Assembly (NCBI GenBank): GCA_964521165.1
Contig: CAZFRA010000003.1
Span: 10,076-74,075, forward strand
From: an uncultured Lachnospiraceae bacterium
GTDB taxonomy: Bacteria > Bacillota > Clostridia > Christensenellales > UBA1242
Length of the DNA: 64,000 bases
Direction of reading: 5' to 3'
Part shown: piece after piece, positions 1 to 64,000 of the stretch
Position numbering within the stretch: position 1 is the first letter of the stretch
How the letters are laid out: every line of letters begins with the position of its first letter
Translations under genes and position numbers: made by a program
Notes under the pieces: model-generated
What the model was told of the DNA's origin: nothing
Databases searched by the model: none
What the model saw: only the letters and a program-made list of their open reading frames with translations

Positions 1-1
1 A

Positions 2-247
2 GAAGTTAGAGGGTCGATAAAAAATATTCTCTCGGGTGGCGAAAAGAAAAGAGTGGATTTGATAAGAACACTCAATAAAGATAAGGACGTTTACTTTTTT
101 GACGAACCAACCAACGAACTCGACGAAAATAATGCTATTAAAGTGATAGAAGAAATAAAAAAACTTAAAAATCAAAACAAAATTATTATTATCATTTCTC
201 ACGACGCGAGAACAAACGAGATTGCAGATGAAATTGTTTCATTATGA
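2..247 (+). CDS. ABC transporter ATP-binding protein, C-terminal fragment (5' end lies outside the window)
   Basis: Frame 2 is open from the window edge. It reads ...NILSGGEKKRVDLIRTL..VYFFDEPTNELD..IIIISHD, which gives the ABC signature LSGGE, Walker B FFDEPT and H-loop SHD. The GTG at 53 in the ORF track is internal to this reading frame. Confidence 0.85.
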   Translation, partial: EVRGSIKNILSGGEKKRVDLIRTLNKDKDVYFFDEPTNELDENNAIKVIEEIKKLKNQNKIIIIISHDARTNEIADEIVSL

Positions 248-313
248 AATAAGAAATTTGTCGATATCAAAAGGTTAAAGTCAAATATTTATCAAATTAC
301 CTAACCTTTATAG

Positions 314-342
314 TTGACAAATTCTTTTTTTTTAGGTATAAT
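314..342 (+). promoter_or_regulatory. Sigma-70-type promoter upstream of rpmH
   Basis: TTGACA at 314-319, a 17-nt spacer, and TATAAT at 337-342. Both hexamers match the consensus perfectly and lie about 90 nt upstream of the rpmH ATG. Confidence 0.6.
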
Positions 343-433
343 AACGCTAGACCTTTAATGCAATTGGAAGTTTTTTATTAAGATACTAAAAATTTCTTTG
401 ACATTTTAAGTTGACTAGAAAAAGGAGAAAAAT

Positions 434-568
434 ATGAAAAGAACATATCAACCTAAGAAAAGCAGAAAACATAAAGTTCACGGTTTTCGCGAAAGAATGA
501 GAACAAAAGGCGGAAGAAATGTTTTAAAAAGACGCAGAGCACGCGGCAGGAAAAAGATTGCGGCTTAG
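434..568 (+). CDS. rpmH: 50S ribosomal protein L34
   Basis: This 44-aa ORF is below the track cutoff. It translates to [44 protein letters not shown], the classic L34 sequence. AAGGAG lies upstream and rnpA follows immediately. Confidence 0.95.
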
Positions 569-571
569 TTT

Positions 572-901
572 ATGCATAGACTTCGAAAAAACAAAGAGTT
601 TAATTATATTTACAAAAAAGGGGAAAAAGTGTCGACGCAACATTTCACCCTTTTTGTTGTTAAAAGTAAGTATAATAACTATCGGATTGGCTTTTCTGTT
701 AGCAAAAAACTTGGAAAGGCAAATGTGCGTAACAAACTCAAAAGGCGACTTCGTGAAATAACAAGACGAGACATTTCGATAAAAAATTTCCAAAATTATG
801 TTGTTATGGCGCGTGCTGGCGCAGAAGAATTAGATTTTAAAATACTTCGGGAAGAATTAAAAAAATTGTTTGAAAAATATGAAAAAAAGAAAATTGTATA
901 A
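572..901 (+). CDS. rnpA: Ribonuclease P protein component
   Basis: A 109-aa basic protein that begins RLRKNKEFNYIYKKGEKV..FTLFV...RIGFSVSKKLGKANVRNKLKRRLREI. Its position directly after rpmH is the canonical one. Confidence 0.9.
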   Translation: MHRLRKNKEFNYIYKKGEKVSTQHFTLFVVKSKYNNYRIGFSVSKKLGKANVRNKLKRRLREITRRDISIKNFQNYVVMARAGAEELDFKILREELKKLFEKYEKKKIV

Positions 902-1142
902 AACACTCTTTTTGCTACCTGTTTTGTTTTTTAAATACGTCATTTCGCCACTCCTTCCGCATAGTTGCATTTTCACACCAACCTGTTCGAACTATTTCAT
1001 CGGTTGCGTGGAAGAGTTTGGCGTTTTCAAAGGCGCGTATTTAGGCACAAAACGGCTTTTTAGGTGTGTGCCGTGGCAAAAGAAAAGGGGGTATGACCCT
1101 GTTCCAATAAACTTAAAGGGGGAAAATTTATGGATTCTTTGA
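870..1142 (+). CDS. yidD: Membrane protein insertion efficiency factor YidD
   Basis: Contains YVISPLLPHSCIFTPTCSNYFIGCVEEFGVFKGAYLGTKRLFRCVPW..GYDPVP, the conserved YidD Cys motif region. It overlaps the rnpA 3' end and precedes yidC. Confidence 0.9.
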   Translation: MKNMKKRKLYKTLFLLPVLFFKYVISPLLPHSCIFTPTCSNYFIGCVEEFGVFKGAYLGTKRLFRCVPWQKKRGYDPVPINLKGENLWIL

Positions 1143-2452
1143 TGGGAATTGTCTTAAATTATCCCGGTGGTATGTGGGAAAGTATCATCGGTGGTTTTAA
1201 CTCTGCCATTGGTTCATACATCTGGTCGATTATTTTGCTTGCTGTGTTGGTGAGAATTGTTTTTGTAATTATCGATATTTTTAATAAATACTTTAATATG
1301 AAAAGTATGAACATCAACAACAAGATGAAGCCGGAACTTGATGCTATTCAAAAAAAATATGGACACGATAAAATACTTTTGCAAAAAAAACAACAAGAAG
1401 TTTACAAGAAATATCAATATAATATGGTGGCGACGTGTCTACCGATGCTGATCGTGCTTGTTCTTCAAATGGTGGTTTTCTTAACACTCTGGACAGGTCT
1501 TCAAAATGTTTCGAACTATAATATTGCACTGCAATATGAAAACACAAAAACAGTTTATTATAATGTTTTGCTTTTAAACGAAGATGATGGACTTTTTGAT
1601 AACCTTTATAATAACAGTCTTAGCAGTTTAACATATGGTGAAGACTATGGTGTTGAAGCGGAAATTGATTTAGATGAAATGACAATGACTTTAAATTTTT
1701 ATCTTATTGAAAGTCCAAATGAAATTTTGACACCGGTAATTGTGAATTTGGTGGATTACAACAGTGAAGACGGTATAATTGCCAATGAAAAAATTATAGA
1801 AATTATCAATCAATATGCCAACGAATATGTTGACGACGCAACCGGAAATTCAGTTTCTGCGCAGAAAGCGTTGACAGACAAACAAAAAAATATCAAACTT
1901 ATGGCAGAAGATATTGCGGCAGATTATTATATTGATAACCTTCAAAGTTTCTTATGGATAAAAAATATATATAAATCAGAAACTCCAACAACAAGTCCAA
2001 TATTTGACAAAAGCGAAATTGTAAGTTATTTAAGCAATTATTATACCGATGTCGAAGTTGAAAGCGTATATGAAGATGAAATTTTCGACTATGTTGTTGC
2101 TGGACTTAACAACAGAGATTTAGGTGTAAATGGTTATTATATTCTGGTTATTCTTGCAGTCTTAACATCTTTCCTTTCTATTTTTATCAATAACAAACTT
2201 ATGAAAAAAGGCTCAACACAACAACCGGGCGGAAAAGCGATGTATTTCATTATACCAATCATTATGGGTATTTTCACCTTAATGTATACGAGTTTGTTTG
2301 CGATATACATTATTATTGGTCAACTTGTAATGATGATTTTCTCACCGTTTACCAATCTTATTGTTAAGAAGTGGGTGGACAAGAGTGCCCAAAAACAAGA
2401 GAAAAAACGTCAAGAAGTTATAGATGTTGACTATCGTCGCAAAGATATGTAA
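1130..2452 (+). CDS. yidC: YidC/Oxa1-family membrane protein insertase
   Basis: A 440-aa polytopic membrane protein in the rnpA-yidD-yidC position. AAGGGGGA lies 7 nt upstream of the ATG, there is a basic C-terminal tail, and a terminator follows. Confidence 0.85.
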   Translation: MDSLMGIVLNYPGGMWESIIGGFNSAIGSYIWSIILLAVLVRIVFVIIDIFNKYFNMKSMNINNKMKPELDAIQKKYGHDKILLQKKQQEVYKKYQYNMVATCLPMLIVLVLQMVVFLTLWTGLQNVSNYNIALQYENTKTVYYNVLLLNEDDGLFDNLYNNSLSSLTYGEDYGVEAEIDLDEMTMTLNFYLIESPNEILTPVIVNLVDYNSEDGIIANEKIIEIINQYANEYVDDATGNSVSAQKALTDKQKNIKLMAEDIAADYYIDNLQSFLWIKNIYKSETPTTSPIFDKSEIVSYLSNYYTDVEVESVYEDEIFDYVVAGLNNRDLGVNGYYILVILAVLTSFLSIFINNKLMKKGSTQQPGGKAMYFIIPIIMGIFTLMYTSLFAIYIIIGQLVMMIFSPFTNLIVKKWVDKSAQKQEKKRQEVIDVDYRRKDM

Positions 2453-2457
2453 TAAAA

Positions 2458-2489
2458 AAAGATAGTGCAAAAAGCATTATCTTTTTTTA
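2458..2489 (+). terminator. Rho-independent terminator after yidC
   Basis: Stem GATAGTGC (2461-2468) pairs with GCATTATC (2474-2481) with one G:U pair, followed by a T7 tract. Confidence 0.6.
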
Positions 2490-2699
2490 TCTTTTAACTT
2501 ATCACCTAACATTTTGTTTACCAAAGGTTGTGAAGATGGTGGTGAGCATAACCCGATGAATTTTTTTGTTAAAATTAAACGATATTTTAGTTGTGTTGGC
2601 AGGTAACAACTTTTTGATAAAAATGTTTTTTATGTAAAAAAAGTAATTAAAAATATTGGACATAATGAACATACAACATTTTATTACAAAAGAAAAACT

Positions 2700-3254
2700 T
2701 TATTCTAAATTAAAAAACTTTCTATATTCTCGCATCACAATATCGGCAAGTTCTTCCGGCGAAGAAGTTTTACTGGAGAGTATCAGGTTATAGTTGGAAA
2801 AATCGGTATTATCCACGCCATAAAATTTTTTGTATCGCAGATTTTCCGCATTGAAACGTTCAATCAATGTTCGTCTTGCGGCTTCAACATCCTCATATTT
2901 TTCCAGGCCAATTCTGTCAGAGTTTGCCAATCTTTTTGCCATTTCTTCTTCATCAAGGTCGATAAAAACTTTGAATGAATGTGGAATAAAATGCCAAGCA
3001 AGGCGAGAATCAAAAACCACATTTTCATCTTTCCAAAGGTTGCCAAGTTCGGTGGTTTTCTTATCAATATAGTTATCATACTTTGGGTCTGACAACAAAA
3101 ACTTATTAAATTCTTCAGCACTCATTCCTCTTTTATGTGCTTCTTCTTTAAAAATATCGCCAACGGAATAAATCTTAAAACCATATTTATCTTGCAAAAT
3201 TTTTGCTACGCTACTTTTACCGCTGACAGGTTTGCCCGTTAAAGAAATTATCAT
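2700..3254 (-). CDS. Cytidylate kinase-like (type 2) P-loop nucleoside monophosphate kinase
   Basis: P-loop at the N terminus, MIISLTGKPVSGKSSVAKIL. It is 184 aa, and the layout ...VFDSRLAWHF...VFIDLD...RL resembles archaeal-type CMP kinase family proteins. AAGGAG SD present. Confidence 0.6.
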   Translation of the reverse strand: MIISLTGKPVSGKSSVAKILQDKYGFKIYSVGDIFKEEAHKRGMSAEEFNKFLLSDPKYDNYIDKKTTELGNLWKDENVVFDSRLAWHFIPHSFKVFIDLDEEEMAKRLANSDRIGLEKYEDVEAARRTLIERFNAENLRYKKFYGVDNTDFSNYNLILSSKTSSPEELADIVMREYRKFFNLE

Positions 3255-3403
3255 ACAAACTCCTTATTTGAAAAGTATTATACAACAAAAAAGAAAAAAA
3301 GTTAAATGAAAAACCAAAAAATAAAGAAAAAACAAAAATACTTTATAAATTTAAAAAATTTAAACTCTTTTTTAAAATAAATTTAAAAATAACGTAAATA
3401 TTT

Positions 3404-3432
3404 TTGAAATTCTTAAAATGATGTGATATAAT
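3404..3432 (+). promoter_or_regulatory. Promoter upstream of deoD (extended -10)
   Basis: TTGAAA at 3404-3409, a 17-nt spacer, and TGaTATAAT at 3424-3432. Confidence 0.55.
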
Positions 3433-3453
3433 AATTAAGGAAGGGGAGAATGA

Positions 3454-4161
3454 ATGGCAACACCACACAACGAAGCAAACAAAGGAGATATTGCTAAAAG
3501 AATCATTTTAACTGGTGACCCGAACCGTGCCACAAAAATTAAGGATATTTTAATGCCGGACGCCAAACTTGTGAATAATATCCGCGGAATGAAAACATAC
3601 ACCGGGACTATCAACGGAAAGAAATTGTCGATTATGGCTCACGGAATGGGTTGTGCATCAATGGGAATTTACGCACACGAATTGTTCGATTATTATGACG
3701 TGGAAAAAGCAATACGAATTGGAACAATAGGCTCACTTAAAAAAGAAATTTCGCTTAAATCGATGATAATTGCGAAAAAATCATTCACAAAAACGAATTT
3801 TGACAATTATTTTATTAATAACGGTGCAAGTTTTGTTGATGCCAGCGAAAATATGGTTAAGTGTGCCGAAAGAATTTTTGAAAAAGAAAACATTGAATAT
3901 TATTCTGGAACGATTTTGTGTTCGGACAATTTTTACACAGATGAAAATCAACTCGAATTGGCAAAAAAATACGACTTGCTTGGTGTGGAAATGGAAAGTG
4001 CAGCGCTTAATTTAATGGCGCAAAAATTCAATAAACAGGCCTTAACAATTTGCAATGTTTCTGACAATATCGCCACAAACAAATCGATAAGCGCGAAAGA
4101 AAGAGAAGATATGTTCGAAAATTTATCCAAACTTGCTGTTCAAATTCTCTTTGAAGAATAA
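3454..4161 (+). CDS. deoD: Purine nucleoside phosphorylase, DeoD type
   Basis: MATPHNEANKGDIAKRIILTGDPNRA...NIRGMKTYTGTINGKKLSIMAHGMGCASMGIYAHEL...GVEMESAAL is close to the enterobacterial DeoD pattern (MATPHI..GDP.RA..VRGM..FTG.Y.G..ISVMGHGMG). Confidence 0.9.
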   Translation: MATPHNEANKGDIAKRIILTGDPNRATKIKDILMPDAKLVNNIRGMKTYTGTINGKKLSIMAHGMGCASMGIYAHELFDYYDVEKAIRIGTIGSLKKEISLKSMIIAKKSFTKTNFDNYFINNGASFVDASENMVKCAERIFEKENIEYYSGTILCSDNFYTDENQLELAKKYDLLGVEMESAALNLMAQKFNKQALTICNVSDNIATNKSISAKEREDMFENLSKLAVQILFEE

Positions 4162-4176
4162 AAGGGGGAAAGAAAA

Positions 4177-4995
4177 ATGCGTTCAGTTGAAGCAACAGGG
4201 AAGAATATCGAACAGGCGGTGGAAAACGCGCTTTTTGAACTTAAAGCAGCAAGAGAAGATGTCGATATTAAAATTTTAAGCGAAGGTGGTTTTTTGAAAA
4301 AAGCCAAGGTTTTGGTAACAATTTCGGAAGACGCTCTTCCAAAATATGAGAAGAAAGAAGAATTTAAAAAGCAAGAGAAAAACGAAAAAATTGAAGAAAA
4401 AGAAGATGATTTTGTGGAAAAATTCTTCGCCAAAAAGGCGGAAATAACAAGCGAGACGGCCAATATCCAAATTGTTGCAGACGAAGAATACATCAAAGTT
4501 GACAAAAACGACACAGTTGAAGAAGAAAAAACGGAATATTTCGAGAAAAAAGTTGATGCAGAAGATTTTTTAAAGAAACTTTTGAAGGCGCTGGGCTTAA
4601 CGGCAGAAATACGCCAAGAAGAAGACGAAAGGTTTGTGCGCTACACTCTTACAGGCGACAATTTAAGCGAGCTTATCGGTCATCACGGCGAATGTTTATA
4701 TGCAATTTCTTCATTTTTGAGTGCGGTTTGCCGAACGGATAATAGGAAAAAAGTTGTGCTTGATGTGGAGAATTATCGAGAAAAACGTGCAGAAACTTTG
4801 ACCGCGCTTGCAAAACGTGTGGCATCCAAGGTGTCAAAAAGTGGAAGATATTATAAATTCGAACCAATGAATGCCAGTGAAAGAAAGGTGATTCACACTG
4901 CGCTGCAAAATGACGATCGTGTAACCACAATGAGCAAAGGTGAAGAACCACGTAGATATTTGATTGTTTTCCCAAGAGAATATCGTGAAAATTAA
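4177..4995 (+). CDS. jag: RNA-binding protein KhpB/Jag (Jag_N, KH and R3H domains)
   Basis: The N terminus is VEATGKNIEQAVENALFELKAAREDVDIKILSEG (Jag_N). The C terminus is FEPMNASERKVIHTALQNDDRVTTMSKGEEPRRYLIVFP (R3H). A Glu/Lys-rich linker sits in between. Confidence 0.85.
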   Translation: MRSVEATGKNIEQAVENALFELKAAREDVDIKILSEGGFLKKAKVLVTISEDALPKYEKKEEFKKQEKNEKIEEKEDDFVEKFFAKKAEITSETANIQIVADEEYIKVDKNDTVEEEKTEYFEKKVDAEDFLKKLLKALGLTAEIRQEEDERFVRYTLTGDNLSELIGHHGECLYAISSFLSAVCRTDNRKKVVLDVENYREKRAETLTALAKRVASKVSKSGRYYKFEPMNASERKVIHTALQNDDRVTTMSKGEEPRRYLIVFPREYREN

Positions 4996-4996
4996 A

Positions 4997-5023
4997 AAAG
5001 AGCAAAACCGCTCTTTTTTTTAT
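4997..5023 (+). terminator. Probable rho-independent terminator after jag
   Basis: AAAGAGC-AAAACC-GCTCTTT hairpin followed by a T-run. The stem is short and A/T-extended. Confidence 0.45.
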
Positions 5024-5241
5024 TACATTTTTCTAAATAAATAAAAAAATAAAAAATTTGGAAAAAATAAAAAAATGTATAAATTTAAATAAAAAGAACT
5101 AATAAAATAAGGAATTAACAATTTATTATTTATCTTTATTTATGGTATTTTCATTAATTTTTATTGATTTTTTTAATATTTTCTTATTATTTTTTAAATT
5201 TTTTCATTATTTTTAACAAATAATGTTTATTTTTTTGAAAA

Positions 5242-6006
5242 TTATAAACACAAATCCAGAATTAACATAAGAACAAAACCGAACATAAATGACCATACAC
5301 CAACAGTTGTTTTTTCGTTTATGTGAAGTTCAGGTAAAAGTTCTTCAATAACCACATATATCATTGCGCCGGCGGAAAATGATAAGAGCCAAGGCATAAG
5401 GAAAGTAAGTTTGCTCGCCAGAAAAAAGCCAAAAATGGCAAAAACAGGTTCAACAATTCCGCTTAAACTGCCAAAAACAAACGCTTTTCTTTTACTTTTT
5501 AAGGTTTGATACATTGGAAGTGCCACCGCCAAACCTTCAGGAAAATTTTGTAAAGCAATACCAACAGCAACCATAATTGCCGGTAAAAAATTGCCGGAAG
5601 TGGCAAAAACTGCGCCAAAAGCAAATCCAACTGAAAGTCCTTCGGGAATATTGTGCACAGTAACGGCGGTGAAGAGTTTATATGCCTTAAACCGCGTTTT
5701 ATCCTTTTGTAAACTCGAAAAATGCCCGGTGATTATGTCTAAAAGAACCATAAAAATACCACCAAAAAGGAAACCGAACGCGACAGGAAAAATAAAAAAG
5801 TCTCCAAAATACGTTTCTGAATATTCAATTGCGGGAAAGAGCAATGACCAAATTGACGCAGAAAGCATTATTCCAGATGCGAAACCTATGGTCAACATAT
5901 TGACAAGAGTGGACGGTTTCTTTAAGAAGAAAACGCAACTTGCGCCCAAAGTTGTCATAATAAAGATGATTGTAAAGCCGATTACGATGTAAAAAATATC
6001 ACTCAT
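5242..6006 (-). CDS. ZIP-family (ZupT-like) divalent metal transporter
   Basis: A polytopic membrane protein with the ZIP signatures HNIPEGLSVGFAF and LQNFPEGLAVALP. I prefer the ATG at 6006 (MSDIFYIV..., 254 aa) over the track's TTG at 6075, which has no SD. Confidence 0.8.
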   Translation of the reverse strand: MSDIFYIVIGFTIIFIMTTLGASCVFFLKKPSTLVNMLTIGFASGIMLSASIWSLLFPAIEYSETYFGDFFIFPVAFGFLFGGIFMVLLDIITGHFSSLQKDKTRFKAYKLFTAVTVHNIPEGLSVGFAFGAVFATSGNFLPAIMVAVGIALQNFPEGLAVALPMYQTLKSKRKAFVFGSLSGIVEPVFAIFGFFLASKLTFLMPWLLSFSAGAMIYVVIEELLPELHINEKTTVGVWSFMFGFVLMLILDLCL

Positions 6007-6374
6007 AATTTTCTCATAAGTTTGTTTTGGTGAACAAAAATGCACCTTAGTATCATCGTATGTTAAAAAAGACAATTTCGTTCGACAGGTAAAAAAAATT
6101 AAAAAATATCAAAAAAATTCATAAAAAATTAATATTTTTTCATAAAAAATGGGTATTTTTTCAAATTTTTCTAAATTTAAACCTAATTTTATTAATTTTT
6201 TGAATAAAAATTTAAAAATAGCAAAAAATACAAGAAAAAACGCAAAAAAAATTAAAAAAAATTTAATTTTTTGAAAATTTATAATTACGGATATATCGTT
6301 AAAGTAGCAATTTTGCTGAAATCTTTCTTTTGAGCATCATAAAAATAATTTTTTTAATTTTCTAGACAATAAAT

Positions 6375-6404
6375 TTGACTTTTTATGCACACTTTATTTA
6401 TAAT
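6375..6404 (+). promoter_or_regulatory. Candidate promoter for the giant ORF
   Basis: TTGACT at 6375-6380, an 18-nt spacer, and TATAAT at 6399-6404. An AGGAGA SD at 6458-6463 lies 6 nt before ATG 6470. It sits at the end of a roughly 300-bp A-tract-rich region. Confidence 0.4.
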
Positions 6405-6469
6405 ATTAAAAAAGGGGATTTTCTGCAATTTTTTAAGACTGCCCTGAAAGAATTTTTAGGAGACTAGTT

Positions 6470-9400
6470 ATGGAATATTTAAGACGAAAATTTGGGTTTA
6501 TAATTTTTGCGAGTATTTTGATGCTTGTAACAACTTGTGGACTCGGAACAAGTTTTTTACTTGGCGCGTCAACAACAAGTTACCTATCACAAGAATTGAA
6601 GGAGGACGATGAAGGCAAAGTATCCGCCTTGTCTGATGATACTACTGTATACAACGGTAAGTATGAAACATCGGCGTTGAGTTTTTCATCGGGCGACAGT
6701 GTGGATATTATCAACTCTTTAATTGTGACAGATTCAACTTCAATGTTGGGAAGTTTGGATGGGGTTGATATTCAAATTTCTAACTCAATTTTCGTTTACA
6801 CTGGCGCAGGAACAGCAACACTATTTTCGTCCAGCAATTCTTCGTCAAGCATAAAAATCGACAATGTTGTTCTTTATGCAAGTAATGGCGGTTCGTTTAA
6901 TGTGGATGATATTAACACAAGTATGATTGTTGGCGGACTTGTTTATGGCTCCATCGCCAGCAATGTAACTTATTACTATGATTATAGTGACAGCAAAGAA
7001 TTTAAAGAAATTGGAGCAAATTTAACCACGCTTTTGGGACAAGTAAGTTTCCTAGCTTCTAATACATATACTTTTGATGGCACGATTTACACAATTTGGA
7101 ATGGTTCATGGATGTTTAACAATAATGGTTGGGCTTATGCTGCAACAGAATATATTGAGTCAGCAAGTGCGTCAAGTACCCCTTGGAATAGTCTTGAAGG
7201 GGTATATCCGTATCCTGCACAATACATTTTGGATTATGCAGAAATAGATACAAATGAAGTTGTCTATTTATATGCAGGCGTTGGAGATGAATATGAATCG
7301 TCTAAAATCACTGTTTATCTCTCTGAATCAAACAAAATTGGGTTAGATAATACTTTTATTTTATCAAGAACTGGATATAGACAAGTGGGTTGGTACGTGT
7401 ATCCTGATTCAATTGGAACAGGAAATCATTCGACAGAAGTTATAATAAATTTTGACAATTATCCAAATGGCATTTCGCTTTACGCAGCGTGGGAAATTGC
7501 AAATTATACAATCACATACAATGCGAACGGTGGGAGTGTTTCATCTTCTACTGAATCTTACACCATTGAAGATACAGTCACTTTGGAAGAACCAACACGC
7601 ACTGGCTATGAATTCGACGGTTGGAAACCAGAGTCAACTGTTGGTAGTTGGGATAGTGGCAAAATATACAGTGATGAAGAGGAATTTTCTGGAATGTATG
7701 GCGATGTCACACTTGTTGCTCAATGGTCAGCATTGATGATTAAAGTTAATATCGACCTTAATGACTCAACTGCAAAAACAGATTCAAGTTCTGCAAACGG
7801 CTCAACGGCGGTAACTGGTGACACAATGCTTTCTTATGAAACAAACGGCGTTTATATTAGATATAACACTACAAACATATATTCCGACAGCGCCGGAGAA
7901 AACCAAATTACCAGTCTTGCACCAACACGCACTGGTTATGCATTTGCAGGATTTGCTTTATCAGCAAATTCTTCTGCCGTTATTATCGATGCAAACGGCG
8001 TTCTTTTGTATAACTGGACAACGACTAATATCAGCTCAAGTGCTGCCACCGATGAAGGAGTAACATTGTATGCTATTTGGACGGCAGAAACTTACAGTAT
8101 AACATATTATTATCGCAATTCAAGTGGGACGCAAACTTCAACAACAGACTCAAGAACATTTGATTCAAGTTTCGAAACATTATCATCTGTCAGTGGAATA
8201 TATTCATCAAATGGTTGGAGTTTAATTGGTTGGTCGACAAGTGATTCAAGCACGAGCGCAACTTATTCAGTAGGCGAAACTGTTTCAGATTACAATTCAA
8301 GCACCGATACTCTTTCGTTTTATGCGATTGCTTCACGAACAATACAAATAACCTACGATGCAAACGCGGGAAGTGATACGGTTTCTAGTCTGCCGAGTTC
8401 GCAAAGTGCGACGCAGAATTGGAATATGTATAATAATGTGTATAATGTTGAAAGTTTAACGATAAATTCAACTGAGCCGACACGGACGGGCTATACCTTC
8501 CTTGGTTGGTCAACAGATAGTTCGGCAAGTGCAGCGGATTCAAGTTATGCAGGTGGTACCACTGTTAATTTCACCTACAGCAGTTTAGCAAGTATCCCAC
8601 TTTATGCCGTTTGGCAAGCGAATACATACTCAGTGACGGTTAATGCGAATGGCGGAACAAATGGTAACCAAACAATTAGTTCTGTGTCTTATGATGAAGC
8701 AACAAAAATTGATCTTGATATTAGTTGGGAAAAAGACGGGTACAGTTCGGCTGGTTATTTCTGGGCGTATGAAATTGATGAAGAACCTGGCTCTTACACA
8801 ACAATTGATAGTTGGGAAGAAGTGACCGGTGAAGGGAACTATTATTATAACGGGCAGTATTATTATGTCCAAGTTGCAACTACTGTGAACAATTTGAATT
8901 TAACAGATCCAGGAATTTATTATTATGACGATGACGGCGACTATTATGTTTACAACTTAACATCAGAGAATGGCGGAAATGCGACAATTTATGTTCTTTG
9001 GGATGTGGACCAAGCATATGAATACAAAGTAAACTTTATTGAATTGAACGCAAGCGAAAATGTAACTATTTTAATTTCAACTAATGATTCAAGTTCAGAA
9101 ATTTCTGAAGGTGGTACTTTCGCAATTTATGGAGCGTATAACGCAACGATAACTGTGACTGTGCAACTTGGTTTTAGTAGTAATTATTATTACTATGTAT
9201 CTTCAAGCGAGTTAAGTGCGGCACCTGAATCACTTGGAACTGGCGATTTTATAACATCAACAAACAGTAAAACTTTCACTTTAGGTGGCACTAATGGTTA
9301 TGGCACCACACTGAATTTGTATTTATATCAAGTATACACTATTGAATATGAAGACGGAGAAGGTGGAAGTATTGAAAGTATTGCCACCCAATATAAACTC

Positions 9401-12400
9401 CACGGGTTCAATGTGAATCTAGCGTCAAGACCTAGTTCGGTTTATAAAAATGGTTATACTTTCACTAACTGGACTGATACTAATGGTTCAACAAATTACG
9501 ATTTTGGAGCATCTTATTCTAACAATGCTTCAGTTGTTTTAATTCCAAACTACACAGCAAGAACGATAAATTTTGTGATTAATGCCAACACAATTGAAGA
9601 TGCGGACTATAATGTTGAAGTTGCAAGTTATACTGTTTCGGCATTATATGGTAATACAACTTTAAATGAAGGATTCAGTATTCCAATTGTTTCTGTTGTG
9701 GATGAAGATAGAGAAACTGTTACAAATATTATTGTGTGGTTTGTTTATTTTGACGGCACAACAGAATATGAACTCATCAATGGTCAAAGTGCAACAATGG
9801 ATAGCGGGTGGTATACATATTTATTATTAGATTCAGATTTGTTTGGCGGCTCTAACGATAGTGATGCAGTGACAATTACTTTTAGTGCAGAGGAAGGCTC
9901 GGGCAGTTACTATTTAAAATATCAATTTGTAAACTCGACGATTACCTATCAAAATGAAGATGGAGTGGAACAAGGAACAAGTTCTTATAGTTATGATAGT
10001 AATATTACAATAGCTGATTACACTAATTCTGTCTCTAAAAACGGCTATACTTTTACCGGTTGGAAGGTTGTTTCGGTTGATATAGGTAACGGAGCAGTGG
10101 ACGAAACTGGCACAACAGTTGGCGGTTGGACAATTGGAGAAATATTAACAATAACATCTGGCACAATTGAAAACTCTTCTGGAAGACATGGTAATGTTGT
10201 TCTACGACCTGATTATAGTGCGATAACCTACACAATCACATATACAGGTGGAAGTGGTTATGGCACAGCAAATGTTCCAGCCAATGGGTCTTATACAATC
10301 GATAGTGCAACAACATTCACAGATGCATCACGTACCGGATATGAGTTTACCGGTTGGAAGGTTGTTTCGGTTGATATAGGTAACGGAGCAGTGGACGAAA
10401 CTGGCACAACAGTTGGCGGTTGGACAATTGGTGACACATATACTAGAACAACAGAAGATTCAAACTATGGCGATATTGTTTTGGAAGCGCAATGGAGTGC
10501 TATCTCTTATTCAATTCAATACAATTCTGGCATATCTAGCGCAGCATCCATTCCAAACTCAACGTCTTATACAATCGATAGTACAACAACATTCACAGAT
10601 GCATCACGCACTGGCTATATCTTCCAAGGTTGGTATGTTTCAGAAGTTACAATCGATGGTTACACATACACATCAGGAACTTACGGCGGTTGGACGATTG
10701 GTAATGAGTATACAGGAACAGAAGCGGGTCAATACGGTAATATCACTTTGATAGCAATATGGGATCCAATCACATATGACATATCCTTTGATGATAATGC
10801 GAACGACGTAGAAGGCACGACTCCAACTACAATAACTGCAACTTATGATGTTGTAACCACATTACCATTTTCCGATGTTTCTCTTATACGCGCCGGTTAT
10901 ACCTTTAAGGGTTGGGCGAGAGATGCTGATGGTACAGATTTTACCGGCCTATCAACTGATGGAAATGATAACTACATCTACGCAACCAATTTAACAACCA
11001 CAGATGGTGGGACAGTGACTCTTTTTGCTTATTGGGTGGCGGACGTTATCCAAATCCAACTTGATCCAGGCAATGACTACACCATACAAGGAGATACGTA
11101 CATATACTTAATGTATGATGAAGGTTGGTATAGTGACTCATCTGCAACCGACGCAATCACTTCAATCACCATTCCAGTGCGCACCGGCTACACTTTTAAA
11201 GGTTATTACACCGGTGAAGGCGGTGAAGGAACAAAAATTATTGATGCTGACGGCAGTATAATTAGTGGAAATTTAACCTTTACTTCAACATCAACAATTC
11301 TTTATGCTTATTGGGTGGGCAACCTTATTGAAGTGGAGTTGAATTTAAATGATAAAAACAACGGAAATGGCTCGACAGAAGCAAGTCTTTCTGTGACTTA
11401 TGTGGGTGGTGGCGTAGCAGAAATAACAAACAACACGGTTTACATTCGATACGGCTCAACGGAAATGTATGCTGGTAAAAGTGACGCTGATGATACGGAA
11501 GCGGTCGGCGGACAAATTATTGTTACGGCAAGTCGATATGGCTACACTTTTAATGGGTTTACTGCATCATCGGGAACGAGCACTACAATAATCAATAGTA
11601 ATGGTTCTGTTGTGGACAGTGGGTTTACATCTTCCAGTTCCAGCACAACAATTTATGCTTCGTGGACAGCAGAAGAAATTACTATTAACCTTAACTTGAA
11701 CTATGGTGACTTAGCAACAGGAGAATCGACGCCAACCCTCCCTGGCGACGACGAGTCGTTTACAATTACCTTTGACGGAACTGTAGAGTCTAGTTCAATT
11801 CCAATTGCAACGTGGACATCTGATGGTACAACATTATATACCTTTTCAGGTTATGCTACTGCAAGTGGAGTTCTTATTATCAACTCTGACGGCAGTTTGG
11901 TGGCAAATGTGTCGGGTTATACTGACGAAAATGGCAACTGGATTTACGTACCAGATGATTTGTCTACAACAGTGACTCTTTACGCACAATGGACGGCTTA
12001 TGAAATTGGTGTGGCCTTTAGCCCTAATGGTTCTGGTGCAACAATTAACGGATCTTCAGAGACATACACTTGTGACATTTCGCTTTCCGATGGTTTTGAT
12101 TTTGCAGAAGTAAGCAACAAAACAGTTAGGAATGGATATAGATTGCTTGGTTGGGCCACATCCGAAACTGCAGGAAGTCCAACATATTCCACAAGTTATT
12201 CATTTGCTGCAAACAGCGCCGAGTTAGAACGGTTCTTGGTTTCAGGTCAAACTCTTTACGCAATTTGGGAGATAATAGAATATACAATCACTTTCGACCT
12301 ACAAGACGGAGAATGGTCAGCATCAGAAGGACTGACTTTAAATGAATCGAATGAATTAACCTTCACAATCGAGAGAGATCTTTCGAGTATTTCTGTGACA

Positions 12401-15400
12401 AAAACGGGATATGAGCTTAAAGGTTGGGAAATAACTGCTATTGTTGACGAAACAAACAACTGGGGTTCGGTTGGAGACACTGTTACAAGCCTTGAAAGTG
12501 GATACTATGGTAGTGTTTCTTTGAAAGCAATTTTGTCACCAATAGAGTATACCATAACTTATGATGTTGCTGACGGCGACGCTCTTGCAGACAACACAGA
12601 AAGATACACCATTGAAACTGACTTAACTTTGGTAACGCCAACACGCGCTGGCCATAAGTTTTTATACTGGACGGTTTCTTCTGAAGTTGGAAACTGGACT
12701 GAAAGTATTGAATATAGTGGATATGTTGGCACCGGAATGTATGGCAATGTCACACTTATTGCACAATGGGAAGCAATAACATACACCATAAATTTGGTAG
12801 ATTTGCAATTTGTTGATTATATCACCTTGTCATCTTTTGACACTGGTGTAACAGCAGGCTCGAGCGTGGAAATTTATTTGGAATTCTCTGGTTCTGGCGA
12901 AGTTTTGACAAATACCACTTTTGGTTTTAACACAACAAGCAGTACTGTTTACTATGGTTCTCTTTCAGGAGCATTTACAACAGCAGTATCATCGGGAACA
13001 CAAATTCTTTATATTGGAAATAGCGGAGCGGTTCTAAACACAGCAATAAACAACATTTCGTTTGCAAGTGCAAGCGGGTTTTCAGGAAATGTTGTTTTGG
13101 GAGCCGTTAGCGTTTATCGTTTCAAAATTTGGGAAAACGGAACGCTTACGCACGACTATATGCCAACAATCACTTCCAACGGGCAAGTTGGATTGTATGA
13201 CCTTGTGACAGGTGTGTTCACGGCAATTACTGGTGCAACGGCGGCAAGCACCTATCTTGGCGATACTTACACATCTCGCACCACCACAACAACTTCTGTT
13301 GTTTTTGCAGGTTCGTTTAGCAACACGCCAAGTACAGCAAACTCGCCAACTGGTTTTAGATTTATTGGTTGGGCAAATGCTGACGGAGAACTTGTTATCA
13401 CTTTCGACTCCAACAATAGTGCGTCGTTGGTGGCAAATGTGTCGGGTTATACTGACGAATATGGCAACTGGGCTTTGGCAGACAACACAACTCTTTATGC
13501 TGCTTTTGAAGCAATATCTTACTCTGTGACAGTTTATTATTCTTCGGCACAAGTTACAAACTCAATCGACTTAAATATCGGTTTGTCCAACTTCTCGTTT
13601 GGTAGTGAATCTGAATCCGTGAGCTCTAACGGGACATTTACGGCAACACGTGACTTCTTGAATACAGGCTTGACATTAACAATCACGGCATCGGAAAACT
13701 ATTATATTGTTATTGGCACATCTTCTAATAACATCAGTTATGATAGCGCTTTGGCGAGCAGGGGAACGGCAACTTACACTTGGACGCCAACGAGCAACTT
13801 AACCCTTTATGTTGCAGTATATCAAATATACACAATCACATATAATGCGAATGGCGGAACAAACCCACCAAATGCATCCGAAAAAGTTCACGGCGTTTCA
13901 ATTACTCTTGCAGATGCATCGTCAATGGTTAACAACGGCTTCACCTTCCAAGGTTGGAGCACGAGCATCACAGATGGTAGTGTGAATTATGACAACGAAG
14001 CAACCTTTGTCGAGAACGGTGACACAACTCTCTATGCGGTTTGGGAAGCAATCACTTACCATATAACCTATGTTGCAAACGGCGGTGGTTTCTTCAGTGA
14101 AAGTGGTGGTTATGGTGACACAATTGAAGGCGAAACTGTTGTGGTGGAATACACGGTTGAAGATGAAGTTATTCTTTTTGGTGATATCTTCTCGACCGGC
14201 GCTACCGACCAATATGAAAAATATGTCAGAGTTTATAAGAATGGTTATACATTGGTATTTTGGGAATTGTCATATAACGCTGCTGGTGGTATCTCCGGTT
14301 GGTCGGCATCACAAAACGACAGATATAATCCATTCTTTACAATTTTAGAAAATGATGTATACTACGGCGATGTGACTTTAACAGCAGTTTGGTCAGAAAC
14401 TCCGATAACCTACACAATCACATATGATGTTAATGGCGGCGGCGCTCTTGCAAACAACACACAAGGATACACCATTGAAACTGACTTAACTTTGGTAACA
14501 CCAACACGCGACGGTTATTCTTTTACCGGCTGGCAACTTGACACAACAACTGGTGTAACTGGCACGGCAGACGGCTCAGATGGTAACTGGACTAATGGTT
14601 CAACAAATTATAAAGATAATATCGGCACAGGCTTCCACGGCAATGTTACACTTGTGGCACAATGGAGCGTTATAAACGATTATACAATTGTGTATGATCC
14701 AAACGGCGGTACTCTTTCAGGAGCCACATCTGGCACATATGGAATTAACAACTCAATCATTTTACCAGATTCGGAAACAATCGCACGCGATGGCTATACT
14801 TTTACCGGTTGGAAGGTTATCTCGGTTGATATAGGTAACGGTGAAGTAACAGATACTGGTGAAATAGTTGGCGGTTGGGAAGTTGGTGAGACATATACCG
14901 GCACGATTGAAGCGGGTAAGTACGGCAATATCAGATTGGAAGCACAATGGGCGGTCGCTTCAACATCCTACACAATCAATATCTACACACAAACTCTCGA
15001 CACCTACAACACAATGGCATCACTTACTGGAACGGCATATACTGAAACAGTTATTGATTCCACCTTCTTGACAAGCGTTTTGTCAGTTGTGGCAGGTAGT
15101 AATGTTAATTTGAACGGTTTCTATATCGGTAGCGACGGTGTTCTTACACTTAATGATGATTATACTATTTCTGACACTGTGGAAATTGGCGGTTATCAGA
15201 CAATTGCAGGCTCAGGAACGGTTATCAACCTTTACTATAAATACGAAACCTACACGATCACATACACAACAACTTACGGTAGTTTTACTGACGGCTACAC
15301 ACAAACTTATAATATCTACACTTTTGTGAACGGGCTCACTCTCTTCATCAGTCCTGACAACGTTGCCTACACAGCATACGATTTGTCTGGGTGGACTATT

Positions 15401-18400
15401 TTAGAGTCGAGTGCCGGCTACATTTCTTGGACAGCAGCATTCGGTACTGGCACATATTCTAGTATTTTGGGTGGCTCAGGTTATAATATAGACTCAACAA
15501 GAGCGTATGGCGATGTGACTTTGACGGCAGTTTGGGAAGCGACTACCTACACAATCACATACGATGTTAATAGCGGCGACGCTCTTTCAAACAACACAGC
15601 AAGCTATACTATTGAAGACACATTCACTTTGGTAACACCAATGCGCACTGGCTTCGCATTTGACGGTTGGAGACCAGAGTCAACTGTTGGTAGTTGGAAT
15701 AGTGGCACAACATACAGCGGTCAAGTTTCTGGAATGTATGGTAATGTCACACTTGTTGCTCAATGGTCACCATTGAAAGTTTTGGTTAATATCGACCTTA
15801 ATGACTCAACTGCAAAAACAGCTTCAAGTTCTGCAAACGGCTCAACGGCGGTAACTGATGCCACAATGCTTTCTTATGAAACATACGGCGTATATATTGA
15901 ATACAACAGTAAAAACATATATTCCGACAGCGCCGGAGAGAATCTAATTGCCAGTCTTGTACCAACTCGCGTGGGATATGAATTTGTAGGATTTGCTTTG
16001 TCGGTAGGCGGTAATGCTATTATCGATGCAAACGGCACCCTTTTGAACGACTGGACAACGGAAATCGACACTAATGCTGGCACCAATGGTGCATTAACTT
16101 TGTATGCTTTGTGGACAGCAAAAACCTACACAATCATTTTCAACAGTAACGATAGCGCGCAAAGTACAACATCTCAAACTTTCACATTTGACGGCACAGC
16201 ACAAACATTAACAGCAAACGGATTTACACGCACCGGCTATACCTTCCAAGGTTGGGCGCTCTTCTCAACGGGAGAAAGCGTGGTTTTCCTTACTGACGAA
16301 GAAAGTTTTGCCTTTAATGCAACCACACTTGAAAGTATTACAACGGCGGGCGGCTCAATCGGCGCAAACGATTCACTCACTCTCTATGCGGTTTGGGCGG
16401 CGCTCACAATCAGCGTAATTTTTAACCTTAATGACGGTGACGGTGGTTCAACATCGGCATACTTTAACAACGACCCAAGTCTTATCACTCTCACAATGAC
16501 GGTGAGATATGATAGAACATTTAGCGAACTTACAAACTCTGGAGAAGTGGCAGCAACCGGCGTGCCAGTTGTGACGCGATATGGTTATATTGACGCAGGT
16601 TGGTTCACTAGTTCAGACGGCGCTGGTTTGCAAATGACTGCGGAAACATCTGTTAGTGATTTTGAAGATTATATTATTAATTGGGGTTCCACTCCAACTT
16701 TAACACTCTATGTTCAATGGACGGCACTCTCAATTGTTGTGGTTTATAATTCAAACTATGGCACAGAAAGTAGCACCTACACGGCAGCAACAAATGCCAC
16801 ATTTGATAGTTCATACACAATTATAGGTTACGACAGTATTACTAGTTTTACGGCACGCACCGGCTACACTTTCGCGGGCTGGAACACAAGCGCGGATGGC
16901 AATGGCACTTCGGTTAGTGTGGGGGATTTAGATCCATTCAACTTGCCATATGTCACAAGTTTAGACAGTTCACAATATATTTACACCACCACGCTTTATG
17001 CTCAATGGACGCCAAATCCTTTCACAATCACTCTTGATGGAAACGACACCGATGAGAACCCAACAACTTATGTGTTTGGGTATAGCGAAAGTGATGCGAC
17101 GATTTCCACAGACTATTCTCAAACTGTCATCTTGACAGCAATCTATGAAAGAGAAGGTTATACCTTCCAAGGTTGGGCTACATCCGAAACCGCAGAAACT
17201 CCAGAATATAACAGCACAACTTCTTATGAAGCAAGCATATTTTATGCATTAATAAGCACATACGACGCAAACAACACCAATATCACGCTTTATGCAGTTT
17301 GGGAAGCAGACCCGGTTACTATCACAATCAACTTCTATTATGAAACATTGACAAGTGCAAGAAATGGCTCGCAAACCGACGACACGACTTTGAATACAAG
17401 TTACTATGCTTTTGACTCACATGATTCATCTTTGACATTTGATGCGGGCACAGAACTTACAACAAGCCAACTTGAAGAATGGGCAGATAGTTTCATTTTA
17501 AGTTTAGAAACAAGAGCAGCATACAAAGGCTATACCACTTCGGGCGACAACAACAGCCTTGTCGTTCTCGGTGATGGCTCTCTTGAAATCAATCTATACT
17601 TCACTCGCGGAAGTTATGAGTTAACTATCAATGTTGGCACTGGAATTTCTTCCGTTACCGTGACGAGTCAAACAACATCTTCGGCAATTACTGGCACGAC
17701 TTCTGGAAGTGCAATAACATATACTATATATTACGGCGAAACCATCACTCTTTCAGCAGCAAGCAATGCAGGTTACGGCGACCCTATCTTTACTGAAAAT
17801 AGTGACCCACTCGCTAGCGCTCAACTCACAATCATAAGCGACAGAGAGATTAGTGTTTATGCAAATCCACAAGTTGTTCAATATACCGTGAGAGTTTATA
17901 TCGAAGGGTTGGACGGCGAATACAGTATATATACAGGTGATTATACTCAAACTTTGGAAGGTTTGACTGATACAGAAGTGATTTTTACATATAATAGTCC
18001 TAGCATTACTCTTTCAGCATCGGGCAGTGACACCACGGCAACTTACACAATCACTGGTTTCACATATAGTAAATATAATGTCGGTAATGATGTGGGTGTT
18101 AATGGTGAAAATACTGACCGTACAATCGCAGGCGACGAAAGTTTGATTATCAACCTATACTTCACACGCAATTCGTATAACCTTACTTTAACAGCAGGCA
18201 CCGGAATTGTAAGCGTGACTGCTGGCGACTCAACTGGCATTGAAATAACAATCAGTGTGAGATATCAAGATACAGTAACGATATCCGCAGTGGTTAGCGG
18301 TGGTTATTCGTTCTCCACTTGGACTTATAACACTGTTGCTGGCTTTACAATCTCTTCTATAGCAAGCAGTGAAACAACCATAACAATGGGTGCAGGCGAA

Positions 18401-21400
18401 AACACTTTAACTGCAAACGCAGCGATTGTTTCGTATTATGTTACCTATTCAGCAGGCAGTCTTAATGTGGTAGACGAAGGAATAAGTCTTCCATCAAGTG
18501 AAAGTTATTACGTTACAACCGACCTAACTCTTAGCTCTTCTTACCGCACCGGCTACAACTTTGTAGGTTATTACGTGGTTAGCGTCACAATTAATAATGT
18601 TACCACCAGCACCGACGGCGCAACAGCGGGCGGCTGGACGATTGGTTCCACTATTTATGATAATGAATTAAATGTTGGCACGGGGTATTATGGTAATGTT
18701 ACGCTTGAAGCGGTTTGGATGGCGAATACTTACACAATTGAATATAATATCAACAACGGCACAGGTCAAGTAAGCGACACTAATGCAACTTACGACCAAG
18801 CAATTGCGCTGGAGAGTGTGACTAATGAAATCTCGCGCACTGGCTATACTTTCTCGAATTGGGGTTGGCCATATGCAACCACAAGTGTGACAACAATCAC
18901 AAGCGACGACATTGCTTCATTCGGTGGCAACAATGACCAAGAAATATTGACAAACTACTTAACCACAAACAACAGCGCAAGCGGAATTTATTTCTACGAT
19001 GGCGTGTATTACGCCTTCAATTTAACCGAAACTTCTGGGGGAACAGCAACCGTTTATGCAAATTGGACGCCAAACACTTACACAATCATCTTCTATGGTA
19101 ATGGTGGAGAAACTGAAACAGGTGATACATATTATTATTCACAAGAATTTACTTATGATGTGTCATATTCCACCGGCGCGCCCCTTGCAAGTCAATTCTC
19201 GCGCACGGGCTACACTTTCACGGGCTGGAACACAAGCGCGGATGGCTCTGGCATTGCATATACCGCAAACGATCCGGTTTATAACTTCACAGCCGAAAAT
19301 GGTGGCGAGGTTGAACTTTACGCACAATGGAGTCCAAATAGATATGCATTAACACTTAATGCCGGCAACGGCACTGGCACACACACTGTTGTTTACGCAG
19401 AGTATGCTTCAAACAAACTTTACTCGAACACAACAGACAATATAGAAGTAACACCAACTGCAAATCAAAATGGTTATACTTTTACTGGTTGGTATAATGG
19501 AGATACTCTTGTTATCGATTCAAACGGCACTCTTGTGAGCGACTGGATGACCGATGACGGAGCAACTTTAACAGCGGGATACACAGCAAACACCTACGAA
19601 ATCACACTTAATATAAACACAACAGACAGCGTAACTTGGTTAGGCGTATCGGGCAATGGAACGGCAACAGTTTATTTCACATACGGCTCAACAGCAATTT
19701 ATACTTCCAGAAGCGATGACTATCCATACACAGCAAGTGGCGAAATTGATAGTGTGACTCTTTCAAGAGATGGATATGACTTCCTTGGTTTTGCCACAGC
19801 CGCAAATGCCACAGTAGCCGATGTTATTGGTGCGGACGGCACATTGCTTTCGGCATACTTCACTGCAAGTGACAACACACTTTATGCAGTATGGCAAGTT
19901 AAGCATTATGAATTAACGATTATAATAAATGAACCAGACGAAGGCGTCGTTTCTGGTCTCACCATTTTTGGTGGCGTAGAATCAGAAGAAATTGAAGGTT
20001 CTGGCAATGTTTATTCCATAGCATATGGCTACACTGTTCGTATCAATTACAGTGTAAGCGCTGGCTACACCTTCACAGGTTTTACTGTTTCTGTTTCTGT
20101 TTCTGGGTCAGTAACAATTTCTAACAACGAGTTTATAATGCCGGCAAGTAACCTTACTGTCACACTCAATGTTTCGGCAAATCTTGTTAGTGTATCTTTA
20201 GACGCCAACGATACTGACGGTGCAACAAAAGTAAGCAATCTTCCTTATTCTGTTGTTTATATTGAATATAACCGAACAAATATTTATGCTTCCAGAAGCG
20301 ATGACTATCCATACACAGCAAGCGGCGACGTGTTAACAAGCCTTGTTCCAACGCGCGCTGGCTACACCTTTAAGGGCTGGGCAACTTCGCCAACTGGAAC
20401 ACCGATAACATATGAAAGCGGTATGCTGATAAGTGCGTGGACAACTTCAACAGTGGACGGCACAACACTCTACGCAATTTGGGAAGCAAACACAAACACA
20501 TCATTCACAATACACTACTATTTGCAAAATATTGATTATGATGAGATAACTTATTCATATGTAGAAACTTATAATACTTCCGGCACAGGCACGACCGACA
20601 ATGATGTTGATATTTCGACATATACAACAGGAATTACAGGGTTTAGTTATTCTCACTATGTAACAAACAACAGTGATTCTACATCATTAAATCTCGCCGG
20701 TGGCGGCGATCTTATTATCTCGTTATACTTCACTCGCCTTACATCAACTTTAACAATCGACCTTGGTTATGGTGGAACATCCACATCAGTTCAAAGATTC
20801 TATGGTGATGACTACGAGATAACCAATCCAACTCGTGACGGCTACACCTTTACTGGTTGGTCAGGTAGCGGCGAAAATTTGACGGCAGGTAACGGAAGTT
20901 ACACCTACACTTTTGTTGAAACAAACGAAACAATCACGGCTCAATGGACGGCAAACGAAACCACAATCACTTTATCGGCATTAAGTGGCGATACAGGTGT
21001 TACAATCGGATACACAACAATATATATTAAATACGCCACAAGCCAATTCTATATCTACAACGGCGACGAAACCGAAACGGTAACTCCAACCGCTTCAAAA
21101 ACAGCGTATGATTTAGAAGGGTTCTACACTGCAGGTAACGAATTGATTATCACATCGCTTGGCGCACTTAATGGAACACAATGGACGATAACAGCCGCTT
21201 CCATTACTTTATACGCGCACTTCTCAGCGCACGAATACACAATCACATATAATGCTGGCGACGGCACACCAACGGCGACAACAGATACTTACACCATTGA
21301 AGATACATTCACTTTGGCAACCGCCGATCTCCTTGGCTATAATTTTGGCGGTTGGACAGTGTACACAGCGGACGGCAATTGGAGCGAAACCGAAACATAC

Positions 21401-24400
21401 AACGGTCAAGTTTCTGGAATGTATGGCGATGTCACGCTTATTGCACAATGGACGCCAATCACTTACACAATAAATTATAGCGCAAATGATAGCGGGCTTA
21501 TTGGAGAGGCAACAAGTTCAACTCAGAGCACGCAAGAAACTTATAATGTAAGTGTGACAATCCAAGAAAACGGCTTCATTTTAACGGGTTATGAATTTGT
21601 TGAATGGAACACGGAACCAGACGGCAGTGGTGACTCGTATGAAGCGGGAGAATCATATTCTGTAAACTTCTGCTCCAAAGACGGCGACAGCATCACACTT
21701 TACGCAATTTGGGAAATCCAATCATACACTCTCACAGTTGAAGAGTTAACAACCGGCGTGGCAAGCGTGTCGGTGTCAGGCGCTGGCGTGACAGTAAGAA
21801 ATATTGATCAATATGGCGTTGGCACATATACAGTTGTTTATGGCTCAACCGTGACCTTAACAGCAACATATACAGACGGTTATATGTTTGGTAGTTGGAC
21901 GATCACTGGTGAGACATCTTTACAAGGAACAGATATTTATACCGACACCTACTCAATGCCAGCAGAAAATGTTTCTGTTCAGGCAAATGCAAGACCAATT
22001 GAATATTTAATTATTTACTATTCAAATGGCGGAACTATTACAGTTGGCAGTGTTTCTTACGACACATATTATGAAGTTGAAATTGATTATATGGACACAA
22101 CAACAATTTTGGCAGCAAGCGATACAGTTTCCTTCACCAGAACGGGTTACACCTTCCTTGGTTGGTCAACAAGCAGCACGGCAGAAGTGGCAGACGAAAC
22201 TTACGCTCCAGGCGAAGATTACATGCACACAACAGTTGGTTCTTTCTCTCTCTATGCGGTTTGGAAAGCAAACACCTACACTGTAACTTACTATGCTGAC
22301 GGTACAGAAGGAGCGGCTTCTTATTCAGACACAAATGCAACTTATAACTCTCAATACACCATTTTAGGTAACGACACAACAGGATTCTCAAAAACGGGCT
22401 ATCACTTTGTTGGTTGGGCAACAAGTGGAGAAAATGCTCTCAACGGCATTGTGCAATATTCAGCGGACACAAGTTTCTCATATTCAACAGATGGCGGAAT
22501 GACGCTCTATGCGGTATGGGAAGGAAATGAATATACTATCAACTACGATATCAATTTGGGTTCTTATTACCACACAACTTACAGCGGTTCAACTCTGAGC
22601 ACAACCGCAGTTTATGACAAAAGTGTGACAATCCAAGCAAACGATTTCACTTTAACGGGTTATGAATTTGTTGAATGGAACACGCAACCAGACGGCAATG
22701 GTGACTCGTATGAAGCGGGAGAACCAGTTTCTGTAAACTTCTGCACAGGCGAAGGCAGTGACACAAGTGTGACACTCTATGCAATTTGGCGGGCAATCGA
22801 TTACACAATCACAGTTGTTGATGACAGCGCAAAAGGTGAGGATGCAGTGACAGGAACCATCATAACGGTTTACTTCGGCACAGCATATAACTCAACAATC
22901 TTGACAAATTATAGCGCTTACACACGCGCTGGCTACACCTTGTCAGGTTTCTATATCAGCGGCACAGAAACAATGTTGATAACAAGCGCAGGTTTGTTTG
23001 TGGCTGGTGTGACTGGCTATATCGACAATGATGACGGTGATTATATCTATTGCTATGCAGGCAATATCACAGTCACAGCAATTTACACAGCCAACCCATA
23101 TATCGTCAACTTTGATGTTAATCCAAGAGAAAACGACGAAGAAAATATAAGCATTTCCGTAACAAGCAAAACGGTTTACCAAGATTCAACATATGCTGGC
23201 ACTGACGGTGTTTGGCCAGAACCAGTTTATGAAGGTTATTACTTCTTCGGTTGGTCAACACAAAACGATTATGTTGTTTACCACTTGTATAGTTCGGGCG
23301 CAGAAGAAGCTTATTATAACCTAAGTTTTGAAGCAATTTTCGGAAGCACTTGGCTGGAATATGTAACAAGTGAAAGTGTAGCAAGTACCTATATTTATGA
23401 ATACACAACCATAGACGAAAACCAAATCGAATCAACTATTCAATTCGTATTCATTAAGACCGAAGCGCTTGCCGAAAATTTTGAAGCATCTTCAATTAGC
23501 GACATTCTTTACACAGTCGAAGAAGTTGAATCCTTCACTGTGGAAGCGGGTGATACTGTGGACGGAACAAGTTGGGGCGACAATGATGACGACGGCATTG
23601 CAGACATCACGCTCTACGCAATGTGGATTGGTCGAAACGATATTGAATACACAATCTACTATTTGCTTGAAGATATTGAATATTCTAGCAGTGCAACAGA
23701 ATTTATTGAAAAAAATGCTGATGGTTCATATCCTTCTTACAATTTGGTTGTGAATAGTAAATTGAATTATGAGGGTGTTACATACACAGTTGCCCAAACT
23801 GAAAAACTCTCCAACGCTTTGGTTAGCGATAATGTTCAAAACTATATCCGCGCATACGAATATACCGGATTTGTGTATTATGCATATGAATATGTGAACG
23901 ACACAATTTCATCGAACAACACAACAATCATCTTTGCGTTCTATACTCGACAAACTTACACCTTAAATCTTTTCGCAGGCAATGGAATTGCTGCAGTTTC
24001 GGCAAGTGGTGCCGGTGTGTCGGGTGAAGAGGGTGTATACCAAGTTAAGTATGGAGCAGCAGTGACGCTCTCGGCAACGCCAAGCGCGGGTTACACTTTT
24101 GAAGATTGGACGCAAACATCTTCCGACCAAGCACAAGTAAGTATATCCAATAATACATTCACAATGAATGTTACTTCAACCGTCAACTTAACGGCAACAG
24201 CCACAGCAAACAGCGATACTGAATATACCATTGAATATTGGTTTGAAACTTTGGATGGCGGATTTGAACAAATATCAACTTTGCAGGAAGATATTACTGA
24301 AACAGGCACAACTGACACATCACTTCCAATCAATACCTACACAATTAATTCATTTGCTGGTTATAGTTATGCTTATTATGTTTCTTACTCCACCACCGAC

Positions 24401-27400
24401 ACTACCGGCACAACTAGCGGCTCCACCAATATCGACGGTGACGGCGGCAGAGTGATAAGGATTTACTATGAACGCAACTCTTATTTATTCACTTTTACAC
24501 AAAACAGACAAACCGGCTTTACTGGTGTTAATGTAACAGTTGGCACAGAATCACAATCTGAAACAAGTGGTATTAGCGTAACCTACGGTCAAAGCGTGAC
24601 AATTTCTATCACAGTATATGTAGGTTACACCTTCAACGGCTTCATATCTTCCGATACAGATCTTATTGCAAGCGTTAGTGCGGGTAATGAAAATGTTGTA
24701 TCATCGTCTGGCACAGGTGCAACAACTTACACCTACACCTTCAATATGCCAGCGGGAGCGTTTACTTACACAGCGGACATCTCATCAGACGACGATACCG
24801 AATTTACCATTGTTTATATGTTTGAAAAACTGGATATAGCGGACTCTACTGGCGTAAATAAATACGAAGAATTGAGTGAAATTTATCCAAGCACAACTGG
24901 CACAGGCGAAACAGAAGCGGAAATCACAAACACACTTATTGGTGATAAGTTGATAAGTGTTGCCGGCTTTGAAGTGTCAGCCGTTGGAAGTATGGACGAA
25001 AATGGAACTGTTTCCGCAGTTTATATTTCCGGCGATGGTGGTAGCATTGTTTATGTTTACTATGATAGAATTTCATATAATGTGACGATTAACTATCTTC
25101 GCGCTTCCGACCAATCAACCAACCTGACATCATCATATTCGGAAACTCACCGATTCGGCGAAACTTTCACAGTTACAAACCCAACAATCGCAGGCTACAC
25201 AACAGGAAGTGCTAGCACATCTGTGACCGTGATTGTTGGCGGCGTTACAGAGAATGTATATTACACAGCAATTTCATATGATATCACGTATACAACGGGT
25301 AGCGGAGAAATCACTTCTAACGCTTCGGAATATAGCGACGAATATGATATTGAAACAGCAATCACATTACCAACCGCCGGACGCGACGGCTATACTTTTA
25401 CCGGCTGGCAAGTGACATCGGTTGATATAGGTAGCGGTGCAGTGACAGAAACTGGCGCAACAGTTGGCAATTGGACAATTGGAACGACTTATTCTGAAGG
25501 TAGTGTTCCTGCGGGCAACTATGGACATGTTACCTTCACAGCAGTTTGGAGTCCAATTTTAAACAATGTGACCTTCAACTTAACCAATTTAACAACAAAT
25601 GGCAGTTTAACAGTAGTGAGCGGAACGGAATATTCTGCGACTTTAATGGCAAACAGTGGATATAGTTTGCCAGAGTCTATTGATGTCACAATTGCTAATG
25701 TAAGTTTTACAAATTTCTCTTATGATAGCGAGACAGGAGAGATTACAATTTCCGGTGAATATGTTGCCGGCGATATCGTTATCACAGCAACGGGTGTGGC
25801 AAATAGATATCAAGTCAACTTCGTTTTGAACGATTCGAACAATTCCAACGGCTCAACAGAAGTCACATCAATCACGGTTGGCGAAACGAGTTTAACAATC
25901 ACCAACGGAGTTGTAAGTTTGTATGCAGTGTTTAACAGCACTTATGCAACTCTTTATATATATGCAGAAGGTGAAACTTCAATCACATTCGACGCTTTTG
26001 TTGCAGCAATTGAAAGAGATGGTTACACCTTTGGTGGTTTCTATAACACTCAACTTTCAATTGGCGCTCCAACGGATAGCGCGACCGAACTTACTTCAAG
26101 TGATACACACACGAACTACTCATCCATATCCACATATTACGGATATTGGACGGCAAACACAAACACATCATACAGAGTTGAATACTACTTTATGAACCTT
26201 GACGGTAGTTATTCAAATGAGACAGAATATTACGAAGAATTGACTGGCACGACCGACGCGATTGCATCCGCTCCACTCTATAGCGGTGACACCACTGGCT
26301 TTATTACCCCAAGCGAAATAACAGATGTCACTATTTCGGCAGACGGAGAAACGGTTATTAAGTATTTCTACGCAAGAATGATCTTCACTGTAACAGTTTT
26401 GACTGGTGAAGGTGTAGCCAGCGTGACGGCAACTGCAACTTCGGGCGCTGCTAGTAGCACCGCAACCGGCAGCACAATTTCGGTTTACTATGGCGGAACA
26501 GTTGTTATCGACGCAACCGCTCAAAACGGCTATACCTTTAGTGGCGATTGGACAAAAGGTGATTCTTCGTATCCAGATTTAGTAACAGCGAGCGGAGAAG
26601 GTTTAAGTAGCACAGCAAAACAATTCACAATTAGCAACATTAGCAACATTAGCAACAGCAGCATTACTTACACCGCAACTGCTGAACCAAATGTTATCAC
26701 AATCACGCTTGATGCACAAAATGGTGAATATGATGACGACGGCACAACCGAAATTTATTTGAAATATAACACTGGTTGGTATAGTGACAGTGACGCTCTT
26801 GCAGAAAACATAATTTCTTCAATCACCATTCCAGAACGCGAAGGTTATACTTTTGCAGGTTATTACACGGAAGTAAACGGCGCAGGCACACCAATCACTG
26901 ACAGCGCAGGCAATTTATCTACTAGTGTTTTAACTTTCACATATACCGAAACAACAATTTATGCAAACTGGACGAGAAATTCCTATGACTTGACAATCAC
27001 TTATGTATATTCTGATACTGTGGACAACAGAAGTAACGTTATTAACACTTACACCACACAAGTTGCTTTTGGTGTCACATTCGAAGTTACTTCCCCAACA
27101 GTGACTGGCTACACAGCAACATCGGTTGAAGTGACGTCGCCAAGCGGCTTTACATTGACAAGTAATAGTGCAACAACAATTTCTGGTGAAATGCCAGCAA
27201 GTGCAGTTAGCATCACAGTGACTTACACTCCTAAACAATACACGATAACCTTTGATGCAAACTCTGGCAGTGACAGTGTTAGTGGTGAAATGGAAAGTAT
27301 AACTATCTATTACAACCAAACAATAACTTTACCGGAAAACGAATTTACAAGAGACGGTTATATCTTCCTTGGCTGGAACACAAGCGCGAATGGCTCAGGA

Positions 27401-30400
27401 ACATCATACTCCGATGAAGCAGCAATCACAATGAACTCTGGAACCTTCTCTGATTTTAATGAGAGTTTAGCAACTCAAACCTTCACTCTATATGCTCAAT
27501 GGACGGAAAGCACAAGCACACCATATTATGTGGAAGTTTACTTAATGGACACAATGGGTGGGTACGACGAAACTGAACCATCCGAAACCAAAACTTATTA
27601 TGGTAGGACTGACACAACAATTGAAGTGACAGTGAGCGGCGATGAAACAACAATCACTTTCACTAACAACAGCATCAACAATACATTGTCTTATACAGGC
27701 TTCACAGTGTCAAGTTACACTCCAGAAGGAGAAACATCAGTTTCGGGCAGTGAAGACACATATACAACCTTCAAAGTATACTTTGCTCGCAATATCTACA
27801 CCTTAACCTTAACGGCTGAAACAGGTGCAATTGCGAACTATGTAACAACAGATGTGGACAGCGAAACAAGTGGATATCAATACTACTACGAGCAAGAAGT
27901 TACAATCACGGCAACAATCTCGACAGGCTACACTTTTGCAGGCTGGCAAGTGGACAGTGGCGTAACACCATCGTCAATGAGTAGTCAAACAAATGGCAAT
28001 GTTGTAACAACCACTTTCAAAATGGGACTTGGCGACACCACACTCTTGGCACAAGTTACTGTAAATTCTTATAAACTTTATATCGACCTTGACGCGACAG
28101 ATGCGACCTATAATGATTCGACTTTGGAAGAAGGCTATTATGTTGAGCAAGCATATGGCACAACATATACTCTATTTACGCCATATCGCGCAGGCTATAC
28201 ATTCACAGGCTGGACTTTGGAAGGTTTGGACGGTTTCACTCCAACTGAACTTAGTGGAAGTACATACACATTTGGTGCAGGTGACGCCAAAGTGACAGCA
28301 AATTGGTCGGCAAATAGATATCAAGTAAACTTCGTTTTGAACGATTCGAACAATTCCAACGGCTCAACAGCAGTCACATCAATCACGGTTGGCGAAACGA
28401 GTTTAACAATCACCAACGGAGTTGTAAGTTTGTATGCAGTGTTTAACAGCACTTATGCAACTCTTTATATATATGCAGAAGGTGAAACTTCAATCACATT
28501 CGACGCTTTTGTTGCAGCAATTGAAAGAGATGGTTACACCTTTGGTGGTTTCTATAACACTCAACTTTCAATTGGCGCTCCAACGGATAGCGCGACCGAA
28601 CTTACTTCAAGTGATACACACACGAACTACTCATCCATATCCACATATTACGGATATTGGACGGCAAACACTTACAACTTAACAATCGCTGGCGACAATG
28701 TTACCGTAAGTGTTAGTGGTGCAACAGGTGAAAACAATTCGTATGGTGTTAAATTCGACGCTAGAATTACTTTAACGGCGGAAGTAAGCATAGGTTATTA
28801 CTTTGTTAACTTCGAATCCACACCGTTTACATCCACTGACAACCCATATACATTTAACTACACAACAGCAGACGATGTGATAATCACGGCAAATGTTTCG
28901 GCATATAATTACACAATCCAATATGATAACAACACAGGCTCGGGTAATTTGGACGATACACCTGCAACTTATGACCAAGCAGTTGCTCTTGACGATGCTA
29001 GTGATTTGGCAAAACCTGGATATGCCTTTACGAGTTGGTCGACAACACAAGACGCTGAAGATTATACCGAAATCAGCGGAACGTTAAGTGGTGACGGCAC
29101 CGAAGCAGATTTGGTTACTGCTTACATCAAAGAAGAATATAACAGTGCAAGCGGAATTTACTATTATAACGGCACTTTCTATGCTTTCAACTTACTTGCA
29201 ACACAAGGCACAACAACCGTTTATGCACAATGGTCGCAAATTAATTATAATGTTAACATTAACGAGCAAAATGGCAATAACGCAACAGAAGTTAATGACT
29301 TAACAAACGTTGGATATAACATCGCAGTTGAAATTGTTGGTGGTGAAGATTTGTTAAGACAAGGCTACACCCTTGCAGGCTTCTCCACAAGCCAAACTGC
29401 ACTTTCAAACTTCACAACAATCTCAACAGAAACATTGGCACCGGTTAGCGGAACAGATGATGCAGTGACCTTGACAAGTTATTTGATAACAAACAATATG
29501 TCCGGCGGAATTTACTACTATAATGGCAAATATTATGTCTTCAACTTAACAACCACCAATGAAACAGTACAAATCTATGCAATTTGGACAGAGTCGACTT
29601 CTTATTATATTATTGAATATTATTTCGAAGGACTTAACTACTCATATCTTCTCGAGCCTGACGATACGGAAACAATTGAAAGTGTAACAACAGGCACATC
29701 AGTGACAATCACTCCAAAAACAGTCACTGGTTTCACAATTGACTACAATAACAGCACTTCTTTAACCGGTACTGTGACTGGCGACGATAGTCCACTCACA
29801 TTCAAACTTTACTACACACGCAACACGTATACTGTTCAAGTTTACACTCCTTCTTTTGAAACAGATGTTACTGGCGTAAGGAATATTGAGGTGACGGCAG
29901 AATATTCAACAGATACAAATTATAAATATAACGACAGCGTAACTGTGACTGTGACTCTTGAAGACGGCTACACCTTCAAAAACTTCACAGAAGGTGTCAA
30001 CACCTATGAAAGCGAAAGCGACGGCGTAACAGTTAACGGCAGCACCGTGACATTTAAATTCAACATCACAGCAGACAGAGTTTTAACCCTTAATCTTACA
30101 CGCGGAGAATACACCGTCACAATCAAACATATGTTTGCAACTTTGGGTGGCGGATATGAATCACTCGAAGGATTTGAAGAAGGTACTACAACATCAATGT
30201 ATGTTGACCACACAATCACCGAAGATGATTTGGAAGACTTCATTTTGTCCGATAGTGAAATTTCTGGCTACACCTATTCTTCATTTAGCGGTATCACAGT
30301 TTCAACAACAGTAGAAAATAATGTTGTAACAATTTATTACGCTCGCAGAACATACACTTTAAGTCTTGACCAAACAAACACTGGTGTTTCCAAGGTGTCG

Positions 30401-33400
30401 GCAAGTGGTACCTATGTGACAGAAATCTCGGAAACGGCAAGTTACATCACATACGAAGTAACTTATGGTGCAACAGTAACTTTGGAATACACTCTTAACA
30501 CCGGATATGAGTTTAGTAGTTGGGGCGCAACAACAGGCAGTGGCGCAACCGTGGAAGTAACGGCAGGCAGCGGCACAACCGGAACATTCACAATGCCATA
30601 TGAAAATGTGACGGTAAGCGTTCGTGCAGCGTCTGAAAAAGTTCAATTCCAGTTCGTTTATTATCTAGAAGGACTCGATGGCGAGTATTATGTACAAGAT
30701 AGCCAAGACGTAGATATCCAAGAAGCAGAAGCGGGTAGTCCAATTGAAAACATCCTTGAATATAATTTACGCACATTCACTGGTTATGAATATTCTGGAT
30801 ATGATAACGAAACTATCATTGCAGCACCAGTAATGGAAGGTTTAACAACAACTTACACACAAATTTGGGTAAGATACACAAGAGCATTTGTCAACATTAC
30901 CATCATTCTTGGCACTGGTGTGACAAGCGTGACTTTGACTTCAAGTGAAACGGTTGGCGATGTGACAGTTGCAGACAAATTTAAAATTAGCACCACAATC
31001 GAAACAACGTCAAACACTATTCAGGCAGCGTATGGTTTGAGATTAAACCTTTCTGCAACATATAGCAGTGGATACGAATCTGTTTCGTATATATTTAGTG
31101 ATGGCAATGTTTCTGAAGATAATGGAATATATTACATCATCGTTCCAGCAACAGAAAGCACTTTACTAGCAACCACAACGTCGGAAATTGTCCAAATCAT
31201 GCTTGACGCACAAAATGGCGAAGATGATGACGACGGCACAACCACACTTTACTTGAAATATGGCGAAGGTTGGTATAGCGACGCTCTTGCGGAAAACACA
31301 ATTTCTTCAATCATCATTCCAGAACGCACAGGCTACATCTTTGCAGGTTATTACACATCCACTGGAACACAAATAATTGACAGCACTGGCAATATTTTGA
31401 GCGGTAACCTAACCTTCACAGTAACCCTTGCAACTATTTACGCTCAATGGACGCCAATCACTTACAATTTAACATATAACGGCAATGAAGGCACAGGAAC
31501 AGATGGTTCAGTTACCAGTAGCACTTTTACACACGATATAGCACTCACTTATGATGTGGCAGTGGCACTTCGAAGTGATATAACTTGGTCAAGACAAGGC
31601 TATACCTTTGCAGGCTTCTCCACAAGCCAAACTGGACTTTCAAACTTCACAACAATCTCAACAGAAACATTGGCACCGGTTAGTGGAATAGATGATGCAG
31701 TGACCTTGACAAGTTATTTGACAGAAAACAATATGTCCGGCGGAATTTACTATTATAACGGCACATATTATGCCTTCAACTTAACGTCAACAAGCGGTGC
31801 AAATGTTCCAATCTATGTTGTTTGGGATGCGATTAAATACACAATCACATATTACGCAAACAACGGCACAAATGATTCTTACACAACCGAAAGCATTTCT
31901 TACACAGAACTTGTAACCATTTTAAATATTGATAACGCAAACCTTGGGTACACTTTGACTGGTTATGAATTCAATGGTTGGAATACGGAACCTGACGGCA
32001 GCGGTTCAAATTATACCGCTGGGGGACAATATTCTGGTTTGGTGGACGGCAACACATTTGAACTTTACGCTCAATGGAAAGCGAACACTTACACGATTAA
32101 CTATAATGGCAATGCTAGAGACGCTTATAACACAATGACGCCATCGACTGGAACATACGACACAGCATCGGCGCTTTCTCCAAATGGTTTCTTGCGAATA
32201 GCGTATACCTTTGCAGGTTGGACAACAACAGAAGGTGGCACAACAAGTCAAGTTACCACAATCAGCGAAACATTGACCGGTGACGGCACCGAAGCAGATT
32301 TGGTTACTGCTTACATCAAAGAAGAATATAGCAGTGCAAGCGGAATTTACTATTATAACGGCACATATTATGCCTTCAACTTAACATCAACAAATGGTGG
32401 AGATGTTACAATCTATGTTGTTTGGGATGCTATTGAATACACAATCACATATAATGCGAACGGCGGAAGCTTTGCTGACCAAGAATTAGCAACACAAAAA
32501 TATACAACTGTTTCAGGTGTTGAACTTAGAAACAATAACGATATAACTTTGGTTGGACACAGACTTATCGGCTACACAATCGAAGTTTCTGGCGTCGACG
32601 CAAACAACTGGTTGACTGTTTATACAAGCGCGGAAATTTCACTTTCATTTAGCAATAATGACGCCGGTTCGTTCACAATAAGTAGTGGACTTTACGGCAA
32701 TGTCATACTCACGGCAATATGGCAACCGCTTAGTTATAACTTGACCATAAACTATGCCTATGCCGATGATAGTGCACTTACTGGAAATGTGGCAACTGCT
32801 CACACATCAACGAGAACTTATGCGACAACATTTGATGTTACATCTCCATCAATCACCGGCTATTACATCTCAAATGTTGTTGTAACAACGGCTCCGGATG
32901 GATTTACTCTTTCAAGTGGAACAACGGATAGTAATGTTGCTGGAACAATGCCAGCAGGCAATGTTATAATCACTGTTTACTATTCGCCAGTCGAAATCGC
33001 TTTGACGATTAACTACAACAAAGCAAGCGGCACAACAGGCACTATCACCGAACTTGATTACGACACGATTTATGTGCTTTATGGTCACACTTACAGTTCA
33101 GCCTATACCAAAAATGGAGATTCAACATCCACCGTTGGACTTGCAACTCTAACCCGCACCGGCTATACCTTTGCAGGTTGGAGCCTTAACGCAAGTGGAA
33201 CAAATGCGATAAACGGTAACACAACCGTGGCTATCACTTCCGACCAAGAGATATACGCACAATGGACGGCAGGTACCACATCATTTACAGTAAACTATTA
33301 CTTTGAAAATCTATATGATAATGGATATACCATTGACAATGATTACACACAAAATGGCTCAGGCACAACCGACGCACAAATCACACTTGCTATGTTGAGA

Positions 33401-36400
33401 GAACTTATAGGTTATAATGACACAAGCACAACAGAATTCCCAACAGTTACCGGCTTCACAGTTGACGAAGGTTTGATCAGTCTTACAACAATAAGTGCAG
33501 ATACAACGACGGTTATTAATGTTTACTTCACAAGAAACTATAACACTCTCATCATTTCAAGAGATGCACAAGTTTCAAGTTTCACCGTGACAGCAAACAC
33601 AAGCGGTGCATTTGGCGAAGTGACAGCAGAACTGGTTCGCTCAACAAACAACGGAAACATTTTTGAAGTGAGATACGGCGCAATCGTTATAGTTGAAGCA
33701 GCATTCAATGCAGGATATGAATTTGACTCATTCACAGCAACCATACTTGAAGGCTTTGACGGCACGACAAATCCAACAACCTTCACAATGCCGGATGCAA
33801 GTGTTGAGATTTTAATCGCGTCAACTGCATCGATATTCAAAATTACTTTGACTGCTACGGACGACGGTGTAACATCGGAGGGCACAACTGAAATCTATTT
33901 GAAATATGGCGAAGGTTGGTACAGCGATGATTCTGCAACCAACGCAATCACTTCAATCACCACTCCAACTCGCACAGGCTACACCTTCTCATCATACAGT
34001 AACGGCTCAATCATTATTATTGACAGCAATGGTAATATTGTTGGTTCCACAACCTTCACAACAGCAGACATCATATTGCAAGCACAATGGAATGCACTTG
34101 CATATTCCTTCACGCTTACAACCGACCTTGGTATCACAAGAGAAAATGTGACAATCACAATTAACAACAATATTCAAGATGAAATTCCAACTCAAGTAAG
34201 ATATGGACAAAGCATAACAATCGCAGTTCCAACAGGCGCAATTGTTAATGGTTATGTATATAGTCAAATCTCTTACACAATGGCTGTTGAAGGTCAAGCG
34301 GGAACAACAAGCGGAGCAACGGAAAGTGGAATAACAACAATCACAATCACAGTGACAGGTGCACTTTCTGTGACAATCACCACAACTCCAAAGACTGACT
34401 CACAAATCAAAGTTGTTTACGCTCTTCAAAAACTTGATGGAACATATGACATAACATCAGAAACGGAGATAATTGACGGTGCAACAACAGGTACGCCAAT
34501 TACTTTGGCATATTTGATAGAACTTGATGCAATCAAGTCCTTTACAGGTTACTATTACTCGACATTCGGCGATGCTATATACAATCCTTCGGATGTTTTC
34601 ACAGTAATATACAATTCTAACATTGAAGGTAGCGATGATGATTATACTACAGTTTATATCTTATATTTGAGATATCACTATGGTTTAAAACTCACCAGTG
34701 CAACTGGAGTAACAAGTTTCACAATTGAACTTGAAGCATCGGGCACTGGCGTTTACTCAACCGACTTCTCTGAATGGCGTGTGCTTTATGGCGCAGGGCT
34801 ATACATTTCTTATGCTCTCGCCGACAGCTCAGGTTACATCTTCAACGGCTTTAACATTGTGGCAATTGATACAACTGGATATGGAGCCGATAGTTCAGAA
34901 TATTCAAACGCAACTCGATACGAACTAGAATTTGAACAAGATTCATCAAGTAACATAATTGGCGTTGGAACATATTACTATATGGATGATAACCAAACGA
35001 GAGTCGATGTTCTTGAGTTGACATATGTGGATGGAAAATATTATTTGAGCGCAATGCCAAGTTATTATCTCTCAATCACAATTGATGTTGAGCCAAGAAC
35101 ATATCAAATTATTTACAACACAAACTATCAAGATAATAGTATGACTGATACAACACAAACCGGCGATTCAGCAACATTTGGAGAAAGTTACATCTTCTAT
35201 AGCGTAGACGAATTTAGCTGGTCAAAGAGCGGGTATAGCTTTGCCGGCTGGGCATTTGCCGAAAACCCAACAGAAGTGATTATTTCAAACTTCACAGATG
35301 GCGAATACACAGCAATCTTCAACAGTTACTACGCACGTTTTGCTGAAGAAAATAACGGCGTTTACACACTTAATTTGTATGCCGTTTGGTCAACCGGAAC
35401 ATCTTCTTACACGATTGAATACTACTTTGAACAACTTGACGGTACTTATTTGAAATCCGATTATACAAGAGAATTAACCGGATATACCGACATTACTGTT
35501 CACACATCCGGACAAGAAGGTGTGCAAGTCTATGTTGATGAAGGATGGGTTGACGAAGGTGTGAGAACGGGTTACTACATCGACAATAATCACACTGATG
35601 CAAAAATGTCTGGCGAAGTGGAATCAGATGGCTCACTTATTTTGAAAGTTTACTACACACTTTATAGATACACTTTAACAATCACATCGGACGGCAATTT
35701 TAGCGCTTTGACTGCTTCGGCTTCGGAAAGTGATGGTTATATTTTAGGCACGCCTTCTAGCGGAAGTGATAGTGTGACCTATCAAGTGAAGTATGGCACA
35801 ACAATAACAATAGCAGCAACACCAAATGACGGTTATATGTTATACAGTTTGTCGGCAACAACTGCAACAATTTCGGTTGAGAGTCCAACCTTCATAATGA
35901 CAACCAACACAATTGTGGTTGCAACCGCAACGGCTCGTTCGTATGAAATTGTCTTTGATGCAAACGGCGGTACCGGTCAAATGCCAAATCAAGAGATGAC
36001 TTTTTATGTTTCAACTCGCTTGAATTTAAACAATGACCAAATCACTCGTCAAGGCTATACCTTTGCCGGCTGGGCAATTAGTGAAACTAATGCTAATAGC
36101 GGCACTGTAGATTATGGCGACGGTGAATACTTCCTTTTGAGTGAAAATTATTCCGAAGAAGTTAGATTGTATGCTGTTTGGACGCCATCAACTTCAAGTT
36201 ATAAAGTTAATTTTGTCATTGAAGGCAACACACTTTCAAACGACGAAATTGAAAACTGGACGGTAACAATCACCGGCGAAGGCACGACAGGAGAAACAAT
36301 CACCAGTGCTATGGTAACAGCACTTCTTGCAGACGCATTAAAGAACATTGCTGGTCACATCTATGTTGACGGCGAAGAAAACTTCTTTACAATTTCGGGC

Positions 36401-39400
36401 TTTACAGAAGAAACAACAATCACCGGCGACAACGTTACAGCAGAAGTGACTGCAAACTTCACGAGAGTGAGCGTATCTTACGAAATTGAAGTGAATAGCG
36501 AAAGCGAAGAAGGTGTGACACAATTGTCAGTCACATATCTTGATCTTGCGACAAAAGCTTATACCACACAAACAACACAAACAGGCGACATTTCACTTGA
36601 ATTTGCTGCGGCTTATGGCGTGGATATCGTTTTAACAGTTACATATGCAAACGGATATGGTTATGCAAGTTTCACAAGATATCTTCCAACCGGAAATGGC
36701 GACGAAGAAGCTCTTGACACAACCTTCACGCCAACACGTAGTGGAAGCACCATAACCTTCAATAACGGTGCAAACTTGTCGGCAAGGTACGAAATTGCTG
36801 TATCGACTGGCACATTCACCTTCACGTACAACGATAACTTCCAAGGGCTCTTTACTCAAAGTTCGGCAACATATTCAGTCACAGTTGACTACCTTGCAGA
36901 CATAATTTTGAGAAATCCAACAAACTGGTCTGGCGTAGGTAACTGGACGCACACTGGCTACTCCTTCTTTGCTTGGGCATATGTTGTTGCAGACATAGAC
37001 AACTATAGTTATACTGAAATATCCAAACTTAGTGAAGCAACCGAAGAAGGTTACTATTATGTCAGCGGCACCTACTATTATGTTATTGAACCAACCACAA
37101 TTTATGGTGGAACCTATTCCTATGATGAATGGAATGGCAGAATACTTTATGCAATTTGGCAAGCAAATTCCTATGATATCATATATATGCAACAACCAGA
37201 TGGAGTGGAAGGCATAATGGATAAAACCGAAGCAACTTACGACGAAATTGTTGTACTTGCCACAGTGGAATTTAGACGCACCGGCTATACTTTCGCAGGT
37301 TGGGCATTTGCAATTTCAAACGACAGCGTGGCAATAGAAATTTCCGACTTTGAAGATATAACAGGAGCAGGAATTTACTATATTGAAACAACCGACGGCG
37401 AAACAACCACCCGAACTTACTATGGAGTAAATCTTATTGATGTCGATGGAATTGATAATCAAGATGGTTATGTTAACATTTATCCAGTTTGGACTCCAAT
37501 AACCTACAAAATCGTGCTCCACTCAAATACTACAGATGATTATACAATCACAATCGAGGCTGTTTACGGCTTAAATGTCACTCTTCCACTTTTCAGTGAT
37601 AGTCGATTTGAGGATTGGACAAATGCCGGATATGACTTTAATGGTTGGTATTATTACATCGACGAACAAACTACTAGGACATACACTGGCAATGAAAGCA
37701 CAGAATTCTCATTTATCAATTTAGCAACCGAAGAAGGCGCAGAGGTTGACCTTTATGTTAACTGGATAGCAGGCTATACAACCTACTCAGTTTATGTTAA
37801 ATATCAAAATGCAGACGGCACCTACGATGACGTGATAGGAGATAATTATATACTTGTTGACTATTATTCCGACAGGATAACTGGTACAATCGTGACCCCA
37901 TACGAAGTTTGGGATGAATTCAATCTTGCCGAAAGTTATATCACAACAGGTTATCAAGTTTTGAACCAAGGTAATAATGCGTCACCAATTACTTTGCAAG
38001 CAACCGGCACAACAATCATCATCTACATTTCAAGAATATCCTACAACTTGTATTTAAATAATGTACAAGGTATTAGAACTTCTTCCGTTGTCACAACAGG
38101 TATTAGCACAAGTGTTATAAATCCAGTGCAAGACGCAAATGGTAACATAAGTTACTATGAAGTAATTTTCGGCGCAACTGTTACGATTGAGTACACCTTG
38201 TTGGCGGGTTATAGCACCCCAGTTACATACACAACTTATGTGGAAGGTGTTGAGTTTAGCAATAACGCATTTACAATGCCAACAAGCAATTTAACAGTGG
38301 AAATTTCAGCAACAGCGGACACCGACACCAAATATGCTGTATATATCTATCTTGAAGATGCAGACGGAAATTATGGAAGCACAGCCGACTATTCTGTAAC
38401 TTACGAAGGCACGACTGACACTCAAATTGTTGGAATGTCGTTGGCAGAATATATTCTCACACAAGAATATGTTGTGGGTGGACAAGTAATTTCAAGCACA
38501 TACTATCGTTTCAATAATATGGCTGGTGACGAGACAATCAAGGGATACGAAGATGAAAGTGACCAAAGTGTTGTGTATATCTACTTTGCTCGTAGAACCT
38601 TTAATGTGACCTTCACAACCAACTTACAAGCAGGATTGTCAGGACGATCAGAGAATATTTTGAACGCAAGGTTTGGTTCATCAGGCAGCCTAACAATTGT
38701 TTTGAACCAAGGTTATTTGCTTGAAACTCCAACACCGCTCACAATAACAATTGTAAGTGCTGGCGATGATAATAGAAATTCATACGACTTGACTTATACG
38801 ACAATTGGACCTAGCATAACAAGCGAAGGATTGACGACTTATACTTTCACATTCACAGTTCCAGCACAAAATATCAATATCCAAATCAACATTGAAGCAG
38901 ATGAAGTCAACTACACAATTTACTATCTCTTCCAAAATATTGATTTAACGGATTATGAGGAAGTAGCCACGGTGAACCCTGTTACTGAACAAGCAACAAC
39001 CGGCACAGTTTTAACAGAAGCCGATATCAGCGATTACACAACAAGTAGTCCACTCACCGGATTTACATATTCCTACTCGTCCTTCTCAGCTGGGGATATT
39101 ACAGTTGCTGGTGACGGCTCGACAGTAATCAACCTATACTTTATTAGAATAAGAAGCATTTTCACGATTGAAATCTATGACAGTTATCTAGGTCTAGATG
39201 GCAATGTGACAATCGAAGTTCAAGGTTCACCAAGTTCTTCTCTTGGCGGCGGGACCTATTCTGTGGCTTATGGACAAACCGTAACCGTGTCAGTTAGCGT
39301 TCTTACTGGTTATAAAGAAGCAACCTTCACTGTGGACACACTCAGCCAATCAAGCGAAGCCGAAAGTGAAGAAAATTTGGAAATTGGTGAATATTATATC

Positions 39401-40996
39401 ACAGGCACAACCACAAAAACTTTATATGCAATTGTTGGCACAAGTGATGTGATTGTAACAATCAATATTGACCCAGAAAACACAATGTTTGAAGTCAACT
39501 TCTATTTCCAAGATGTTGTCGATTACCAAGATGCAAGTGATAGAAATATTAACAATTATACAAAGGGATGGACTATCAATTCTTTGGCTTATACCAACAC
39601 GGCAATTAACCAAAGTTATATCCAAACAAACTTCATGGACGAAGACAAAATTACCCAACTTAGCGGTTATGACGAAAACAACTTCATAGGCTTCGACTTG
39701 ACGAATTGGTGGTTTGACGGCACTGGTATTTCAAATAATCAAATTAACGTTGCGGGTGATAACTCAACGGTTGTCAATATCTACATCAACAGAATTGTCG
39801 TAAGTGTTACTGTTGGTGTGGATAATACCAACCAAATCAATACTGGAACGATCGGCGGTAACACAAGGTATGTTTATGGAGCCGAAGTGACCATAACCTT
39901 CTCGACTCATGCTGGCTATCTCTTCGAATACATGACAATTAATGGCACAAGAGTGGACGAGAATGCTGATAACTTGACGCTAACTGACCCTAAGGCAGAA
40001 GGAAATAATAACATTCAAACTGTCACATACACCTTCACAATCACCACTGATATATTGAATGCAAACGGCGGAATTTCCATTCAAGTGTCCAGTAAAGCCG
40101 GCACGGCAGACTACGAAATCATGCTTCGTTATCAAGAAATCAATCTCGATATGTGGCAAAGTGGTTCTTCGGTATATGATGATGTCACTATAACCATAAC
40201 GGGTACAACGGATAGTTATATTGACTATTCTGAATATTTAACTCCACCTGCTGGTTATACTTTAGTTAGTGATAACTATTCGTCAAGCACACCAACCGTT
40301 TCGGGTAATGGAACGACGCAAATTGTATTAACCTTCAATTTGAATGTTTACACATTTACCGTGACTTTGCAAGAAGGTATTGAATCAGTTGAAGTTGATA
40401 GCAATTATGGAACTGTGATTTATAATGAAGTAAATTCAGTATATCAAGTATATTACACCGATTTGATTAGTTTCACAGTTAGAACACAGTATGGTTATAC
40501 CTTCACAGGTATTAGTCTTAAACTTAGCACAGACGATTCTTTCAGCAGACAAGATAACTCAACGAGTGAAACCTATCGTTTGGAAGTTCCAGCGAGCGAC
40601 TTTGAAGTGCGAATCAATGCAGAACCAACACCGATTATCATATACTACTATCCAAACTTCGACACTAACACGCCAGTTTATGAAGGCGCCGTTTACGGCG
40701 AGACCATATATCTTCGATTGAATACATTCACGCGTGATGGCTACACCTTCCTTGGTTGGGCAACAAGTGAAGAAAATGCTCTCAACGGCATTGTGGAATA
40801 TGAAGACGGTGCTGAATTCACAATCACAGTCGGAAGCAACATAGCTTTCTATGCTGTATGGCAAAGAGATTCAGGAATTGAATGGTGGATTTGGCTCTTG
40901 CTCGGTCTCTTGCTCTTGCTTATTCTTATCATAGTAATCATAATTATTATTGTGATGAAGAAAAAGAAAGAGAAAGAAAAACTTAGAAGCCACTAA
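6470..40996 (+). CDS. Giant (11,508 aa) modular cell-surface protein. It combines InlB B-repeat (Listeria-Bacteroides repeat) units and MucBP-like units and has a C-terminal transmembrane anchor. It is a putative adhesin.
   Basis: - One uninterrupted 34,527-nt ORF with a good SD.
- The N-terminal hydrophobic segment is FGFIIFASILMLVTTCGLG.
- By-eye count, the body holds about 60 units of the form GY.F.GW...[LIV]YA.W.
- There are about 20 units of the form Y.[IV].Y....LDG.Y....[IVL]Y[FY].R..Y.L.
- Each of those is followed by a G[IV].SV...GY.F..W unit.
- The C terminus is WWIWLLLGLLLLLILIIVIIIIIVM plus KKKKEKEKLRSH.
- A strong terminator follows. Confidence 0.9.
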   Translation: MEYLRRKFGFIIFASILMLVTTCGLGTSFLLGASTTSYLSQELKEDDEGKVSALSDDTTVYNGKYETSALSFSSGDSVDIINSLIVTDSTSMLGSLDGVDIQISNSIFVYTGAGTATLFSSSNSSSSIKIDNVVLYASNGGSFNVDDINTSMIVGGLVYGSIASNVTYYYDYSDSKEFKEIGANLTTLLGQVSFLASNTYTFDGTIYTIWNGSWMFNNNGWAYAATEYIESASASSTPWNSLEGVYPYPAQYILDYAEIDTNEVVYLYAGVGDEYESSKITVYLSESNKIGLDNTFILSRTGYRQVGWYVYPDSIGTGNHSTEVIINFDNYPNGISLYAAWEIANYTITYNANGGSVSSSTESYTIEDTVTLEEPTRTGYEFDGWKPESTVGSWDSGKIYSDEEEFSGMYGDVTLVAQWSALMIKVNIDLNDSTAKTDSSSANGSTAVTGDTMLSYETNGVYIRYNTTNIYSDSAGENQITSLAPTRTGYAFAGFALSANSSAVIIDANGVLLYNWTTTNISSSAATDEGVTLYAIWTAETYSITYYYRNSSGTQTSTTDSRTFDSSFETLSSVSGIYSSNGWSLIGWSTSDSSTSATYSVGETVSDYNSSTDTLSFYAIASRTIQITYDANAGSDTVSSLPSSQSATQNWNMYNNVYNVESLTINSTEPTRTGYTFLGWSTDSSASAADSSYAGGTTVNFTYSSLASIPLYAVWQANTYSVTVNANGGTNGNQTISSVSYDEATKIDLDISWEKDGYSSAGYFWAYEIDEEPGSYTTIDSWEEVTGEGNYYYNGQYYYVQVATTVNNLNLTDPGIYYYDDDGDYYVYNLTSENGGNATIYVLWDVDQAYEYKVNFIELNASENVTILISTNDSSSEISEGGTFAIYGAYNATITVTVQLGFSSNYYYYVSSSELSAAPESLGTGDFITSTNSKTFTLGGTNGYGTTLNLYLYQVYTIEYEDGEGGSIESIATQYKLHGFNVNLASRPSSVYKNGYTFTNWTDTNGSTNYDFGASYSNNASVVLIPNYTARTINFVINANTIEDADYNVEVASYTVSALYGNTTLNEGFSIPIVSVVDEDRETVTNIIVWFVYFDGTTEYELINGQSATMDSGWYTYLLLDSDLFGGSNDSDAVTITFSAEEGSGSYYLKYQFVNSTITYQNEDGVEQGTSSYSYDSNITIADYTNSVSKNGYTFTGWKVVSVDIGNGAVDETGTTVGGWTIGEILTITSGTIENSSGRHGNVVLRPDYSAITYTITYTGGSGYGTANVPANGSYTIDSATTFTDASRTGYEFTGWKVVSVDIGNGAVDETGTTVGGWTIGDTYTRTTEDSNYGDIVLEAQWSAISYSIQYNSGISSAASIPNSTSYTIDSTTTFTDASRTGYIFQGWYVSEVTIDGYTYTSGTYGGWTIGNEYTGTEAGQYGNITLIAIWDPITYDISFDDNANDVEGTTPTTITATYDVVTTLPFSDVSLIRAGYTFKGWARDADGTDFTGLSTDGNDNYIYATNLTTTDGGTVTLFAYWVADVIQIQLDPGNDYTIQGDTYIYLMYDEGWYSDSSATDAITSITIPVRTGYTFKGYYTGEGGEGTKIIDADGSIISGNLTFTSTSTILYAYWVGNLIEVELNLNDKNNGNGSTEASLSVTYVGGGVAEITNNTVYIRYGSTEMYAGKSDADDTEAVGGQIIVTASRYGYTFNGFTASSGTSTTIINSNGSVVDSGFTSSSSSTTIYASWTAEEITINLNLNYGDLATGESTPTLPGDDESFTITFDGTVESSSIPIATWTSDGTTLYTFSGYATASGVLIINSDGSLVANVSGYTDENGNWIYVPDDLSTTVTLYAQWTAYEIGVAFSPNGSGATINGSSETYTCDISLSDGFDFAEVSNKTVRNGYRLLGWATSETAGSPTYSTSYSFAANSAELERFLVSGQTLYAIWEIIEYTITFDLQDGEWSASEGLTLNESNELTFTIERDLSSISVTKTGYELKGWEITAIVDETNNWGSVGDTVTSLESGYYGSVSLKAILSPIEYTITYDVADGDALADNTERYTIETDLTLVTPTRAGHKFLYWTVSSEVGNWTESIEYSGYVGTGMYGNVTLIAQWEAITYTINLVDLQFVDYITLSSFDTGVTAGSSVEIYLEFSGSGEVLTNTTFGFNTTSSTVYYGSLSGAFTTAVSSGTQILYIGNSGAVLNTAINNISFASASGFSGNVVLGAVSVYRFKIWENGTLTHDYMPTITSNGQVGLYDLVTGVFTAITGATAASTYLGDTYTSRTTTTTSVVFAGSFSNTPSTANSPTGFRFIGWANADGELVITFDSNNSASLVANVSGYTDEYGNWALADNTTLYAAFEAISYSVTVYYSSAQVTNSIDLNIGLSNFSFGSESESVSSNGTFTATRDFLNTGLTLTITASENYYIVIGTSSNNISYDSALASRGTATYTWTPTSNLTLYVAVYQIYTITYNANGGTNPPNASEKVHGVSITLADASSMVNNGFTFQGWSTSITDGSVNYDNEATFVENGDTTLYAVWEAITYHITYVANGGGFFSESGGYGDTIEGETVVVEYTVEDEVILFGDIFSTGATDQYEKYVRVYKNGYTLVFWELSYNAAGGISGWSASQNDRYNPFFTILENDVYYGDVTLTAVWSETPITYTITYDVNGGGALANNTQGYTIETDLTLVTPTRDGYSFTGWQLDTTTGVTGTADGSDGNWTNGSTNYKDNIGTGFHGNVTLVAQWSVINDYTIVYDPNGGTLSGATSGTYGINNSIILPDSETIARDGYTFTGWKVISVDIGNGEVTDTGEIVGGWEVGETYTGTIEAGKYGNIRLEAQWAVASTSYTINIYTQTLDTYNTMASLTGTAYTETVIDSTFLTSVLSVVAGSNVNLNGFYIGSDGVLTLNDDYTISDTVEIGGYQTIAGSGTVINLYYKYETYTITYTTTYGSFTDGYTQTYNIYTFVNGLTLFISPDNVAYTAYDLSGWTILESSAGYISWTAAFGTGTYSSILGGSGYNIDSTRAYGDVTLTAVWEATTYTITYDVNSGDALSNNTASYTIEDTFTLVTPMRTGFAFDGWRPESTVGSWNSGTTYSGQVSGMYGNVTLVAQWSPLKVLVNIDLNDSTAKTASSSANGSTAVTDATMLSYETYGVYIEYNSKNIYSDSAGENLIASLVPTRVGYEFVGFALSVGGNAIIDANGTLLNDWTTEIDTNAGTNGALTLYALWTAKTYTIIFNSNDSAQSTTSQTFTFDGTAQTLTANGFTRTGYTFQGWALFSTGESVVFLTDEESFAFNATTLESITTAGGSIGANDSLTLYAVWAALTISVIFNLNDGDGGSTSAYFNNDPSLITLTMTVRYDRTFSELTNSGEVAATGVPVVTRYGYIDAGWFTSSDGAGLQMTAETSVSDFEDYIINWGSTPTLTLYVQWTALSIVVVYNSNYGTESSTYTAATNATFDSSYTIIGYDSITSFTARTGYTFAGWNTSADGNGTSVSVGDLDPFNLPYVTSLDSSQYIYTTTLYAQWTPNPFTITLDGNDTDENPTTYVFGYSESDATISTDYSQTVILTAIYEREGYTFQGWATSETAETPEYNSTTSYEASIFYALISTYDANNTNITLYAVWEADPVTITINFYYETLTSARNGSQTDDTTLNTSYYAFDSHDSSLTFDAGTELTTSQLEEWADSFILSLETRAAYKGYTTSGDNNSLVVLGDGSLEINLYFTRGSYELTINVGTGISSVTVTSQTTSSAITGTTSGSAITYTIYYGETITLSAASNAGYGDPIFTENSDPLASAQLTIISDREISVYANPQVVQYTVRVYIEGLDGEYSIYTGDYTQTLEGLTDTEVIFTYNSPSITLSASGSDTTATYTITGFTYSKYNVGNDVGVNGENTDRTIAGDESLIINLYFTRNSYNLTLTAGTGIVSVTAGDSTGIEITISVRYQDTVTISAVVSGGYSFSTWTYNTVAGFTISSIASSETTITMGAGENTLTANAAIVSYYVTYSAGSLNVVDEGISLPSSESYYVTTDLTLSSSYRTGYNFVGYYVVSVTINNVTTSTDGATAGGWTIGSTIYDNELNVGTGYYGNVTLEAVWMANTYTIEYNINNGTGQVSDTNATYDQAIALESVTNEISRTGYTFSNWGWPYATTSVTTITSDDIASFGGNNDQEILTNYLTTNNSASGIYFYDGVYYAFNLTETSGGTATVYANWTPNTYTIIFYGNGGETETGDTYYYSQEFTYDVSYSTGAPLASQFSRTGYTFTGWNTSADGSGIAYTANDPVYNFTAENGGEVELYAQWSPNRYALTLNAGNGTGTHTVVYAEYASNKLYSNTTDNIEVTPTANQNGYTFTGWYNGDTLVIDSNGTLVSDWMTDDGATLTAGYTANTYEITLNINTTDSVTWLGVSGNGTATVYFTYGSTAIYTSRSDDYPYTASGEIDSVTLSRDGYDFLGFATAANATVADVIGADGTLLSAYFTASDNTLYAVWQVKHYELTIIINEPDEGVVSGLTIFGGVESEEIEGSGNVYSIAYGYTVRINYSVSAGYTFTGFTVSVSVSGSVTISNNEFIMPASNLTVTLNVSANLVSVSLDANDTDGATKVSNLPYSVVYIEYNRTNIYASRSDDYPYTASGDVLTSLVPTRAGYTFKGWATSPTGTPITYESGMLISAWTTSTVDGTTLYAIWEANTNTSFTIHYYLQNIDYDEITYSYVETYNTSGTGTTDNDVDISTYTTGITGFSYSHYVTNNSDSTSLNLAGGGDLIISLYFTRLTSTLTIDLGYGGTSTSVQRFYGDDYEITNPTRDGYTFTGWSGSGENLTAGNGSYTYTFVETNETITAQWTANETTITLSALSGDTGVTIGYTTIYIKYATSQFYIYNGDETETVTPTASKTAYDLEGFYTAGNELIITSLGALNGTQWTITAASITLYAHFSAHEYTITYNAGDGTPTATTDTYTIEDTFTLATADLLGYNFGGWTVYTADGNWSETETYNGQVSGMYGDVTLIAQWTPITYTINYSANDSGLIGEATSSTQSTQETYNVSVTIQENGFILTGYEFVEWNTEPDGSGDSYEAGESYSVNFCSKDGDSITLYAIWEIQSYTLTVEELTTGVASVSVSGAGVTVRNIDQYGVGTYTVVYGSTVTLTATYTDGYMFGSWTITGETSLQGTDIYTDTYSMPAENVSVQANARPIEYLIIYYSNGGTITVGSVSYDTYYEVEIDYMDTTTILAASDTVSFTRTGYTFLGWSTSSTAEVADETYAPGEDYMHTTVGSFSLYAVWKANTYTVTYYADGTEGAASYSDTNATYNSQYTILGNDTTGFSKTGYHFVGWATSGENALNGIVQYSADTSFSYSTDGGMTLYAVWEGNEYTINYDINLGSYYHTTYSGSTLSTTAVYDKSVTIQANDFTLTGYEFVEWNTQPDGNGDSYEAGEPVSVNFCTGEGSDTSVTLYAIWRAIDYTITVVDDSAKGEDAVTGTIITVYFGTAYNSTILTNYSAYTRAGYTLSGFYISGTETMLITSAGLFVAGVTGYIDNDDGDYIYCYAGNITVTAIYTANPYIVNFDVNPRENDEENISISVTSKTVYQDSTYAGTDGVWPEPVYEGYYFFGWSTQNDYVVYHLYSSGAEEAYYNLSFEAIFGSTWLEYVTSESVASTYIYEYTTIDENQIESTIQFVFIKTEALAENFEASSISDILYTVEEVESFTVEAGDTVDGTSWGDNDDDGIADITLYAMWIGRNDIEYTIYYLLEDIEYSSSATEFIEKNADGSYPSYNLVVNSKLNYEGVTYTVAQTEKLSNALVSDNVQNYIRAYEYTGFVYYAYEYVNDTISSNNTTIIFAFYTRQTYTLNLFAGNGIAAVSASGAGVSGEEGVYQVKYGAAVTLSATPSAGYTFEDWTQTSSDQAQVSISNNTFTMNVTSTVNLTATATANSDTEYTIEYWFETLDGGFEQISTLQEDITETGTTDTSLPINTYTINSFAGYSYAYYVSYSTTDTTGTTSGSTNIDGDGGRVIRIYYERNSYLFTFTQNRQTGFTGVNVTVGTESQSETSGISVTYGQSVTISITVYVGYTFNGFISSDTDLIASVSAGNENVVSSSGTGATTYTYTFNMPAGAFTYTADISSDDDTEFTIVYMFEKLDIADSTGVNKYEELSEIYPSTTGTGETEAEITNTLIGDKLISVAGFEVSAVGSMDENGTVSAVYISGDGGSIVYVYYDRISYNVTINYLRASDQSTNLTSSYSETHRFGETFTVTNPTIAGYTTGSASTSVTVIVGGVTENVYYTAISYDITYTTGSGEITSNASEYSDEYDIETAITLPTAGRDGYTFTGWQVTSVDIGSGAVTETGATVGNWTIGTTYSEGSVPAGNYGHVTFTAVWSPILNNVTFNLTNLTTNGSLTVVSGTEYSATLMANSGYSLPESIDVTIANVSFTNFSYDSETGEITISGEYVAGDIVITATGVANRYQVNFVLNDSNNSNGSTEVTSITVGETSLTITNGVVSLYAVFNSTYATLYIYAEGETSITFDAFVAAIERDGYTFGGFYNTQLSIGAPTDSATELTSSDTHTNYSSISTYYGYWTANTNTSYRVEYYFMNLDGSYSNETEYYEELTGTTDAIASAPLYSGDTTGFITPSEITDVTISADGETVIKYFYARMIFTVTVLTGEGVASVTATATSGAASSTATGSTISVYYGGTVVIDATAQNGYTFSGDWTKGDSSYPDLVTASGEGLSSTAKQFTISNISNISNSSITYTATAEPNVITITLDAQNGEYDDDGTTEIYLKYNTGWYSDSDALAENIISSITIPEREGYTFAGYYTEVNGAGTPITDSAGNLSTSVLTFTYTETTIYANWTRNSYDLTITYVYSDTVDNRSNVINTYTTQVAFGVTFEVTSPTVTGYTATSVEVTSPSGFTLTSNSATTISGEMPASAVSITVTYTPKQYTITFDANSGSDSVSGEMESITIYYNQTITLPENEFTRDGYIFLGWNTSANGSGTSYSDEAAITMNSGTFSDFNESLATQTFTLYAQWTESTSTPYYVEVYLMDTMGGYDETEPSETKTYYGRTDTTIEVTVSGDETTITFTNNSINNTLSYTGFTVSSYTPEGETSVSGSEDTYTTFKVYFARNIYTLTLTAETGAIANYVTTDVDSETSGYQYYYEQEVTITATISTGYTFAGWQVDSGVTPSSMSSQTNGNVVTTTFKMGLGDTTLLAQVTVNSYKLYIDLDATDATYNDSTLEEGYYVEQAYGTTYTLFTPYRAGYTFTGWTLEGLDGFTPTELSGSTYTFGAGDAKVTANWSANRYQVNFVLNDSNNSNGSTAVTSITVGETSLTITNGVVSLYAVFNSTYATLYIYAEGETSITFDAFVAAIERDGYTFGGFYNTQLSIGAPTDSATELTSSDTHTNYSSISTYYGYWTANTYNLTIAGDNVTVSVSGATGENNSYGVKFDARITLTAEVSIGYYFVNFESTPFTSTDNPYTFNYTTADDVIITANVSAYNYTIQYDNNTGSGNLDDTPATYDQAVALDDASDLAKPGYAFTSWSTTQDAEDYTEISGTLSGDGTEADLVTAYIKEEYNSASGIYYYNGTFYAFNLLATQGTTTVYAQWSQINYNVNINEQNGNNATEVNDLTNVGYNIAVEIVGGEDLLRQGYTLAGFSTSQTALSNFTTISTETLAPVSGTDDAVTLTSYLITNNMSGGIYYYNGKYYVFNLTTTNETVQIYAIWTESTSYYIIEYYFEGLNYSYLLEPDDTETIESVTTGTSVTITPKTVTGFTIDYNNSTSLTGTVTGDDSPLTFKLYYTRNTYTVQVYTPSFETDVTGVRNIEVTAEYSTDTNYKYNDSVTVTVTLEDGYTFKNFTEGVNTYESESDGVTVNGSTVTFKFNITADRVLTLNLTRGEYTVTIKHMFATLGGGYESLEGFEEGTTTSMYVDHTITEDDLEDFILSDSEISGYTYSSFSGITVSTTVENNVVTIYYARRTYTLSLDQTNTGVSKVSASGTYVTEISETASYITYEVTYGATVTLEYTLNTGYEFSSWGATTGSGATVEVTAGSGTTGTFTMPYENVTVSVRAASEKVQFQFVYYLEGLDGEYYVQDSQDVDIQEAEAGSPIENILEYNLRTFTGYEYSGYDNETIIAAPVMEGLTTTYTQIWVRYTRAFVNITIILGTGVTSVTLTSSETVGDVTVADKFKISTTIETTSNTIQAAYGLRLNLSATYSSGYESVSYIFSDGNVSEDNGIYYIIVPATESTLLATTTSEIVQIMLDAQNGEDDDDGTTTLYLKYGEGWYSDALAENTISSIIIPERTGYIFAGYYTSTGTQIIDSTGNILSGNLTFTVTLATIYAQWTPITYNLTYNGNEGTGTDGSVTSSTFTHDIALTYDVAVALRSDITWSRQGYTFAGFSTSQTGLSNFTTISTETLAPVSGIDDAVTLTSYLTENNMSGGIYYYNGTYYAFNLTSTSGANVPIYVVWDAIKYTITYYANNGTNDSYTTESISYTELVTILNIDNANLGYTLTGYEFNGWNTEPDGSGSNYTAGGQYSGLVDGNTFELYAQWKANTYTINYNGNARDAYNTMTPSTGTYDTASALSPNGFLRIAYTFAGWTTTEGGTTSQVTTISETLTGDGTEADLVTAYIKEEYSSASGIYYYNGTYYAFNLTSTNGGDVTIYVVWDAIEYTITYNANGGSFADQELATQKYTTVSGVELRNNNDITLVGHRLIGYTIEVSGVDANNWLTVYTSAEISLSFSNNDAGSFTISSGLYGNVILTAIWQPLSYNLTINYAYADDSALTGNVATAHTSTRTYATTFDVTSPSITGYYISNVVVTTAPDGFTLSSGTTDSNVAGTMPAGNVIITVYYSPVEIALTINYNKASGTTGTITELDYDTIYVLYGHTYSSAYTKNGDSTSTVGLATLTRTGYTFAGWSLNASGTNAINGNTTVAITSDQEIYAQWTAGTTSFTVNYYFENLYDNGYTIDNDYTQNGSGTTDAQITLAMLRELIGYNDTSTTEFPTVTGFTVDEGLISLTTISADTTTVINVYFTRNYNTLIISRDAQVSSFTVTANTSGAFGEVTAELVRSTNNGNIFEVRYGAIVIVEAAFNAGYEFDSFTATILEGFDGTTNPTTFTMPDASVEILIASTASIFKITLTATDDGVTSEGTTEIYLKYGEGWYSDDSATNAITSITTPTRTGYTFSSYSNGSIIIIDSNGNIVGSTTFTTADIILQAQWNALAYSFTLTTDLGITRENVTITINNNIQDEIPTQVRYGQSITIAVPTGAIVNGYVYSQISYTMAVEGQAGTTSGATESGITTITITVTGALSVTITTTPKTDSQIKVVYALQKLDGTYDITSETEIIDGATTGTPITLAYLIELDAIKSFTGYYYSTFGDAIYNPSDVFTVIYNSNIEGSDDDYTTVYILYLRYHYGLKLTSATGVTSFTIELEASGTGVYSTDFSEWRVLYGAGLYISYALADSSGYIFNGFNIVAIDTTGYGADSSEYSNATRYELEFEQDSSSNIIGVGTYYYMDDNQTRVDVLELTYVDGKYYLSAMPSYYLSITIDVEPRTYQIIYNTNYQDNSMTDTTQTGDSATFGESYIFYSVDEFSWSKSGYSFAGWAFAENPTEVIISNFTDGEYTAIFNSYYARFAEENNGVYTLNLYAVWSTGTSSYTIEYYFEQLDGTYLKSDYTRELTGYTDITVHTSGQEGVQVYVDEGWVDEGVRTGYYIDNNHTDAKMSGEVESDGSLILKVYYTLYRYTLTITSDGNFSALTASASESDGYILGTPSSGSDSVTYQVKYGTTITIAATPNDGYMLYSLSATTATISVESPTFIMTTNTIVVATATARSYEIVFDANGGTGQMPNQEMTFYVSTRLNLNNDQITRQGYTFAGWAISETNANSGTVDYGDGEYFLLSENYSEEVRLYAVWTPSTSSYKVNFVIEGNTLSNDEIENWTVTITGEGTTGETITSAMVTALLADALKNIAGHIYVDGEENFFTISGFTEETTITGDNVTAEVTANFTRVSVSYEIEVNSESEEGVTQLSVTYLDLATKAYTTQTTQTGDISLEFAAAYGVDIVLTVTYANGYGYASFTRYLPTGNGDEEALDTTFTPTRSGSTITFNNGANLSARYEIAVSTGTFTFTYNDNFQGLFTQSSATYSVTVDYLADIILRNPTNWSGVGNWTHTGYSFFAWAYVVADIDNYSYTEISKLSEATEEGYYYVSGTYYYVIEPTTIYGGTYSYDEWNGRILYAIWQANSYDIIYMQQPDGVEGIMDKTEATYDEIVVLATVEFRRTGYTFAGWAFAISNDSVAIEISDFEDITGAGIYYIETTDGETTTRTYYGVNLIDVDGIDNQDGYVNIYPVWTPITYKIVLHSNTTDDYTITIEAVYGLNVTLPLFSDSRFEDWTNAGYDFNGWYYYIDEQTTRTYTGNESTEFSFINLATEEGAEVDLYVNWIAGYTTYSVYVKYQNADGTYDDVIGDNYILVDYYSDRITGTIVTPYEVWDEFNLAESYITTGYQVLNQGNNASPITLQATGTTIIIYISRISYNLYLNNVQGIRTSSVVTTGISTSVINPVQDANGNISYYEVIFGATVTIEYTLLAGYSTPVTYTTYVEGVEFSNNAFTMPTSNLTVEISATADTDTKYAVYIYLEDADGNYGSTADYSVTYEGTTDTQIVGMSLAEYILTQEYVVGGQVISSTYYRFNNMAGDETIKGYEDESDQSVVYIYFARRTFNVTFTTNLQAGLSGRSENILNARFGSSGSLTIVLNQGYLLETPTPLTITIVSAGDDNRNSYDLTYTTIGPSITSEGLTTYTFTFTVPAQNINIQINIEADEVNYTIYYLFQNIDLTDYEEVATVNPVTEQATTGTVLTEADISDYTTSSPLTGFTYSYSSFSAGDITVAGDGSTVINLYFIRIRSIFTIEIYDSYLGLDGNVTIEVQGSPSSSLGGGTYSVAYGQTVTVSVSVLTGYKEATFTVDTLSQSSEAESEENLEIGEYYITGTTTKTLYAIVGTSDVIVTINIDPENTMFEVNFYFQDVVDYQDASDRNINNYTKGWTINSLAYTNTAINQSYIQTNFMDEDKITQLSGYDENNFIGFDLTNWWFDGTGISNNQINVAGDNSTVVNIYINRIVVSVTVGVDNTNQINTGTIGGNTRYVYGAEVTITFSTHAGYLFEYMTINGTRVDENADNLTLTDPKAEGNNNIQTVTYTFTITTDILNANGGISIQVSSKAGTADYEIMLRYQEINLDMWQSGSSVYDDVTITITGTTDSYIDYSEYLTPPAGYTLVSDNYSSSTPTVSGNGTTQIVLTFNLNVYTFTVTLQEGIESVEVDSNYGTVIYNEVNSVYQVYYTDLISFTVRTQYGYTFTGISLKLSTDDSFSRQDNSTSETYRLEVPASDFEVRINAEPTPIIIYYYPNFDTNTPVYEGAVYGETIYLRLNTFTRDGYTFLGWATSEENALNGIVEYEDGAEFTITVGSNIAFYAVWQRDSGIEWWIWLLLGLLLLLILIIVIIIIIVMKKKKEKEKLRSH
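10052..10137 (+). repeat. 86-bp perfect intragenic direct repeat, copy 1 (partner 10346-10431)
   Basis: TTTACCGGTTGGAAGGTTGTTTCGGTTGATATAGGTAACGGAGCAGTGGACGAAACTGGCACAACAGTTGGCGGTTGGACAATTGG is identical at both sites. The offset is 294 bp (98 codons). Confidence 0.9.
10346..10431 (+). repeat. 86-bp perfect intragenic direct repeat, copy 2
   Basis: Identical to 10052-10137. Diverged relatives of the same FTGWKV.SVDIGNG..TETG..VG.W motif lie near 14805-14890 and 25395-25480. Confidence 0.9.
12788..13250 (+). other. Single-copy non-repeat insert domain within the giant protein (candidate lectin/jelly-roll-like module)
   Basis: About 150 aa, INLVDLQFVDYITLSSFDTGV...LGAVSVYRFKIWENGTLTHDYMPTITSNGQVGLYDLVTGVFTAITG. 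It lacks the GY.F.GW/LYA.W periodicity of its neighbours and occurs only once in the ORF. Confidence 0.5.
25798..26160 (+). repeat. 363-bp near-perfect intragenic direct repeat, copy 1 (partner 28309-28671)
   Basis: A by-eye alignment shows 2 mismatches in 363 bp (C/A in CAAGT[C/A]AAC and A/C in ACAG[A/C]AGTC). The offset is exactly 2,511 bp, or 837 codons, so it is in frame. The alternate-frame ORFs at 25923 and 28434 in the track have identical N-terminal translations, which confirms it. Confidence 0.95.
26630..26656 (+). repeat. Tandem 9-bp repeat (ATTAGCAAC)x3 inside the giant ORF
   Basis: Three perfect head-to-tail copies encoding ISNISNISN. They are in frame. Confidence 0.9.
28309..28671 (+). 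repeat. 363-bp near-perfect intragenic direct repeat, copy 2
   Basis: See copy 1. It encodes ANRYQVNFVLNDSNNSNGST.VTSITVGETSLTITNGVVSLYAVFNSTYATLYIYAEGETSITFDAFVAAIERDGYTFGGFYNTQLSIGAPTDSATELTSSDTHTNYSSISTYYGYWTANT. Confidence 0.95.
29090..29175 (+). repeat. 86-bp intragenic direct repeat with 1 mismatch, copy 1 (partner 32279-32364)
   Basis: GGTGACGGCACCGAAGCAGATTTGGTTACTGCTTACATCAAAGAAGAATATA[A/G]CAGTGCAAGCGGAATTTACTATTATAACGGCAC. The offset is 3,189 bp (1,063 codons). Confidence 0.85.
32279..32364 (+). repeat. 86-bp intragenic direct repeat, copy 2
   Basis: See 29090-29175. In addition, 32340-32385 is identical to 31740-31785, a 46-bp stretch encoding GIYYYNGTYYAFNLT. Confidence 0.85.
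40883..40996 (+). other. C-terminal transmembrane anchor and cationic stop-transfer tail of the giant protein
   Basis: A 25-residue hydrophobic helix, WWIWLLLGLLLLLILIIVIIIIIVM, followed by KKKKEKEKLRSH and the stop codon. No LPXTG-type motif precedes it. Confidence 0.8.
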
Positions 40997-41000
40997 AAAC

Positions 41001-41036
41001 AAAAAACTCTTGTGGAAAACCATAAGAGTTTTTTTG
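41001..41036 (+). terminator. Rho-independent terminator after the giant ORF
   Basis: A 9-bp stem, CTCTTGTGG (41007-41015) with CCATAAGAG (41020-41028), has one G:U pair and an AAAA loop. T7 follows, and an upstream A-run could extend the stem. Confidence 0.8.
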
Positions 41037-41181
41037 CGCCATGTGTCTTTTTAAAGGTGGAGAAGTAATAACATTGTGCTATTTTAAAGGGTGGAAAAAC
41101 AGACTAAAATTAAATTTAAACAACGCTCAAATGCTTGATATTTTTCTTTGTTTTGTATTAAAATATATGCAGGAGGTATTT

Positions 41182-42333
41182 ATGAATAAAATAAATGTTG
41201 TTCAATACGGTTGTGGAAAAATGAGCAAATACACAATGCGTTATGTCTTCGAAAAAGGGGCAAAAATTGTTGGTGCTTTTGATTGCGATGAAGCAAAAAT
41301 TGGGCTCGACATCGGAAAGATTATTGAAGATGGCAAGGAATACAAAGTTAAAATTCAAGACAGTAAAAATTTCGAGAAATATTTGCAGTCGCACAATGTG
41401 GACATTGTCATCGTTACAACAATGAGTTATATCAAGGATATGTATGAACCACTTCTCATTTGCGCTAAATGCGGCGTGAATGCAATCACAACGGCAGAAG
41501 AAGCGTTCTATCCACAAAATTCCAGTCCAACAACTTTCGAAATGATTGACAAATTGGCACAAGAAAACGGCTGTACCATTTGTGGAAGCGGATATCAAGA
41601 TGTTTTTTGGGGCAATCTTATCAGCGTGCTTGCTGGTGCCACACACAAAATAACCAAAATCAAAGGTTCAAGTTCGTATAATGTTGAAGATTACGGCATT
41701 GCGCTTGCCCAAGCACACGGTGCTGGGCTTTCTCTTAAAGATTTTGAAAAAGAAGTTGCCGCTGCCGACGAAATAAGCGATGCGGACCGCAAAAAACTCA
41801 TCAAAAAAGGCGAATTTGTGCCAAGTTATATGTGGAATGTGAACGGCTGGTTGTGCAGTAAACTTGGTTTAACTGTCACACGTCAAACGCAAAAGTGTGT
41901 GCCACATATTGCCAAGCAAGAACTTTTCAGTTCCACACTCAATATGAAAATTCCGAAGGGCTACGCAACCGGTATGAGCGCAGTTGTCACGACCGAAACC
42001 AAAGAAGGTGTGATTATTGAAAGTGAATGCATCGGTAAGGTGTATGACAAAACCGAATTCGATAAAAACGACTGGACAATTGAAGGTGAACCAAACACAA
42101 GAGTTATCATCGAAAGACCGGCCACTGTGGAACTTACTTGCGCATCAGTTGTCAACCGCATTTCAGAAGTTTTAATGGCACCACCGGGATATATCACAAC
42201 CGACCTTATGCCAGAAAATCTCTATAAACAACACAGTTTGGATAAATATCTTTTCGATTTAAACGAATATTATGACGCAATGGCGGGCGATGACTGTTGC
42301 TGTCACCACGACGGTTGCCATCATCACGAATAA
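41182..42333 (+). CDS. NAD(P)-binding oxidoreductase, DapB-N / 2,4-diaminopentanoate (amine) dehydrogenase-like, with a Cys/His-rich C-terminal tail
   Basis: Start chosen at MNKINVVQYGCGKMSKY..GAKIVGAFD (Rossmann G.G..S motif) with an AGGAGG SD at 41171-41176. The track's upstream extension from 41041 lacks an SD and runs into the terminator. The tail is DDCCCHHDGCHHHE. Confidence 0.5.
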   Translation: MNKINVVQYGCGKMSKYTMRYVFEKGAKIVGAFDCDEAKIGLDIGKIIEDGKEYKVKIQDSKNFEKYLQSHNVDIVIVTTMSYIKDMYEPLLICAKCGVNAITTAEEAFYPQNSSPTTFEMIDKLAQENGCTICGSGYQDVFWGNLISVLAGATHKITKIKGSSSYNVEDYGIALAQAHGAGLSLKDFEKEVAAADEISDADRKKLIKKGEFVPSYMWNVNGWLCSKLGLTVTRQTQKCVPHIAKQELFSSTLNMKIPKGYATGMSAVVTTETKEGVIIESECIGKVYDKTEFDKNDWTIEGEPNTRVIIERPATVELTCASVVNRISEVLMAPPGYITTDLMPENLYKQHSLDKYLFDLNEYYDAMAGDDCCCHHDGCHHHE

Positions 42334-42348
42334 TTTAAAAGGAGTAAA

Positions 42349-42981
42349 ATGAAAAAAGGGTTTTTAGTTACTTTTGAAGGTGGCGAAGGGTGCGGAAAAA
42401 GTACTCAAATTCAACTTTTTTCCAAATATTTGGAAGAACAAAAATTCGATTTTCTTCTTTCGCGCGAACCGGGCGGAAGTGAACTTGGACAAAAAATTCG
42501 TGAAATACTACTCCACTCCAATCAAAACATAAGTGCAAAGACTGAGTTTTTGCTTTTGTCGAGCGCACGGTCTGCTCACATTGAAGAACTTATTCAGCCG
42601 GCGCTTAAAAAAGGAAAATTGGTTGTTTTAGATAGATATTTCGACTCGTCTTTTGCCTACCAGGGTTACGCTGGAAATCTAGACTTAACGGATATGCGAA
42701 CCGTGAACAATTTTGTTGTTGGCGACTGTATACCAGACTTGACAATTCTTCTCGATATTCCAACCAAAGAAGGTTTTAGTCGAAAAAACAAAGATGAAAA
42801 ACTTAAAAATTTGGATAGAATTGAGCAGAAAGGAGAGTCTTTTCACGAAAAAGTGCGAAAAGGTTATTTGCAACTTGCCAAGGAAAACTCAAACCGCATA
42901 AAAATTGTCGATGCAACAAAAAGCGTGGAAGATGTGCATAAAGAAATCGTAAAAATTTTCCAAAATGCTTACCAAAATTGA
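42349..42981 (+). CDS. tmk: Thymidylate (dTMP) kinase
   Basis: FLVTFEGGEGCGKSTQ (P-loop), LSREPGGSELGQKIREILL and LDRYFDSSFAYQG are all canonical Tmk motifs. Confidence 0.9.
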   Translation: MKKGFLVTFEGGEGCGKSTQIQLFSKYLEEQKFDFLLSREPGGSELGQKIREILLHSNQNISAKTEFLLLSSARSAHIEELIQPALKKGKLVVLDRYFDSSFAYQGYAGNLDLTDMRTVNNFVVGDCIPDLTILLDIPTKEGFSRKNKDEKLKNLDRIEQKGESFHEKVRKGYLQLAKENSNRIKIVDATKSVEDVHKEIVKIFQNAYQN

Positions 42982-43032
42982 TAATTTTTCAATAAAATAA
43001 ACAAAATCTAAAAATAAACTAAAAATTCATAA

Positions 43033-43068
43033 CAAAAAAAAGATAGTGAAACTTCACTATCTTTTTTC
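43033..43068. terminator. Bidirectional terminator between convergent tmk and the yhhN-like gene
   Basis: A perfect inverted repeat, AGATAGTGAA (43041-43050) with TTCACTATCT (43053-43062), flanked by A8 upstream and T6 downstream. Confidence 0.8.
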
Positions 43069-43121
43069 CTTTAACATACTTTCAATTATCTCAAAACTTC
43101 TGTTGCTATTTTTTCTTGGAA

Positions 43122-43823
43122 TTAAATTAATCCAAAAAGGATGAAAAGAGCAATCGTAACTTGTGCGAGATAGTAGAGAATGTGGTTGAAGTATATCAGT
43201 GATTTTTGTGTTTTTCCACCAAAGTATTGCATTGACAAGATAAGGTCGGATGTAAGGAAGAGAAGCATACCGCCAGCAAAAATCCAAACCATTGGACTTA
43301 AAATTGCCACACAAATTGAATAGAAAAGCATAAATGACAAGATAAGGCTGTATGCGACAACAGCAAACTTAACCTTTCCAAAATCCAAACCCATCTTTTT
43401 TGACGAAATCAAAACGATGAGGGTGAGCACAATTGCCAGCACTATCGAAACAGGAATGGCCCACGCAAGACTTATGATGCTGATGGAAATGTTGGTCAAG
43501 AGAAGTGCGACAAAGTAGAAGATATGCCCAATTGCGAACGACAATGTTCCAGTCAAGAACAAAGCGTCGTTTTTTGAAGGATACATTACCTTCAAGTCAA
43601 GCAAGATATCCCCGACAAGCCCACAAAACAAGCCAACCAAAATAAGAATTCCGACAATGCTATCAAAACCGATCATTGCGAGCGCCAAGATTGCCGAAAA
43701 AACAAAGCAAAGCGAAGCAAGAATTTTAAGTGTTAGGGAATAGAAGGTTGCTTTATTGCTACGAAGAACGCAAAAAGCCACCGTTATTACCATACACAAA
43801 ATTGCAAAAATAATACTTCCCAT
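43122..43823 (-). CDS. YhhN-family membrane protein (lysoplasmalogenase-like, TMEM86 homologue family)
   Basis: A 233-aa protein of about 8 TM helices. It carries GLFCGLVGDILLD early and LLFLTSDLILSMQYF late, the two conserved acidic motifs of YhhN proteins. AGGAGG SD present. Confidence 0.65.
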   Translation of the reverse strand: MGSIIFAILCMVITVAFCVLRSNKATFYSLTLKILASLCFVFSAILALAMIGFDSIVGILILVGLFCGLVGDILLDLKVMYPSKNDALFLTGTLSFAIGHIFYFVALLLTNISISIISLAWAIPVSIVLAIVLTLIVLISSKKMGLDFGKVKFAVVAYSLILSFMLFYSICVAILSPMVWIFAGGMLLFLTSDLILSMQYFGGKTQKSLIYFNHILYYLAQVTIALFILFGLI

Positions 43824-43952
43824 AATTTCCTCCTTGGATTTATTTTAACATATATTACAGAAAAAACTTAACATTTTACTTAAATTTTTTATTTTTTTTT
43901 ATTTTTTATGTTGTTTTTTCCTTAATTTAAAAATTTTTAACCTTAAAAATCG

Positions 43953-45137
43953 TTAAGAATTAAAAAAGTTTAAAATGTCACCATAAACTTCGTCTTTGTT
44001 AATTTCGTTCAAAAGTTCGTGACGGCAATCTGGATAAATCTTCACACGGCTGTCAATGTTGTGGCTGAGATAGAGTTTGTTGAGCTTGATAACTTGTTTG
44101 CCATTTGAACCAACTAGGTCATTTTTGCCGGCGATTAAGAAAATTTTCTTTTTGCCAATTTTGTTTATTCCGGAATTGACTTTTTTCATATTTATCAACA
44201 TACTCTTATAGAAACCAAACGGGAAATTACCACCACAAAACTCATCTGCTTGGTATGCTTTGAAGACTTCTTCATCGCGAGATAGCCAGTTGCCGTTTTT
44301 GAATTTTTTACCGTAACCTTTTACACACATTGCTTCCACAATTCCACCCTTTGAAGAGTCATTTTTGAAGAAAGAAAGAATTTTCACAAATCTTCCACCC
44401 AATTTCATAATGGCACTTGAACCATTTGCTGTGCCACAAAGCACACACTTTTCCACAATATCAGTGTTTTGAATTATTGCCTGACTTACCATCGAGCCAT
44501 AGGAGTGTCCAAAAAGATAGATTGGAAGGTTATAGGCGTCTTTCATCTTTTCAAGTATTCTAATTTCATCCTGCACGGTTTCTTGGAAGATATCTTTCTC
44601 GCCAAAACCAAATTTTTGGTCAACTGCGGAATGCCCGTGTCCGCGCAAATCGTTCACTAAAACAAAATATCCGTTGTCGTTCAAAAATCGTGCAAAAGCG
44701 TCGTATCTTCCGGCGTGCTCCATCATTCCGTGAACAATAAGCACAGCACCTTTTGGATTTGCAATTTTGTCGTATACATAAGAATAGAGTTTAAGGTTTG
44801 TGCTGCCTTCAATATTAATTATGTCATACGACTCTTCTGGCTGCTTTGGTGCTTTTTTATTTTTTGTTTTCTTACCCGTTGATTTTTTTGCGCTCGCGGT
44901 CTTTTTTATTCCTGTCGAATTTTTGGTAGTGCTTTTTGTCTTTTCTGCAATCACCGTTTCTTTTTCGGCGACCTTTGCAGCACCAATCTTCTTCGCGCTT
45001 GTCTTCGTGCCAGATGACTTCTTCGTGGTCATATCCGCTTTTTCGCTCACTTCTTTTTTAGTACTTTTCGTTGTTGCTTTCTCCGTGGCGCTTTCCGACT
45101 TTTTTGTGACTTTCTTTTTTGTTTCTTCTTCTGCCAT
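43953..45137 (-). CDS. Alpha/beta hydrolase (lysophospholipase / monoacylglycerol lipase-like) with a Lys/Thr/Ser-rich N-terminal extension
   Basis: The catalytic core has VLIVHGMMEHAGRYDAFARFL..LRGHGHS, the nucleophile elbow GHSYGS, and a late CRHEL motif supplying the His. The first 100 or so residues are low-complexity KK/T/S/A. Its start lies 1 nt after the glpK stop. Confidence 0.75.
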   Translation of the reverse strand: MAEEETKKKVTKKSESATEKATTKSTKKEVSEKADMTTKKSSGTKTSAKKIGAAKVAEKETVIAEKTKSTTKNSTGIKKTASAKKSTGKKTKNKKAPKQPEESYDIINIEGSTNLKLYSYVYDKIANPKGAVLIVHGMMEHAGRYDAFARFLNDNGYFVLVNDLRGHGHSAVDQKFGFGEKDIFQETVQDEIRILEKMKDAYNLPIYLFGHSYGSMVSQAIIQNTDIVEKCVLCGTANGSSAIMKLGGRFVKILSFFKNDSSKGGIVEAMCVKGYGKKFKNGNWLSRDEEVFKAYQADEFCGGNFPFGFYKSMLINMKKVNSGINKIGKKKIFLIAGKNDLVGSNGKQVIKLNKLYLSHNIDSRVKIYPDCRHELLNEINKDEVYGDILNFFNS

Positions 45138-45138
45138 T

Positions 45139-46602
45139 TTAACCCCCTATAATTTTTTTTATTGCTTTTTGCCAGCCTTCATAAAGTCTTTCTCTTTCCT
45201 TTTCGGACATATTTGGACAAAAAACTTCAGTTGAACTGGTTAATTTTTTGATTTCATCTTTGGTGATAAGTTTGAGCGAGAACATTGCAATATAAATGGT
45301 GCCCATCACGGTTGCTTCGACATTTTTGCTTTTAACGACATCGTGATTGAGCATATTTGACATAAACTGCAACAGAAAATCGTTATTGCTTCCGCCACCG
45401 TCGACAGAGACAAGTGAAAATTTCAAACCCGATTTGCGCATCTCATCGAAAATTGCTTTGGAGTTGTAAGCCATACTTTCCAACATTGCGCGAACAATAT
45501 GTGCTTTGGTGGTAGCATAAGTTATCCCACTAATTTCTGCTCTCGCATCGCTGTTCCAATATGGTGCGCCAATCCCAGTGAACGCTGGCACGAAATAAAC
45601 CCCTTCATTATCCGGTAAACTTTCCGCCATATCACTCGTTTTTCTCACATCGTCATACATATTAAAGTTGTGTTTCAAAAAGTTAAGTCCGCTGCACGCG
45701 CTGTAAATGCTTCCTTCAATAGCGTATTCGGTTGAGTTGCCAAGAGTGGAAGCCACGGTGAGCAAAAGTTTGTCTGGGCATTTATCCGGATTTTTGCCCG
45801 CATTCGTTAGAATAAAACCACCGGTGCCGAGAGTTATCTTCGCTGTGCCATAGGCGATTGCACCTTGTCCAATCATACTTGATTGCTGGTCGCCAATAAT
45901 TGAACAAAGTGGCGCGTTAAAAAATTTTTTCACATTTCCAAACTTGGCATCGCAAGGTAAAATTTTTGGCAGTGACTCGCGTGGTATTTTGAAAAATTCC
46001 AACAATTCGTCGTCATAATCTAGTGTTTTTATGTTCATAAGCATTGTGCGCGAAGCGTTTGTGGTGTCGGTGACAAAATTTCCGGTGAGTGCGGTGGCGA
46101 TGTAAGCATCGATTGTGCCAAAACATAAATCTCCACTTTTTGCCAACTTTTTTGCTTCCTTGACATTATCTAAAATCCACTTCATCTTTGATGCGCTAAA
46201 ATATGGGTCGGGAATTAGTCCCGTTTTTTCACGAATCATCGTTTTTATTTTAAGTGGAAGAGATTTGATATAATTCGAAGTTCTTCGACACTGCCAGCAA
46301 ATTGCGTTATAGATTGGCTTTAAAGTTTTTCTATTCCACGCCACCACTGTTTCGCGTTGGTTGGTTATGCCGATACCCAAAAGTTCTTCCTTTTGGACCT
46401 TGTTTCGAGTAAGAACGGTTTTACAAGAAGAAATCACAATATTCAAAATCTCGCTGGCGTCCTGTTCGACATATCCACTTTGTGGATAAAACTGCCTAAA
46501 AGTTTTCGACTGTTTGTCGACAAGTCGGGCTTCGTCAATATCATACAAAACTGCGCGCGCACTTGTTGTGCCTTCGTCAATACCTATGATAAACCTTCTC
46601 AT
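45139..46602 (-). CDS. glpK: Glycerol kinase (FGGY family)
   Basis: FIIGIDEGTTSARAVLYD......QFYPQSGYVEQDASEI...GITNQRETVVAWN... is the characteristic GlpK N-terminal pattern. The protein is 487 aa. Confidence 0.85.
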   Translation of the reverse strand: MRRFIIGIDEGTTSARAVLYDIDEARLVDKQSKTFRQFYPQSGYVEQDASEILNIVISSCKTVLTRNKVQKEELLGIGITNQRETVVAWNRKTLKPIYNAICWQCRRTSNYIKSLPLKIKTMIREKTGLIPDPYFSASKMKWILDNVKEAKKLAKSGDLCFGTIDAYIATALTGNFVTDTTNASRTMLMNIKTLDYDDELLEFFKIPRESLPKILPCDAKFGNVKKFFNAPLCSIIGDQQSSMIGQGAIAYGTAKITLGTGGFILTNAGKNPDKCPDKLLLTVASTLGNSTEYAIEGSIYSACSGLNFLKHNFNMYDDVRKTSDMAESLPDNEGVYFVPAFTGIGAPYWNSDARAEISGITYATTKAHIVRAMLESMAYNSKAIFDEMRKSGLKFSLVSVDGGGSNNDFLLQFMSNMLNHDVVKSKNVEATVMGTIYIAMFSLKLITKDEIKKLTSSTEVFCPNMSEKERERLYEGWQKAIKKIIGG

Positions 46603-46678
46603 ATTTTTTCCTTTTCATTGTTATTTTAACATAAAATGAAAAAAATAAAAAAACATTTTGCCATCTTTTTTGTTTTAT

Positions 46679-46707
46679 TTGACAAACTTTTTTATAAAAG
46701 ATAAAAT
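46679..46707 (+). promoter_or_regulatory. Candidate promoter of the glpA-like operon (divergent from glpK)
   Basis: TTGACA at 46679-46684, a 17-nt spacer, and TAAAAT at 46702-46707. Confidence 0.5.
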
Positions 46708-46741
46708 ATTCATTGAAAAAACGAAAAGAAAAGGGGATAAA

Positions 46742-48154
46742 ATGGAAAAATTTTATGATGTCGTGGTCATTGGCGGTGGAATTGTTGGCGCGTCAATATT
46801 CAACAAACTTGTGCGTGTTGGTAAAAAGGTGGCAATTATTGACAAAGCGAGTGATGTGGCAACTGGCGCAAGCAAGGCAAACAGCGGACTTGTGCACGCA
46901 GGATACGACCCAGAACCGAACACACTCAAAGCAAAACTTAATGTGCGGGGGGCATACCTTTTTCCATTAATTTGTCGTCGTTTATCCGTTCCTTTCAAAA
47001 GATGTGGCGCGCTTGTTGTTGGCGACGATAAAGACAAAGTACAAGCTCTTTATGAACGCGGGCAAAAGAATGGTGTCAAAGAATTGTATGTATTAAATCG
47101 AGAAGAAATGGCGACGCTTGTGCCGAACTTGAAAGAACATTTGACTTGCGCACTATATGCCAAAACAGCGGGTATTGTCAGTCCATACCTTTTCACAATT
47201 GCACTTTGTGAAGAAGGAATAATCAATGGCGGTGAACTTTTCTTGGAAGCAGACTTAAAGTCTTGCGAAAAAGAAGGAGATTTTTTTGTTTTAACCACAC
47301 AAAAGGGTACATTCAAAACGAAGGCAATTGTCAACAGTGCCGGATTTGGATATAACGAAGTGGCAAAGATTTTGAAAACGGAAGAATATCCGTTTGAATA
47401 TCGCCGTGGAGAATATTTTGTTTTTTCAAAAGAATCCACCACCAAAGTGCCTTGCACAATTTTTCCATTGCCAACCGAGAAAGGTAAGGGTGTTTTGCTG
47501 ACGCCAACAGTGGACGGAAATTATCTTGTTGGACCGACAAGCGAAAAGAGTGAATACGAAACCGTAACAACCGAAAAAGGTTTGCAAGAAATAAGAGAAA
47601 AATCGGGGCACATTCTAAAAGATGTTGACTTCAAAAATACTATACGCGTCTTTTCTGGAGTGCGAACCATATCTGGTAATGATTTTGTTATTGAAAAAAG
47701 CAAAACAGAAGGAATTATTAATATCGCCGGCATTTGTTCGCCGGGGCTTTCCAGCGCACCGGCAATAGCCGAAATGGTTTTGGAATTATTGGAAATAAAA
47801 TTAAAAGAGAAAAGTCGACTTCGAAAGATAACGCCATACAAGATGTTCAAAGACTATTCCGCCTATCTTCAAGAAGAGTTGTTGGCACAAAACAAAGACT
47901 ATGGCGAAATTGTTTGTAAGTGCGAAAAAATAACCAAAGGCGATGTTGTTAACGCATTGAAAAGACCGATTGATATTCATTCGGTCGATGCAATAAAGCG
48001 AAGAACAAACGCGGGAATGGGAATATGCCAAAGCGGATTTTGTTTCACCAAAGTTGTGGAAATTATCGCGCAGGTAAAAAAGATGAAATACGAAGACGTC
48101 TTGAAAGAAAACCGTGGAAGCGAAGTTGCTGTTGGCAACATAAGAGAGGTGTAA
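46742..48154 (+). CDS. FAD-dependent oxidoreductase, GlpA-like glycerol-3-phosphate dehydrogenase family with a C-terminal BFD-like [2Fe-2S] domain
   Basis: Start at MEKFYDVVVIGGGIVGASI (dinucleotide-binding GxGxxG) with an AAGGGG SD; the track's 46658 start is an SD-less extension. The C terminus is CKCEKITKGDVVNAL...GMGICQSGFC, a BFD-like Cys pattern. It lies divergent from glpK. Confidence 0.7.
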   Translation: MEKFYDVVVIGGGIVGASIFNKLVRVGKKVAIIDKASDVATGASKANSGLVHAGYDPEPNTLKAKLNVRGAYLFPLICRRLSVPFKRCGALVVGDDKDKVQALYERGQKNGVKELYVLNREEMATLVPNLKEHLTCALYAKTAGIVSPYLFTIALCEEGIINGGELFLEADLKSCEKEGDFFVLTTQKGTFKTKAIVNSAGFGYNEVAKILKTEEYPFEYRRGEYFVFSKESTTKVPCTIFPLPTEKGKGVLLTPTVDGNYLVGPTSEKSEYETVTTEKGLQEIREKSGHILKDVDFKNTIRVFSGVRTISGNDFVIEKSKTEGIINIAGICSPGLSSAPAIAEMVLELLEIKLKEKSRLRKITPYKMFKDYSAYLQEELLAQNKDYGEIVCKCEKITKGDVVNALKRPIDIHSVDAIKRRTNAGMGICQSGFCFTKVVEIIAQVKKMKYEDVLKENRGSEVAVGNIREV

Positions 48155-48155
48155 T

Positions 48156-49388
48156 ATGGAAACTGATGTTTTGGTTATTGGAGGCGGTCCAGCCGGAATG
48201 AGCAGTGCACTTTCTGCTTCTCAAAACGGGAGTAGAGTTATCCTTATTGAACGCGACAAAATTTTAGGTGGAATTTTAAACCAGTGCATACACAACGGCT
48301 TTGGACTTCACTATTTTGGCGAAGAACTGACAGGTCCAGAGTTCGCGCATAGATTTCGCAAAATGGTGGAAAAAGATAAAAATATCACCGTTTTGACCAA
48401 CACGCTTGTCACAGACATTGGTAAAAAAAGAGTTGTTGTTATGGGCAAAGATGGCACACAAACCATAACTTGTAAAGCGCTTATCGTTGCAATGGGATGC
48501 CGCGAGCGCACAGCGGGAAATATTATGCTAAACGGCACGCGCCCTTCGGGAGTTTTAACAGCAGGCACAGTGCAAAAAATGGTGAATATCGACGGCAAAA
48601 TGGTTGGCAAAAATGTTGTTATCTTAGGAAGCGGTGATATAGGGCTTATTATGGCAAGGCGCTTAACTCTTGAAGGTGCCAAAGTGCACGCCGTTTTGGA
48701 AATAAATTCCACCAGCAGTGGTTTAAGAAGAAATATTATGCAATGCCTTGAAGATTTCAACATTCCGCTTTTATATAACACGACAATTTTTGAAGTTGTC
48801 GGAACTGATAGGGTGGAAGGCATTTATTATGGTCAAGTGGACGAACATTTTAACAAAATTGAAAACACAAAAAAATTCTTGGAATGCGACACGGTTGTTT
48901 TGTCGGTTGGTTTGATTCCAGAGATGCAAATGGTCAAAGGTGTGGCGATAAATCCAAAAACAAATGGCGCGTTTGTGAATGAATATTATCAAACGGAAAA
49001 AGAATGGCTTTTTTCTTGCGGAAATATTTTGCACGTGCACGACTTGGTGGACAATGTAGCTTTGGAAGGAAAACAAGTCGGACTTTTTGCCAGTTTATAT
49101 GCGCAAAGAAAGTTGAAATCGGGGAATTTAATCAAAATTTCTCACAGCGCCGACTTTTCCTATGTTTTGCCTTACACTCTTTTTGAAGGCGACGGTGAAG
49201 TGGAAGTTAAATTCCGCTTAAAGAAAAAAATCGTGAAAAGTTGGATTATAGCGATCTGTAAAGGTGAAATTTTGGCGAAAAAATATATCCTTGCTGGCGT
49301 TCCGGGCGAGATGATGACCTTTAAATTTTCCAAAGCGGGCGCCAAAGATGAAATTATTTTCGAGGTGAGAGAAAATGGAAAAGTATAA
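48156..49388 (+). CDS. FAD/NAD(P)-binding pyridine nucleotide-disulfide oxidoreductase family protein (partner subunit of the GlpA-like enzyme)
   Basis: DVLVIGGGPAGMSSAL...VILIERD..LGG is followed by a second dinucleotide fold, VVILGSGDIGLIMARRL. It starts 2 nt after the upstream gene and overlaps the DUF1667 gene. Confidence 0.7.
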   Translation: METDVLVIGGGPAGMSSALSASQNGSRVILIERDKILGGILNQCIHNGFGLHYFGEELTGPEFAHRFRKMVEKDKNITVLTNTLVTDIGKKRVVVMGKDGTQTITCKALIVAMGCRERTAGNIMLNGTRPSGVLTAGTVQKMVNIDGKMVGKNVVILGSGDIGLIMARRLTLEGAKVHAVLEINSTSSGLRRNIMQCLEDFNIPLLYNTTIFEVVGTDRVEGIYYGQVDEHFNKIENTKKFLECDTVVLSVGLIPEMQMVKGVAINPKTNGAFVNEYYQTEKEWLFSCGNILHVHDLVDNVALEGKQVGLFASLYAQRKLKSGNLIKISHSADFSYVLPYTLFEGDGEVEVKFRLKKKIVKSWIIAICKGEILAKKYILAGVPGEMMTFKFSKAGAKDEIIFEVRENGKV

Positions 49389-49716
49389 TTTAACGTGCAT
49401 AATGTGCCCGCTTGGATGCAATTTGATAGCGACCAAAGACGGCGACAACATCACTGTCACTGGCAACAACTGTCAACGTGGCGTTGTTTTTGCCAAAGAA
49501 GAACTAACTTGCCCAATGCGTATTGTGACAAGTTCAGTGAAAACGGCAAAAGGTGTGAAAAGTTGTAAAACAACAAAAGGTGTGCCAAAGGCAAAGATTT
49601 TTGATGTTATGAAAGAGATTGAAAAATTGCGCTTAAAAGATGCGAAATATGGTCAAGTTGTCATTAAAAATGTGCTTGATACCGGCGCCGATGTCGTCAT
49701 CACAGCAAATGAATAA
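49375..49716 (+). CDS. DUF1667 domain-containing protein
   Basis: A 113-aa protein with the CIMCPLGCNL...TGNNCQRG Cys pattern typical of DUF1667. Its position as third gene after the two FAD oxidoreductases is the conserved one. Confidence 0.7.
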   Translation: MEKYNLTCIMCPLGCNLIATKDGDNITVTGNNCQRGVVFAKEELTCPMRIVTSSVKTAKGVKSCKTTKGVPKAKIFDVMKEIEKLRLKDAKYGQVVIKNVLDTGADVVITANE

Positions 49717-49720
49717 ACAA

Positions 49721-49749
49721 AAACCGCGGGTTTTGCCTGTGGATTTTTA
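49721..49749 (+). terminator. Probable terminator after the DUF1667 gene
   Basis: CCGCGGG (49724-49730) pairs with CCTGTGG (49736-49742) with two G:U pairs, then A-TTTTT. Confidence 0.5.
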
Positions 49750-49831
49750 TTATTGCATATTATGAAAAGATGAATAAATTTAAGAAATCCTTTCAAAACT
49801 TTGTTCTTAAACATCAACATTTTAGTGGGAC

Positions 49832-50638
49832 TCAATAAGAATCGTCGCGCAAGACTTTCATAATAATTGTGAAACTTTTATCTTCTTTTCTTTTTTTAAT
49901 TTTATCATAAATATAGAACGGCAGGATGCTGACAAGCGCGATAACGGCGACCAAAAGAGCATAGTCGAGAAGATAGGAATATTGCCAATTTAAAAAAGCG
50001 AACAGGTCGAACGGCAAACCATTATCCATAAGATAAAGAAAGTTAGCGTCTTCCACCAAAAGATTGCCAATCATCGACCAGCAGGCGATAAGGAAAATTC
50101 CCAAGAACCCTTGCCAAAAATCTTTAACCCGCACCTTGAAATATCCACTTGCGATGCAGGCGATAACAACGGTTGGCATAATGAAATGAAGAAGCAGACT
50201 TTCATAGTGCAAGAAAGAAAGCGTGGAGAGATAATAATAATCGCCGAAAATAAAGGTCAAAATTCCGCCAAAAAAGGTGACAACCAGCACGGCAAGAAAA
50301 CCCTTCTTGATTTTAAGAAGAAAGAAGAGCGGAAAAACAAAACTCATCAAATGGCAAAGGTGCCACGGCAAAACTTCCACAAAGGTTTGTTTTGCGCTGA
50401 AATACAGAAGTGCCATTCGAAAAATGCGGAAAAATATCATCACGAAACACAAAACGGTTGTGAGTTTTAACGCAAAATTAGGATATTTTTTAAATAAGAA
50501 AAACGCAGCAACAAGCCACAAAGCGAGTCCAACCATCAAACAGATATGAAGTGGACACCAAAGTCCAGGCCCATCGCCCATAGCATAGTCATTTTCAATT
50601 AGCCAATCATAAAAAGTAAAACTGGCAGTAATCATCAT
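49832..50638 (-). CDS. YwaF/TMEM164-family integral membrane protein, paralog 1
   Basis: A polytopic protein with the family-typical LPWHLCHL motif and a later conserved His region (LLLHFIMP). I prefer the ATG at 50638 to the track's TTG at 50644. Confidence 0.55.
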   Translation of the reverse strand: MMITASFTFYDWLIENDYAMGDGPGLWCPLHICLMVGLALWLVAAFFLFKKYPNFALKLTTVLCFVMIFFRIFRMALLYFSAKQTFVEVLPWHLCHLMSFVFPLFFLLKIKKGFLAVLVVTFFGGILTFIFGDYYYLSTLSFLHYESLLLHFIMPTVVIACIASGYFKVRVKDFWQGFLGIFLIACWSMIGNLLVEDANFLYLMDNGLPFDLFAFLNWQYSYLLDYALLVAVIALVSILPFYIYDKIKKRKEDKSFTIIMKVLRDDSY

Positions 50639-50872
50639 AAACAAAAATTCCCTTTTTATATTATAGAAAAAAATTATGCTATTTGTAAAGAAAAAAGGAA
50701 AAATTTTCCGTTTTTATGTTGAATTTTTAAAAACACAAAAAAAGTTTTCTTGACAAAAATTATAAAAACAAGCAAAACATTTTTATTTTTAGAAAAATAA
50801 TGCTATAATCAATAAATAAGAAAACCTATCTCGATGGAATAATTTGCAGTTTAGCCAAATTTTGAGGATAAA

Positions 50873-51451
50873 ATGATAATCAAAGATTTAAAAAAAGAGT
50901 TAAAGAAAAAAGAAATTGATTATGACGAAGTGGCCACAATCAATGTCAAGGCGGAGAATGAAAACGCGATTTTTTCGGAATATAACTACGATGCCAACGA
51001 GATTCTAAATCCAGACCTTGAAAATTTTCTTATTGAAAAAGCAAGAACAGTGCCAAACAAATCAAGATTACGAGTAAAAATTTTCACTAACGATGATGTC
51101 GTCGAAAGTGAAGTGGAAAGAGCATACAAAAACAAATTTAGTAAAGAATTTGAAGAGTGTGAGCGAAGTTTGAAGCGAAATATGCTTTTTGCGCTTGCAA
51201 TGTTTATTATTGGTGTGCTTTTCATTGGTTTTTTGATTTTGGAAATGCATATTTTTGAAAATTATATTCTCTCCATAATTTTGGAAGTTGCTGTCTGGGT
51301 TTTTATTTGGGAAGCAGTGGATGCTTTCTTTTTGGAGCGGTCGACAATAAAACGACGCCGTTATCAAATGGCGAGGCTTTATTATGCCGAACTTGAAATC
51401 GTTACGCTTAATTTTGACAAAATAGAAGAAAAATTGACAAAAAACAACTAA
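50873..51451 (+). CDS. Hypothetical membrane protein (soluble N-terminal half, two C-terminal TM helices)
   Basis: A 192-aa ORF with a GAGGA SD. The TM segments are MLFALAMFIIGVLFIGFLIL and ILSIILEVAVWVFIWEAV. I recognise no family. Confidence 0.5.
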   Translation: MIIKDLKKELKKKEIDYDEVATINVKAENENAIFSEYNYDANEILNPDLENFLIEKARTVPNKSRLRVKIFTNDDVVESEVERAYKNKFSKEFEECERSLKRNMLFALAMFIIGVLFIGFLILEMHIFENYILSIILEVAVWVFIWEAVDAFFLERSTIKRRRYQMARLYYAELEIVTLNFDKIEEKLTKNN

Positions 51452-51513
51452 TTTCTTGCATATAAATATTGTATATTAAAAAAAATCATTTTTGAAAATA
51501 AGGAGAATTGAAT

Positions 51514-52344
51514 ATGAAATATCAAATAATTGTTGATAGTTGCTCCGATTTAAATGAGGACTATCTTAACGGAACAGGAATTGGTTTTAAAATCGTTCCT
51601 TTAACAATCAATGTGGGCGACAGCGAATATGTCGATATTGCTGGTTGCGATGTGGATGGAATGCTCAACAAATTAAAAACACCAAAAATTAAAAGTTCCA
51701 GCGCTTGTCCAGCGCCAGAAACATTTAAAAAAGAATTCGATAATGCAGACTATACTTTTGTTGTGACATTAACTTCCAAACTTTCGGGGTGCTATAACAG
51801 TGCCCTGCTTGCCAAAAATGAGCACGAGAATTCGTCGCATATTCACATTATTGACTCAAAAGCAGTTTCAGGAACAGAAGTCTTGATTGTTAACAAACTT
51901 GTTGAATTCATCAATGCTGACTTGGATTTTGAAGTTATTGTGGATGAAATCGAAAAATTTAAGGAAAGTTGCACACTTTTCTTTGTTCTTCAAAAATTTG
52001 ACAACCTTGTCAATAATGGACGTATGAGCAGAATTGCCGGGCTTATTGCCAGCACAATTTCTCTCAAACCAATTTGTAAGGCTGTTGATGGTGAGATTAA
52101 AATAATTAAGAAAATTATTGGCTCAAAACAACTCTTCTCAAGACTTTCTTTAATGATTAAGGAGGTTTTGAACGGCGATAAAACGCGCCGAATTATCATT
52201 TCTGAATGCAAAGCGCAAGGAGAAGCAGAAGAGTTGAAGCGCGAAATTGAGAAAAATTGTGGTAACACCAACATCGAAATTTTACCTATGAAGGCGCTCA
52301 CAAGTTACTATGCTCTTGAAAAAGGAGTGATTGTTTGCTTTTAA
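51514..52344 (+). CDS. DegV-family fatty-acid-binding protein (FakB-like)
   Basis: MKYQIIVDSCSDLNEDYL...KIVPLTINVGDSEYVD is the typical DegV N terminus. ATG 51514 has an AGGAGA SD 7 nt upstream; the track's TTG at 51508 is too close to the SD. Confidence 0.8.
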   Translation: MKYQIIVDSCSDLNEDYLNGTGIGFKIVPLTINVGDSEYVDIAGCDVDGMLNKLKTPKIKSSSACPAPETFKKEFDNADYTFVVTLTSKLSGCYNSALLAKNEHENSSHIHIIDSKAVSGTEVLIVNKLVEFINADLDFEVIVDEIEKFKESCTLFFVLQKFDNLVNNGRMSRIAGLIASTISLKPICKAVDGEIKIIKKIIGSKQLFSRLSLMIKEVLNGDKTRRIIISECKAQGEAEELKREIEKNCGNTNIEILPMKALTSYYALEKGVIVCF

Positions 52345-52421
52345 TTAAAAATTTTTAAAAAATGAGTGTTATGTTTGACTTTTTCTTGAGAAATGATTAG
52401 AATATTCTCAAGGAGGGAAAA

Positions 52422-52922
52422 ATGAAGGAAAACACAAAAAACATCATTTATACGATTGCTTCAATGGTCTTTGCCGGTCTTATTTTGGTGTTTATGGCAG
52501 TGCCAAATGTTTCATACGGTTTCAGCGCTGGTTCAAGTAGTGTTAGAACGGAATATTCCGGTTTTGATTACTACGAAAGCGGGACTGACTTCTTCAAGTC
52601 GATGCTTATTATCACTGGAATTGTGGCTTGCGTTTTGACTGTTGTTGCACTTTTGAAAACACTTATTGATTGTTTTTCGAAAAAGAAAAAGTTTTCCGGA
52701 CTTTTGACATTCATTCTCAAAATTGCCGGATTGACTTTGTTTGTGACGGCACTTCTCTATATGATTTCTGTGATTGTGATGTGTAGTGATAACAGTATCA
52801 CAAACGACTATTCAAGCATTGGATTAAGTCCCGTTTATTGGTCAATTGTTTTGATTGCAATTTTTGGTCTTATCAGTGCAGTCTCAGCATTCCTAACAAA
52901 CAAAGCTAAGAAAAAGAAATAA
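52422..52922 (+). CDS. Hypothetical membrane protein (4 predicted TM helices)
   Basis: A 166-aa ORF with an AGGAGGG SD, four hydrophobic segments and a basic KAKKKK end. I recognise no family. Confidence 0.5.
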   Translation: MKENTKNIIYTIASMVFAGLILVFMAVPNVSYGFSAGSSSVRTEYSGFDYYESGTDFFKSMLIITGIVACVLTVVALLKTLIDCFSKKKKFSGLLTFILKIAGLTLFVTALLYMISVIVMCSDNSITNDYSSIGLSPVYWSIVLIAIFGLISAVSAFLTNKAKKKK

Positions 52923-53024
52923 AAAACGAAAAATCATACAAAAGTATGATTTTTTGTTGCTAAAATAATGTAAATAATTGCATTTTGTTTGTGTTTTTTT
53001 ATTCAAATTTGGTAAAATATATCT

Positions 53025-53786
53025 ATGTTTGTATGGACGGAAGCAGAAGGGACAGTTTTACCGATAGCATTAATTATGACTTTGTTCATCTCAATTCTTA
53101 TCGCTTATTTATTACGCAAAAAAAGCGAATTGATAAGACGAATACCTTTGATGATAATTACTGCTATTACTCTAACACTCGAACTTGTAAAACAAATTTT
53201 ATATATTATGAGTGGTTATGACCTATGGGCAATACCACTTCATTTTTGCAGCCTATTTCTCTACTTCTATCCGCTTGCAAGTTTCTTTAAAGGCAAAGTC
53301 GGTGAGTTTGGAAAAACAATGTGTTTTATCGCTGGCTCCTTCTTTTTGCTGATGTTTTACATAAATCCAAGGTCTATTGTAGGCTCTTCTTGTGAAGACA
53401 TATTTAAGACTTTTAACACTTTCCATACATTTACATACCATCATCTAATTTTTCTTTTCTATTTCACTATGCTATTCTCGAAACTGTATAAACCATCGAA
53501 AGACGATTTTCTGTATGCTTTCATCGGTATTGGTGCTTATGTTTTGGTTGCTATTCCACTCGCACACATTCTTAACACAAACTTCTGCAACCTTTTAACA
53601 AGTAACATTCCTTTTATGGAAACTTTCCGACAGAATTATGGACAGGTTGTCTACACCATAGCGATGATACTTTTTGGAATTGGTGGTGGAGAAGTGATTG
53701 TGTTGATACCGAATTTGATATTCAAAAAAGTCAAAAAAGAAGATAATTTTAATAAAATTATAAAAATTTTAAGAACCGAGGTATAA
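53025..53786 (+). CDS. YwaF/TMEM164-family integral membrane protein, paralog 2
   Basis: IPLHFCSLFLYFYPL matches the PLHLC signature, followed by FHTFTYHHLIF. The protein is 253 aa and polytopic. It has no SD, and an extended -10 lies 6 nt upstream of the ATG. Confidence 0.6.
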   Translation: MFVWTEAEGTVLPIALIMTLFISILIAYLLRKKSELIRRIPLMIITAITLTLELVKQILYIMSGYDLWAIPLHFCSLFLYFYPLASFFKGKVGEFGKTMCFIAGSFFLLMFYINPRSIVGSSCEDIFKTFNTFHTFTYHHLIFLFYFTMLFSKLYKPSKDDFLYAFIGIGAYVLVAIPLAHILNTNFCNLLTSNIPFMETFRQNYGQVVYTIAMILFGIGGGEVIVLIPNLIFKKVKKEDNFNKIIKILRTEV

Positions 53787-53787
53787 T

Positions 53788-54666
53788 ATGAATTTGTTTG
53801 AACAATTTTTGGCAAGTTTAGACGGCAAAATAACCAAACCAACGTTGTGGGGTTTGTTTCATATAACAGCTTTGGTGATAACTATCATCTTAACCGTGCT
53901 TATTTGTACTTTTGCCATAAAAAACAAACGCGAAGGAAAAAGTAATGATAAACTTGTGCGGGTTTGTGTTTTGATTTATGCTATTGTGACTATAATTCTT
54001 GAAATATACAAGCAGTTGAATTTCTCATTTAACAGCACAACAGGAGAGTGGAGTTATCAATGGTATGCCTTTCCATTCCAATTCTGTTCCACACCAATGT
54101 ATGTCGCTCTCATTGCGGGATGCTTGAAAAAGTGTGAATTTCAAAAATATTTGTATGCCTACATCGGCACTTTTGTCCTTTTTGCCGGACTGTGCGTGAT
54201 GTTCTATCCAAACGGTGTTTTTGTTACCACAATTGGAATTAACATTCAAACGATGGTTTGCCACGGCGGAATGATTGTTATTGGAGTTTTGGTTTTGGTA
54301 AGTGGCGTTATAGATATGAAATGGACGACCATTTTGAAGGCGATTGCAGTTTTTGCTGTGTTTGTTGTGATTGCTCTTATTATGAACATAATTTTCAACA
54401 GCACCGGCAACACCGCCAACTTCAATATGTTCTACATCAGTCCTTACCGCACTTGTACATTACCACTTTTACAAGACATTCAAGAAGAAGTGCCGTATAT
54501 CATCTTCTTGCTGATTTATATCATTGGTTTTTCACTCGCGGCATTCATTATCTTTGCTGTGGCAAAAGGTTTGGATGATGCTATCAACAAAAGAGTCAAG
54601 AGAAATTCTTTTGAAGATGACAATTCAATGAATATCATTTTCCGTAATTTAAAAAATTTGCAATAA
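53788..54666 (+). CDS. YwaF/TMEM164-family integral membrane protein, paralog 3 (divergent)
   Basis: AFPFQFCSTPMYVALI occupies the PLHLC-motif position, followed by MVCHGGMIVIG. The protein is 292 aa and polytopic. It starts 2 nt after paralog 2. Confidence 0.5.
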   Translation: MNLFEQFLASLDGKITKPTLWGLFHITALVITIILTVLICTFAIKNKREGKSNDKLVRVCVLIYAIVTIILEIYKQLNFSFNSTTGEWSYQWYAFPFQFCSTPMYVALIAGCLKKCEFQKYLYAYIGTFVLFAGLCVMFYPNGVFVTTIGINIQTMVCHGGMIVIGVLVLVSGVIDMKWTTILKAIAVFAVFVVIALIMNIIFNSTGNTANFNMFYISPYRTCTLPLLQDIQEEVPYIIFLLIYIIGFSLAAFIIFAVAKGLDDAINKRVKRNSFEDDNSMNIIFRNLKNLQ

Positions 54667-54721
54667 GAATTAAAAAAATTGCAGTTGTCAGTTGATTGTT
54701 TTTCAAATGAATAATAAAATA

Positions 54722-54760
54722 AAAAATAGTGGCAATATTTTTTTACCACTATTTTATTTT
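54722..54760. terminator. Bidirectional terminator between convergent genes
   Basis: ATAGTGG (54726-54732) pairs with CCACTAT (54746-54752), flanked by an A-run and a T-run. Confidence 0.55.
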
Positions 54761-54792
54761 GTCAATTTTAAAGATAGCAAACCTTGCTGTTT

Positions 54793-55041
54793 TTAATTTT
54801 GTTTTTGAAATTTTCCGTCTTTTTTGTGGACAATAACTTTCATATTTTGACTTTCGCAAAGTTCCTTAACCCTTTTTATTGCTTCATCTTTTGTTAGAAA
54901 AGAAGAGATAACTCGTTTTGCGCCATCTTTTTTTATAAGCCAAACACGGTTTTCGTGGTCATAAACCACGCGATAAACCGATTTTTTTTCTTTTTCTTCT
55001 TTCTCTTTCTTTTTTTCGTTTTTCTTCTTTCGACCAAACAT
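54793..55041 (-). CDS. DUF2188 domain-containing protein
   Basis: YRVVYDHENRVWLIKKDGAKRVISSFLTKDEAIKRVKELCESQNMKVIVHKKDGKFQ fits the DUF2188 pattern (W.vk.eg..r....f.tk.eAi..a..la......i.ih..dG.i). The N terminus is KKEK-rich. Confidence 0.7.
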   Translation of the reverse strand: MFGRKKKNEKKKEKEEKEKKSVYRVVYDHENRVWLIKKDGAKRVISSFLTKDEAIKRVKELCESQNMKVIVHKKDGKFQKQN

Positions 55042-55098
55042 ATTCTTTCTCCTTTGCTATATCTCTATTATACCTTAAATACAACAAAAAAGCAAGGA

Positions 55099-55482
55099 TT
55101 AATTTTCGTAAAGTGCAAGATAGATTTCTTTTGCTGTGTTTATCGCCTTGAAGAGATTTTTAAGCGTAATGTTTTGTACCAGAGATTCGTTTGTGCCAAG
55201 GTAGGAGCCAAGATGTGCACAAATTTGTGCAAGTGATTTAATTAGTTCCATATTGTTTGGATAGTCATAATCGTTCGTTTCTTGCACATTCAACCCAAAT
55301 TCTTCTTCCATTTCTTTGAAGGTGTCCGTGAGCAGTGCCTTCATCAAGATTTGCCCTTTTTTAACATATTTTTGTGACTCGGCAAGTTCGCCGTCACCAA
55401 CTTTTATTTCTGCATCAACAAAGCAAGCGCAAGCGTTCGCTGTGGTTTCCAAAAGTTCGGAAAAAAGTTCTTGTTTTGCCAT
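55099..55482 (-). CDS. Hypothetical protein (127 aa, acidic, predicted all-helical)
   Basis: An ORF with an AAGGAG SD, co-directional with the DUF2188 gene. I recognise no family. Confidence 0.5.
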   Translation of the reverse strand: MAKQELFSELLETTANACACFVDAEIKVGDGELAESQKYVKKGQILMKALLTDTFKEMEEEFGLNVQETNDYDYPNNMELIKSLAQICAHLGSYLGTNESLVQNITLKNLFKAINTAKEIYLALYEN

Positions 55483-55558
55483 ATTTTTTACTCCTTTTTA
55501 TAATTATACAACAATTTTTGCAAAAAGTTAATCATTTTGAAGGAGAGTAAAAAGTTAA

Positions 55559-55587
55559 TTGACTTTAATGATGAAATATTTTAAAAT
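55559..55587 (+). promoter_or_regulatory. Promoter placed for leaderless transcription of dinB
   Basis: TTGACT at 55559-55564, a 17-nt spacer, and TAAAAT at 55582-55587. The dinB ATG begins at 55594, only 6 nt after the -10, and no SD is present. Confidence 0.5.
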
Positions 55588-55593
55588 AATGTT

Positions 55594-56799
55594 ATGAGAG
55601 CGATTCTTCATTGCGATTTAAACAATTTCTACGCGAGTTGCGAAGTGCTTGTCAATCCCGAGTTGAAGGGATTGCCTGTTGCTGTTGGCGGGCGAGAAGA
55701 AGACCGACACGGCGTGGTTGTGGCAGCAAACTATGAAGCCAAAAAGTTTGGTGTGCGTTGCGGTGTCACGACTTATCAAGCCAAAAAACTCTGCCCGAAC
55801 ATCGTGATTTGCCAACCAAAGTTTGAAATATACAACAAATTTTCACGCGATGTGCGTAAGATTTATGAAGAATATTCCGACCGCGTCGAAGTTTTTTCGA
55901 TTGACGAGTGTTTTATCGATGTCACGCACAGTAAAATTTTTGGCACACCAGAAGAAATTGCAAACAAAATCCGTGAAAGAGTGAAAAAAGAAGTTGGACT
56001 TACCATTTCCGTCGGTGTCAGTTTCAACAAGACTTTTGCCAAAATCGGAAGCGATTTTAAAAAGCCGGATGCCACAACCGTAATAACCGAAGAAAATTTC
56101 AAAGAAAAGGTTTGGGTTTTGCCGATTGCGGATATGTTTGGTGTTGGAAGAAAAATGCGAGAGAAACTTCAAAGGTTTAGTATAAACACCATTGGCGATT
56201 TGGCGAATTTTGATAAGAAATTTTTAGTCGAAGAGTTTGGAAAAGTTGGTGAAGAATTGCACAAAAAAGCGAATGGACTTGATAACGAAGAAGTGCAACT
56301 TGCAAACATCCAAAACGCACCAAAAAGCGTTGGCAACAGCACCACATTCTATAAAGACCTGTTCGACAAAAAAGAAATCGAACTTGCCTTTTTTGTTATT
56401 GCCGAAAGTGTGGTTGAGCGAATGATAAAAAAGAATTTGAAAACCTGTCGAACGGTTTCAATTGTCGTGCGCGATAGCGACTTAAAATTCTACCAAAAAC
56501 AGTGCAAAATTGAGCCTTGCCGAAACAGTGATATAATTGCAAAAACAGCGATAAAACTTTTTTTCGACAATTTTTCTTTCAAAAATGGTGTTCGACTTTT
56601 GGGAATTTCTGTCAGCGACTTTGATGAAGGTGAACAACTTTGCCTATTTTCACAAGACGAAAAACATCTCGACGAAGTGATGTTAAAAATTCGCGACAAA
56701 TATGGACGCGACAGCATCCGTCGTGGCAACTCGTTGAGTAATAAAAAAATTGCATCTGCTTTGGATAGGGGACAATTAGATAAAAATTCGGAAGAGTAA
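55594..56799 (+). CDS. dinB: DNA polymerase IV (Y-family translesion polymerase)
   Basis: ILHCDLNNFYASCEVL..P.LKGLPVAVGG...GVVVAANYEAKKFGVR....SIDECFIDVT are canonical Y-family motifs. An in-frame TAA at 55582-55584 fixes ATG 55594 as the first possible start. Confidence 0.9.
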   Translation: MRAILHCDLNNFYASCEVLVNPELKGLPVAVGGREEDRHGVVVAANYEAKKFGVRCGVTTYQAKKLCPNIVICQPKFEIYNKFSRDVRKIYEEYSDRVEVFSIDECFIDVTHSKIFGTPEEIANKIRERVKKEVGLTISVGVSFNKTFAKIGSDFKKPDATTVITEENFKEKVWVLPIADMFGVGRKMREKLQRFSINTIGDLANFDKKFLVEEFGKVGEELHKKANGLDNEEVQLANIQNAPKSVGNSTTFYKDLFDKKEIELAFFVIAESVVERMIKKNLKTCRTVSIVVRDSDLKFYQKQCKIEPCRNSDIIAKTAIKLFFDNFSFKNGVRLLGISVSDFDEGEQLCLFSQDEKHLDEVMLKIRDKYGRDSIRRGNSLSNKKIASALDRGQLDKNSEE

Positions 56800-56937
56800 A
56801 AGAAAATTAAAAAAGTTTGCAAAGATACAACTATCACCGATGGTGTGGTAAATCGGGAGAGTAAACCTTTTATTCATCCAAAGATAAAATTGAAGCGCGG
56901 ATATAATTAAATTACGAAAATTTTTAATCTCAAAAAA

Positions 56938-56965
56938 TGTCCACTGATTTAAAATTAAAGTTTAA
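56938..56965. repeat. Left flank element of the WG-repeat cassette: TGTCCACT-GA-TTTAAAATTAAAGTTTAA
   Basis: The 18-mer TTTAAAATTAAAGTTTAA (56948-56965) recurs exactly at 58181-58198. The 8-mer TGTCCACT (56938-56945) is the reverse complement of AGTGGACA at 58201-58208. Confidence 0.8.
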
Positions 56966-56991
56966 AGAACCAAGAAATTTTCCAAAATATC

Positions 56992-57019
56992 TTGACACGG
57001 GGGGGGAATTTGATAGAAT
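56992..57019 (+). promoter_or_regulatory. Promoter of the WG-repeat gene (extended -10)
   Basis: TTGACA at 56992-56997, a 16-nt spacer, and TGaTAGAAT at 57011-57019. Confidence 0.55.
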
Positions 57020-57051
57020 AGTTTTGAAAAAGAAGAAAAAGGAGAAAAAAT

Positions 57052-58047
57052 ATGGCAGAAATAGAGAGTGAAAAATATCCTATATCAATTAAAGTTGATG
57101 ATGGTTATACATTTCGTGACCCAGATGGGAAAGTATGGCCAAGGAAATTTAAAGATGTTTACGATTTTAGCGAAGGTTTGGCGGTTGTTGAATTAGATGA
57201 TGGTAAGTATACCTTTGTTGATAAAAATCACGAACTTTGGTCAGAAAGATTTAAATATGTTGCCTCTTTTCAAGAAGGTTTGGCGGTAGTTATATTAGAT
57301 GATGGATATACCTTTGTTGATAAAAATCACAAACTTTGGTCGGAAAGATTTAGATGGGTTGACTCTTTTTACGAAGGTTTGGCGGTAGTTAAATTAGATA
57401 ATGGTAAGTGGACTTTTGTTAATAAAGACCACAAACTTTGGTCAGAAAGCTTTAAAAGTATTTTGTTCGGTTTTCGAGAAGGTTTGGCGGTAGTTGAATT
57501 AGATAATGGTAGGTGTACCTTTGTTGATAAAAATCACGAACTTTGGCCAGAAAGATTTGCATATGCTTGCTCTTTTCAAGAAGGTTTGGCGGTAGTTTTA
57601 TATAATGGTAAGTATACCTTTGTTGATAAAAATCACAAACTTTGGACAGAAAGATTTGCATATGCTTGCTCTTTTCACAAAGGCTTGGCGGTAGTTAAGT
57701 TAGATGATGGTAGCGAAAAATTTGTTAATAGATATCGTCAAATATTTGATACAGAAGAATTAGGAAGAAAATGTGGAACTCTTATTGAAAAACCAGAAAG
57801 TATTTTGGAATGGAAAACAGAAGATTTTAAAGATGAAGAGTTTATAAAAAAATGTGTTGAAACAATTAAAGGTAGTTTAATTGAAAAGATTGAACAAAAA
57901 GACGAAGTCGATGATGATTATGTTAAATATTGCCAAGAACTTTTGACTGGTGTTAAAGATAAAATTGAAGCAGAAAAAGAAAAAATTGTACAAGAAGAAA
58001 AGAATAGACAAGAAACGCTTAAATTAATCAAAGATTTTAATCTGTAA
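57052..58047 (+). CDS. WG-repeat-containing protein with a C-terminal Glu/Lys-rich helical region
   Basis: Six to seven tandem units of 33-35 aa, D[DN]GKYTFVDKNHELWSERF.Y...F.EGLAVV, match the WG-containing beta-repeat pattern (...F.eGLA.V). AAGGAG SD present. Confidence 0.75.
   Translation: MAEIESEKYPISIKVDDGYTFRDPDGKVWPRKFKDVYDFSEGLAVVELDDGKYTFVDKNHELWSERFKYVASFQEGLAVVILDDGYTFVDKNHKLWSERFRWVDSFYEGLAVVKLDNGKWTFVNKDHKLWSESFKSILFGFREGLAVVELDNGRCTFVDKNHELWPERFAYACSFQEGLAVVLYNGKYTFVDKNHKLWTERFAYACSFHKGLAVVKLDDGSEKFVNRYRQIFDTEELGRKCGTLIEKPESILEWKTEDFKDEEFIKKCVETIKGSLIEKIEQKDEVDDDYVKYCQELLTGVKDKIEAEKEKIVQEEKNRQETLKLIKDFNL
57100..57720 (+). repeat. Tandem ~100-bp coding repeats inside the WG-repeat gene
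   Basis: ACCTTTGTTGATAAAAATCAC[G/A]AACTTTGG recurs near 57211, 57310, 57517 and 57616. GAAGGTTTGGCGGT[AT]GTT recurs about every 100 bp. Confidence 0.85.
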
Positions 58048-58180
58048 GGAGCAGAGTATGAAGAAAGAAGAATTTTTGAAAATGATTAACGAAAAAGTTG
58101 AGGAGATATTAAAAGTTTTGAAAAACGACTAACTTTTGGATATAGTTTATAAAAACTTTTAAGCCAAAAAAAGTTTATTG

Positions 58181-58208
58181 GTTTAAAATTAAAGTTTAAG
58201 AAGTGGAC
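58181..58208. repeat. Right flank element of the WG-repeat cassette: TTTAAAATTAAAGTTTAA-GA-AGTGGACA
   Basis: See the left element. The 18-mer is in the same orientation, and the 8-mer is inverted and sits on the outer side in both cases. Confidence 0.8.
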
Positions 58209-58238
58209 AGTTAATATGTTTTTGGAATGTGAAGAAAA

Positions 58239-58266
58239 AAGATGGTTTAATATTGCCATCTTTTTT
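58239..58266 (+). terminator. Probable terminator downstream of the WG-repeat gene
   Basis: AGATGG (58239-58244) pairs with CCATCT (58255-58260), followed by T6. The loop is about 10 nt. Confidence 0.45.
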
Positions 58267-58376
58267 ATTGTATCAAACAGTGTTTATCATTCTTCATCAA
58301 AGCCAAACAATGATTGTTTTTTTAATAGAATTAAACAACTCAAAAATTTAAAAATTTTTAAAACATAATTTTTTGG

Positions 58377-58682
58377 TTATTTGCATTTTAAAATTGTTAA
58401 TATCGCGTTTTTCTTATCTTCACTTGCGAAGTTTAATAGATTTATGATTTCTATATCCTTTTTATATTCTAGCATATTTTTATAAAAAAACTCTTCTGTG
58501 GTCGAACCGCAAACTTCAATTATGCTCAACAAAACTTCCATACTTGGCAAAAAGTCTTTTTTGCTTTCAAGACGGCTGATGTATCCATCATTTAGACCAA
58601 TCTTTTGAGATAATGCTCTTGCAGATAAATTCGCTCTCGTTCGCAGTTGTCCAATACGATTTATGATTTCAAACCTATCCAT
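58377..58682 (-). CDS. XRE-family helix-turn-helix transcriptional regulator
   Basis: IGQLRTRANLSARALSQKIGLNDGYISRLESKKDFLPSMEVLLSIIEVCG is the HTH_3/Cro-C1 pattern (LS...LA...G.s...is..E.g...p....l..i). AAGGAG SD present. Confidence 0.85.
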   Translation of the reverse strand: MDRFEIINRIGQLRTRANLSARALSQKIGLNDGYISRLESKKDFLPSMEVLLSIIEVCGSTTEEFFYKNMLEYKKDIEIINLLNFASEDKKNAILTILKCK

Positions 58683-58735
58683 TTACACTCCTTAATTTCT
58701 TACATTAATTATAATGTTTAATTTCAATAAACTAT

Positions 58736-58826
58736 TCGCAAACAACTTATAAAAAATTCAAAATTTCAAACATTATGTCGCAATGTTTGCGATTTTATTG
58801 ACTTTTTTCGCAATATACGTTATAAT
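58736..58826 (+). promoter_or_regulatory. Divergent control region with four TCGCAA half-sites (one perfect palindrome) overlapping a consensus-like promoter
   Basis: TCGCAA lies at 58736-58741, 58778-58783 and 58808-58813, with the inverted TTGCGA at 58787-58792 (palindrome TCGCAA-TGT-TTGCGA). The promoter is TTGACT 58798-58803, a 17-nt spacer, and TATAAT 58821-58826. Confidence 0.5.
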
Positions 58827-58859
58827 TATTGTGATTTTAAAATGTAAAGGGAGAGAAAA

Positions 58860-59417
58860 ATGGTTTATAATAGAACAAAAAGAGCGTTGGAACTTACCGC
58901 CGGAATTTTTGGTGTTGTTGTTGCGTGCGGAACGTTAATTACTGGATTATATTTATTTATTACTTTCATTTTTGTTGCAATAGCATTGACTGCTGCAGGC
59001 TCATACGCGTCAGCAATTATAGCAATTATTTTTTCATTTTTGTGGTTTGTTGTTTCAATCTGTGCTATTATTTTCAACGCAATGATTATCAAGAGTCCAG
59101 TAAGACCGGAAGGTGTTTTAAGAACGACAAAAATAAGAGTTATGGTTATCATCTTTTCAGTTTTAAGTTTGAATTTTGTGACTTTTGGTTTGGAAATTGC
59201 AGTTATGTGTTTAAAAGATTTTGAAGAGCCTAGTCGAGAAAATAAAATGTCAAATATCTATGTTCAAATGCCGGCGCAAACACAAGAAACCGCAGCGCAA
59301 CCAAAACGCTCCAGCCTTGAAGAAAATGTTGCTGAACTCAAACACTTGAAAGAATTAGGTGTGATTGATGAAGAAGCATATAACAAAGCGGTTACAAAAC
59401 TGATTGAAAAATTATAA
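58860..59417 (+). CDS. Membrane protein (4 TM) with a C-terminal SHOCT domain
   Basis: Four hydrophobic helices are followed by SLEENVAELKHLKELGVIDEEAYNKAVTKLIEKL, the SHOCT short C-terminal oligomerisation motif. Confidence 0.65.
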   Translation: MVYNRTKRALELTAGIFGVVVACGTLITGLYLFITFIFVAIALTAAGSYASAIIAIIFSFLWFVVSICAIIFNAMIIKSPVRPEGVLRTTKIRVMVIIFSVLSLNFVTFGLEIAVMCLKDFEEPSRENKMSNIYVQMPAQTQETAAQPKRSSLEENVAELKHLKELGVIDEEAYNKAVTKLIEKL

Positions 59418-59428
59418 AGGTAAGAGTT

Positions 59429-60025
59429 ATGGTAGAGAAAGACAATCTTATCTATAATCCATATAGAAAAAGACGCGATTTGGCGGCAACGATATTGAGT
59501 TTTTGTTTTGCAATTTTTTGTTGTATAAATACTTTATCAATTTTATTTAATTTATCTGGTGGTATTATAATAGGAATTTTTGTATTTGTGTTTTGTTTAG
59601 TCAATATTATAGCATTAGTTGCTGCTGATCAAGAGAAAAGATGGATAGGTTTTAGAATTTTTTATATTGTGGTATGCTTTTTGACTTTCCAATTTATTTC
59701 TTTTGCACTTGAAATCAGCGTGATTTGTGCAAAAGATTATATCACGCGTGAAGAATATATCAACAAAAAATATATCGCATACTATGGCGATTATTGCAAA
59801 ACAACGAAAACGAACGGCGATAGTTTTAATAAACCTTTGAATTATAATTCGGAAAACTCTTCTTATATGAACACAAATATACTGATAGAAGAAAAGGTAA
59901 AAGGGGAATTCTTACAAAAAGAAGAGATTGAAGATAAAACTGCCGAGATTGTAGACAATAAACAAGAGTTGTCAATAGAAAATGGAACAGAAAATAACTC
60001 GGAAGAGTCACCAGAAGCGGAGTGA
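59429..60025 (+). CDS. Membrane protein, paralog of the preceding gene, with an acidic C-terminal tail instead of SHOCT
   Basis: The topology is the same and the 4th-helix motif is shared (FGLEIAVMCLKDF versus FALEISVICAKDY). The tail is Glu/Asn-rich. Confidence 0.55.
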   Translation: MVEKDNLIYNPYRKRRDLAATILSFCFAIFCCINTLSILFNLSGGIIIGIFVFVFCLVNIIALVAADQEKRWIGFRIFYIVVCFLTFQFISFALEISVICAKDYITREEYINKKYIAYYGDYCKTTKTNGDSFNKPLNYNSENSSYMNTNILIEEKVKGEFLQKEEIEDKTAEIVDNKQELSIENGTENNSEESPEAE

Positions 60026-60484
60026 TATTATTGACAAAATCACACTAAATAAGATACTTTTACTAAACTTAATCTTTTAAAATATTGTAAGATAAATTTT
60101 GTTTTTCATTATAAAAAAGAAAAGTTTTTGTTATGGGCATCAGTATTATGAAAATAATATTAAAACACATAAATAACAAACAACGTCATACAAATCTTCT
60201 TTGCGAATGGAGTAAATGATAAAATTGGAAAGGTAAATTCCAAAAAGAAAGAAAAAACAAAAAGATTTTAAGATGTTAGTTGTTTTCACAAGTTGTTACA
60301 AAAAACACTACTTTAGTTAATTTTAGGAAGAATTAAAGCGAAAGTTGAGAAATTTACTTTTTCAATTTTTTATCTATTCCGACACCAAATATTTTTTAAA
60401 AATCATATACAGATTTAAATAGAAATATGTTATAATTCTTATAAGGAGTGGGAATTAATATCATTAAAATTTAAGGAGATGGGA

Positions 60485-60934
60485 ATGAAAACATTTTTTA
60501 TGTTGCATGGCAGTTTTGGTGTATGGTCAAAATCTTCTGGTTTTGACAGCGACATGCAAAATATGCTTAATGGGCCTACATCTACCCTTTTCAAAAATCA
60601 CACATTAAATTTGAAACCAATATATTTTGACCTTATCAAAAGCGGAGAAAAAGTTTTGGAAGGTCGTTTAAATGATGAAAAAAGAAAACTTTTTGATGTT
60701 GGAGATGGAATAACTTTTTATAAAGAATCGGAAAGAAAAGAAAGTTTGCAAGCAATCATTCTTCACAAATATTTTTTTAAAAACTTTGAAGAAATGGCAA
60801 ACAATCTTAATAAAAAAGATTTAGGCTTTGACAAATATACTAAAGAAGAGATGGTGAAAACTTACAGAATGTTTTATAATCAACAAGATGAAAATAAATA
60901 TGGTGTTGTCGTTTTCAAAATCAAACTTTTGTAA
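60485..60934 (+). CDS. ASCH domain-containing protein (PUA-like fold)
   Basis: LNLKPIYFDLIKSGEKVLEGRLNDEKRKLFDVGDGITF fits the ASCH N-terminal pattern. The second ATG (60485) has better spacing from the AAGGAG at 60473-60478 than the track's 60479. The first ~35 aa of the N-terminal extension are not typical of the family. Confidence 0.6.
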   Translation: MKTFFMLHGSFGVWSKSSGFDSDMQNMLNGPTSTLFKNHTLNLKPIYFDLIKSGEKVLEGRLNDEKRKLFDVGDGITFYKESERKESLQAIILHKYFFKNFEEMANNLNKKDLGFDKYTKEEMVKTYRMFYNQQDENKYGVVVFKIKLL

Positions 60935-61063
60935 CTTATTCCTGATAACTATAGATAAGTCACGCTGCAATGCAAAAATTAAGAGTGCTAGTTTGAGAGA
61001 ATAAATGAGAATCATAAAACAATCTTTTTATCATGTTTATAAAATTGAGTTGATAAGGGGGGT

Positions 61064-61621
61064 ATGTTTAGTCTGTTGGATGAATTGAAAAAATATAAAC
61101 CTTTTGACGAAAGAGAAAAAGAAGATTTAAACAAAACCTTGCATTTTCTTGAAAATAACACAAATTGTTATGATAGGTCAAACAAGATTGGACATATAAC
61201 TGCTGGCGCTTTTGTTTGTGATGGAAGTGGTAATATTTTACTTAATCATCACAAAAAATCTGGGATGTGGTTTCAATTTGGTGGACATAGTGACGGCGAA
61301 GAAAATAGTCTAAATGTTGCCAGAAGAGAAGTTATGGAAGAAGCAGGTATAACTGACTTTATGTTAGGCAAGGATTCGATTTTTGATGTTGCTGTTATGA
61401 AAATTCCATATAGCGCAAAGAAAAATGAACCTGAACATTGGCATTATGATATAAATTTCCTTTTTATTGTTGACAACCACAATTGCGAAATATCTAACGA
61501 GTCAGTTGAAATTAAATGGGTCACTATCAATGAAGCGTTTTCGTTTGTTGATAAAAGAGATGCTGGAATGATTAGAATGATTGAAAAATACAAAAAATTT
61601 TTAAATGGGCGACAGAAATAA
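61064..61621 (+). CDS. NUDIX hydrolase
   Basis: The Nudix box is GGHSDGEENSLNVARREVMEEAGI (G.5E.7REV.EE.GI). Confidence 0.85.
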   Translation: MFSLLDELKKYKPFDEREKEDLNKTLHFLENNTNCYDRSNKIGHITAGAFVCDGSGNILLNHHKKSGMWFQFGGHSDGEENSLNVARREVMEEAGITDFMLGKDSIFDVAVMKIPYSAKKNEPEHWHYDINFLFIVDNHNCEISNESVEIKWVTINEAFSFVDKRDAGMIRMIEKYKKFLNGRQK

Positions 61622-61685
61622 TTTTAATAACTGAATGTAAAAGTTATAATTCTTATTTTTTAGTAAAACACTTTATAAATCGCTT

Positions 61686-62015
61686 TCAATAGAGTTCTTT
61701 CTTTTGAATTTTGTTATGTATCAGCCTGAAAGCCAATCTGTTTTCTTTCTCGTATACCATTGGCACGCCCAAAAGTTCATTGCAATAAGGGCATTTTAAT
61801 CCTTGCATTTCATTTTTATGTTTTACTTGTTTTAATTTTTCAACTAAATCTTTTGGTGCCACAAATTTATCCAAATACATACGAACCAACTTACCCGGAC
61901 CATCTTTTTGATATACAAAAACTTCTTTTTGACATTTAACGCAGGTGATTGTGATGAGTTTTGCACTGCCACCTCTGGTTTTTGTATATCTATCTTTAAC
62001 TATTTCATATTTCAT
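61686..62015 (-). CDS. Hypothetical zinc-ribbon protein
   Basis: A 109-aa ORF with a GGAGA SD and two CxxC pairs, CVKCQ and CPYCN, about 55 residues apart. I recognise no family. Confidence 0.5.
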   Translation of the reverse strand: MKYEIVKDRYTKTRGGSAKLITITCVKCQKEVFVYQKDGPGKLVRMYLDKFVAPKDLVEKLKQVKHKNEMQGLKCPYCNELLGVPMVYEKENRLAFRLIHNKIQKKELY

Positions 62016-62168
62016 TTTCTATTTCTCCAAATCTGTATAATTTTACCACACCTTGTTATTTTTATCAAATTCTGTATTGATTTTTAAGATGAAAATTTTA
62101 TCAATCCATTGACATTACATAAATATTTTGTTATATAAAATATAATCTACAAACCAAGGAGTTTTTAA

Positions 62169-63806
62169 ATGCTTGTTTTAAATGTAGACAAAATTTCTAA
62201 AAATTTCGGTTATGGGCATCTTTTTGATAACCTATCTTTTTCATTGAATGAAGGGGAGTCGATTTCTATTGTAGGTCCAAACGGTTGTGGAAAATCTACT
62301 CTTCTCAAAATGATTGCTGGTCTTGAAAAAGTTGATTCTGGGAATATAAATATTAAAAAAGGAGCAAATATTGCATATCTTGACCAGACCGGTTCCAGCA
62401 TAAAAGATGATAGAACAGTATATCAAATTCTTCGCAGTAGTTTTGAAAAATTGAACGAAATGGAAAAACGAATTTCATTTTTACAAGAAAAGATGACTGA
62501 AAATTTACCAGAAGAAGAATATAATCAAGTAATGGAAAAATATTGCGACTTGTTGGAGAAGTTTTCTTTTGCTGGCGGATATGATATTGATGTCAACATA
62601 GACACTGTTGTTGAAGGTTTGAAAATAGATAAAAATTTGTTAAATCAAAGATATGACGATTTGAGTGGCGGAGAAAAAACATTGGTTCAACTTGCAAAAG
62701 CATTGCTTATAAAACCCGACCTTTTCTTGCTTGATGAACCAACTAATCATTTGGATATAAACAGAATTGAATGGCTTGAGAACTACATTAAATCTTTTAA
62801 AGGAGCAACAGTAATCGTCTCTCACGATAGATACTTCCTTGACAGAATGTCCAACAAAATTCTTGCACTTGACAACGGAATTGCAAAAGTATACAACACA
62901 AATTATTCTGGCTATATTCAAGAAAGAGAACGTGATTTTGAAAAACAAATGGCAGACTATAAAAATCAACAACTTGCGATGAAACGCCTTGAAGAACAAA
63001 TAAAATATTTTTCAGAAAGAGGTATGGCAACAAACAGTTCGACTTTATGCGACAGAGCCCACGCATTGCAAACACAACTTGAAAGAATGAAAAGAAATGC
63101 GGTTGCAAAACCAAAAGAACAAAAGAAGTTGAACCTTGGTTTTGACGAAGAGAGAAAAACAAGCAAAAGAATTATTGTTGCAGAAAACTTAACAGTCATA
63201 ATTCCAGACGTCAAAACTATTTTAAGTGATATAAATCTCAACATCTGTGCTGGCGAAAGAGTTGCGTTAATTGGAAATAATGGCAGTGGGAAATCCACTT
63301 TTGTTAAAACAATAATGGGAACACAAGATTTGCCAACAAGTGGATCAATGTATGTGGGGCCAAGTGTCAAAATTGGATATTTACCACAAATTATTGAATT
63401 TACAAACGGTGAAATGCAACTATTGGACTATTTTAAAAATGAAGTTGGACTGCCTGAACAAAAAGCAAGACAAATCTTGGCAGGATTCCAATTTTATAAA
63501 GAAGATGTTAACAAAAAAATTAAAAATCTTTCGGGTGGCGAAAAAATTCGAATAAAACTTGCCGAACTATTGCAACAAAAAATCAACACGTTGATTTTTG
63601 ACGAACCAACCAATCATATTGACATACCAACAAAAGAAGTTCTTGAAGATGCAATTGAAAGTTTTGACGGAACATTGATTTTTATCAGCCATGATAGATA
63701 TTTTATTAACAAATTTGCTGATAAAACAATTGAATTCGAAAATGGTCATGTGCATTCATATTTAGGTGGTTATGACGATTATAAGCTAGAAAAATTAAAA
63801 AAATAA
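62169..63806 (+). CDS. ABC-F family ATPase (two ABC domains, no TM domain)
   Basis: Walker A occurs twice (GPNGCGKST and GNNGSGKST), as do the signature (LSGGEK) and Walker B (LLDEPTNHLD and IFDEPTNHID). A charged helical linker of about 80 aa joins the domains. The protein is 545 aa. Confidence 0.9.
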   Translation: MLVLNVDKISKNFGYGHLFDNLSFSLNEGESISIVGPNGCGKSTLLKMIAGLEKVDSGNINIKKGANIAYLDQTGSSIKDDRTVYQILRSSFEKLNEMEKRISFLQEKMTENLPEEEYNQVMEKYCDLLEKFSFAGGYDIDVNIDTVVEGLKIDKNLLNQRYDDLSGGEKTLVQLAKALLIKPDLFLLDEPTNHLDINRIEWLENYIKSFKGATVIVSHDRYFLDRMSNKILALDNGIAKVYNTNYSGYIQERERDFEKQMADYKNQQLAMKRLEEQIKYFSERGMATNSSTLCDRAHALQTQLERMKRNAVAKPKEQKKLNLGFDEERKTSKRIIVAENLTVIIPDVKTILSDINLNICAGERVALIGNNGSGKSTFVKTIMGTQDLPTSGSMYVGPSVKIGYLPQIIEFTNGEMQLLDYFKNEVGLPEQKARQILAGFQFYKEDVNKKIKNLSGGEKIRIKLAELLQQKINTLIFDEPTNHIDIPTKEVLEDAIESFDGTLIFISHDRYFINKFADKTIEFENGHVHSYLGGYDDYKLEKLKK

Positions 63807-63922
63807 GCCAAAAATCATACTAAGTTTGTAGTAAGTTATTAAATATTTTATTTAGTTTTTATCATTAACTTTCTAATTAATTGTTTTTTAAAGTTTGAAT
63901 TTTTGTTCAGAATAAAGTATAT

Positions 63923-63953
63923 AAAAAATCGCAAAATAACTTTGCGATTCTTT
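63923..63953. terminator. Hairpin terminator shared by the ABC-F gene (+) and the tRNA (-)
   Basis: An 8-bp stem, ATCGCAAA (63928-63935) with TTTGCGAT (63941-63948). On the minus strand it is followed by T6, directly downstream of the tRNA 3' end. Confidence 0.65.
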
Positions 63954-64000
63954 TGGTGCGTCTGCCGGGACTCGAACCCAGAATAACGGTTCCGTAGAAA
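63954..64000 (-). tRNA. tRNA, 3' portion only (class II with a long variable arm; probably tRNA-Leu, with Tyr not excluded); continues beyond the window
   Basis: The reverse complement reads ...CTACGGAACCGTTATT-CTGGG-TTCGAGT-CCCGG-CAGACGC-A-CCA. That gives a T-arm with a TTCGAGT loop, a 7-nt acceptor strand, discriminator A and an encoded CCA. An extra stem (ACGG/CCGT) before the T-arm indicates a long variable arm. Confidence 0.75.

Follow-up and report, generated by a model that had tools for sequence, protein, structure and literature searches.

The question raised by this locus is whether a frame that stays open for more than eleven thousand codons could be one genuine gene and, if so, what a product of such a size would do for the cell that makes it. 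The frame lies in a stretch of 64,000 nucleotides, analysed at its full length and here called the window, and it runs from position 6470 to 40996 of the forward (+) strand, which is also the strand of all the parts of the gene described below. The single stop-free frame reported by a first-pass annotation of this DNA is borne out by translation, which gives one ORF of 11,508 codons and a stop, the sole stop being the terminal one, and by the estimate that a sequence with bases in the proportions of this ORF would run for 11,508 codons without a stop with a probability of ~10^-328; the remaining five frames over the same interval contain 438-970 stops each, and their longest open run is 159 codons. 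The closest in-frame stop on the 5′ side is at 6434, and the ATG at 6470 is therefore the earliest start possible. The same annotation had assigned to the ORF its own Shine-Dalgarno sequence, a candidate promoter and a strong terminator. The first can be read in the sequence as AGGAG (6458..6462), 7 nt 5′ of the ATG, and the last is an intrinsic hairpin with a 15 bp stem, an AAAA loop and a T-run (41001..41034), whose folding energy of -17.6 kcal/mol (z = -5.15) was equalled by 0 of 200 shuffles, and which a simple consensus scan did not pick up. As for the promoter, a sigma-70-type TTGACT-18-TATAAT is indeed present (6375..6404) and matches 11 of the 12 consensus positions, but the AT-rich spacer 5′ of the ORF contains four promoter-like sites as against 3.7 in shuffles and, since this count is not above that of shuffles, it stays a candidate promoter only. 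Rfam returned no RNA families in the window.

The product would have a molecular weight of 1,249 kDa and a pI of 4.05, with 15.6% Thr, 10.3% Ser, 8.9% Gly, 8.6% Tyr and a total of five Cys residues; its 1.16% Lys stands against 9.4% in the products of the neighbouring genes (which have 5.3% Thr and 1.7% Cys), in agreement with the earlier description of a protein of about 1.2 MDa, rich in Thr, Ser, Gly and Tyr, poor in Lys and flanked by Lys-rich neighbours. The GC content of the ORF is also higher (0.40-0.43, against 0.29-0.35 elsewhere), which hinted at horizontal transfer; this was rejected, as the GC of third codon positions is 0.347 in the ORF and 0.352 in its neighbours, and the source of the excess is codon position 2 (0.464 against 0.319). 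The equality at third positions indicates that the gene is native to its genome.

Between its two ends, the protein consists of an array of at least 107 divergent units (aa 266-11469; 7265..40876), with a median of 87 aa, which cover 85% of its length according to iterated HMMs built from the units themselves and leave unassigned a few stretches of 100-215 aa within the array. The hallmark GY.F.GW ... LYA.W motif seen in these units had been attributed from the outset to the Listeria InlB B-repeat, or Flg_new, and on this point Pfam, TIGR02543, the match to a PDB profile and the AlphaFold model all agree. When the protein was scanned in thirds, Flg_new (PF09479) gave 273, 191.9 and 108.4 bits (E = 8e-83, 1.6e-57 and 1.9e-31) where the cut-off is 27, and 26 stretches in total, while Flg_new_2 (PF18998) gave 13 stretches, with 91.5 bits in the middle third and 48.6 in the last against a cut-off of 23.6, the first third remaining slightly under it at 23.5 bits; the scan with profile HMMs that had been advised at the outset supports both families. 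TIGR02543 matched with 40.5 bits (cut-off 20.95), and the profile A3, built from units of the giant protein itself, found the InlB B-repeat 2Y5P with E = 3.4e-7. An AF2 model of two units had a pLDDT of 80.5, and the best Foldseek matches to it include 2y5p_C (probability 0.99, TMt 0.68) and InlB residues 36-392, with E-values of merely 0.02-0.2 because the domain is small. The assignment of the unit to the Flg_new/InlB B-repeat family and to its beta-grasp fold is thus supported by sequence profiles and by the predicted structure. The third family for which a scan had been advised, MucBP, found no such support: whole-protein Pfam scans returned Flg_new and Flg_new_2 as the only families, without MucBP, and only MucBP_2 gave a match, at aa 11122-11306, with 18.9 bits against 23.4 (E = 0.0021). 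No further Pfam family rose above its cut-offs at E <= 1, and the idea that the gaps might harbour domains of another type was discarded when an HMM built from these stretches led back to the Flg_new family, to which it contributed 21 more units.

A Kyte-Doolittle scan of the giant protein shows two clear hydrophobic segments, one at each end. The N-terminal one, at aa 7-34 (6488..6571), follows a basic n-region, RRK, as would a Sec-type signal peptide or a signal anchor, and is conserved in the alignment of homologues. The other, a hydropathy-positive span at aa 11467-11502, belongs to the predicted C-terminal membrane anchor (40868..40993), formed by a WWIW motif, a TM helix and the basic tail KKKKEKEK, the latter being consistent with the positive-inside rule. 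A third window, at aa 3302-3320, is barely at the cut-off. No LPXTG was found in the C-terminus of the giant protein, ...AVWQRDSGIEWWIWLLLGLLLLLILIIVIIIIIVMKKKKEKEKLRSH, nor was any seen among the C-termini of its orthologues, and the GG_III-CTERM model NF041738 reaches 19.4 bits over the TM region, below its cut-off of 22 (E = 6.9e-4). This topology, in which a hydrophobic signal opens the protein and one TM helix with a Lys-rich tail closes it, fits the surface location that had been proposed from composition.

Between the signal and the array there is a region of about 230 aa (aa ~35-265; 6572..7264), a putative lineage-specific, beta-rich 'head' with no fold or family match in Pfam, NCBIfam or the PDB, whose homologues are few, forming some 15 clusters, and in every case N-terminal. 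The AF2 model of the head is confident for aa 57-190 only (pLDDT 72-94); Foldseek gave no significant match for it, the best E being 0.1, and the hits, scattered among proteins with a beta-helix such as tailspikes, pectate lyase, PfbA and SRRP, were not relied on. Neither a scan of JGI metagenomes with the head alignment nor a scan of genome contigs with the first 1,200 aa of the giant protein gave matches.

It could be argued that such an ORF is the work of an assembler, that is, a chimera or a collapsed or expanded array and not one real gene, as the source is probably short-read metagenome data and as two near-exact copies of a 363-nt repeat (25798..26160 and 28309..28671; 2 mismatches, 300 nt exact), the second in frame and 2,511 nt downstream of the first, might have allowed a mis-resolved copy number. 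This explanation has to contend with the divergence of the other internal DNA repeat families (60-93% identity), with the absence of tandem DNA repeats in the ORF according to TRF, and with a length of open codons that is beyond chance; moreover, a Logan contig assembled independently (SRR7039262) is 100% identical to the window over the 5′ flank and the initial 435 codons, and orthologues of 8.4-13.8 thousand aa, with matching sizes, have been recovered from independent samples by different pipelines and align colinearly across 3,300 aa. We therefore hold an artefact to be very improbable. A collapsed repeat is rejected except at the 363-nt repeat, given that there is no tandem array and that the units are divergent (a median of ~41% identity between a unit and its best internal paralogue); the 363-nt repeat is thus the sole assembly caveat and leaves a small uncertainty of copy number at 25.8-28.7 kb. 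The array is also a clean natural case of a very long series of repeats that have not been homogenised and that lie within the reach of short-read assemblers.

The orthologues come from gut MAGs near Candidatus Caccovivens, of the family UBA1242, with reduced genomes. In these relatives a common slot, jag-zupT-[giant]-ord-tmk-glpK, contains a colinear orthologue: the 3′ synteny was found in 13 GTDB loci and in 13 further loci, the 5′ order jag-zupT-giant is kept in locus L096, and in the 13 GTDB genomes the syntenic ORF is open up to the edge of the locus and has the same C-terminal anchor, the WW-TM-basic C-terminus being present in both sets of 13 orthologue loci. Where gene tables from independent samples give full lengths, these are 11,670 aa, 13,845 and 13,840 aa, 12,124 and 12,133 aa, and 8,434 aa (twice), a range of 8,434-13,845 aa that recurs in independent assemblies. 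Full-length orthologues lie, for example, on ENA BRZ_MD NODE_359, on CAVEBZ010000003.1 of GCA_963614535.1 and on scaffold_122 of ONAT22-1. Slot, N-terminal head, colinear Flg_new array and WW-TM-basic C-terminus are found together, as befits a syntenic family of giant genes. When the last 1,508 aa of the protein served as the query for homologues, the matches were all generic Flg_new proteins, 0.8-2.4 thousand aa long, and the orthologues were not among them. In the literature we found no paper describing this family, which is new, although its kind, that of the giant repeat adhesins, is already known. The window also contains the cluster rpmH-rnpA-yidD-yidC-jag, a hint of proximity to oriC that we do not claim, there being no dnaA gene or DnaA-box cluster within the window.

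The family evolves at its own pace. In colinear alignments of the C-terminal 3,300 aa the identities are 42.6%, 32.4% and 26.7%, where the corresponding figures for ord, the next gene, are 88%, 85% and 77%; in other words, the giant gene diverges much faster than its neighbours (27-43% against 77-88% identity). Within species its dN/dS is 0.14-0.30, against 0.01-0.09 for ord and tmk, and the orthologues are under purifying selection. That the gene might be a decaying, non-functional relic, which stays open by chance or because it arose recently and which yields no protein, would be conceivable inasmuch as reduced genomes may harbour relics, but it is hard to credit at all, and we give it even less weight than an artefact: more than 20 orthologous loci keep the frame unbroken, in species whose GlpK is merely 61-91% identical, the dN/dS values are those just given, and the start, the Shine-Dalgarno sequence, the signal peptide and the C-terminal anchor are all conserved. 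Furthermore, genomes of 0.7-1.6 Mb with a coding density of 81-94% (PMC12306168) would not retain 25-42 kb of junk.

The organism of the window would belong to UBA1242 if one follows its GlpK, which is 75% identical to that of Candidatus Caccovivens faecavium and 89-91% identical to those of Clostridia MAGs, and on whose identity to MAGs this placement rests. The genomes of UBA1242 measure 0.67-1.6 Mb and are missing many biosynthetic pathways and standard transporters, for which reason a dependence on partners has been proposed (PMC12306168), and bacteria of this type have been associated with growth traits in chickens (PMC13155120). The supposition that the gene sits in a small AT-rich genome fits these closest relatives, and the host would be a genome-reduced, probably partner-dependent gut Clostridium of the Caccovivens/UBA1242 group. 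In such a genome the giant gene would take up ~2-5% of the sequence, and must play a central part in how these widespread uncultured gut organisms of ~0.7-1.6 Mb live. Throughout the group it occupies one fixed chromosomal position, keeps its 8-14 thousand codons unbroken and evolves several-fold faster than its neighbours.

We take 6470..40996, then, to be a genuine single gene, and consider it probable that its 1.25-MDa product is a giant, adhesin-like surface fibre with a type-I membrane anchorage. Export would be directed by the N-terminal Sec-type signal and retention in the membrane would depend on the C-terminal TM helix and its Lys-rich cytoplasmic tail, with no sortase motif. Between the two termini, at least 107 small beta-grasp domains of the InlB B-repeat/Flg_new type placed in series would make up a long and presumably extended stalk, acidic and with much Thr, Ser and Tyr, which at ~3-4 nm per domain might reach a few hundred nanometres and would hold the beta-rich head at a distance from the cell. 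Its most likely function would be adhesion or tethering, be it to a partner microbe, to host mucus or epithelium, or to food particles. The first-pass annotation favoured attachment to a host or to particles, which may be so; attachment to a partner microbe would be at least equally plausible.

The same molecule could also be conceived as a structural spacer, many such fibres surrounding the cell like a coat or 'fence' and giving its surface shape or protection, with no specific ligand. The combination of a signal, a very long repeat rod and a C-terminal TM helix with a basic tail parallels Staphylococcus aureus Ebh, for which a coat or 'fence' role at the cell surface has been proposed; no ligand-binding domain was recognised by Pfam, NCBIfam, the PDB or the AF2 model of the head, and conservation is rather even along the C-terminal 3,300 aa. 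Against such a role, there is a conserved lineage-specific head at what would be the distal tip, the rapid turnover with dN/dS < 1 is a pattern often shown by proteins in contact with other organisms, and the fold of the InlB B-repeat occurs mainly in surface-interaction proteins. For these reasons a purely structural role appears unlikely to us. The adhesive reading may be carried further, as a tentative possibility that we rate a little above that role: the giant protein would be the conserved, lineage-defining tether of UBA1242 as a lineage of Firmicutes that cannot live without a partner, be it as episymbiont or as parasite, a fibre of several hundred nm with a rapidly evolving stalk and head that recognise the surface of one particular host microbe or host cell. 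If so, it would be a monoderm counterpart to the attachment devices of Patescibacteria and to the giant proteins of Omnitrophota, and would give a direct molecular handle on the partner. The gene is in any case a concrete target, with the head as bait for the partner or ligand, for cryo-ET or FISH in gut samples and for strain typing.

Compared with known systems, the closest in its parts is Listeria monocytogenes InlB (PF09479, TIGR02543; PDB 2Y5P), which belongs to the same unit family by sequence and by predicted fold; in contrast, InlB is a protein of 630 aa attached by GW modules and has one B-repeat, and the giant protein has at least 107 units in 11,508 aa and a TM helix as anchor. Within InlB the B-repeat is an accessory domain, and we know of no proof that Flg_new domains are adhesive modules per se. 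The overall design and the size are rather those of S. aureus Ebh and S. epidermidis Embp, proteins of ~1.1 MDa with an N-terminal signal, a huge repeat rod, a C-terminal membrane-spanning segment with a positive tail, and no LPXTG. The repeats of Ebh, however, are helical (FIVAR-GA, DUF1542) and Pfam finds none of them in the giant protein, so that the resemblance is one of analogy, not of homology. The Gram-negative T1SS RTX adhesins LapA, SiiE and MpIBP are likewise megadalton fibres, whose tandem domains of beta-sandwich type hold a ligand-binding region off the cell, but they carry a C-terminal T1SS signal, RTX repeats, BIg domains and an outer-membrane retention module, where the giant protein would have a Sec-type N-terminal signal and a C-terminal TM anchor, with no RTX or BIg by Pfam.

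As for size, the claim that this is among the largest bacterial proteins is true to the extent that it is large, although it is far below the record, as predicted bacterial proteins reach 85,804 aa (bioRxiv 10.1101/2023.11.21.568195). It is of the same class of objects, very large, repeat-rich and from gut Clostridia, as the giants of 10,000-30,000 aa with Listeria-Bacteroides repeats for which surface binding was suggested (West-Roberts et al., 2023, bioRxiv 10.1101/2023.11.21.568195), in one passing sentence that also names YG repeats, dockerins and LRRs. None of the literature found describes the head, the TM anchor, the genomic slot or the host occurrence of the present family, and it is precisely its specific head, its C-terminal TM anchor, its fixed genomic slot and its reduced-genome hosts of the Caccovivens/UBA1242 kind that set it apart from those giants.

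The giant gene at 6470-40996 (+) is real, native and conserved. It encodes an extracellular, membrane-anchorable chain in which over 100 InlB-type domains are joined to a tip specific to the lineage. Translation confirms the claim of the first-pass annotation that no stop interrupts the frame for 34.5 kb: its 11,508 codons contain a single, terminal stop, the five alternative frames carry 438-970 stops each, and the chance of so long an open frame, given the ORF's own base composition, is about 10^-328. Since the closest in-frame stop on the 5′ side lies at 6434, the ATG at 6470 is the earliest possible start. The signals ascribed to the gene stand as regards this ATG, the Shine-Dalgarno AGGAG 7 nt upstream of it (+) and the terminator (41001-41034, +; a 15-bp hairpin and then a T-run, dG -17.6 kcal/mol, z = -5.15); the candidate promoter (TTGACT-18-TATAAT, 6375-6404, +) is present as a consensus match, of a kind that shuffled sequence yields no less often. 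On the 5′ side of this candidate, the 395-nt spacer separating zupT from the giant gene holds short AT-rich tandem repeats with periods of 10 and 21 (6090-6163). The composition is also as had been described, the protein (1,249 kDa, pI 4.05, five Cys) being rich in Thr, Ser, Gly and Tyr and poor in Lys (1.16% vs 9.4% in the products of neighbouring genes).

That such a frame could be an artefact of assembly is very unlikely, given that TRF detects no tandem DNA repeats inside it, that the units (each one Flg_new / InlB B-repeat-type domain) have a median identity of only 41% to their closest paralogue in the protein, and that the independent Logan assembly SRR7039262 reproduces rpmH-rnpA-yidC-...-jag-zupT and the first 435 codons of the giant gene at 100% identity. 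The DNA repeat families within the ORF mostly have 60-90% identity, and what an artefact could draw on is a single near-exact repeat of 363 nt where copy number could be wrong (25798-26160 and 28309-28671; 2 mismatches, 300 nt exact), whose copies lie 2,511 nt apart and at both of whose edges identity falls abruptly to background; either one unit was recently converted in frame by another, or this is the sole spot for a mis-resolved copy number. A foreign origin, prompted by the raised GC, was rejected, as the giant gene resembles its neighbours in GC3 (0.347 vs 0.352) and in its choice of synonymous codons. All of the excess lies at codon position 2 (0.464 vs 0.319), and thus the gene is native and its GC mirrors its amino-acid composition.

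GlpK, encoded 4 kb on the 3′ side, has 89-91% identity to "uncultured Clostridia" gut MAGs and 75% to Candidatus Caccovivens faecavium, which GTDB assigns to the Christensenellales family UBA1242 and whose 1.1-Mb genome has 34% GC (PMC8035907). UBA1242 genomes measure 0.67-1.6 Mb and are missing many pathways of biosynthesis as well as standard transporters; the paper reporting this proposes partner dependence and does not mention a giant gene (PMC12306168). The order giant-ord-tmk-...-glpK is kept in 13 GTDB loci, where the giant ORF is open up to the locus edge (1,261-2,067 codons visible) and ends alike in a final Flg_new unit, a WW-rich TM helix and a basic tail. Full orthologue lengths, taken from gene tables reached via homologues of the adjacent ord gene, are 11,670 aa (locus L083), 13,845 and 13,840 aa (an ENA assembly and NCBI GCA_963614535.1), 12,124 and 12,133 aa, and 8,434 aa (in two samples). 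ENA ERZ2641652 NODE_837 (1-9710) encodes an ord protein identical to L083's and has a giant ORF called at 8,319 aa that starts 142 nt from the edge of the contig; the call is truncated, or else strains differ in the size of the gene. On the 5′ side, ENA BRZ_BV NODE_9102 (2591-7741) shows the order jag-zupT-giant, the giant being an N-terminal orthologue that shares the head; its stop, 28 nt from the end of a contig of 3.4x coverage, is probably a contig-end error and not a real truncation. In 1.84 billion representative proteins the head is found in only about 15 clusters, all of them contig fragments, and always stands at residue 1; a word-indexed search of 5.8 billion proteins gave no more than 3 homologues.

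The identification of the GY.F.GW units as the Flg_new / InlB B-repeat is borne out. Pfam places Flg_new (PF09479) on all three thirds of the protein (E = 8e-83, 1.6e-57 and 1.9e-31; 26 stretches), together with 13 stretches of Flg_new_2 (PF18998) and nothing further; a profile of 24 two-unit tiles matches the InlB B-repeat crystal structure 2Y5P (E = 3.4e-7); and an AlphaFold prediction for a single tile (aa 5189-5362, pLDDT 80.5), a check of the kind the first-pass annotation had proposed, has as closest structures a T. denticola sialidase, 2Y5P (probability 0.99, TMt 0.68), YwfG and InlB 36-392. Iteration of an HMM that was started from the GY.F.GW sites of the protein itself gave 86 units, and a second HMM, seeded from the leftover gaps, converged on the same family and added 21, making 107 units (median 87 aa) over 85% of the length, with a few stretches of 100-215 aa unassigned. 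MucBP, also proposed for the profile scan, is not supported, nor is LPXTG anchoring, that motif being absent before the C-terminal hydrophobic segment. Hydropathy gives two clear segments, aa 7-34, preceded by a basic RRK, and aa 11467-11502, followed by KKKKEKEK (a third window, aa 3302-3320, is barely at cut-off); the predicted layout is that of a type-I membrane protein with nearly all its mass extracellular. The head (about aa 35-265) has no Pfam or NCBIfam match, and its model, confident for aa 57-190 only and all-beta there, has no significant structural neighbour in the PDB. The C-terminal 42 aa (40868-40993) score 19.4 bits against NCBIfam NF041738 "GG_III-CTERM" (cut-off 22), and the pattern WW-x-W, transmembrane helix and KKKKEK(D/E)K, strongly conserved in closer orthologues, might serve specifically for sorting or retention.

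Over the last 3,300 aa, colinear alignment with orthologues gives 42.6%, 32.4% and 26.7% identity, so the units have positional orthologues and the array is therefore old and not homogenised; the corresponding values for ord are 88%, 85% and 77%, the giant protein diverging several times faster than its neighbours. Conservation along this part is fairly even, and it peaks over the final 150 aa. Selection was estimated from orthologues rather than from the gene in the window and is purifying but relaxed, with dN/dS of 0.14-0.30 over about 3,200 codons in most same-species strain pairs, against 0.01-0.09 for ord and tmk; one near-identical pair gives 0.71, from very few differences. That the gene is a relic is very unlikely.

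On the 3′ side, the ord ORF (DapB / 2,4-diaminopentanoate dehydrogenase-like, 41041-42333) is listed at 430 aa and, because many homologues have only 375-378 aa, its real start is probably near 41197, beyond the giant gene's terminator and a TTGATA-18-TAAAAT site (41135-41164). The glycerol utilisation cluster (45139-49388; glpK (-), a DAO/Fer2_BFD oxidoreductase and a Pyr_redox_2 protein) lies beside the giant slot in all relatives, which add a DUF1667 gene there. Further along are three TMEM164-family (PF14808) membrane paralogues within 5 kb (49832-50644 (-), 53025-53786 (+), 53788-54666 (+)), one of them conserved in related loci too, and a WG_beta_rep (PF14903) repeat protein (57052-58047) whose gene contains TTATCAACA at 57216, 57315, 57522 and 57621, a sign of internal DNA repeats. 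At the 5′ end, after the tail of an ABC-ATPase-like ORF, come rpmH (434-568), rnpA (572-901), a yidD-like ORF (870-1142), yidC (1130-2452), a kinase gene and deoD, and jag (4177-4995). Clusters of the type rpmH-rnpA-yidD-yidC-jag border oriC in many Bacillota; no dnaA gene or DnaA-box cluster was seen in the window. Cumulative GC skew rises across the flanks and dips inside the giant ORF, and therefore the gene is probably co-oriented with replication.

As to function, the protein would be exported via Sec and retained at the cell by its C-terminal helix, the repeat chain extending as a fibre a few hundred nanometres long, with adhesion via the head, the stalk or both. Because partner dependence has been proposed for the lineage, the target may just as well be a partner microbe as host mucus or food particles, and the finding would be of greater interest if the protein proved to be the lineage's partner tether. 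The main rival to adhesion, by analogy with Ebh, is that the protein may serve as a non-specific structural or spacer element.

Proteins of 10-30 thousand aa with Listeria-Bacteroides repeats are mentioned for gut Clostridia in one sentence by West-Roberts et al. (bioRxiv 10.1101/2023.11.21.568195), and a literature search found no description of the syntenic giant family or of its tie to reduced-genome UBA1242-like bacteria; these genes are in effect a new, well-defined family among giant repeat proteins. Ebh/Embp are analogous in whole-protein design and the giant RTX adhesins in function, although neither has a repeat family in common with the giant protein, whose unit belongs to the Flg_new / InlB B-repeat family.

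Follow-up and report, generated by a model that had tools for sequence, protein, structure and literature searches.

The twelve consecutive genes at positions 43122–54666 of the window (the whole 64,000-nucleotide stretch of DNA analysed, from an uncultured gut Clostridia bacterium) make up a real, lineage-specific island assembled from known protein families. With slightly better than even confidence, we read this island as a lineage-specific system for the salvage of external lipids, built of two separable modules in an organism that has neither fatty-acid synthesis nor a GpsA route. ORF listing together with Pfam and NCBIfam scans recovered all twelve genes that the initial annotation had counted in these 11.5 kb, and assigned ten of them firmly to families, each above the curated Pfam cut-off. 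All ten fall within lipid or glycerol families, against the minimum of nine originally put forward, and the other two genes encode lineage-restricted orphan membrane proteins. HMM searches also upheld the proposed YhhN, TMEM164/YwaF, DegV and DUF1667 assignments. A consensus scan divided the island into four separate transcription units, each with its own promoter-like and terminator-like sites. Module A comprises YhhN, a hydrolase, glpK and fngABC, and module B comprises TM164a, orphan-192, DegV, orphan-166, TM164b and TM164c.

Glycerol and putative lysolipid genes of module A

The minus-strand operon begins with glpK (45139–46602), whose 487-aa product is the sole GlpK copy in the genome (NF000756, 536 bits against a cut-off of 498; 40% identity to E. 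coli GlpK). The reported 1-nt gap to the alpha/beta hydrolase gene (43953–45137, minus strand) is real, with the glpK stop at 45139 and the hydrolase start at 45137; the two genes overlap in locus L063, and the pair is translationally coupled here and in relatives. YhhN (43122–43823, minus strand) was found downstream of the hydrolase as described, 129 nt further on.

The 394-aa hydrolase (PF12146 Hydrolase_4, 141.9 bits) is predicted to be of the monoacylglycerol-lipase/lysophospholipase type. Its Ser, Asp and His regions align with solved relatives (esterases and monoglyceride lipases), the nearest being the bacterial alpha/beta hydrolase 5o7g (E 6.5e-23), which is not an assigned MGL; human and M. 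tuberculosis monoglyceride lipases match at E 5e-11 to 1e-8. It resembles the MGL/lysophospholipases of Hydrolase_4 (human MGLL, M. tuberculosis Rv0183, E. coli PldB) in its alpha/beta fold, GHSYG nucleophile elbow (at residue 210) and aligned Asp and His regions, but differs from them in its coupling to GlpK and in a Lys/Thr/Ser-rich N-terminal extension of ~100 aa. Hydropathy gave no TM segment or signal peptide.

The 233-aa island YhhN (PF07947, 71.8 bits against a cut-off of 25.6) is a candidate lysoplasmalogenase. Eight functionally tested residues of the family have been listed (PMC11994398), and 11 YhhN sequences of the lineage carry them without variation, as K33, G71, D72, H100, G185, S192, D193 and Y217. 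The island protein keeps all eight conserved, mutation-sensitive positions of the YhhN/TMEM86 lysoplasmalogenases in PF07947 (rat and human TMEM86B, TMEM86A, Legionella LpYhhN and M. tuberculosis Rv1401; PMC3137066, PMC9052158, PMC11994398). Unlike these, it is the final gene of a glpK operon and has a paralog, outside the island, fused to an iron alcohol dehydrogenase. This fusion, kept in 20 protein clusters, supports and is consistent with aldehyde-releasing, lysoplasmalogenase-type chemistry; together with family membership, it points to a plausible plasmalogen step for the island YhhN.

Divergent from glpK, on the plus strand, lies a trio previously described as a GlpA-like/FAD-oxidoreductase/DUF1667 operon. 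The genes and their divergence stand, but their identity is better given as FngABC, the electron-bifurcating, ferredoxin- and NAD-dependent G3P oxidoreductase described in 2026 (PMC13689815). Subunit order, domains, the FngB motif QCIH (conserved among FngB homologues; PMC13689815) and the neighbouring glpK all point to this predicted assignment, not to GlpABC. The FngA-like protein (46658/46742–48154; DAO, PF01266, 202 bits; Fer2_BFD, PF04324, 45.9 bits) is a flavoprotein predicted to oxidise G3P, and it bears a BFD [2Fe-2S] domain. Its longest ORF begins at TTG 46658, while relatives align only from residue 28 onward and a candidate ATG at 46742 has an AAAGGGG RBS as well as an upstream promoter-like site (TTGACA-17-TAAAAT, 46679–46707, plus strand; 11/12 matches, a consensus match only); the GlpA-like gene of the initial annotation is thus present, with its start most likely moved to ATG 46742. 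The FngB-like FAD/NAD oxidoreductase (48156–49388, plus strand; 410 aa; Pyr_redox_2, PF07992, 112.8 bits) has QCIH at residue 43. The gene for the FngC-like iron-sulfur subunit (49375–49716, plus strand; 113 aa; DUF1667, PF07892, 81.9 bits; Cys at 8, 11, 15 and 33) overlaps fngB by 14 nt and is followed by a terminator-like hairpin (49724–49742, plus strand; 8-pair stem with 5 GC, then a T-run; again a consensus match only).

In Pyrococcus furiosus, FngABC is encoded by PF2005–PF2007, with glpK within the same cluster (PMC13689815). The island has the same succession of a DAO+BFD subunit, Pyr_redox_2 with QCIH and DUF1667, with glpK adjacent, but here glpK is divergently transcribed; it is coupled to a putative MGL-type hydrolase and accompanied by YhhN, where P. 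furiosus has a glycerophosphodiesterase instead. Lipid-derived glycerol has been proposed as the FngABC feed in organisms without GlpF (PMC13689815), a setting similar to that of this genome, in which E. coli queries found no GlpF.

TMEM164 paralogs, DegV and orphan proteins of module B

The initial annotation placed DegV ahead of three TMEM164-like proteins. All three are present, but TM164a (49832–50644; promoter-like site by consensus scan at 50689–50660) is on the minus strand and precedes DegV, and two orphan genes missing from that description are interspersed in the stretch.

TM164a (270 aa; PF14808, 59.3 bits against a cut-off of 25) carries P93, C97 and H153, invariant across 50 orthologs and paralogs, with 56 residues between C97 and H153 against 58 between C123 and H181 of human TMEM164. 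The cysteine and the invariant histidine are retained in TM164b (53025–53786, plus strand; 253 aa; PF14808, 65.1 bits; Cys in PLHFC) and in TM164c (53788–54666, plus strand; 292 aa; PF14808, 65.3 bits; Cys in PFQFC), which begins 1 nt past TM164b; this pair is kept in L068, L069, L071, L075, L076 and L077. Human TMEM164 is a CoA-independent acyltransferase producing C20:4 ether phospholipids via acyl-Cys123 (bioRxiv 10.1101/2022.07.06.498872; PMC12830759; PDB 9lw1). The island proteins share with it PF14808 membership and a PxxxC cysteine with a His ~56 residues downstream, but identity is ~16%, the human metal-binding Glu and Tyr could not be mapped onto them, and the genome has five paralogs. 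The top Foldseek PDB match of the TM164a AF2 model (pLDDT 91) was human TMEM164 (9lw1_A, prob 0.90, TM 0.44–0.46, E 0.26), a weak structural match, and the TMEM164/YwaF assignment scores 38.5 with TIGR02206, under the cut-off of 75. At a position that could not be aligned to human Glu106, Arg occurs in the TM164a subfamily, whereas Glu is present in most of the other bacterial members, TM164b and TM164c among them. The literature contains no biochemical data on any bacterial TMEM164/YwaF protein.

Five paralogs in a 1.04 Mb genome compare with zero or one in most Clostridia; TMEM164 is present in 44/200 Clostridia genomes, across which its presence was not significantly correlated with FabF loss (odds ratio 1.8, p = 0.10). 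Elsewhere, TM164a orthologs (50–53% identity) occur in a DUF2804-PAP2-FAD enzyme-metallo-beta-lactamase-TMEM164 operon, and the neighbours of TMEM164 in 39 Clostridia loci include patatin (5), PLD (2), PAP2 (2) and DegV (2).

The island DegV (51508–52344, plus strand; 278 aa; PF02645, 182.1 bits; TIGR00762, 199.2 bits against a cut-off of 99.7) is predicted to be a fatty-acid-binding protein of the DegV/FakB family, scoring 81 bits against the FakB1 equivalog cut-off of 350. In Bacillota such as Staphylococcus and Streptococcus, FakA/FakB (DegV) activates exogenous fatty acids with PlsX/PlsY/PlsC. The same components occur here, with DegV in the island and FakA (C6:32423), PlsX, PlsY and a PlsC-like gene elsewhere in the genome. 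Unlike the FakB of those genera, the island DegV has TMEM164-like and orphan membrane proteins on either side, a setting that, to our knowledge, is undescribed in model organisms.

The lineage-restricted orphan-192 (50873–51451, plus strand) has a small N-terminal alpha/beta domain and a long hairpin of helices, and carries the motif WVFxWEAxD, which is invariant. It has no Pfam or NCBIfam match, none of the 109 homolog clusters found bears a name, and its AF2 model (pLDDT 81) gave no significant fold match; it adjoins TM164a in 15 of 20 ortholog loci. Orphan-166 (52422–52922, plus strand), a small membrane protein in which four segments are hydrophobic, is co-conserved with DegV, and its best family match is sub-threshold (DUF2975, 17.2 bits against 27). 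Its orthologs (39–57% identity) adjoin DegV or TM164a in 11/15 genome-contig loci and in L065.

Lipid supply and conservation of the island

The 1.04 Mb genome has a completeness score of 100%. FabF is missing from 25/25 genus genomes but occurs in 14/14 controls, and FabH and FabD were likewise not found in this genome; the organism therefore depends on external fatty acids, in keeping with the salvage reading. The initial annotation looked to absent FASII genes alongside fakA and plsX/plsY, and this is the combination that we found; because FASII is absent, the Fak route is obligatory here. ACP and CdsA are also encoded outside the island, as are PlsX, PlsY and the PlsC-like gene, and the genome holds four DegV genes and one GDPD. 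GpsA is missing here and in 16/19 genus genomes (present in 14/14 controls). GlpK occurs in just 2/19 sampled genus genomes, though nearly all lack GpsA, and is therefore not the group's general G3P source. Searches of the genome with E. coli queries found neither GlpF nor GlpT, so glycerol is probably generated intracellularly. The HGD-D domain expected in anaerobic plasmalogen synthase was found in none of the 19 genus genomes, and any plasmalogen would therefore be of external origin.

At least 12 species-level MAGs, all from one lineage (Caccovivens-like Clostridia), keep the island synteny. TM164a, orphan-192 and DegV are adjacent in 12 of the 15 loci that represent species, and also in L065, which has no glp genes. 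The adjacency thus extends beyond this genome; its confinement there would have told against the initial annotation. The association it suggested of YwaF with YhhN, DegV and glp genes holds within the lineage but not outside it: across 39 Clostridia loci, neither YhhN nor GlpK lies within 10 kb of TMEM164, and DegV does so in two. Likewise, a hydrolase or YhhN was found beside GlpK in 0/8 cases outside the lineage.

These patterns bear on whether common descent alone keeps the genes side by side, that is, a gene order frozen in a small-genome lineage in which a glpK and fngABC glycerol unit, a passenger esterase and YhhN, an unrelated housekeeping FakB and unrelated membrane proteins share no pathway. 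We regard this explanation as unlikely, at perhaps one chance in a handful or a little better, although a gene order shared by small genomes of a single lineage may be inherited and not selected. It draws support from the class-wide separation of YhhN and GlpK from TMEM164, from the four transcription units, and from the modules being found apart: the glp block is missing beside TM164a in L076, L077, L079 and G004, and the DegV block is missing in L070 and L073. In G003, G028 and G034 the glpK-fngABC unit is found with neither hydrolase nor YhhN, and in five genus members island-type DegV orthologs adjoin DinB, without TM164, orphan-192 or orphan-166. Against descent alone stand the ten lipid or glycerol genes in a genome dependent on imported fatty acids, the translational coupling of glpK and hydrolase here and in relatives, and the lipid enzymes next to TMEM164 in unrelated Clostridia. 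Moreover, in the rearranged loci L065 and L077, TM164a, orphan-192, DegV and orphan-166 are still together in a new order, which argues for selection on module B.

Less probable still, in our judgement, is a role in self-maintenance or detoxification instead of nutrition, with YhhN, the hydrolase and the TMEM164 paralogs working on the cell's own membrane, clearing membrane-damaging, gut-derived lysolipids and lysoplasmalogens and re-acylating lipids or reshuffling acyl chains to adjust membrane composition, while GlpK and FngABC dispose of the backbone. M. tuberculosis YhhN does protect from toxic host lysolipids (PMC9052158), human TMEM164 is a remodelling transacylase and not catabolic, a membrane built from scavenged fatty acids would need remodelling, and a hydrolase lacking signal peptide and TM segment would act on lipids already inside the cell. 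However, coupling to GlpK and DegV/FakB argues for re-use of the products, not their mere removal, and the loss of FASII and GpsA makes recovered fatty acids and G3P valuable. Detoxification and salvage can also coexist, so the two readings overlap.

Under the salvage reading that we favour, the cytoplasmic hydrolase would cleave monoacylglycerol to fatty acid and glycerol, and lysophospholipid to fatty acid and glycerophosphodiester, with GlpK converting the glycerol to G3P. YhhN would cleave lysoplasmalogen at its vinyl-ether bond, yielding fatty aldehyde and a glycerophosphodiester that the single GDPD of the genome could turn into G3P. This G3P may serve as the PlsY acceptor or be oxidised to DHAP by FngABC, with ferredoxin- and NAD-dependent electron bifurcation. 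In module B, TM164a, TM164b and TM164c may use their Cys/His pair to take acyl chains off membrane-inserted phospholipids as acyl-Cys intermediates, either passing them to lyso-lipids (remodelling) or releasing them, with orphan-192 and orphan-166 as probable partners. We infer a hand-off from the TMEM164 paralogs to FakB, in which the fatty acid, once bound by the island DegV/FakB, would be phosphorylated by FakA and enter the PlsX/PlsY/PlsC route. Host, diet and partner bacteria are equally possible sources of the lipids that this bacterium would thus salvage.

Gene order and the glycerol module

Twelve genes lie in a row at window positions 43122–54666, as the initial annotation had described and as an ORF listing with Pfam and NCBIfam scans confirmed, in a source genome of 1.04 Mb (37 contigs, completeness scored 100%), the window being C3:10076–74075. 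On the minus strand, glpK (45139–46602) is followed after a 1-nt gap by an alpha/beta hydrolase gene (Hydrolase_4, 43953–45137) and, 129 nt beyond it, by a gene for a YhhN protein (43122–43823), an arrangement proposed at the outset and recovered in the ORF listing. Divergent from glpK, and 139 nt from it to the likely fngA start (ATG at 46742, with a ribosome-binding site and a promoter-like site upstream), plus-strand genes encode a DAO+BFD flavoprotein (fngA), a Pyr_redox_2 protein (fngB) and a DUF1667 protein (fngC), the last with a terminator-like hairpin on its 3′ side (49724–49742). TM164a, a TMEM164/YwaF paralog, lies on the minus strand (49832–50644) with its own promoter-like site; after it come, on the plus strand, orphan-192 (192 aa), DegV, orphan-166 (166 aa), TM164b and TM164c, the orphans being membrane proteins without a family and the last two genes lying 1 nt apart. 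The earlier description of DegV followed by three TMEM164-like genes was thus right about the three paralogs but not about their order, as TM164a precedes DegV and is on the minus strand.

Neither flank is related to lipids: upstream are a Flg_new-repeat surface protein of 11,508 aa, a DAP-dehydrogenase-like gene and tmk, and downstream a small orphan and then dinB. The giant surface protein, with Listeria-Bacteroides (Flg_new) repeats, is a single plus-strand ORF (6470–40996), and a related contig (L063) has a longer homolog (14,182 aa) at the equivalent place. An Rfam scan of 42000–56000 returned no regulatory RNA.

The YhhN assignment held in HMM searches (PF07947, 71.8 bits against a cut-off of 25.6, profile positions 5–180 of 182). 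The putative active site of TMEM86A comprises K43, G81, D82, H104, G182, S189, D190 and Y213, and mutagenesis of TMEM86A/TMEM86B found most of these eight residues to be required for activity (PMC11994398). Matched by order and spacing rather than by alignment to the human protein, the island YhhN keeps all eight in the same order and with similar spacing (K33, G71, D72, H100, G185, S192, D193, Y217), and they are invariant among 11 sequences of the lineage (Caccovivens-like Clostridia); a search with YhhN against the PDB gave no match. A second YhhN domain (PF07947, 84.9 bits) is encoded outside the window (C2:119769–121661, plus strand), in a 630-aa protein that also contains an entire iron-containing alcohol dehydrogenase (PF00465 + PF25137); this fusion is kept in 20 protein clusters, with the YhhN part down to 43% identity. 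A fused alcohol dehydrogenase is to be expected if YhhN, like lysoplasmalogenases, releases an aldehyde. This domain architecture suggests an aldehyde as the YhhN product, reduced on the spot, and lends indirect support to a candidate lysoplasmalogenase activity of the island YhhN.

The hydrolase matches PF12146 (141.9 bits) with GHSYG at residue 210. With 5o7g, a bacterial alpha/beta hydrolase, it aligns at E = 6.5e-23 through the regions of the Ser, the Asp (GKNDLVG) and the His (CRHEL); its matches to monoglyceride lipases from human and mycobacteria are weaker. It scored 21.7 bits against the lysophospholipase L2 model, below the cut-off of 362. With its family match and its Ser-Asp-His triad in place, it is a candidate enzyme of the monoacylglycerol lipase/lysophospholipase type. 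Searches for a signal peptide and a TM segment in it found neither, and about 100 low-complexity residues rich in Lys, Thr, Ser and Ala stand ahead of the catalytic domain. A protein of 195 aa that adjoins TM164a in L064, another of the compared loci, is unrelated but has a comparable tail.

The divergent operon had been annotated as a GlpA-like/FAD-oxidoreductase/DUF1667 trio; its domains, the DUF1667 match and the divergence from glpK stand, but it corresponds to FngABC and not to GlpABC, a candidate rejected on domain order, the glpK neighbour and the QCIH motif, all of which match FngABC. The latter was described in October 2026 as a ferredoxin- and NAD-dependent, electron-bifurcating G3P (glycerol-3-phosphate) oxidoreductase from Pyrococcus furiosus, in which A is a FAD-containing DAO protein with a BFD 2Fe-2S domain, B a FAD/NAD Pyr_redox_2 protein and C a DUF1667 protein, with a Gln-Cys-Ile-His motif reported in FngB homologues (PMC13689815). 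The island trio has equal domain types in equal order, with 1 nt between fngA and fngB and fngC overlapping fngB by 14 nt, and carries QCIH at residue 43 of FngB; the pairing of glpK with fngABC is also seen in three other genomes (G003, G028 and G034). The trio therefore matches FngABC on sequence features, and its bifurcating activity here is putative.

TMEM164/YwaF paralogs, DegV and the orphan proteins

All three island paralogs exceed the PF14808 cut-off of 25 bits (TM164a, TM164b and TM164c at 59.3, 65.1 and 65.3 bits), in support of their initial assignment as TMEM164/YwaF proteins; TM164a, the one paralog scanned against NCBIfam TIGR02206 (TMEM164-related integral membrane acyltransferase), stays below its cut-off (38.5 vs 75 bits). 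Each has the cysteine of a PxxxC motif and, 56 residues further on, an invariant histidine (C97/H153 in TM164a). The pair corresponds to the C123/H181 dyad of human TMEM164, in which the spacing is 58 residues, and among 44 diverse Clostridia members the histidine is invariant and the cysteine at least 90% conserved. His98 of TM164a directly follows Cys97, as in the human C123-H124.

We also compared the human metal- and substrate-positioning residues (E106, H124 and Y177). In the preceding helix, Glu is found in most bacterial members, TM164b and TM164c among them, and Arg in TM164a orthologs; judged from the bacterial sequences, the substitution may have altered the metal or substrate site. 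Arg73 and Arg76, in the helix before the catalytic Cys (about 50417–50428, minus strand), are conserved in TM164a orthologs.

Neither TM164a alone nor three family profiles (A2, A5 and A7) reached human TMEM164 in searches of PDB sequences. The AF2 model of TM164a (pLDDT 91) placed the cryo-EM chain of the human acyltransferase (9lw1_A) first among 350,542 chains in Foldseek, although weakly (E 0.26, TM 0.44–0.46, probability 0.90). PF14808 occurs in 44 of 200 Clostridia genomes, mostly as a single copy, and five times in the source genome. Four of the lineage paralogs (49832–50644, 53025–53786, 53788–54666 and C3:1231–2085) end in short charged tails that resemble one another (…IIMKVLRDDSY, …KIIKILRTEV, …NIIFRNLKNLQ and …MLKIIKTDLAS) and are missing in members from other Clostridia. 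A literature search found no functional study of any bacterial YwaF/TMEM164 protein, in keeping with the initial view that their role is uncharacterised.

The island DegV, a FakB-type fatty-acid-binding protein, was likewise upheld by HMMs (PF02645, 182.1 bits against 27; TIGR00762, 199.2 bits against 99.7) and scored 81.4 bits against the FakB1 equivalog NF038249, below its cut-off of 350. It is not the sole FakB of the genome, an idea dropped when an HMM search gave four DegV proteins where tblastn had given one. Orphan-192 is lineage-restricted and has no family in Pfam or NCBIfam; its model combines a small alpha/beta domain with a long helical hairpin and an invariant WVFxWEAxD motif, and Foldseek against the PDB returned generic helical hairpins only (best E 0.25), with no fold match.

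Genome-wide supply of fatty acids and G3P

FabF/FabB was found neither in the source genome nor in any of 25 genus genomes, and was found in 14/14 controls; FabH and FabD were also not found in the source genome using E. coli queries, which did recover PlsX, ACP, PlsY, a PlsC-like gene and CdsA. FakA corresponds to a reading frame of 558 aa at C6:32423 that contains a Dak2 domain. The genome searches thus bear out the expectation that fatty-acid synthesis (FASII) would be absent and fakA and plsX/plsY present. GpsA is missing in the source genome and in 16/19 genus genomes. An HGD-D domain, reportedly expected in the anaerobic plasmalogen synthase from work on PlsA/PlsR of C. perfringens, was found in 0/19 genus genomes. 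With FabF, FabH, FabD, GpsA and HGD-D all missing, fatty acids must be imported by the source organism, no standard route leads from DHAP to G3P, and plasmalogen synthesis of its own is probably impossible.

GDPD is present as one copy in the source genome and in 12/13 genus genomes; GlpF and GlpT were not found in the source genome. GlpK was rejected as the general G3P source of the lineage, since only 2/19 genus genomes have it, against almost all for GDPD. For most of the genus, glycerophosphodiesters or uptake may be the sole source of G3P.

Conservation of the island and its proposed role

A TM164a scan with one genome per species identified 15 MAGs, all labelled uncultured Clostridia and one of them Candidatus Caccovivens faecavium, at whose loci gene order was read by tblastn with the island proteins. 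The whole order from the DAP-dehydrogenase-like gene and tmk through dinB is present at four loci (L068, L069, L072, L075), and the same order, cut off by contig ends, at four more (L066, L067, L071, L078); TM164a, orphan-192 and DegV are adjacent at 12/15 loci. The glp genes are missing and the DegV/TMEM164 block kept at L076, L077 and L079, with orphan-166, TM164b and TM164c shifted to the opposite side of TM164a at L077, and the converse holds at L070 and L073, where the glp block and TM164a are kept and the DegV block is missing. Metagenome contigs agree: P0007 has the glp block, and P0052, which is without it, has DegV–orphan-192 next to TM164a–orphan-166. One genus genome (G004) has the hydrolase, TM164a and orphan-192 adjacent, without glpK, fng or YhhN.

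Given this separate occurrence of the blocks, the island is two modules: module A with the glycerol/backbone genes (YhhN, hydrolase, glpK, fngABC), and module B with the acyl-chain genes (TM164a, orphan-192, DegV, orphan-166, TM164b, TM164c). Five genus members without TM164a have an island-type DegV ortholog adjoining dinB and lack all its module B partners, so module B either was assembled around an older DegV–dinB locus or was lost there.

More distant TM164a orthologs (50–53% identity) sit in a second conserved operon, DUF2804–PAP2–FAD enzyme–metallo-beta-lactamase–TMEM164–small orphans. It is a different lipid-flavoured setting, found in metagenome contigs L059–L062 (about 6150–11250 in L061), with a PAP2 lipid phosphatase, a 527-aa FAD enzyme (DUF8436/HI0933-like), a 187-aa metallo-beta-lactamase and a 143-aa orphan; orphan-192 has no detectable kinship to the 143-aa and 190-aa proteins after TMEM164 in this operon. 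At 39 TMEM164 loci from Clostridia, a Pfam scan of the three flanking genes to either side, 212 ORFs in all, found patatin five times, and PLD-type (cardiolipin-synthase-like), PAP2, DegV and metallo-beta-lactamase proteins twice each. The suggested neighbourhood of YwaF with YhhN, DegV and glp genes was only partly sustained: it is kept in the lineage MAGs, but elsewhere a local iterative search within ±10 kb of the 39 TMEM164 loci found no YhhN, no GlpK, DegV twice and a related hydrolase once. In the order's other families, glpK often adjoins fngABC, with the hydrolase or YhhN as a neighbour in 0/8 cases. Across 200 Clostridia, TMEM164 presence was not significantly associated with FabF absence (odds ratio 1.8, p = 0.10). 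A link between two or more TMEM164 copies and FASII loss (odds ratio 5.3, p = 0.015) was discarded as unusable, as p rose to 0.20 without the window's own family. Lipid enzymes thus recur beside bacterial TMEM164 genes, and the link with YhhN and glp is limited to this lineage.

We consider it somewhat better than an even chance that the island serves lipid salvage. From the directly observed gene content, residues, auxotrophy and synteny we infer all substrates and hand-offs, as follows. Lipids supplied by the diet, the host or partner bacteria would enter the membrane, where the TMEM164 paralogs would take ester-linked acyl chains as acyl-Cys and then either free them or pass them on to lyso-lipids. 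Freed chains would be converted by DegV/FakB and FakA to acyl-phosphate for PlsY or, via PlsX, to acyl-ACP for PlsC, and the hydrolase would remove acyl groups from monoacylglycerols or lysophospholipids. Glycerol could become G3P through the coupled GlpK, and glycerophosphodiesters, including the YhhN product, through GDPD; G3P would then pass to PlsY or, once FngABC had oxidised it to DHAP, enter glycolysis.

Two rival accounts bear on the same observations. That the island genes are unrelated neighbours kept by descent is unlikely, though it deserves to be taken seriously, as the two modules also occur apart. A role in membrane maintenance or detoxification, and not in nutrition, would draw on the same lipid enzymes and appears improbable. 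Within the lipid-salvage reading, a bolder and rather doubtful proposal has bacterial TMEM164/YwaF proteins supply the ‘front end’ that the Fak pathway is missing. As membrane Cys/His acyl-enzymes they would strip esterified chains from foreign phospholipids, plasmalogens too, without CoA or ATP. Lyso-lipids would receive these chains, or a dedicated FakB would take them up as free acids, and orphan-192 and orphan-166 would act as partners. In concert with YhhN, its fusion, GDPD, GlpK and FngABC, the TMEM164/YwaF proteins would let a FASII-less, GpsA-less and possibly partner-dependent bacterium build its entire membrane from another organism's lipids.

All enzyme families of the island are already known, and characterised members exist for FngABC, FakB and YhhN. 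What is new is the combination of families, the five-fold expansion of TMEM164 in a 1-Mb genome without FASII, the pair of co-conserved orphans and the YhhN–alcohol dehydrogenase fusion. The association with YhhN and glp is lineage-specific and does not transfer to YwaF proteins in general. In principle the island brings no surprise, and the step of greatest interest is putative; it is nonetheless a good experimental entry point, in that five paralogs, three of them beside FakB, the orphans and a glycerol/lysolipid module, form a compact system in which to ask what TMEM164/YwaF proteins do. If the salvage reading is true, FngABC would gain a physiological setting in lipid-backbone recycling, and gut bacteria with tiny genomes would take both halves of their phospholipids, acyl chains and G3P, from the lipids of others.
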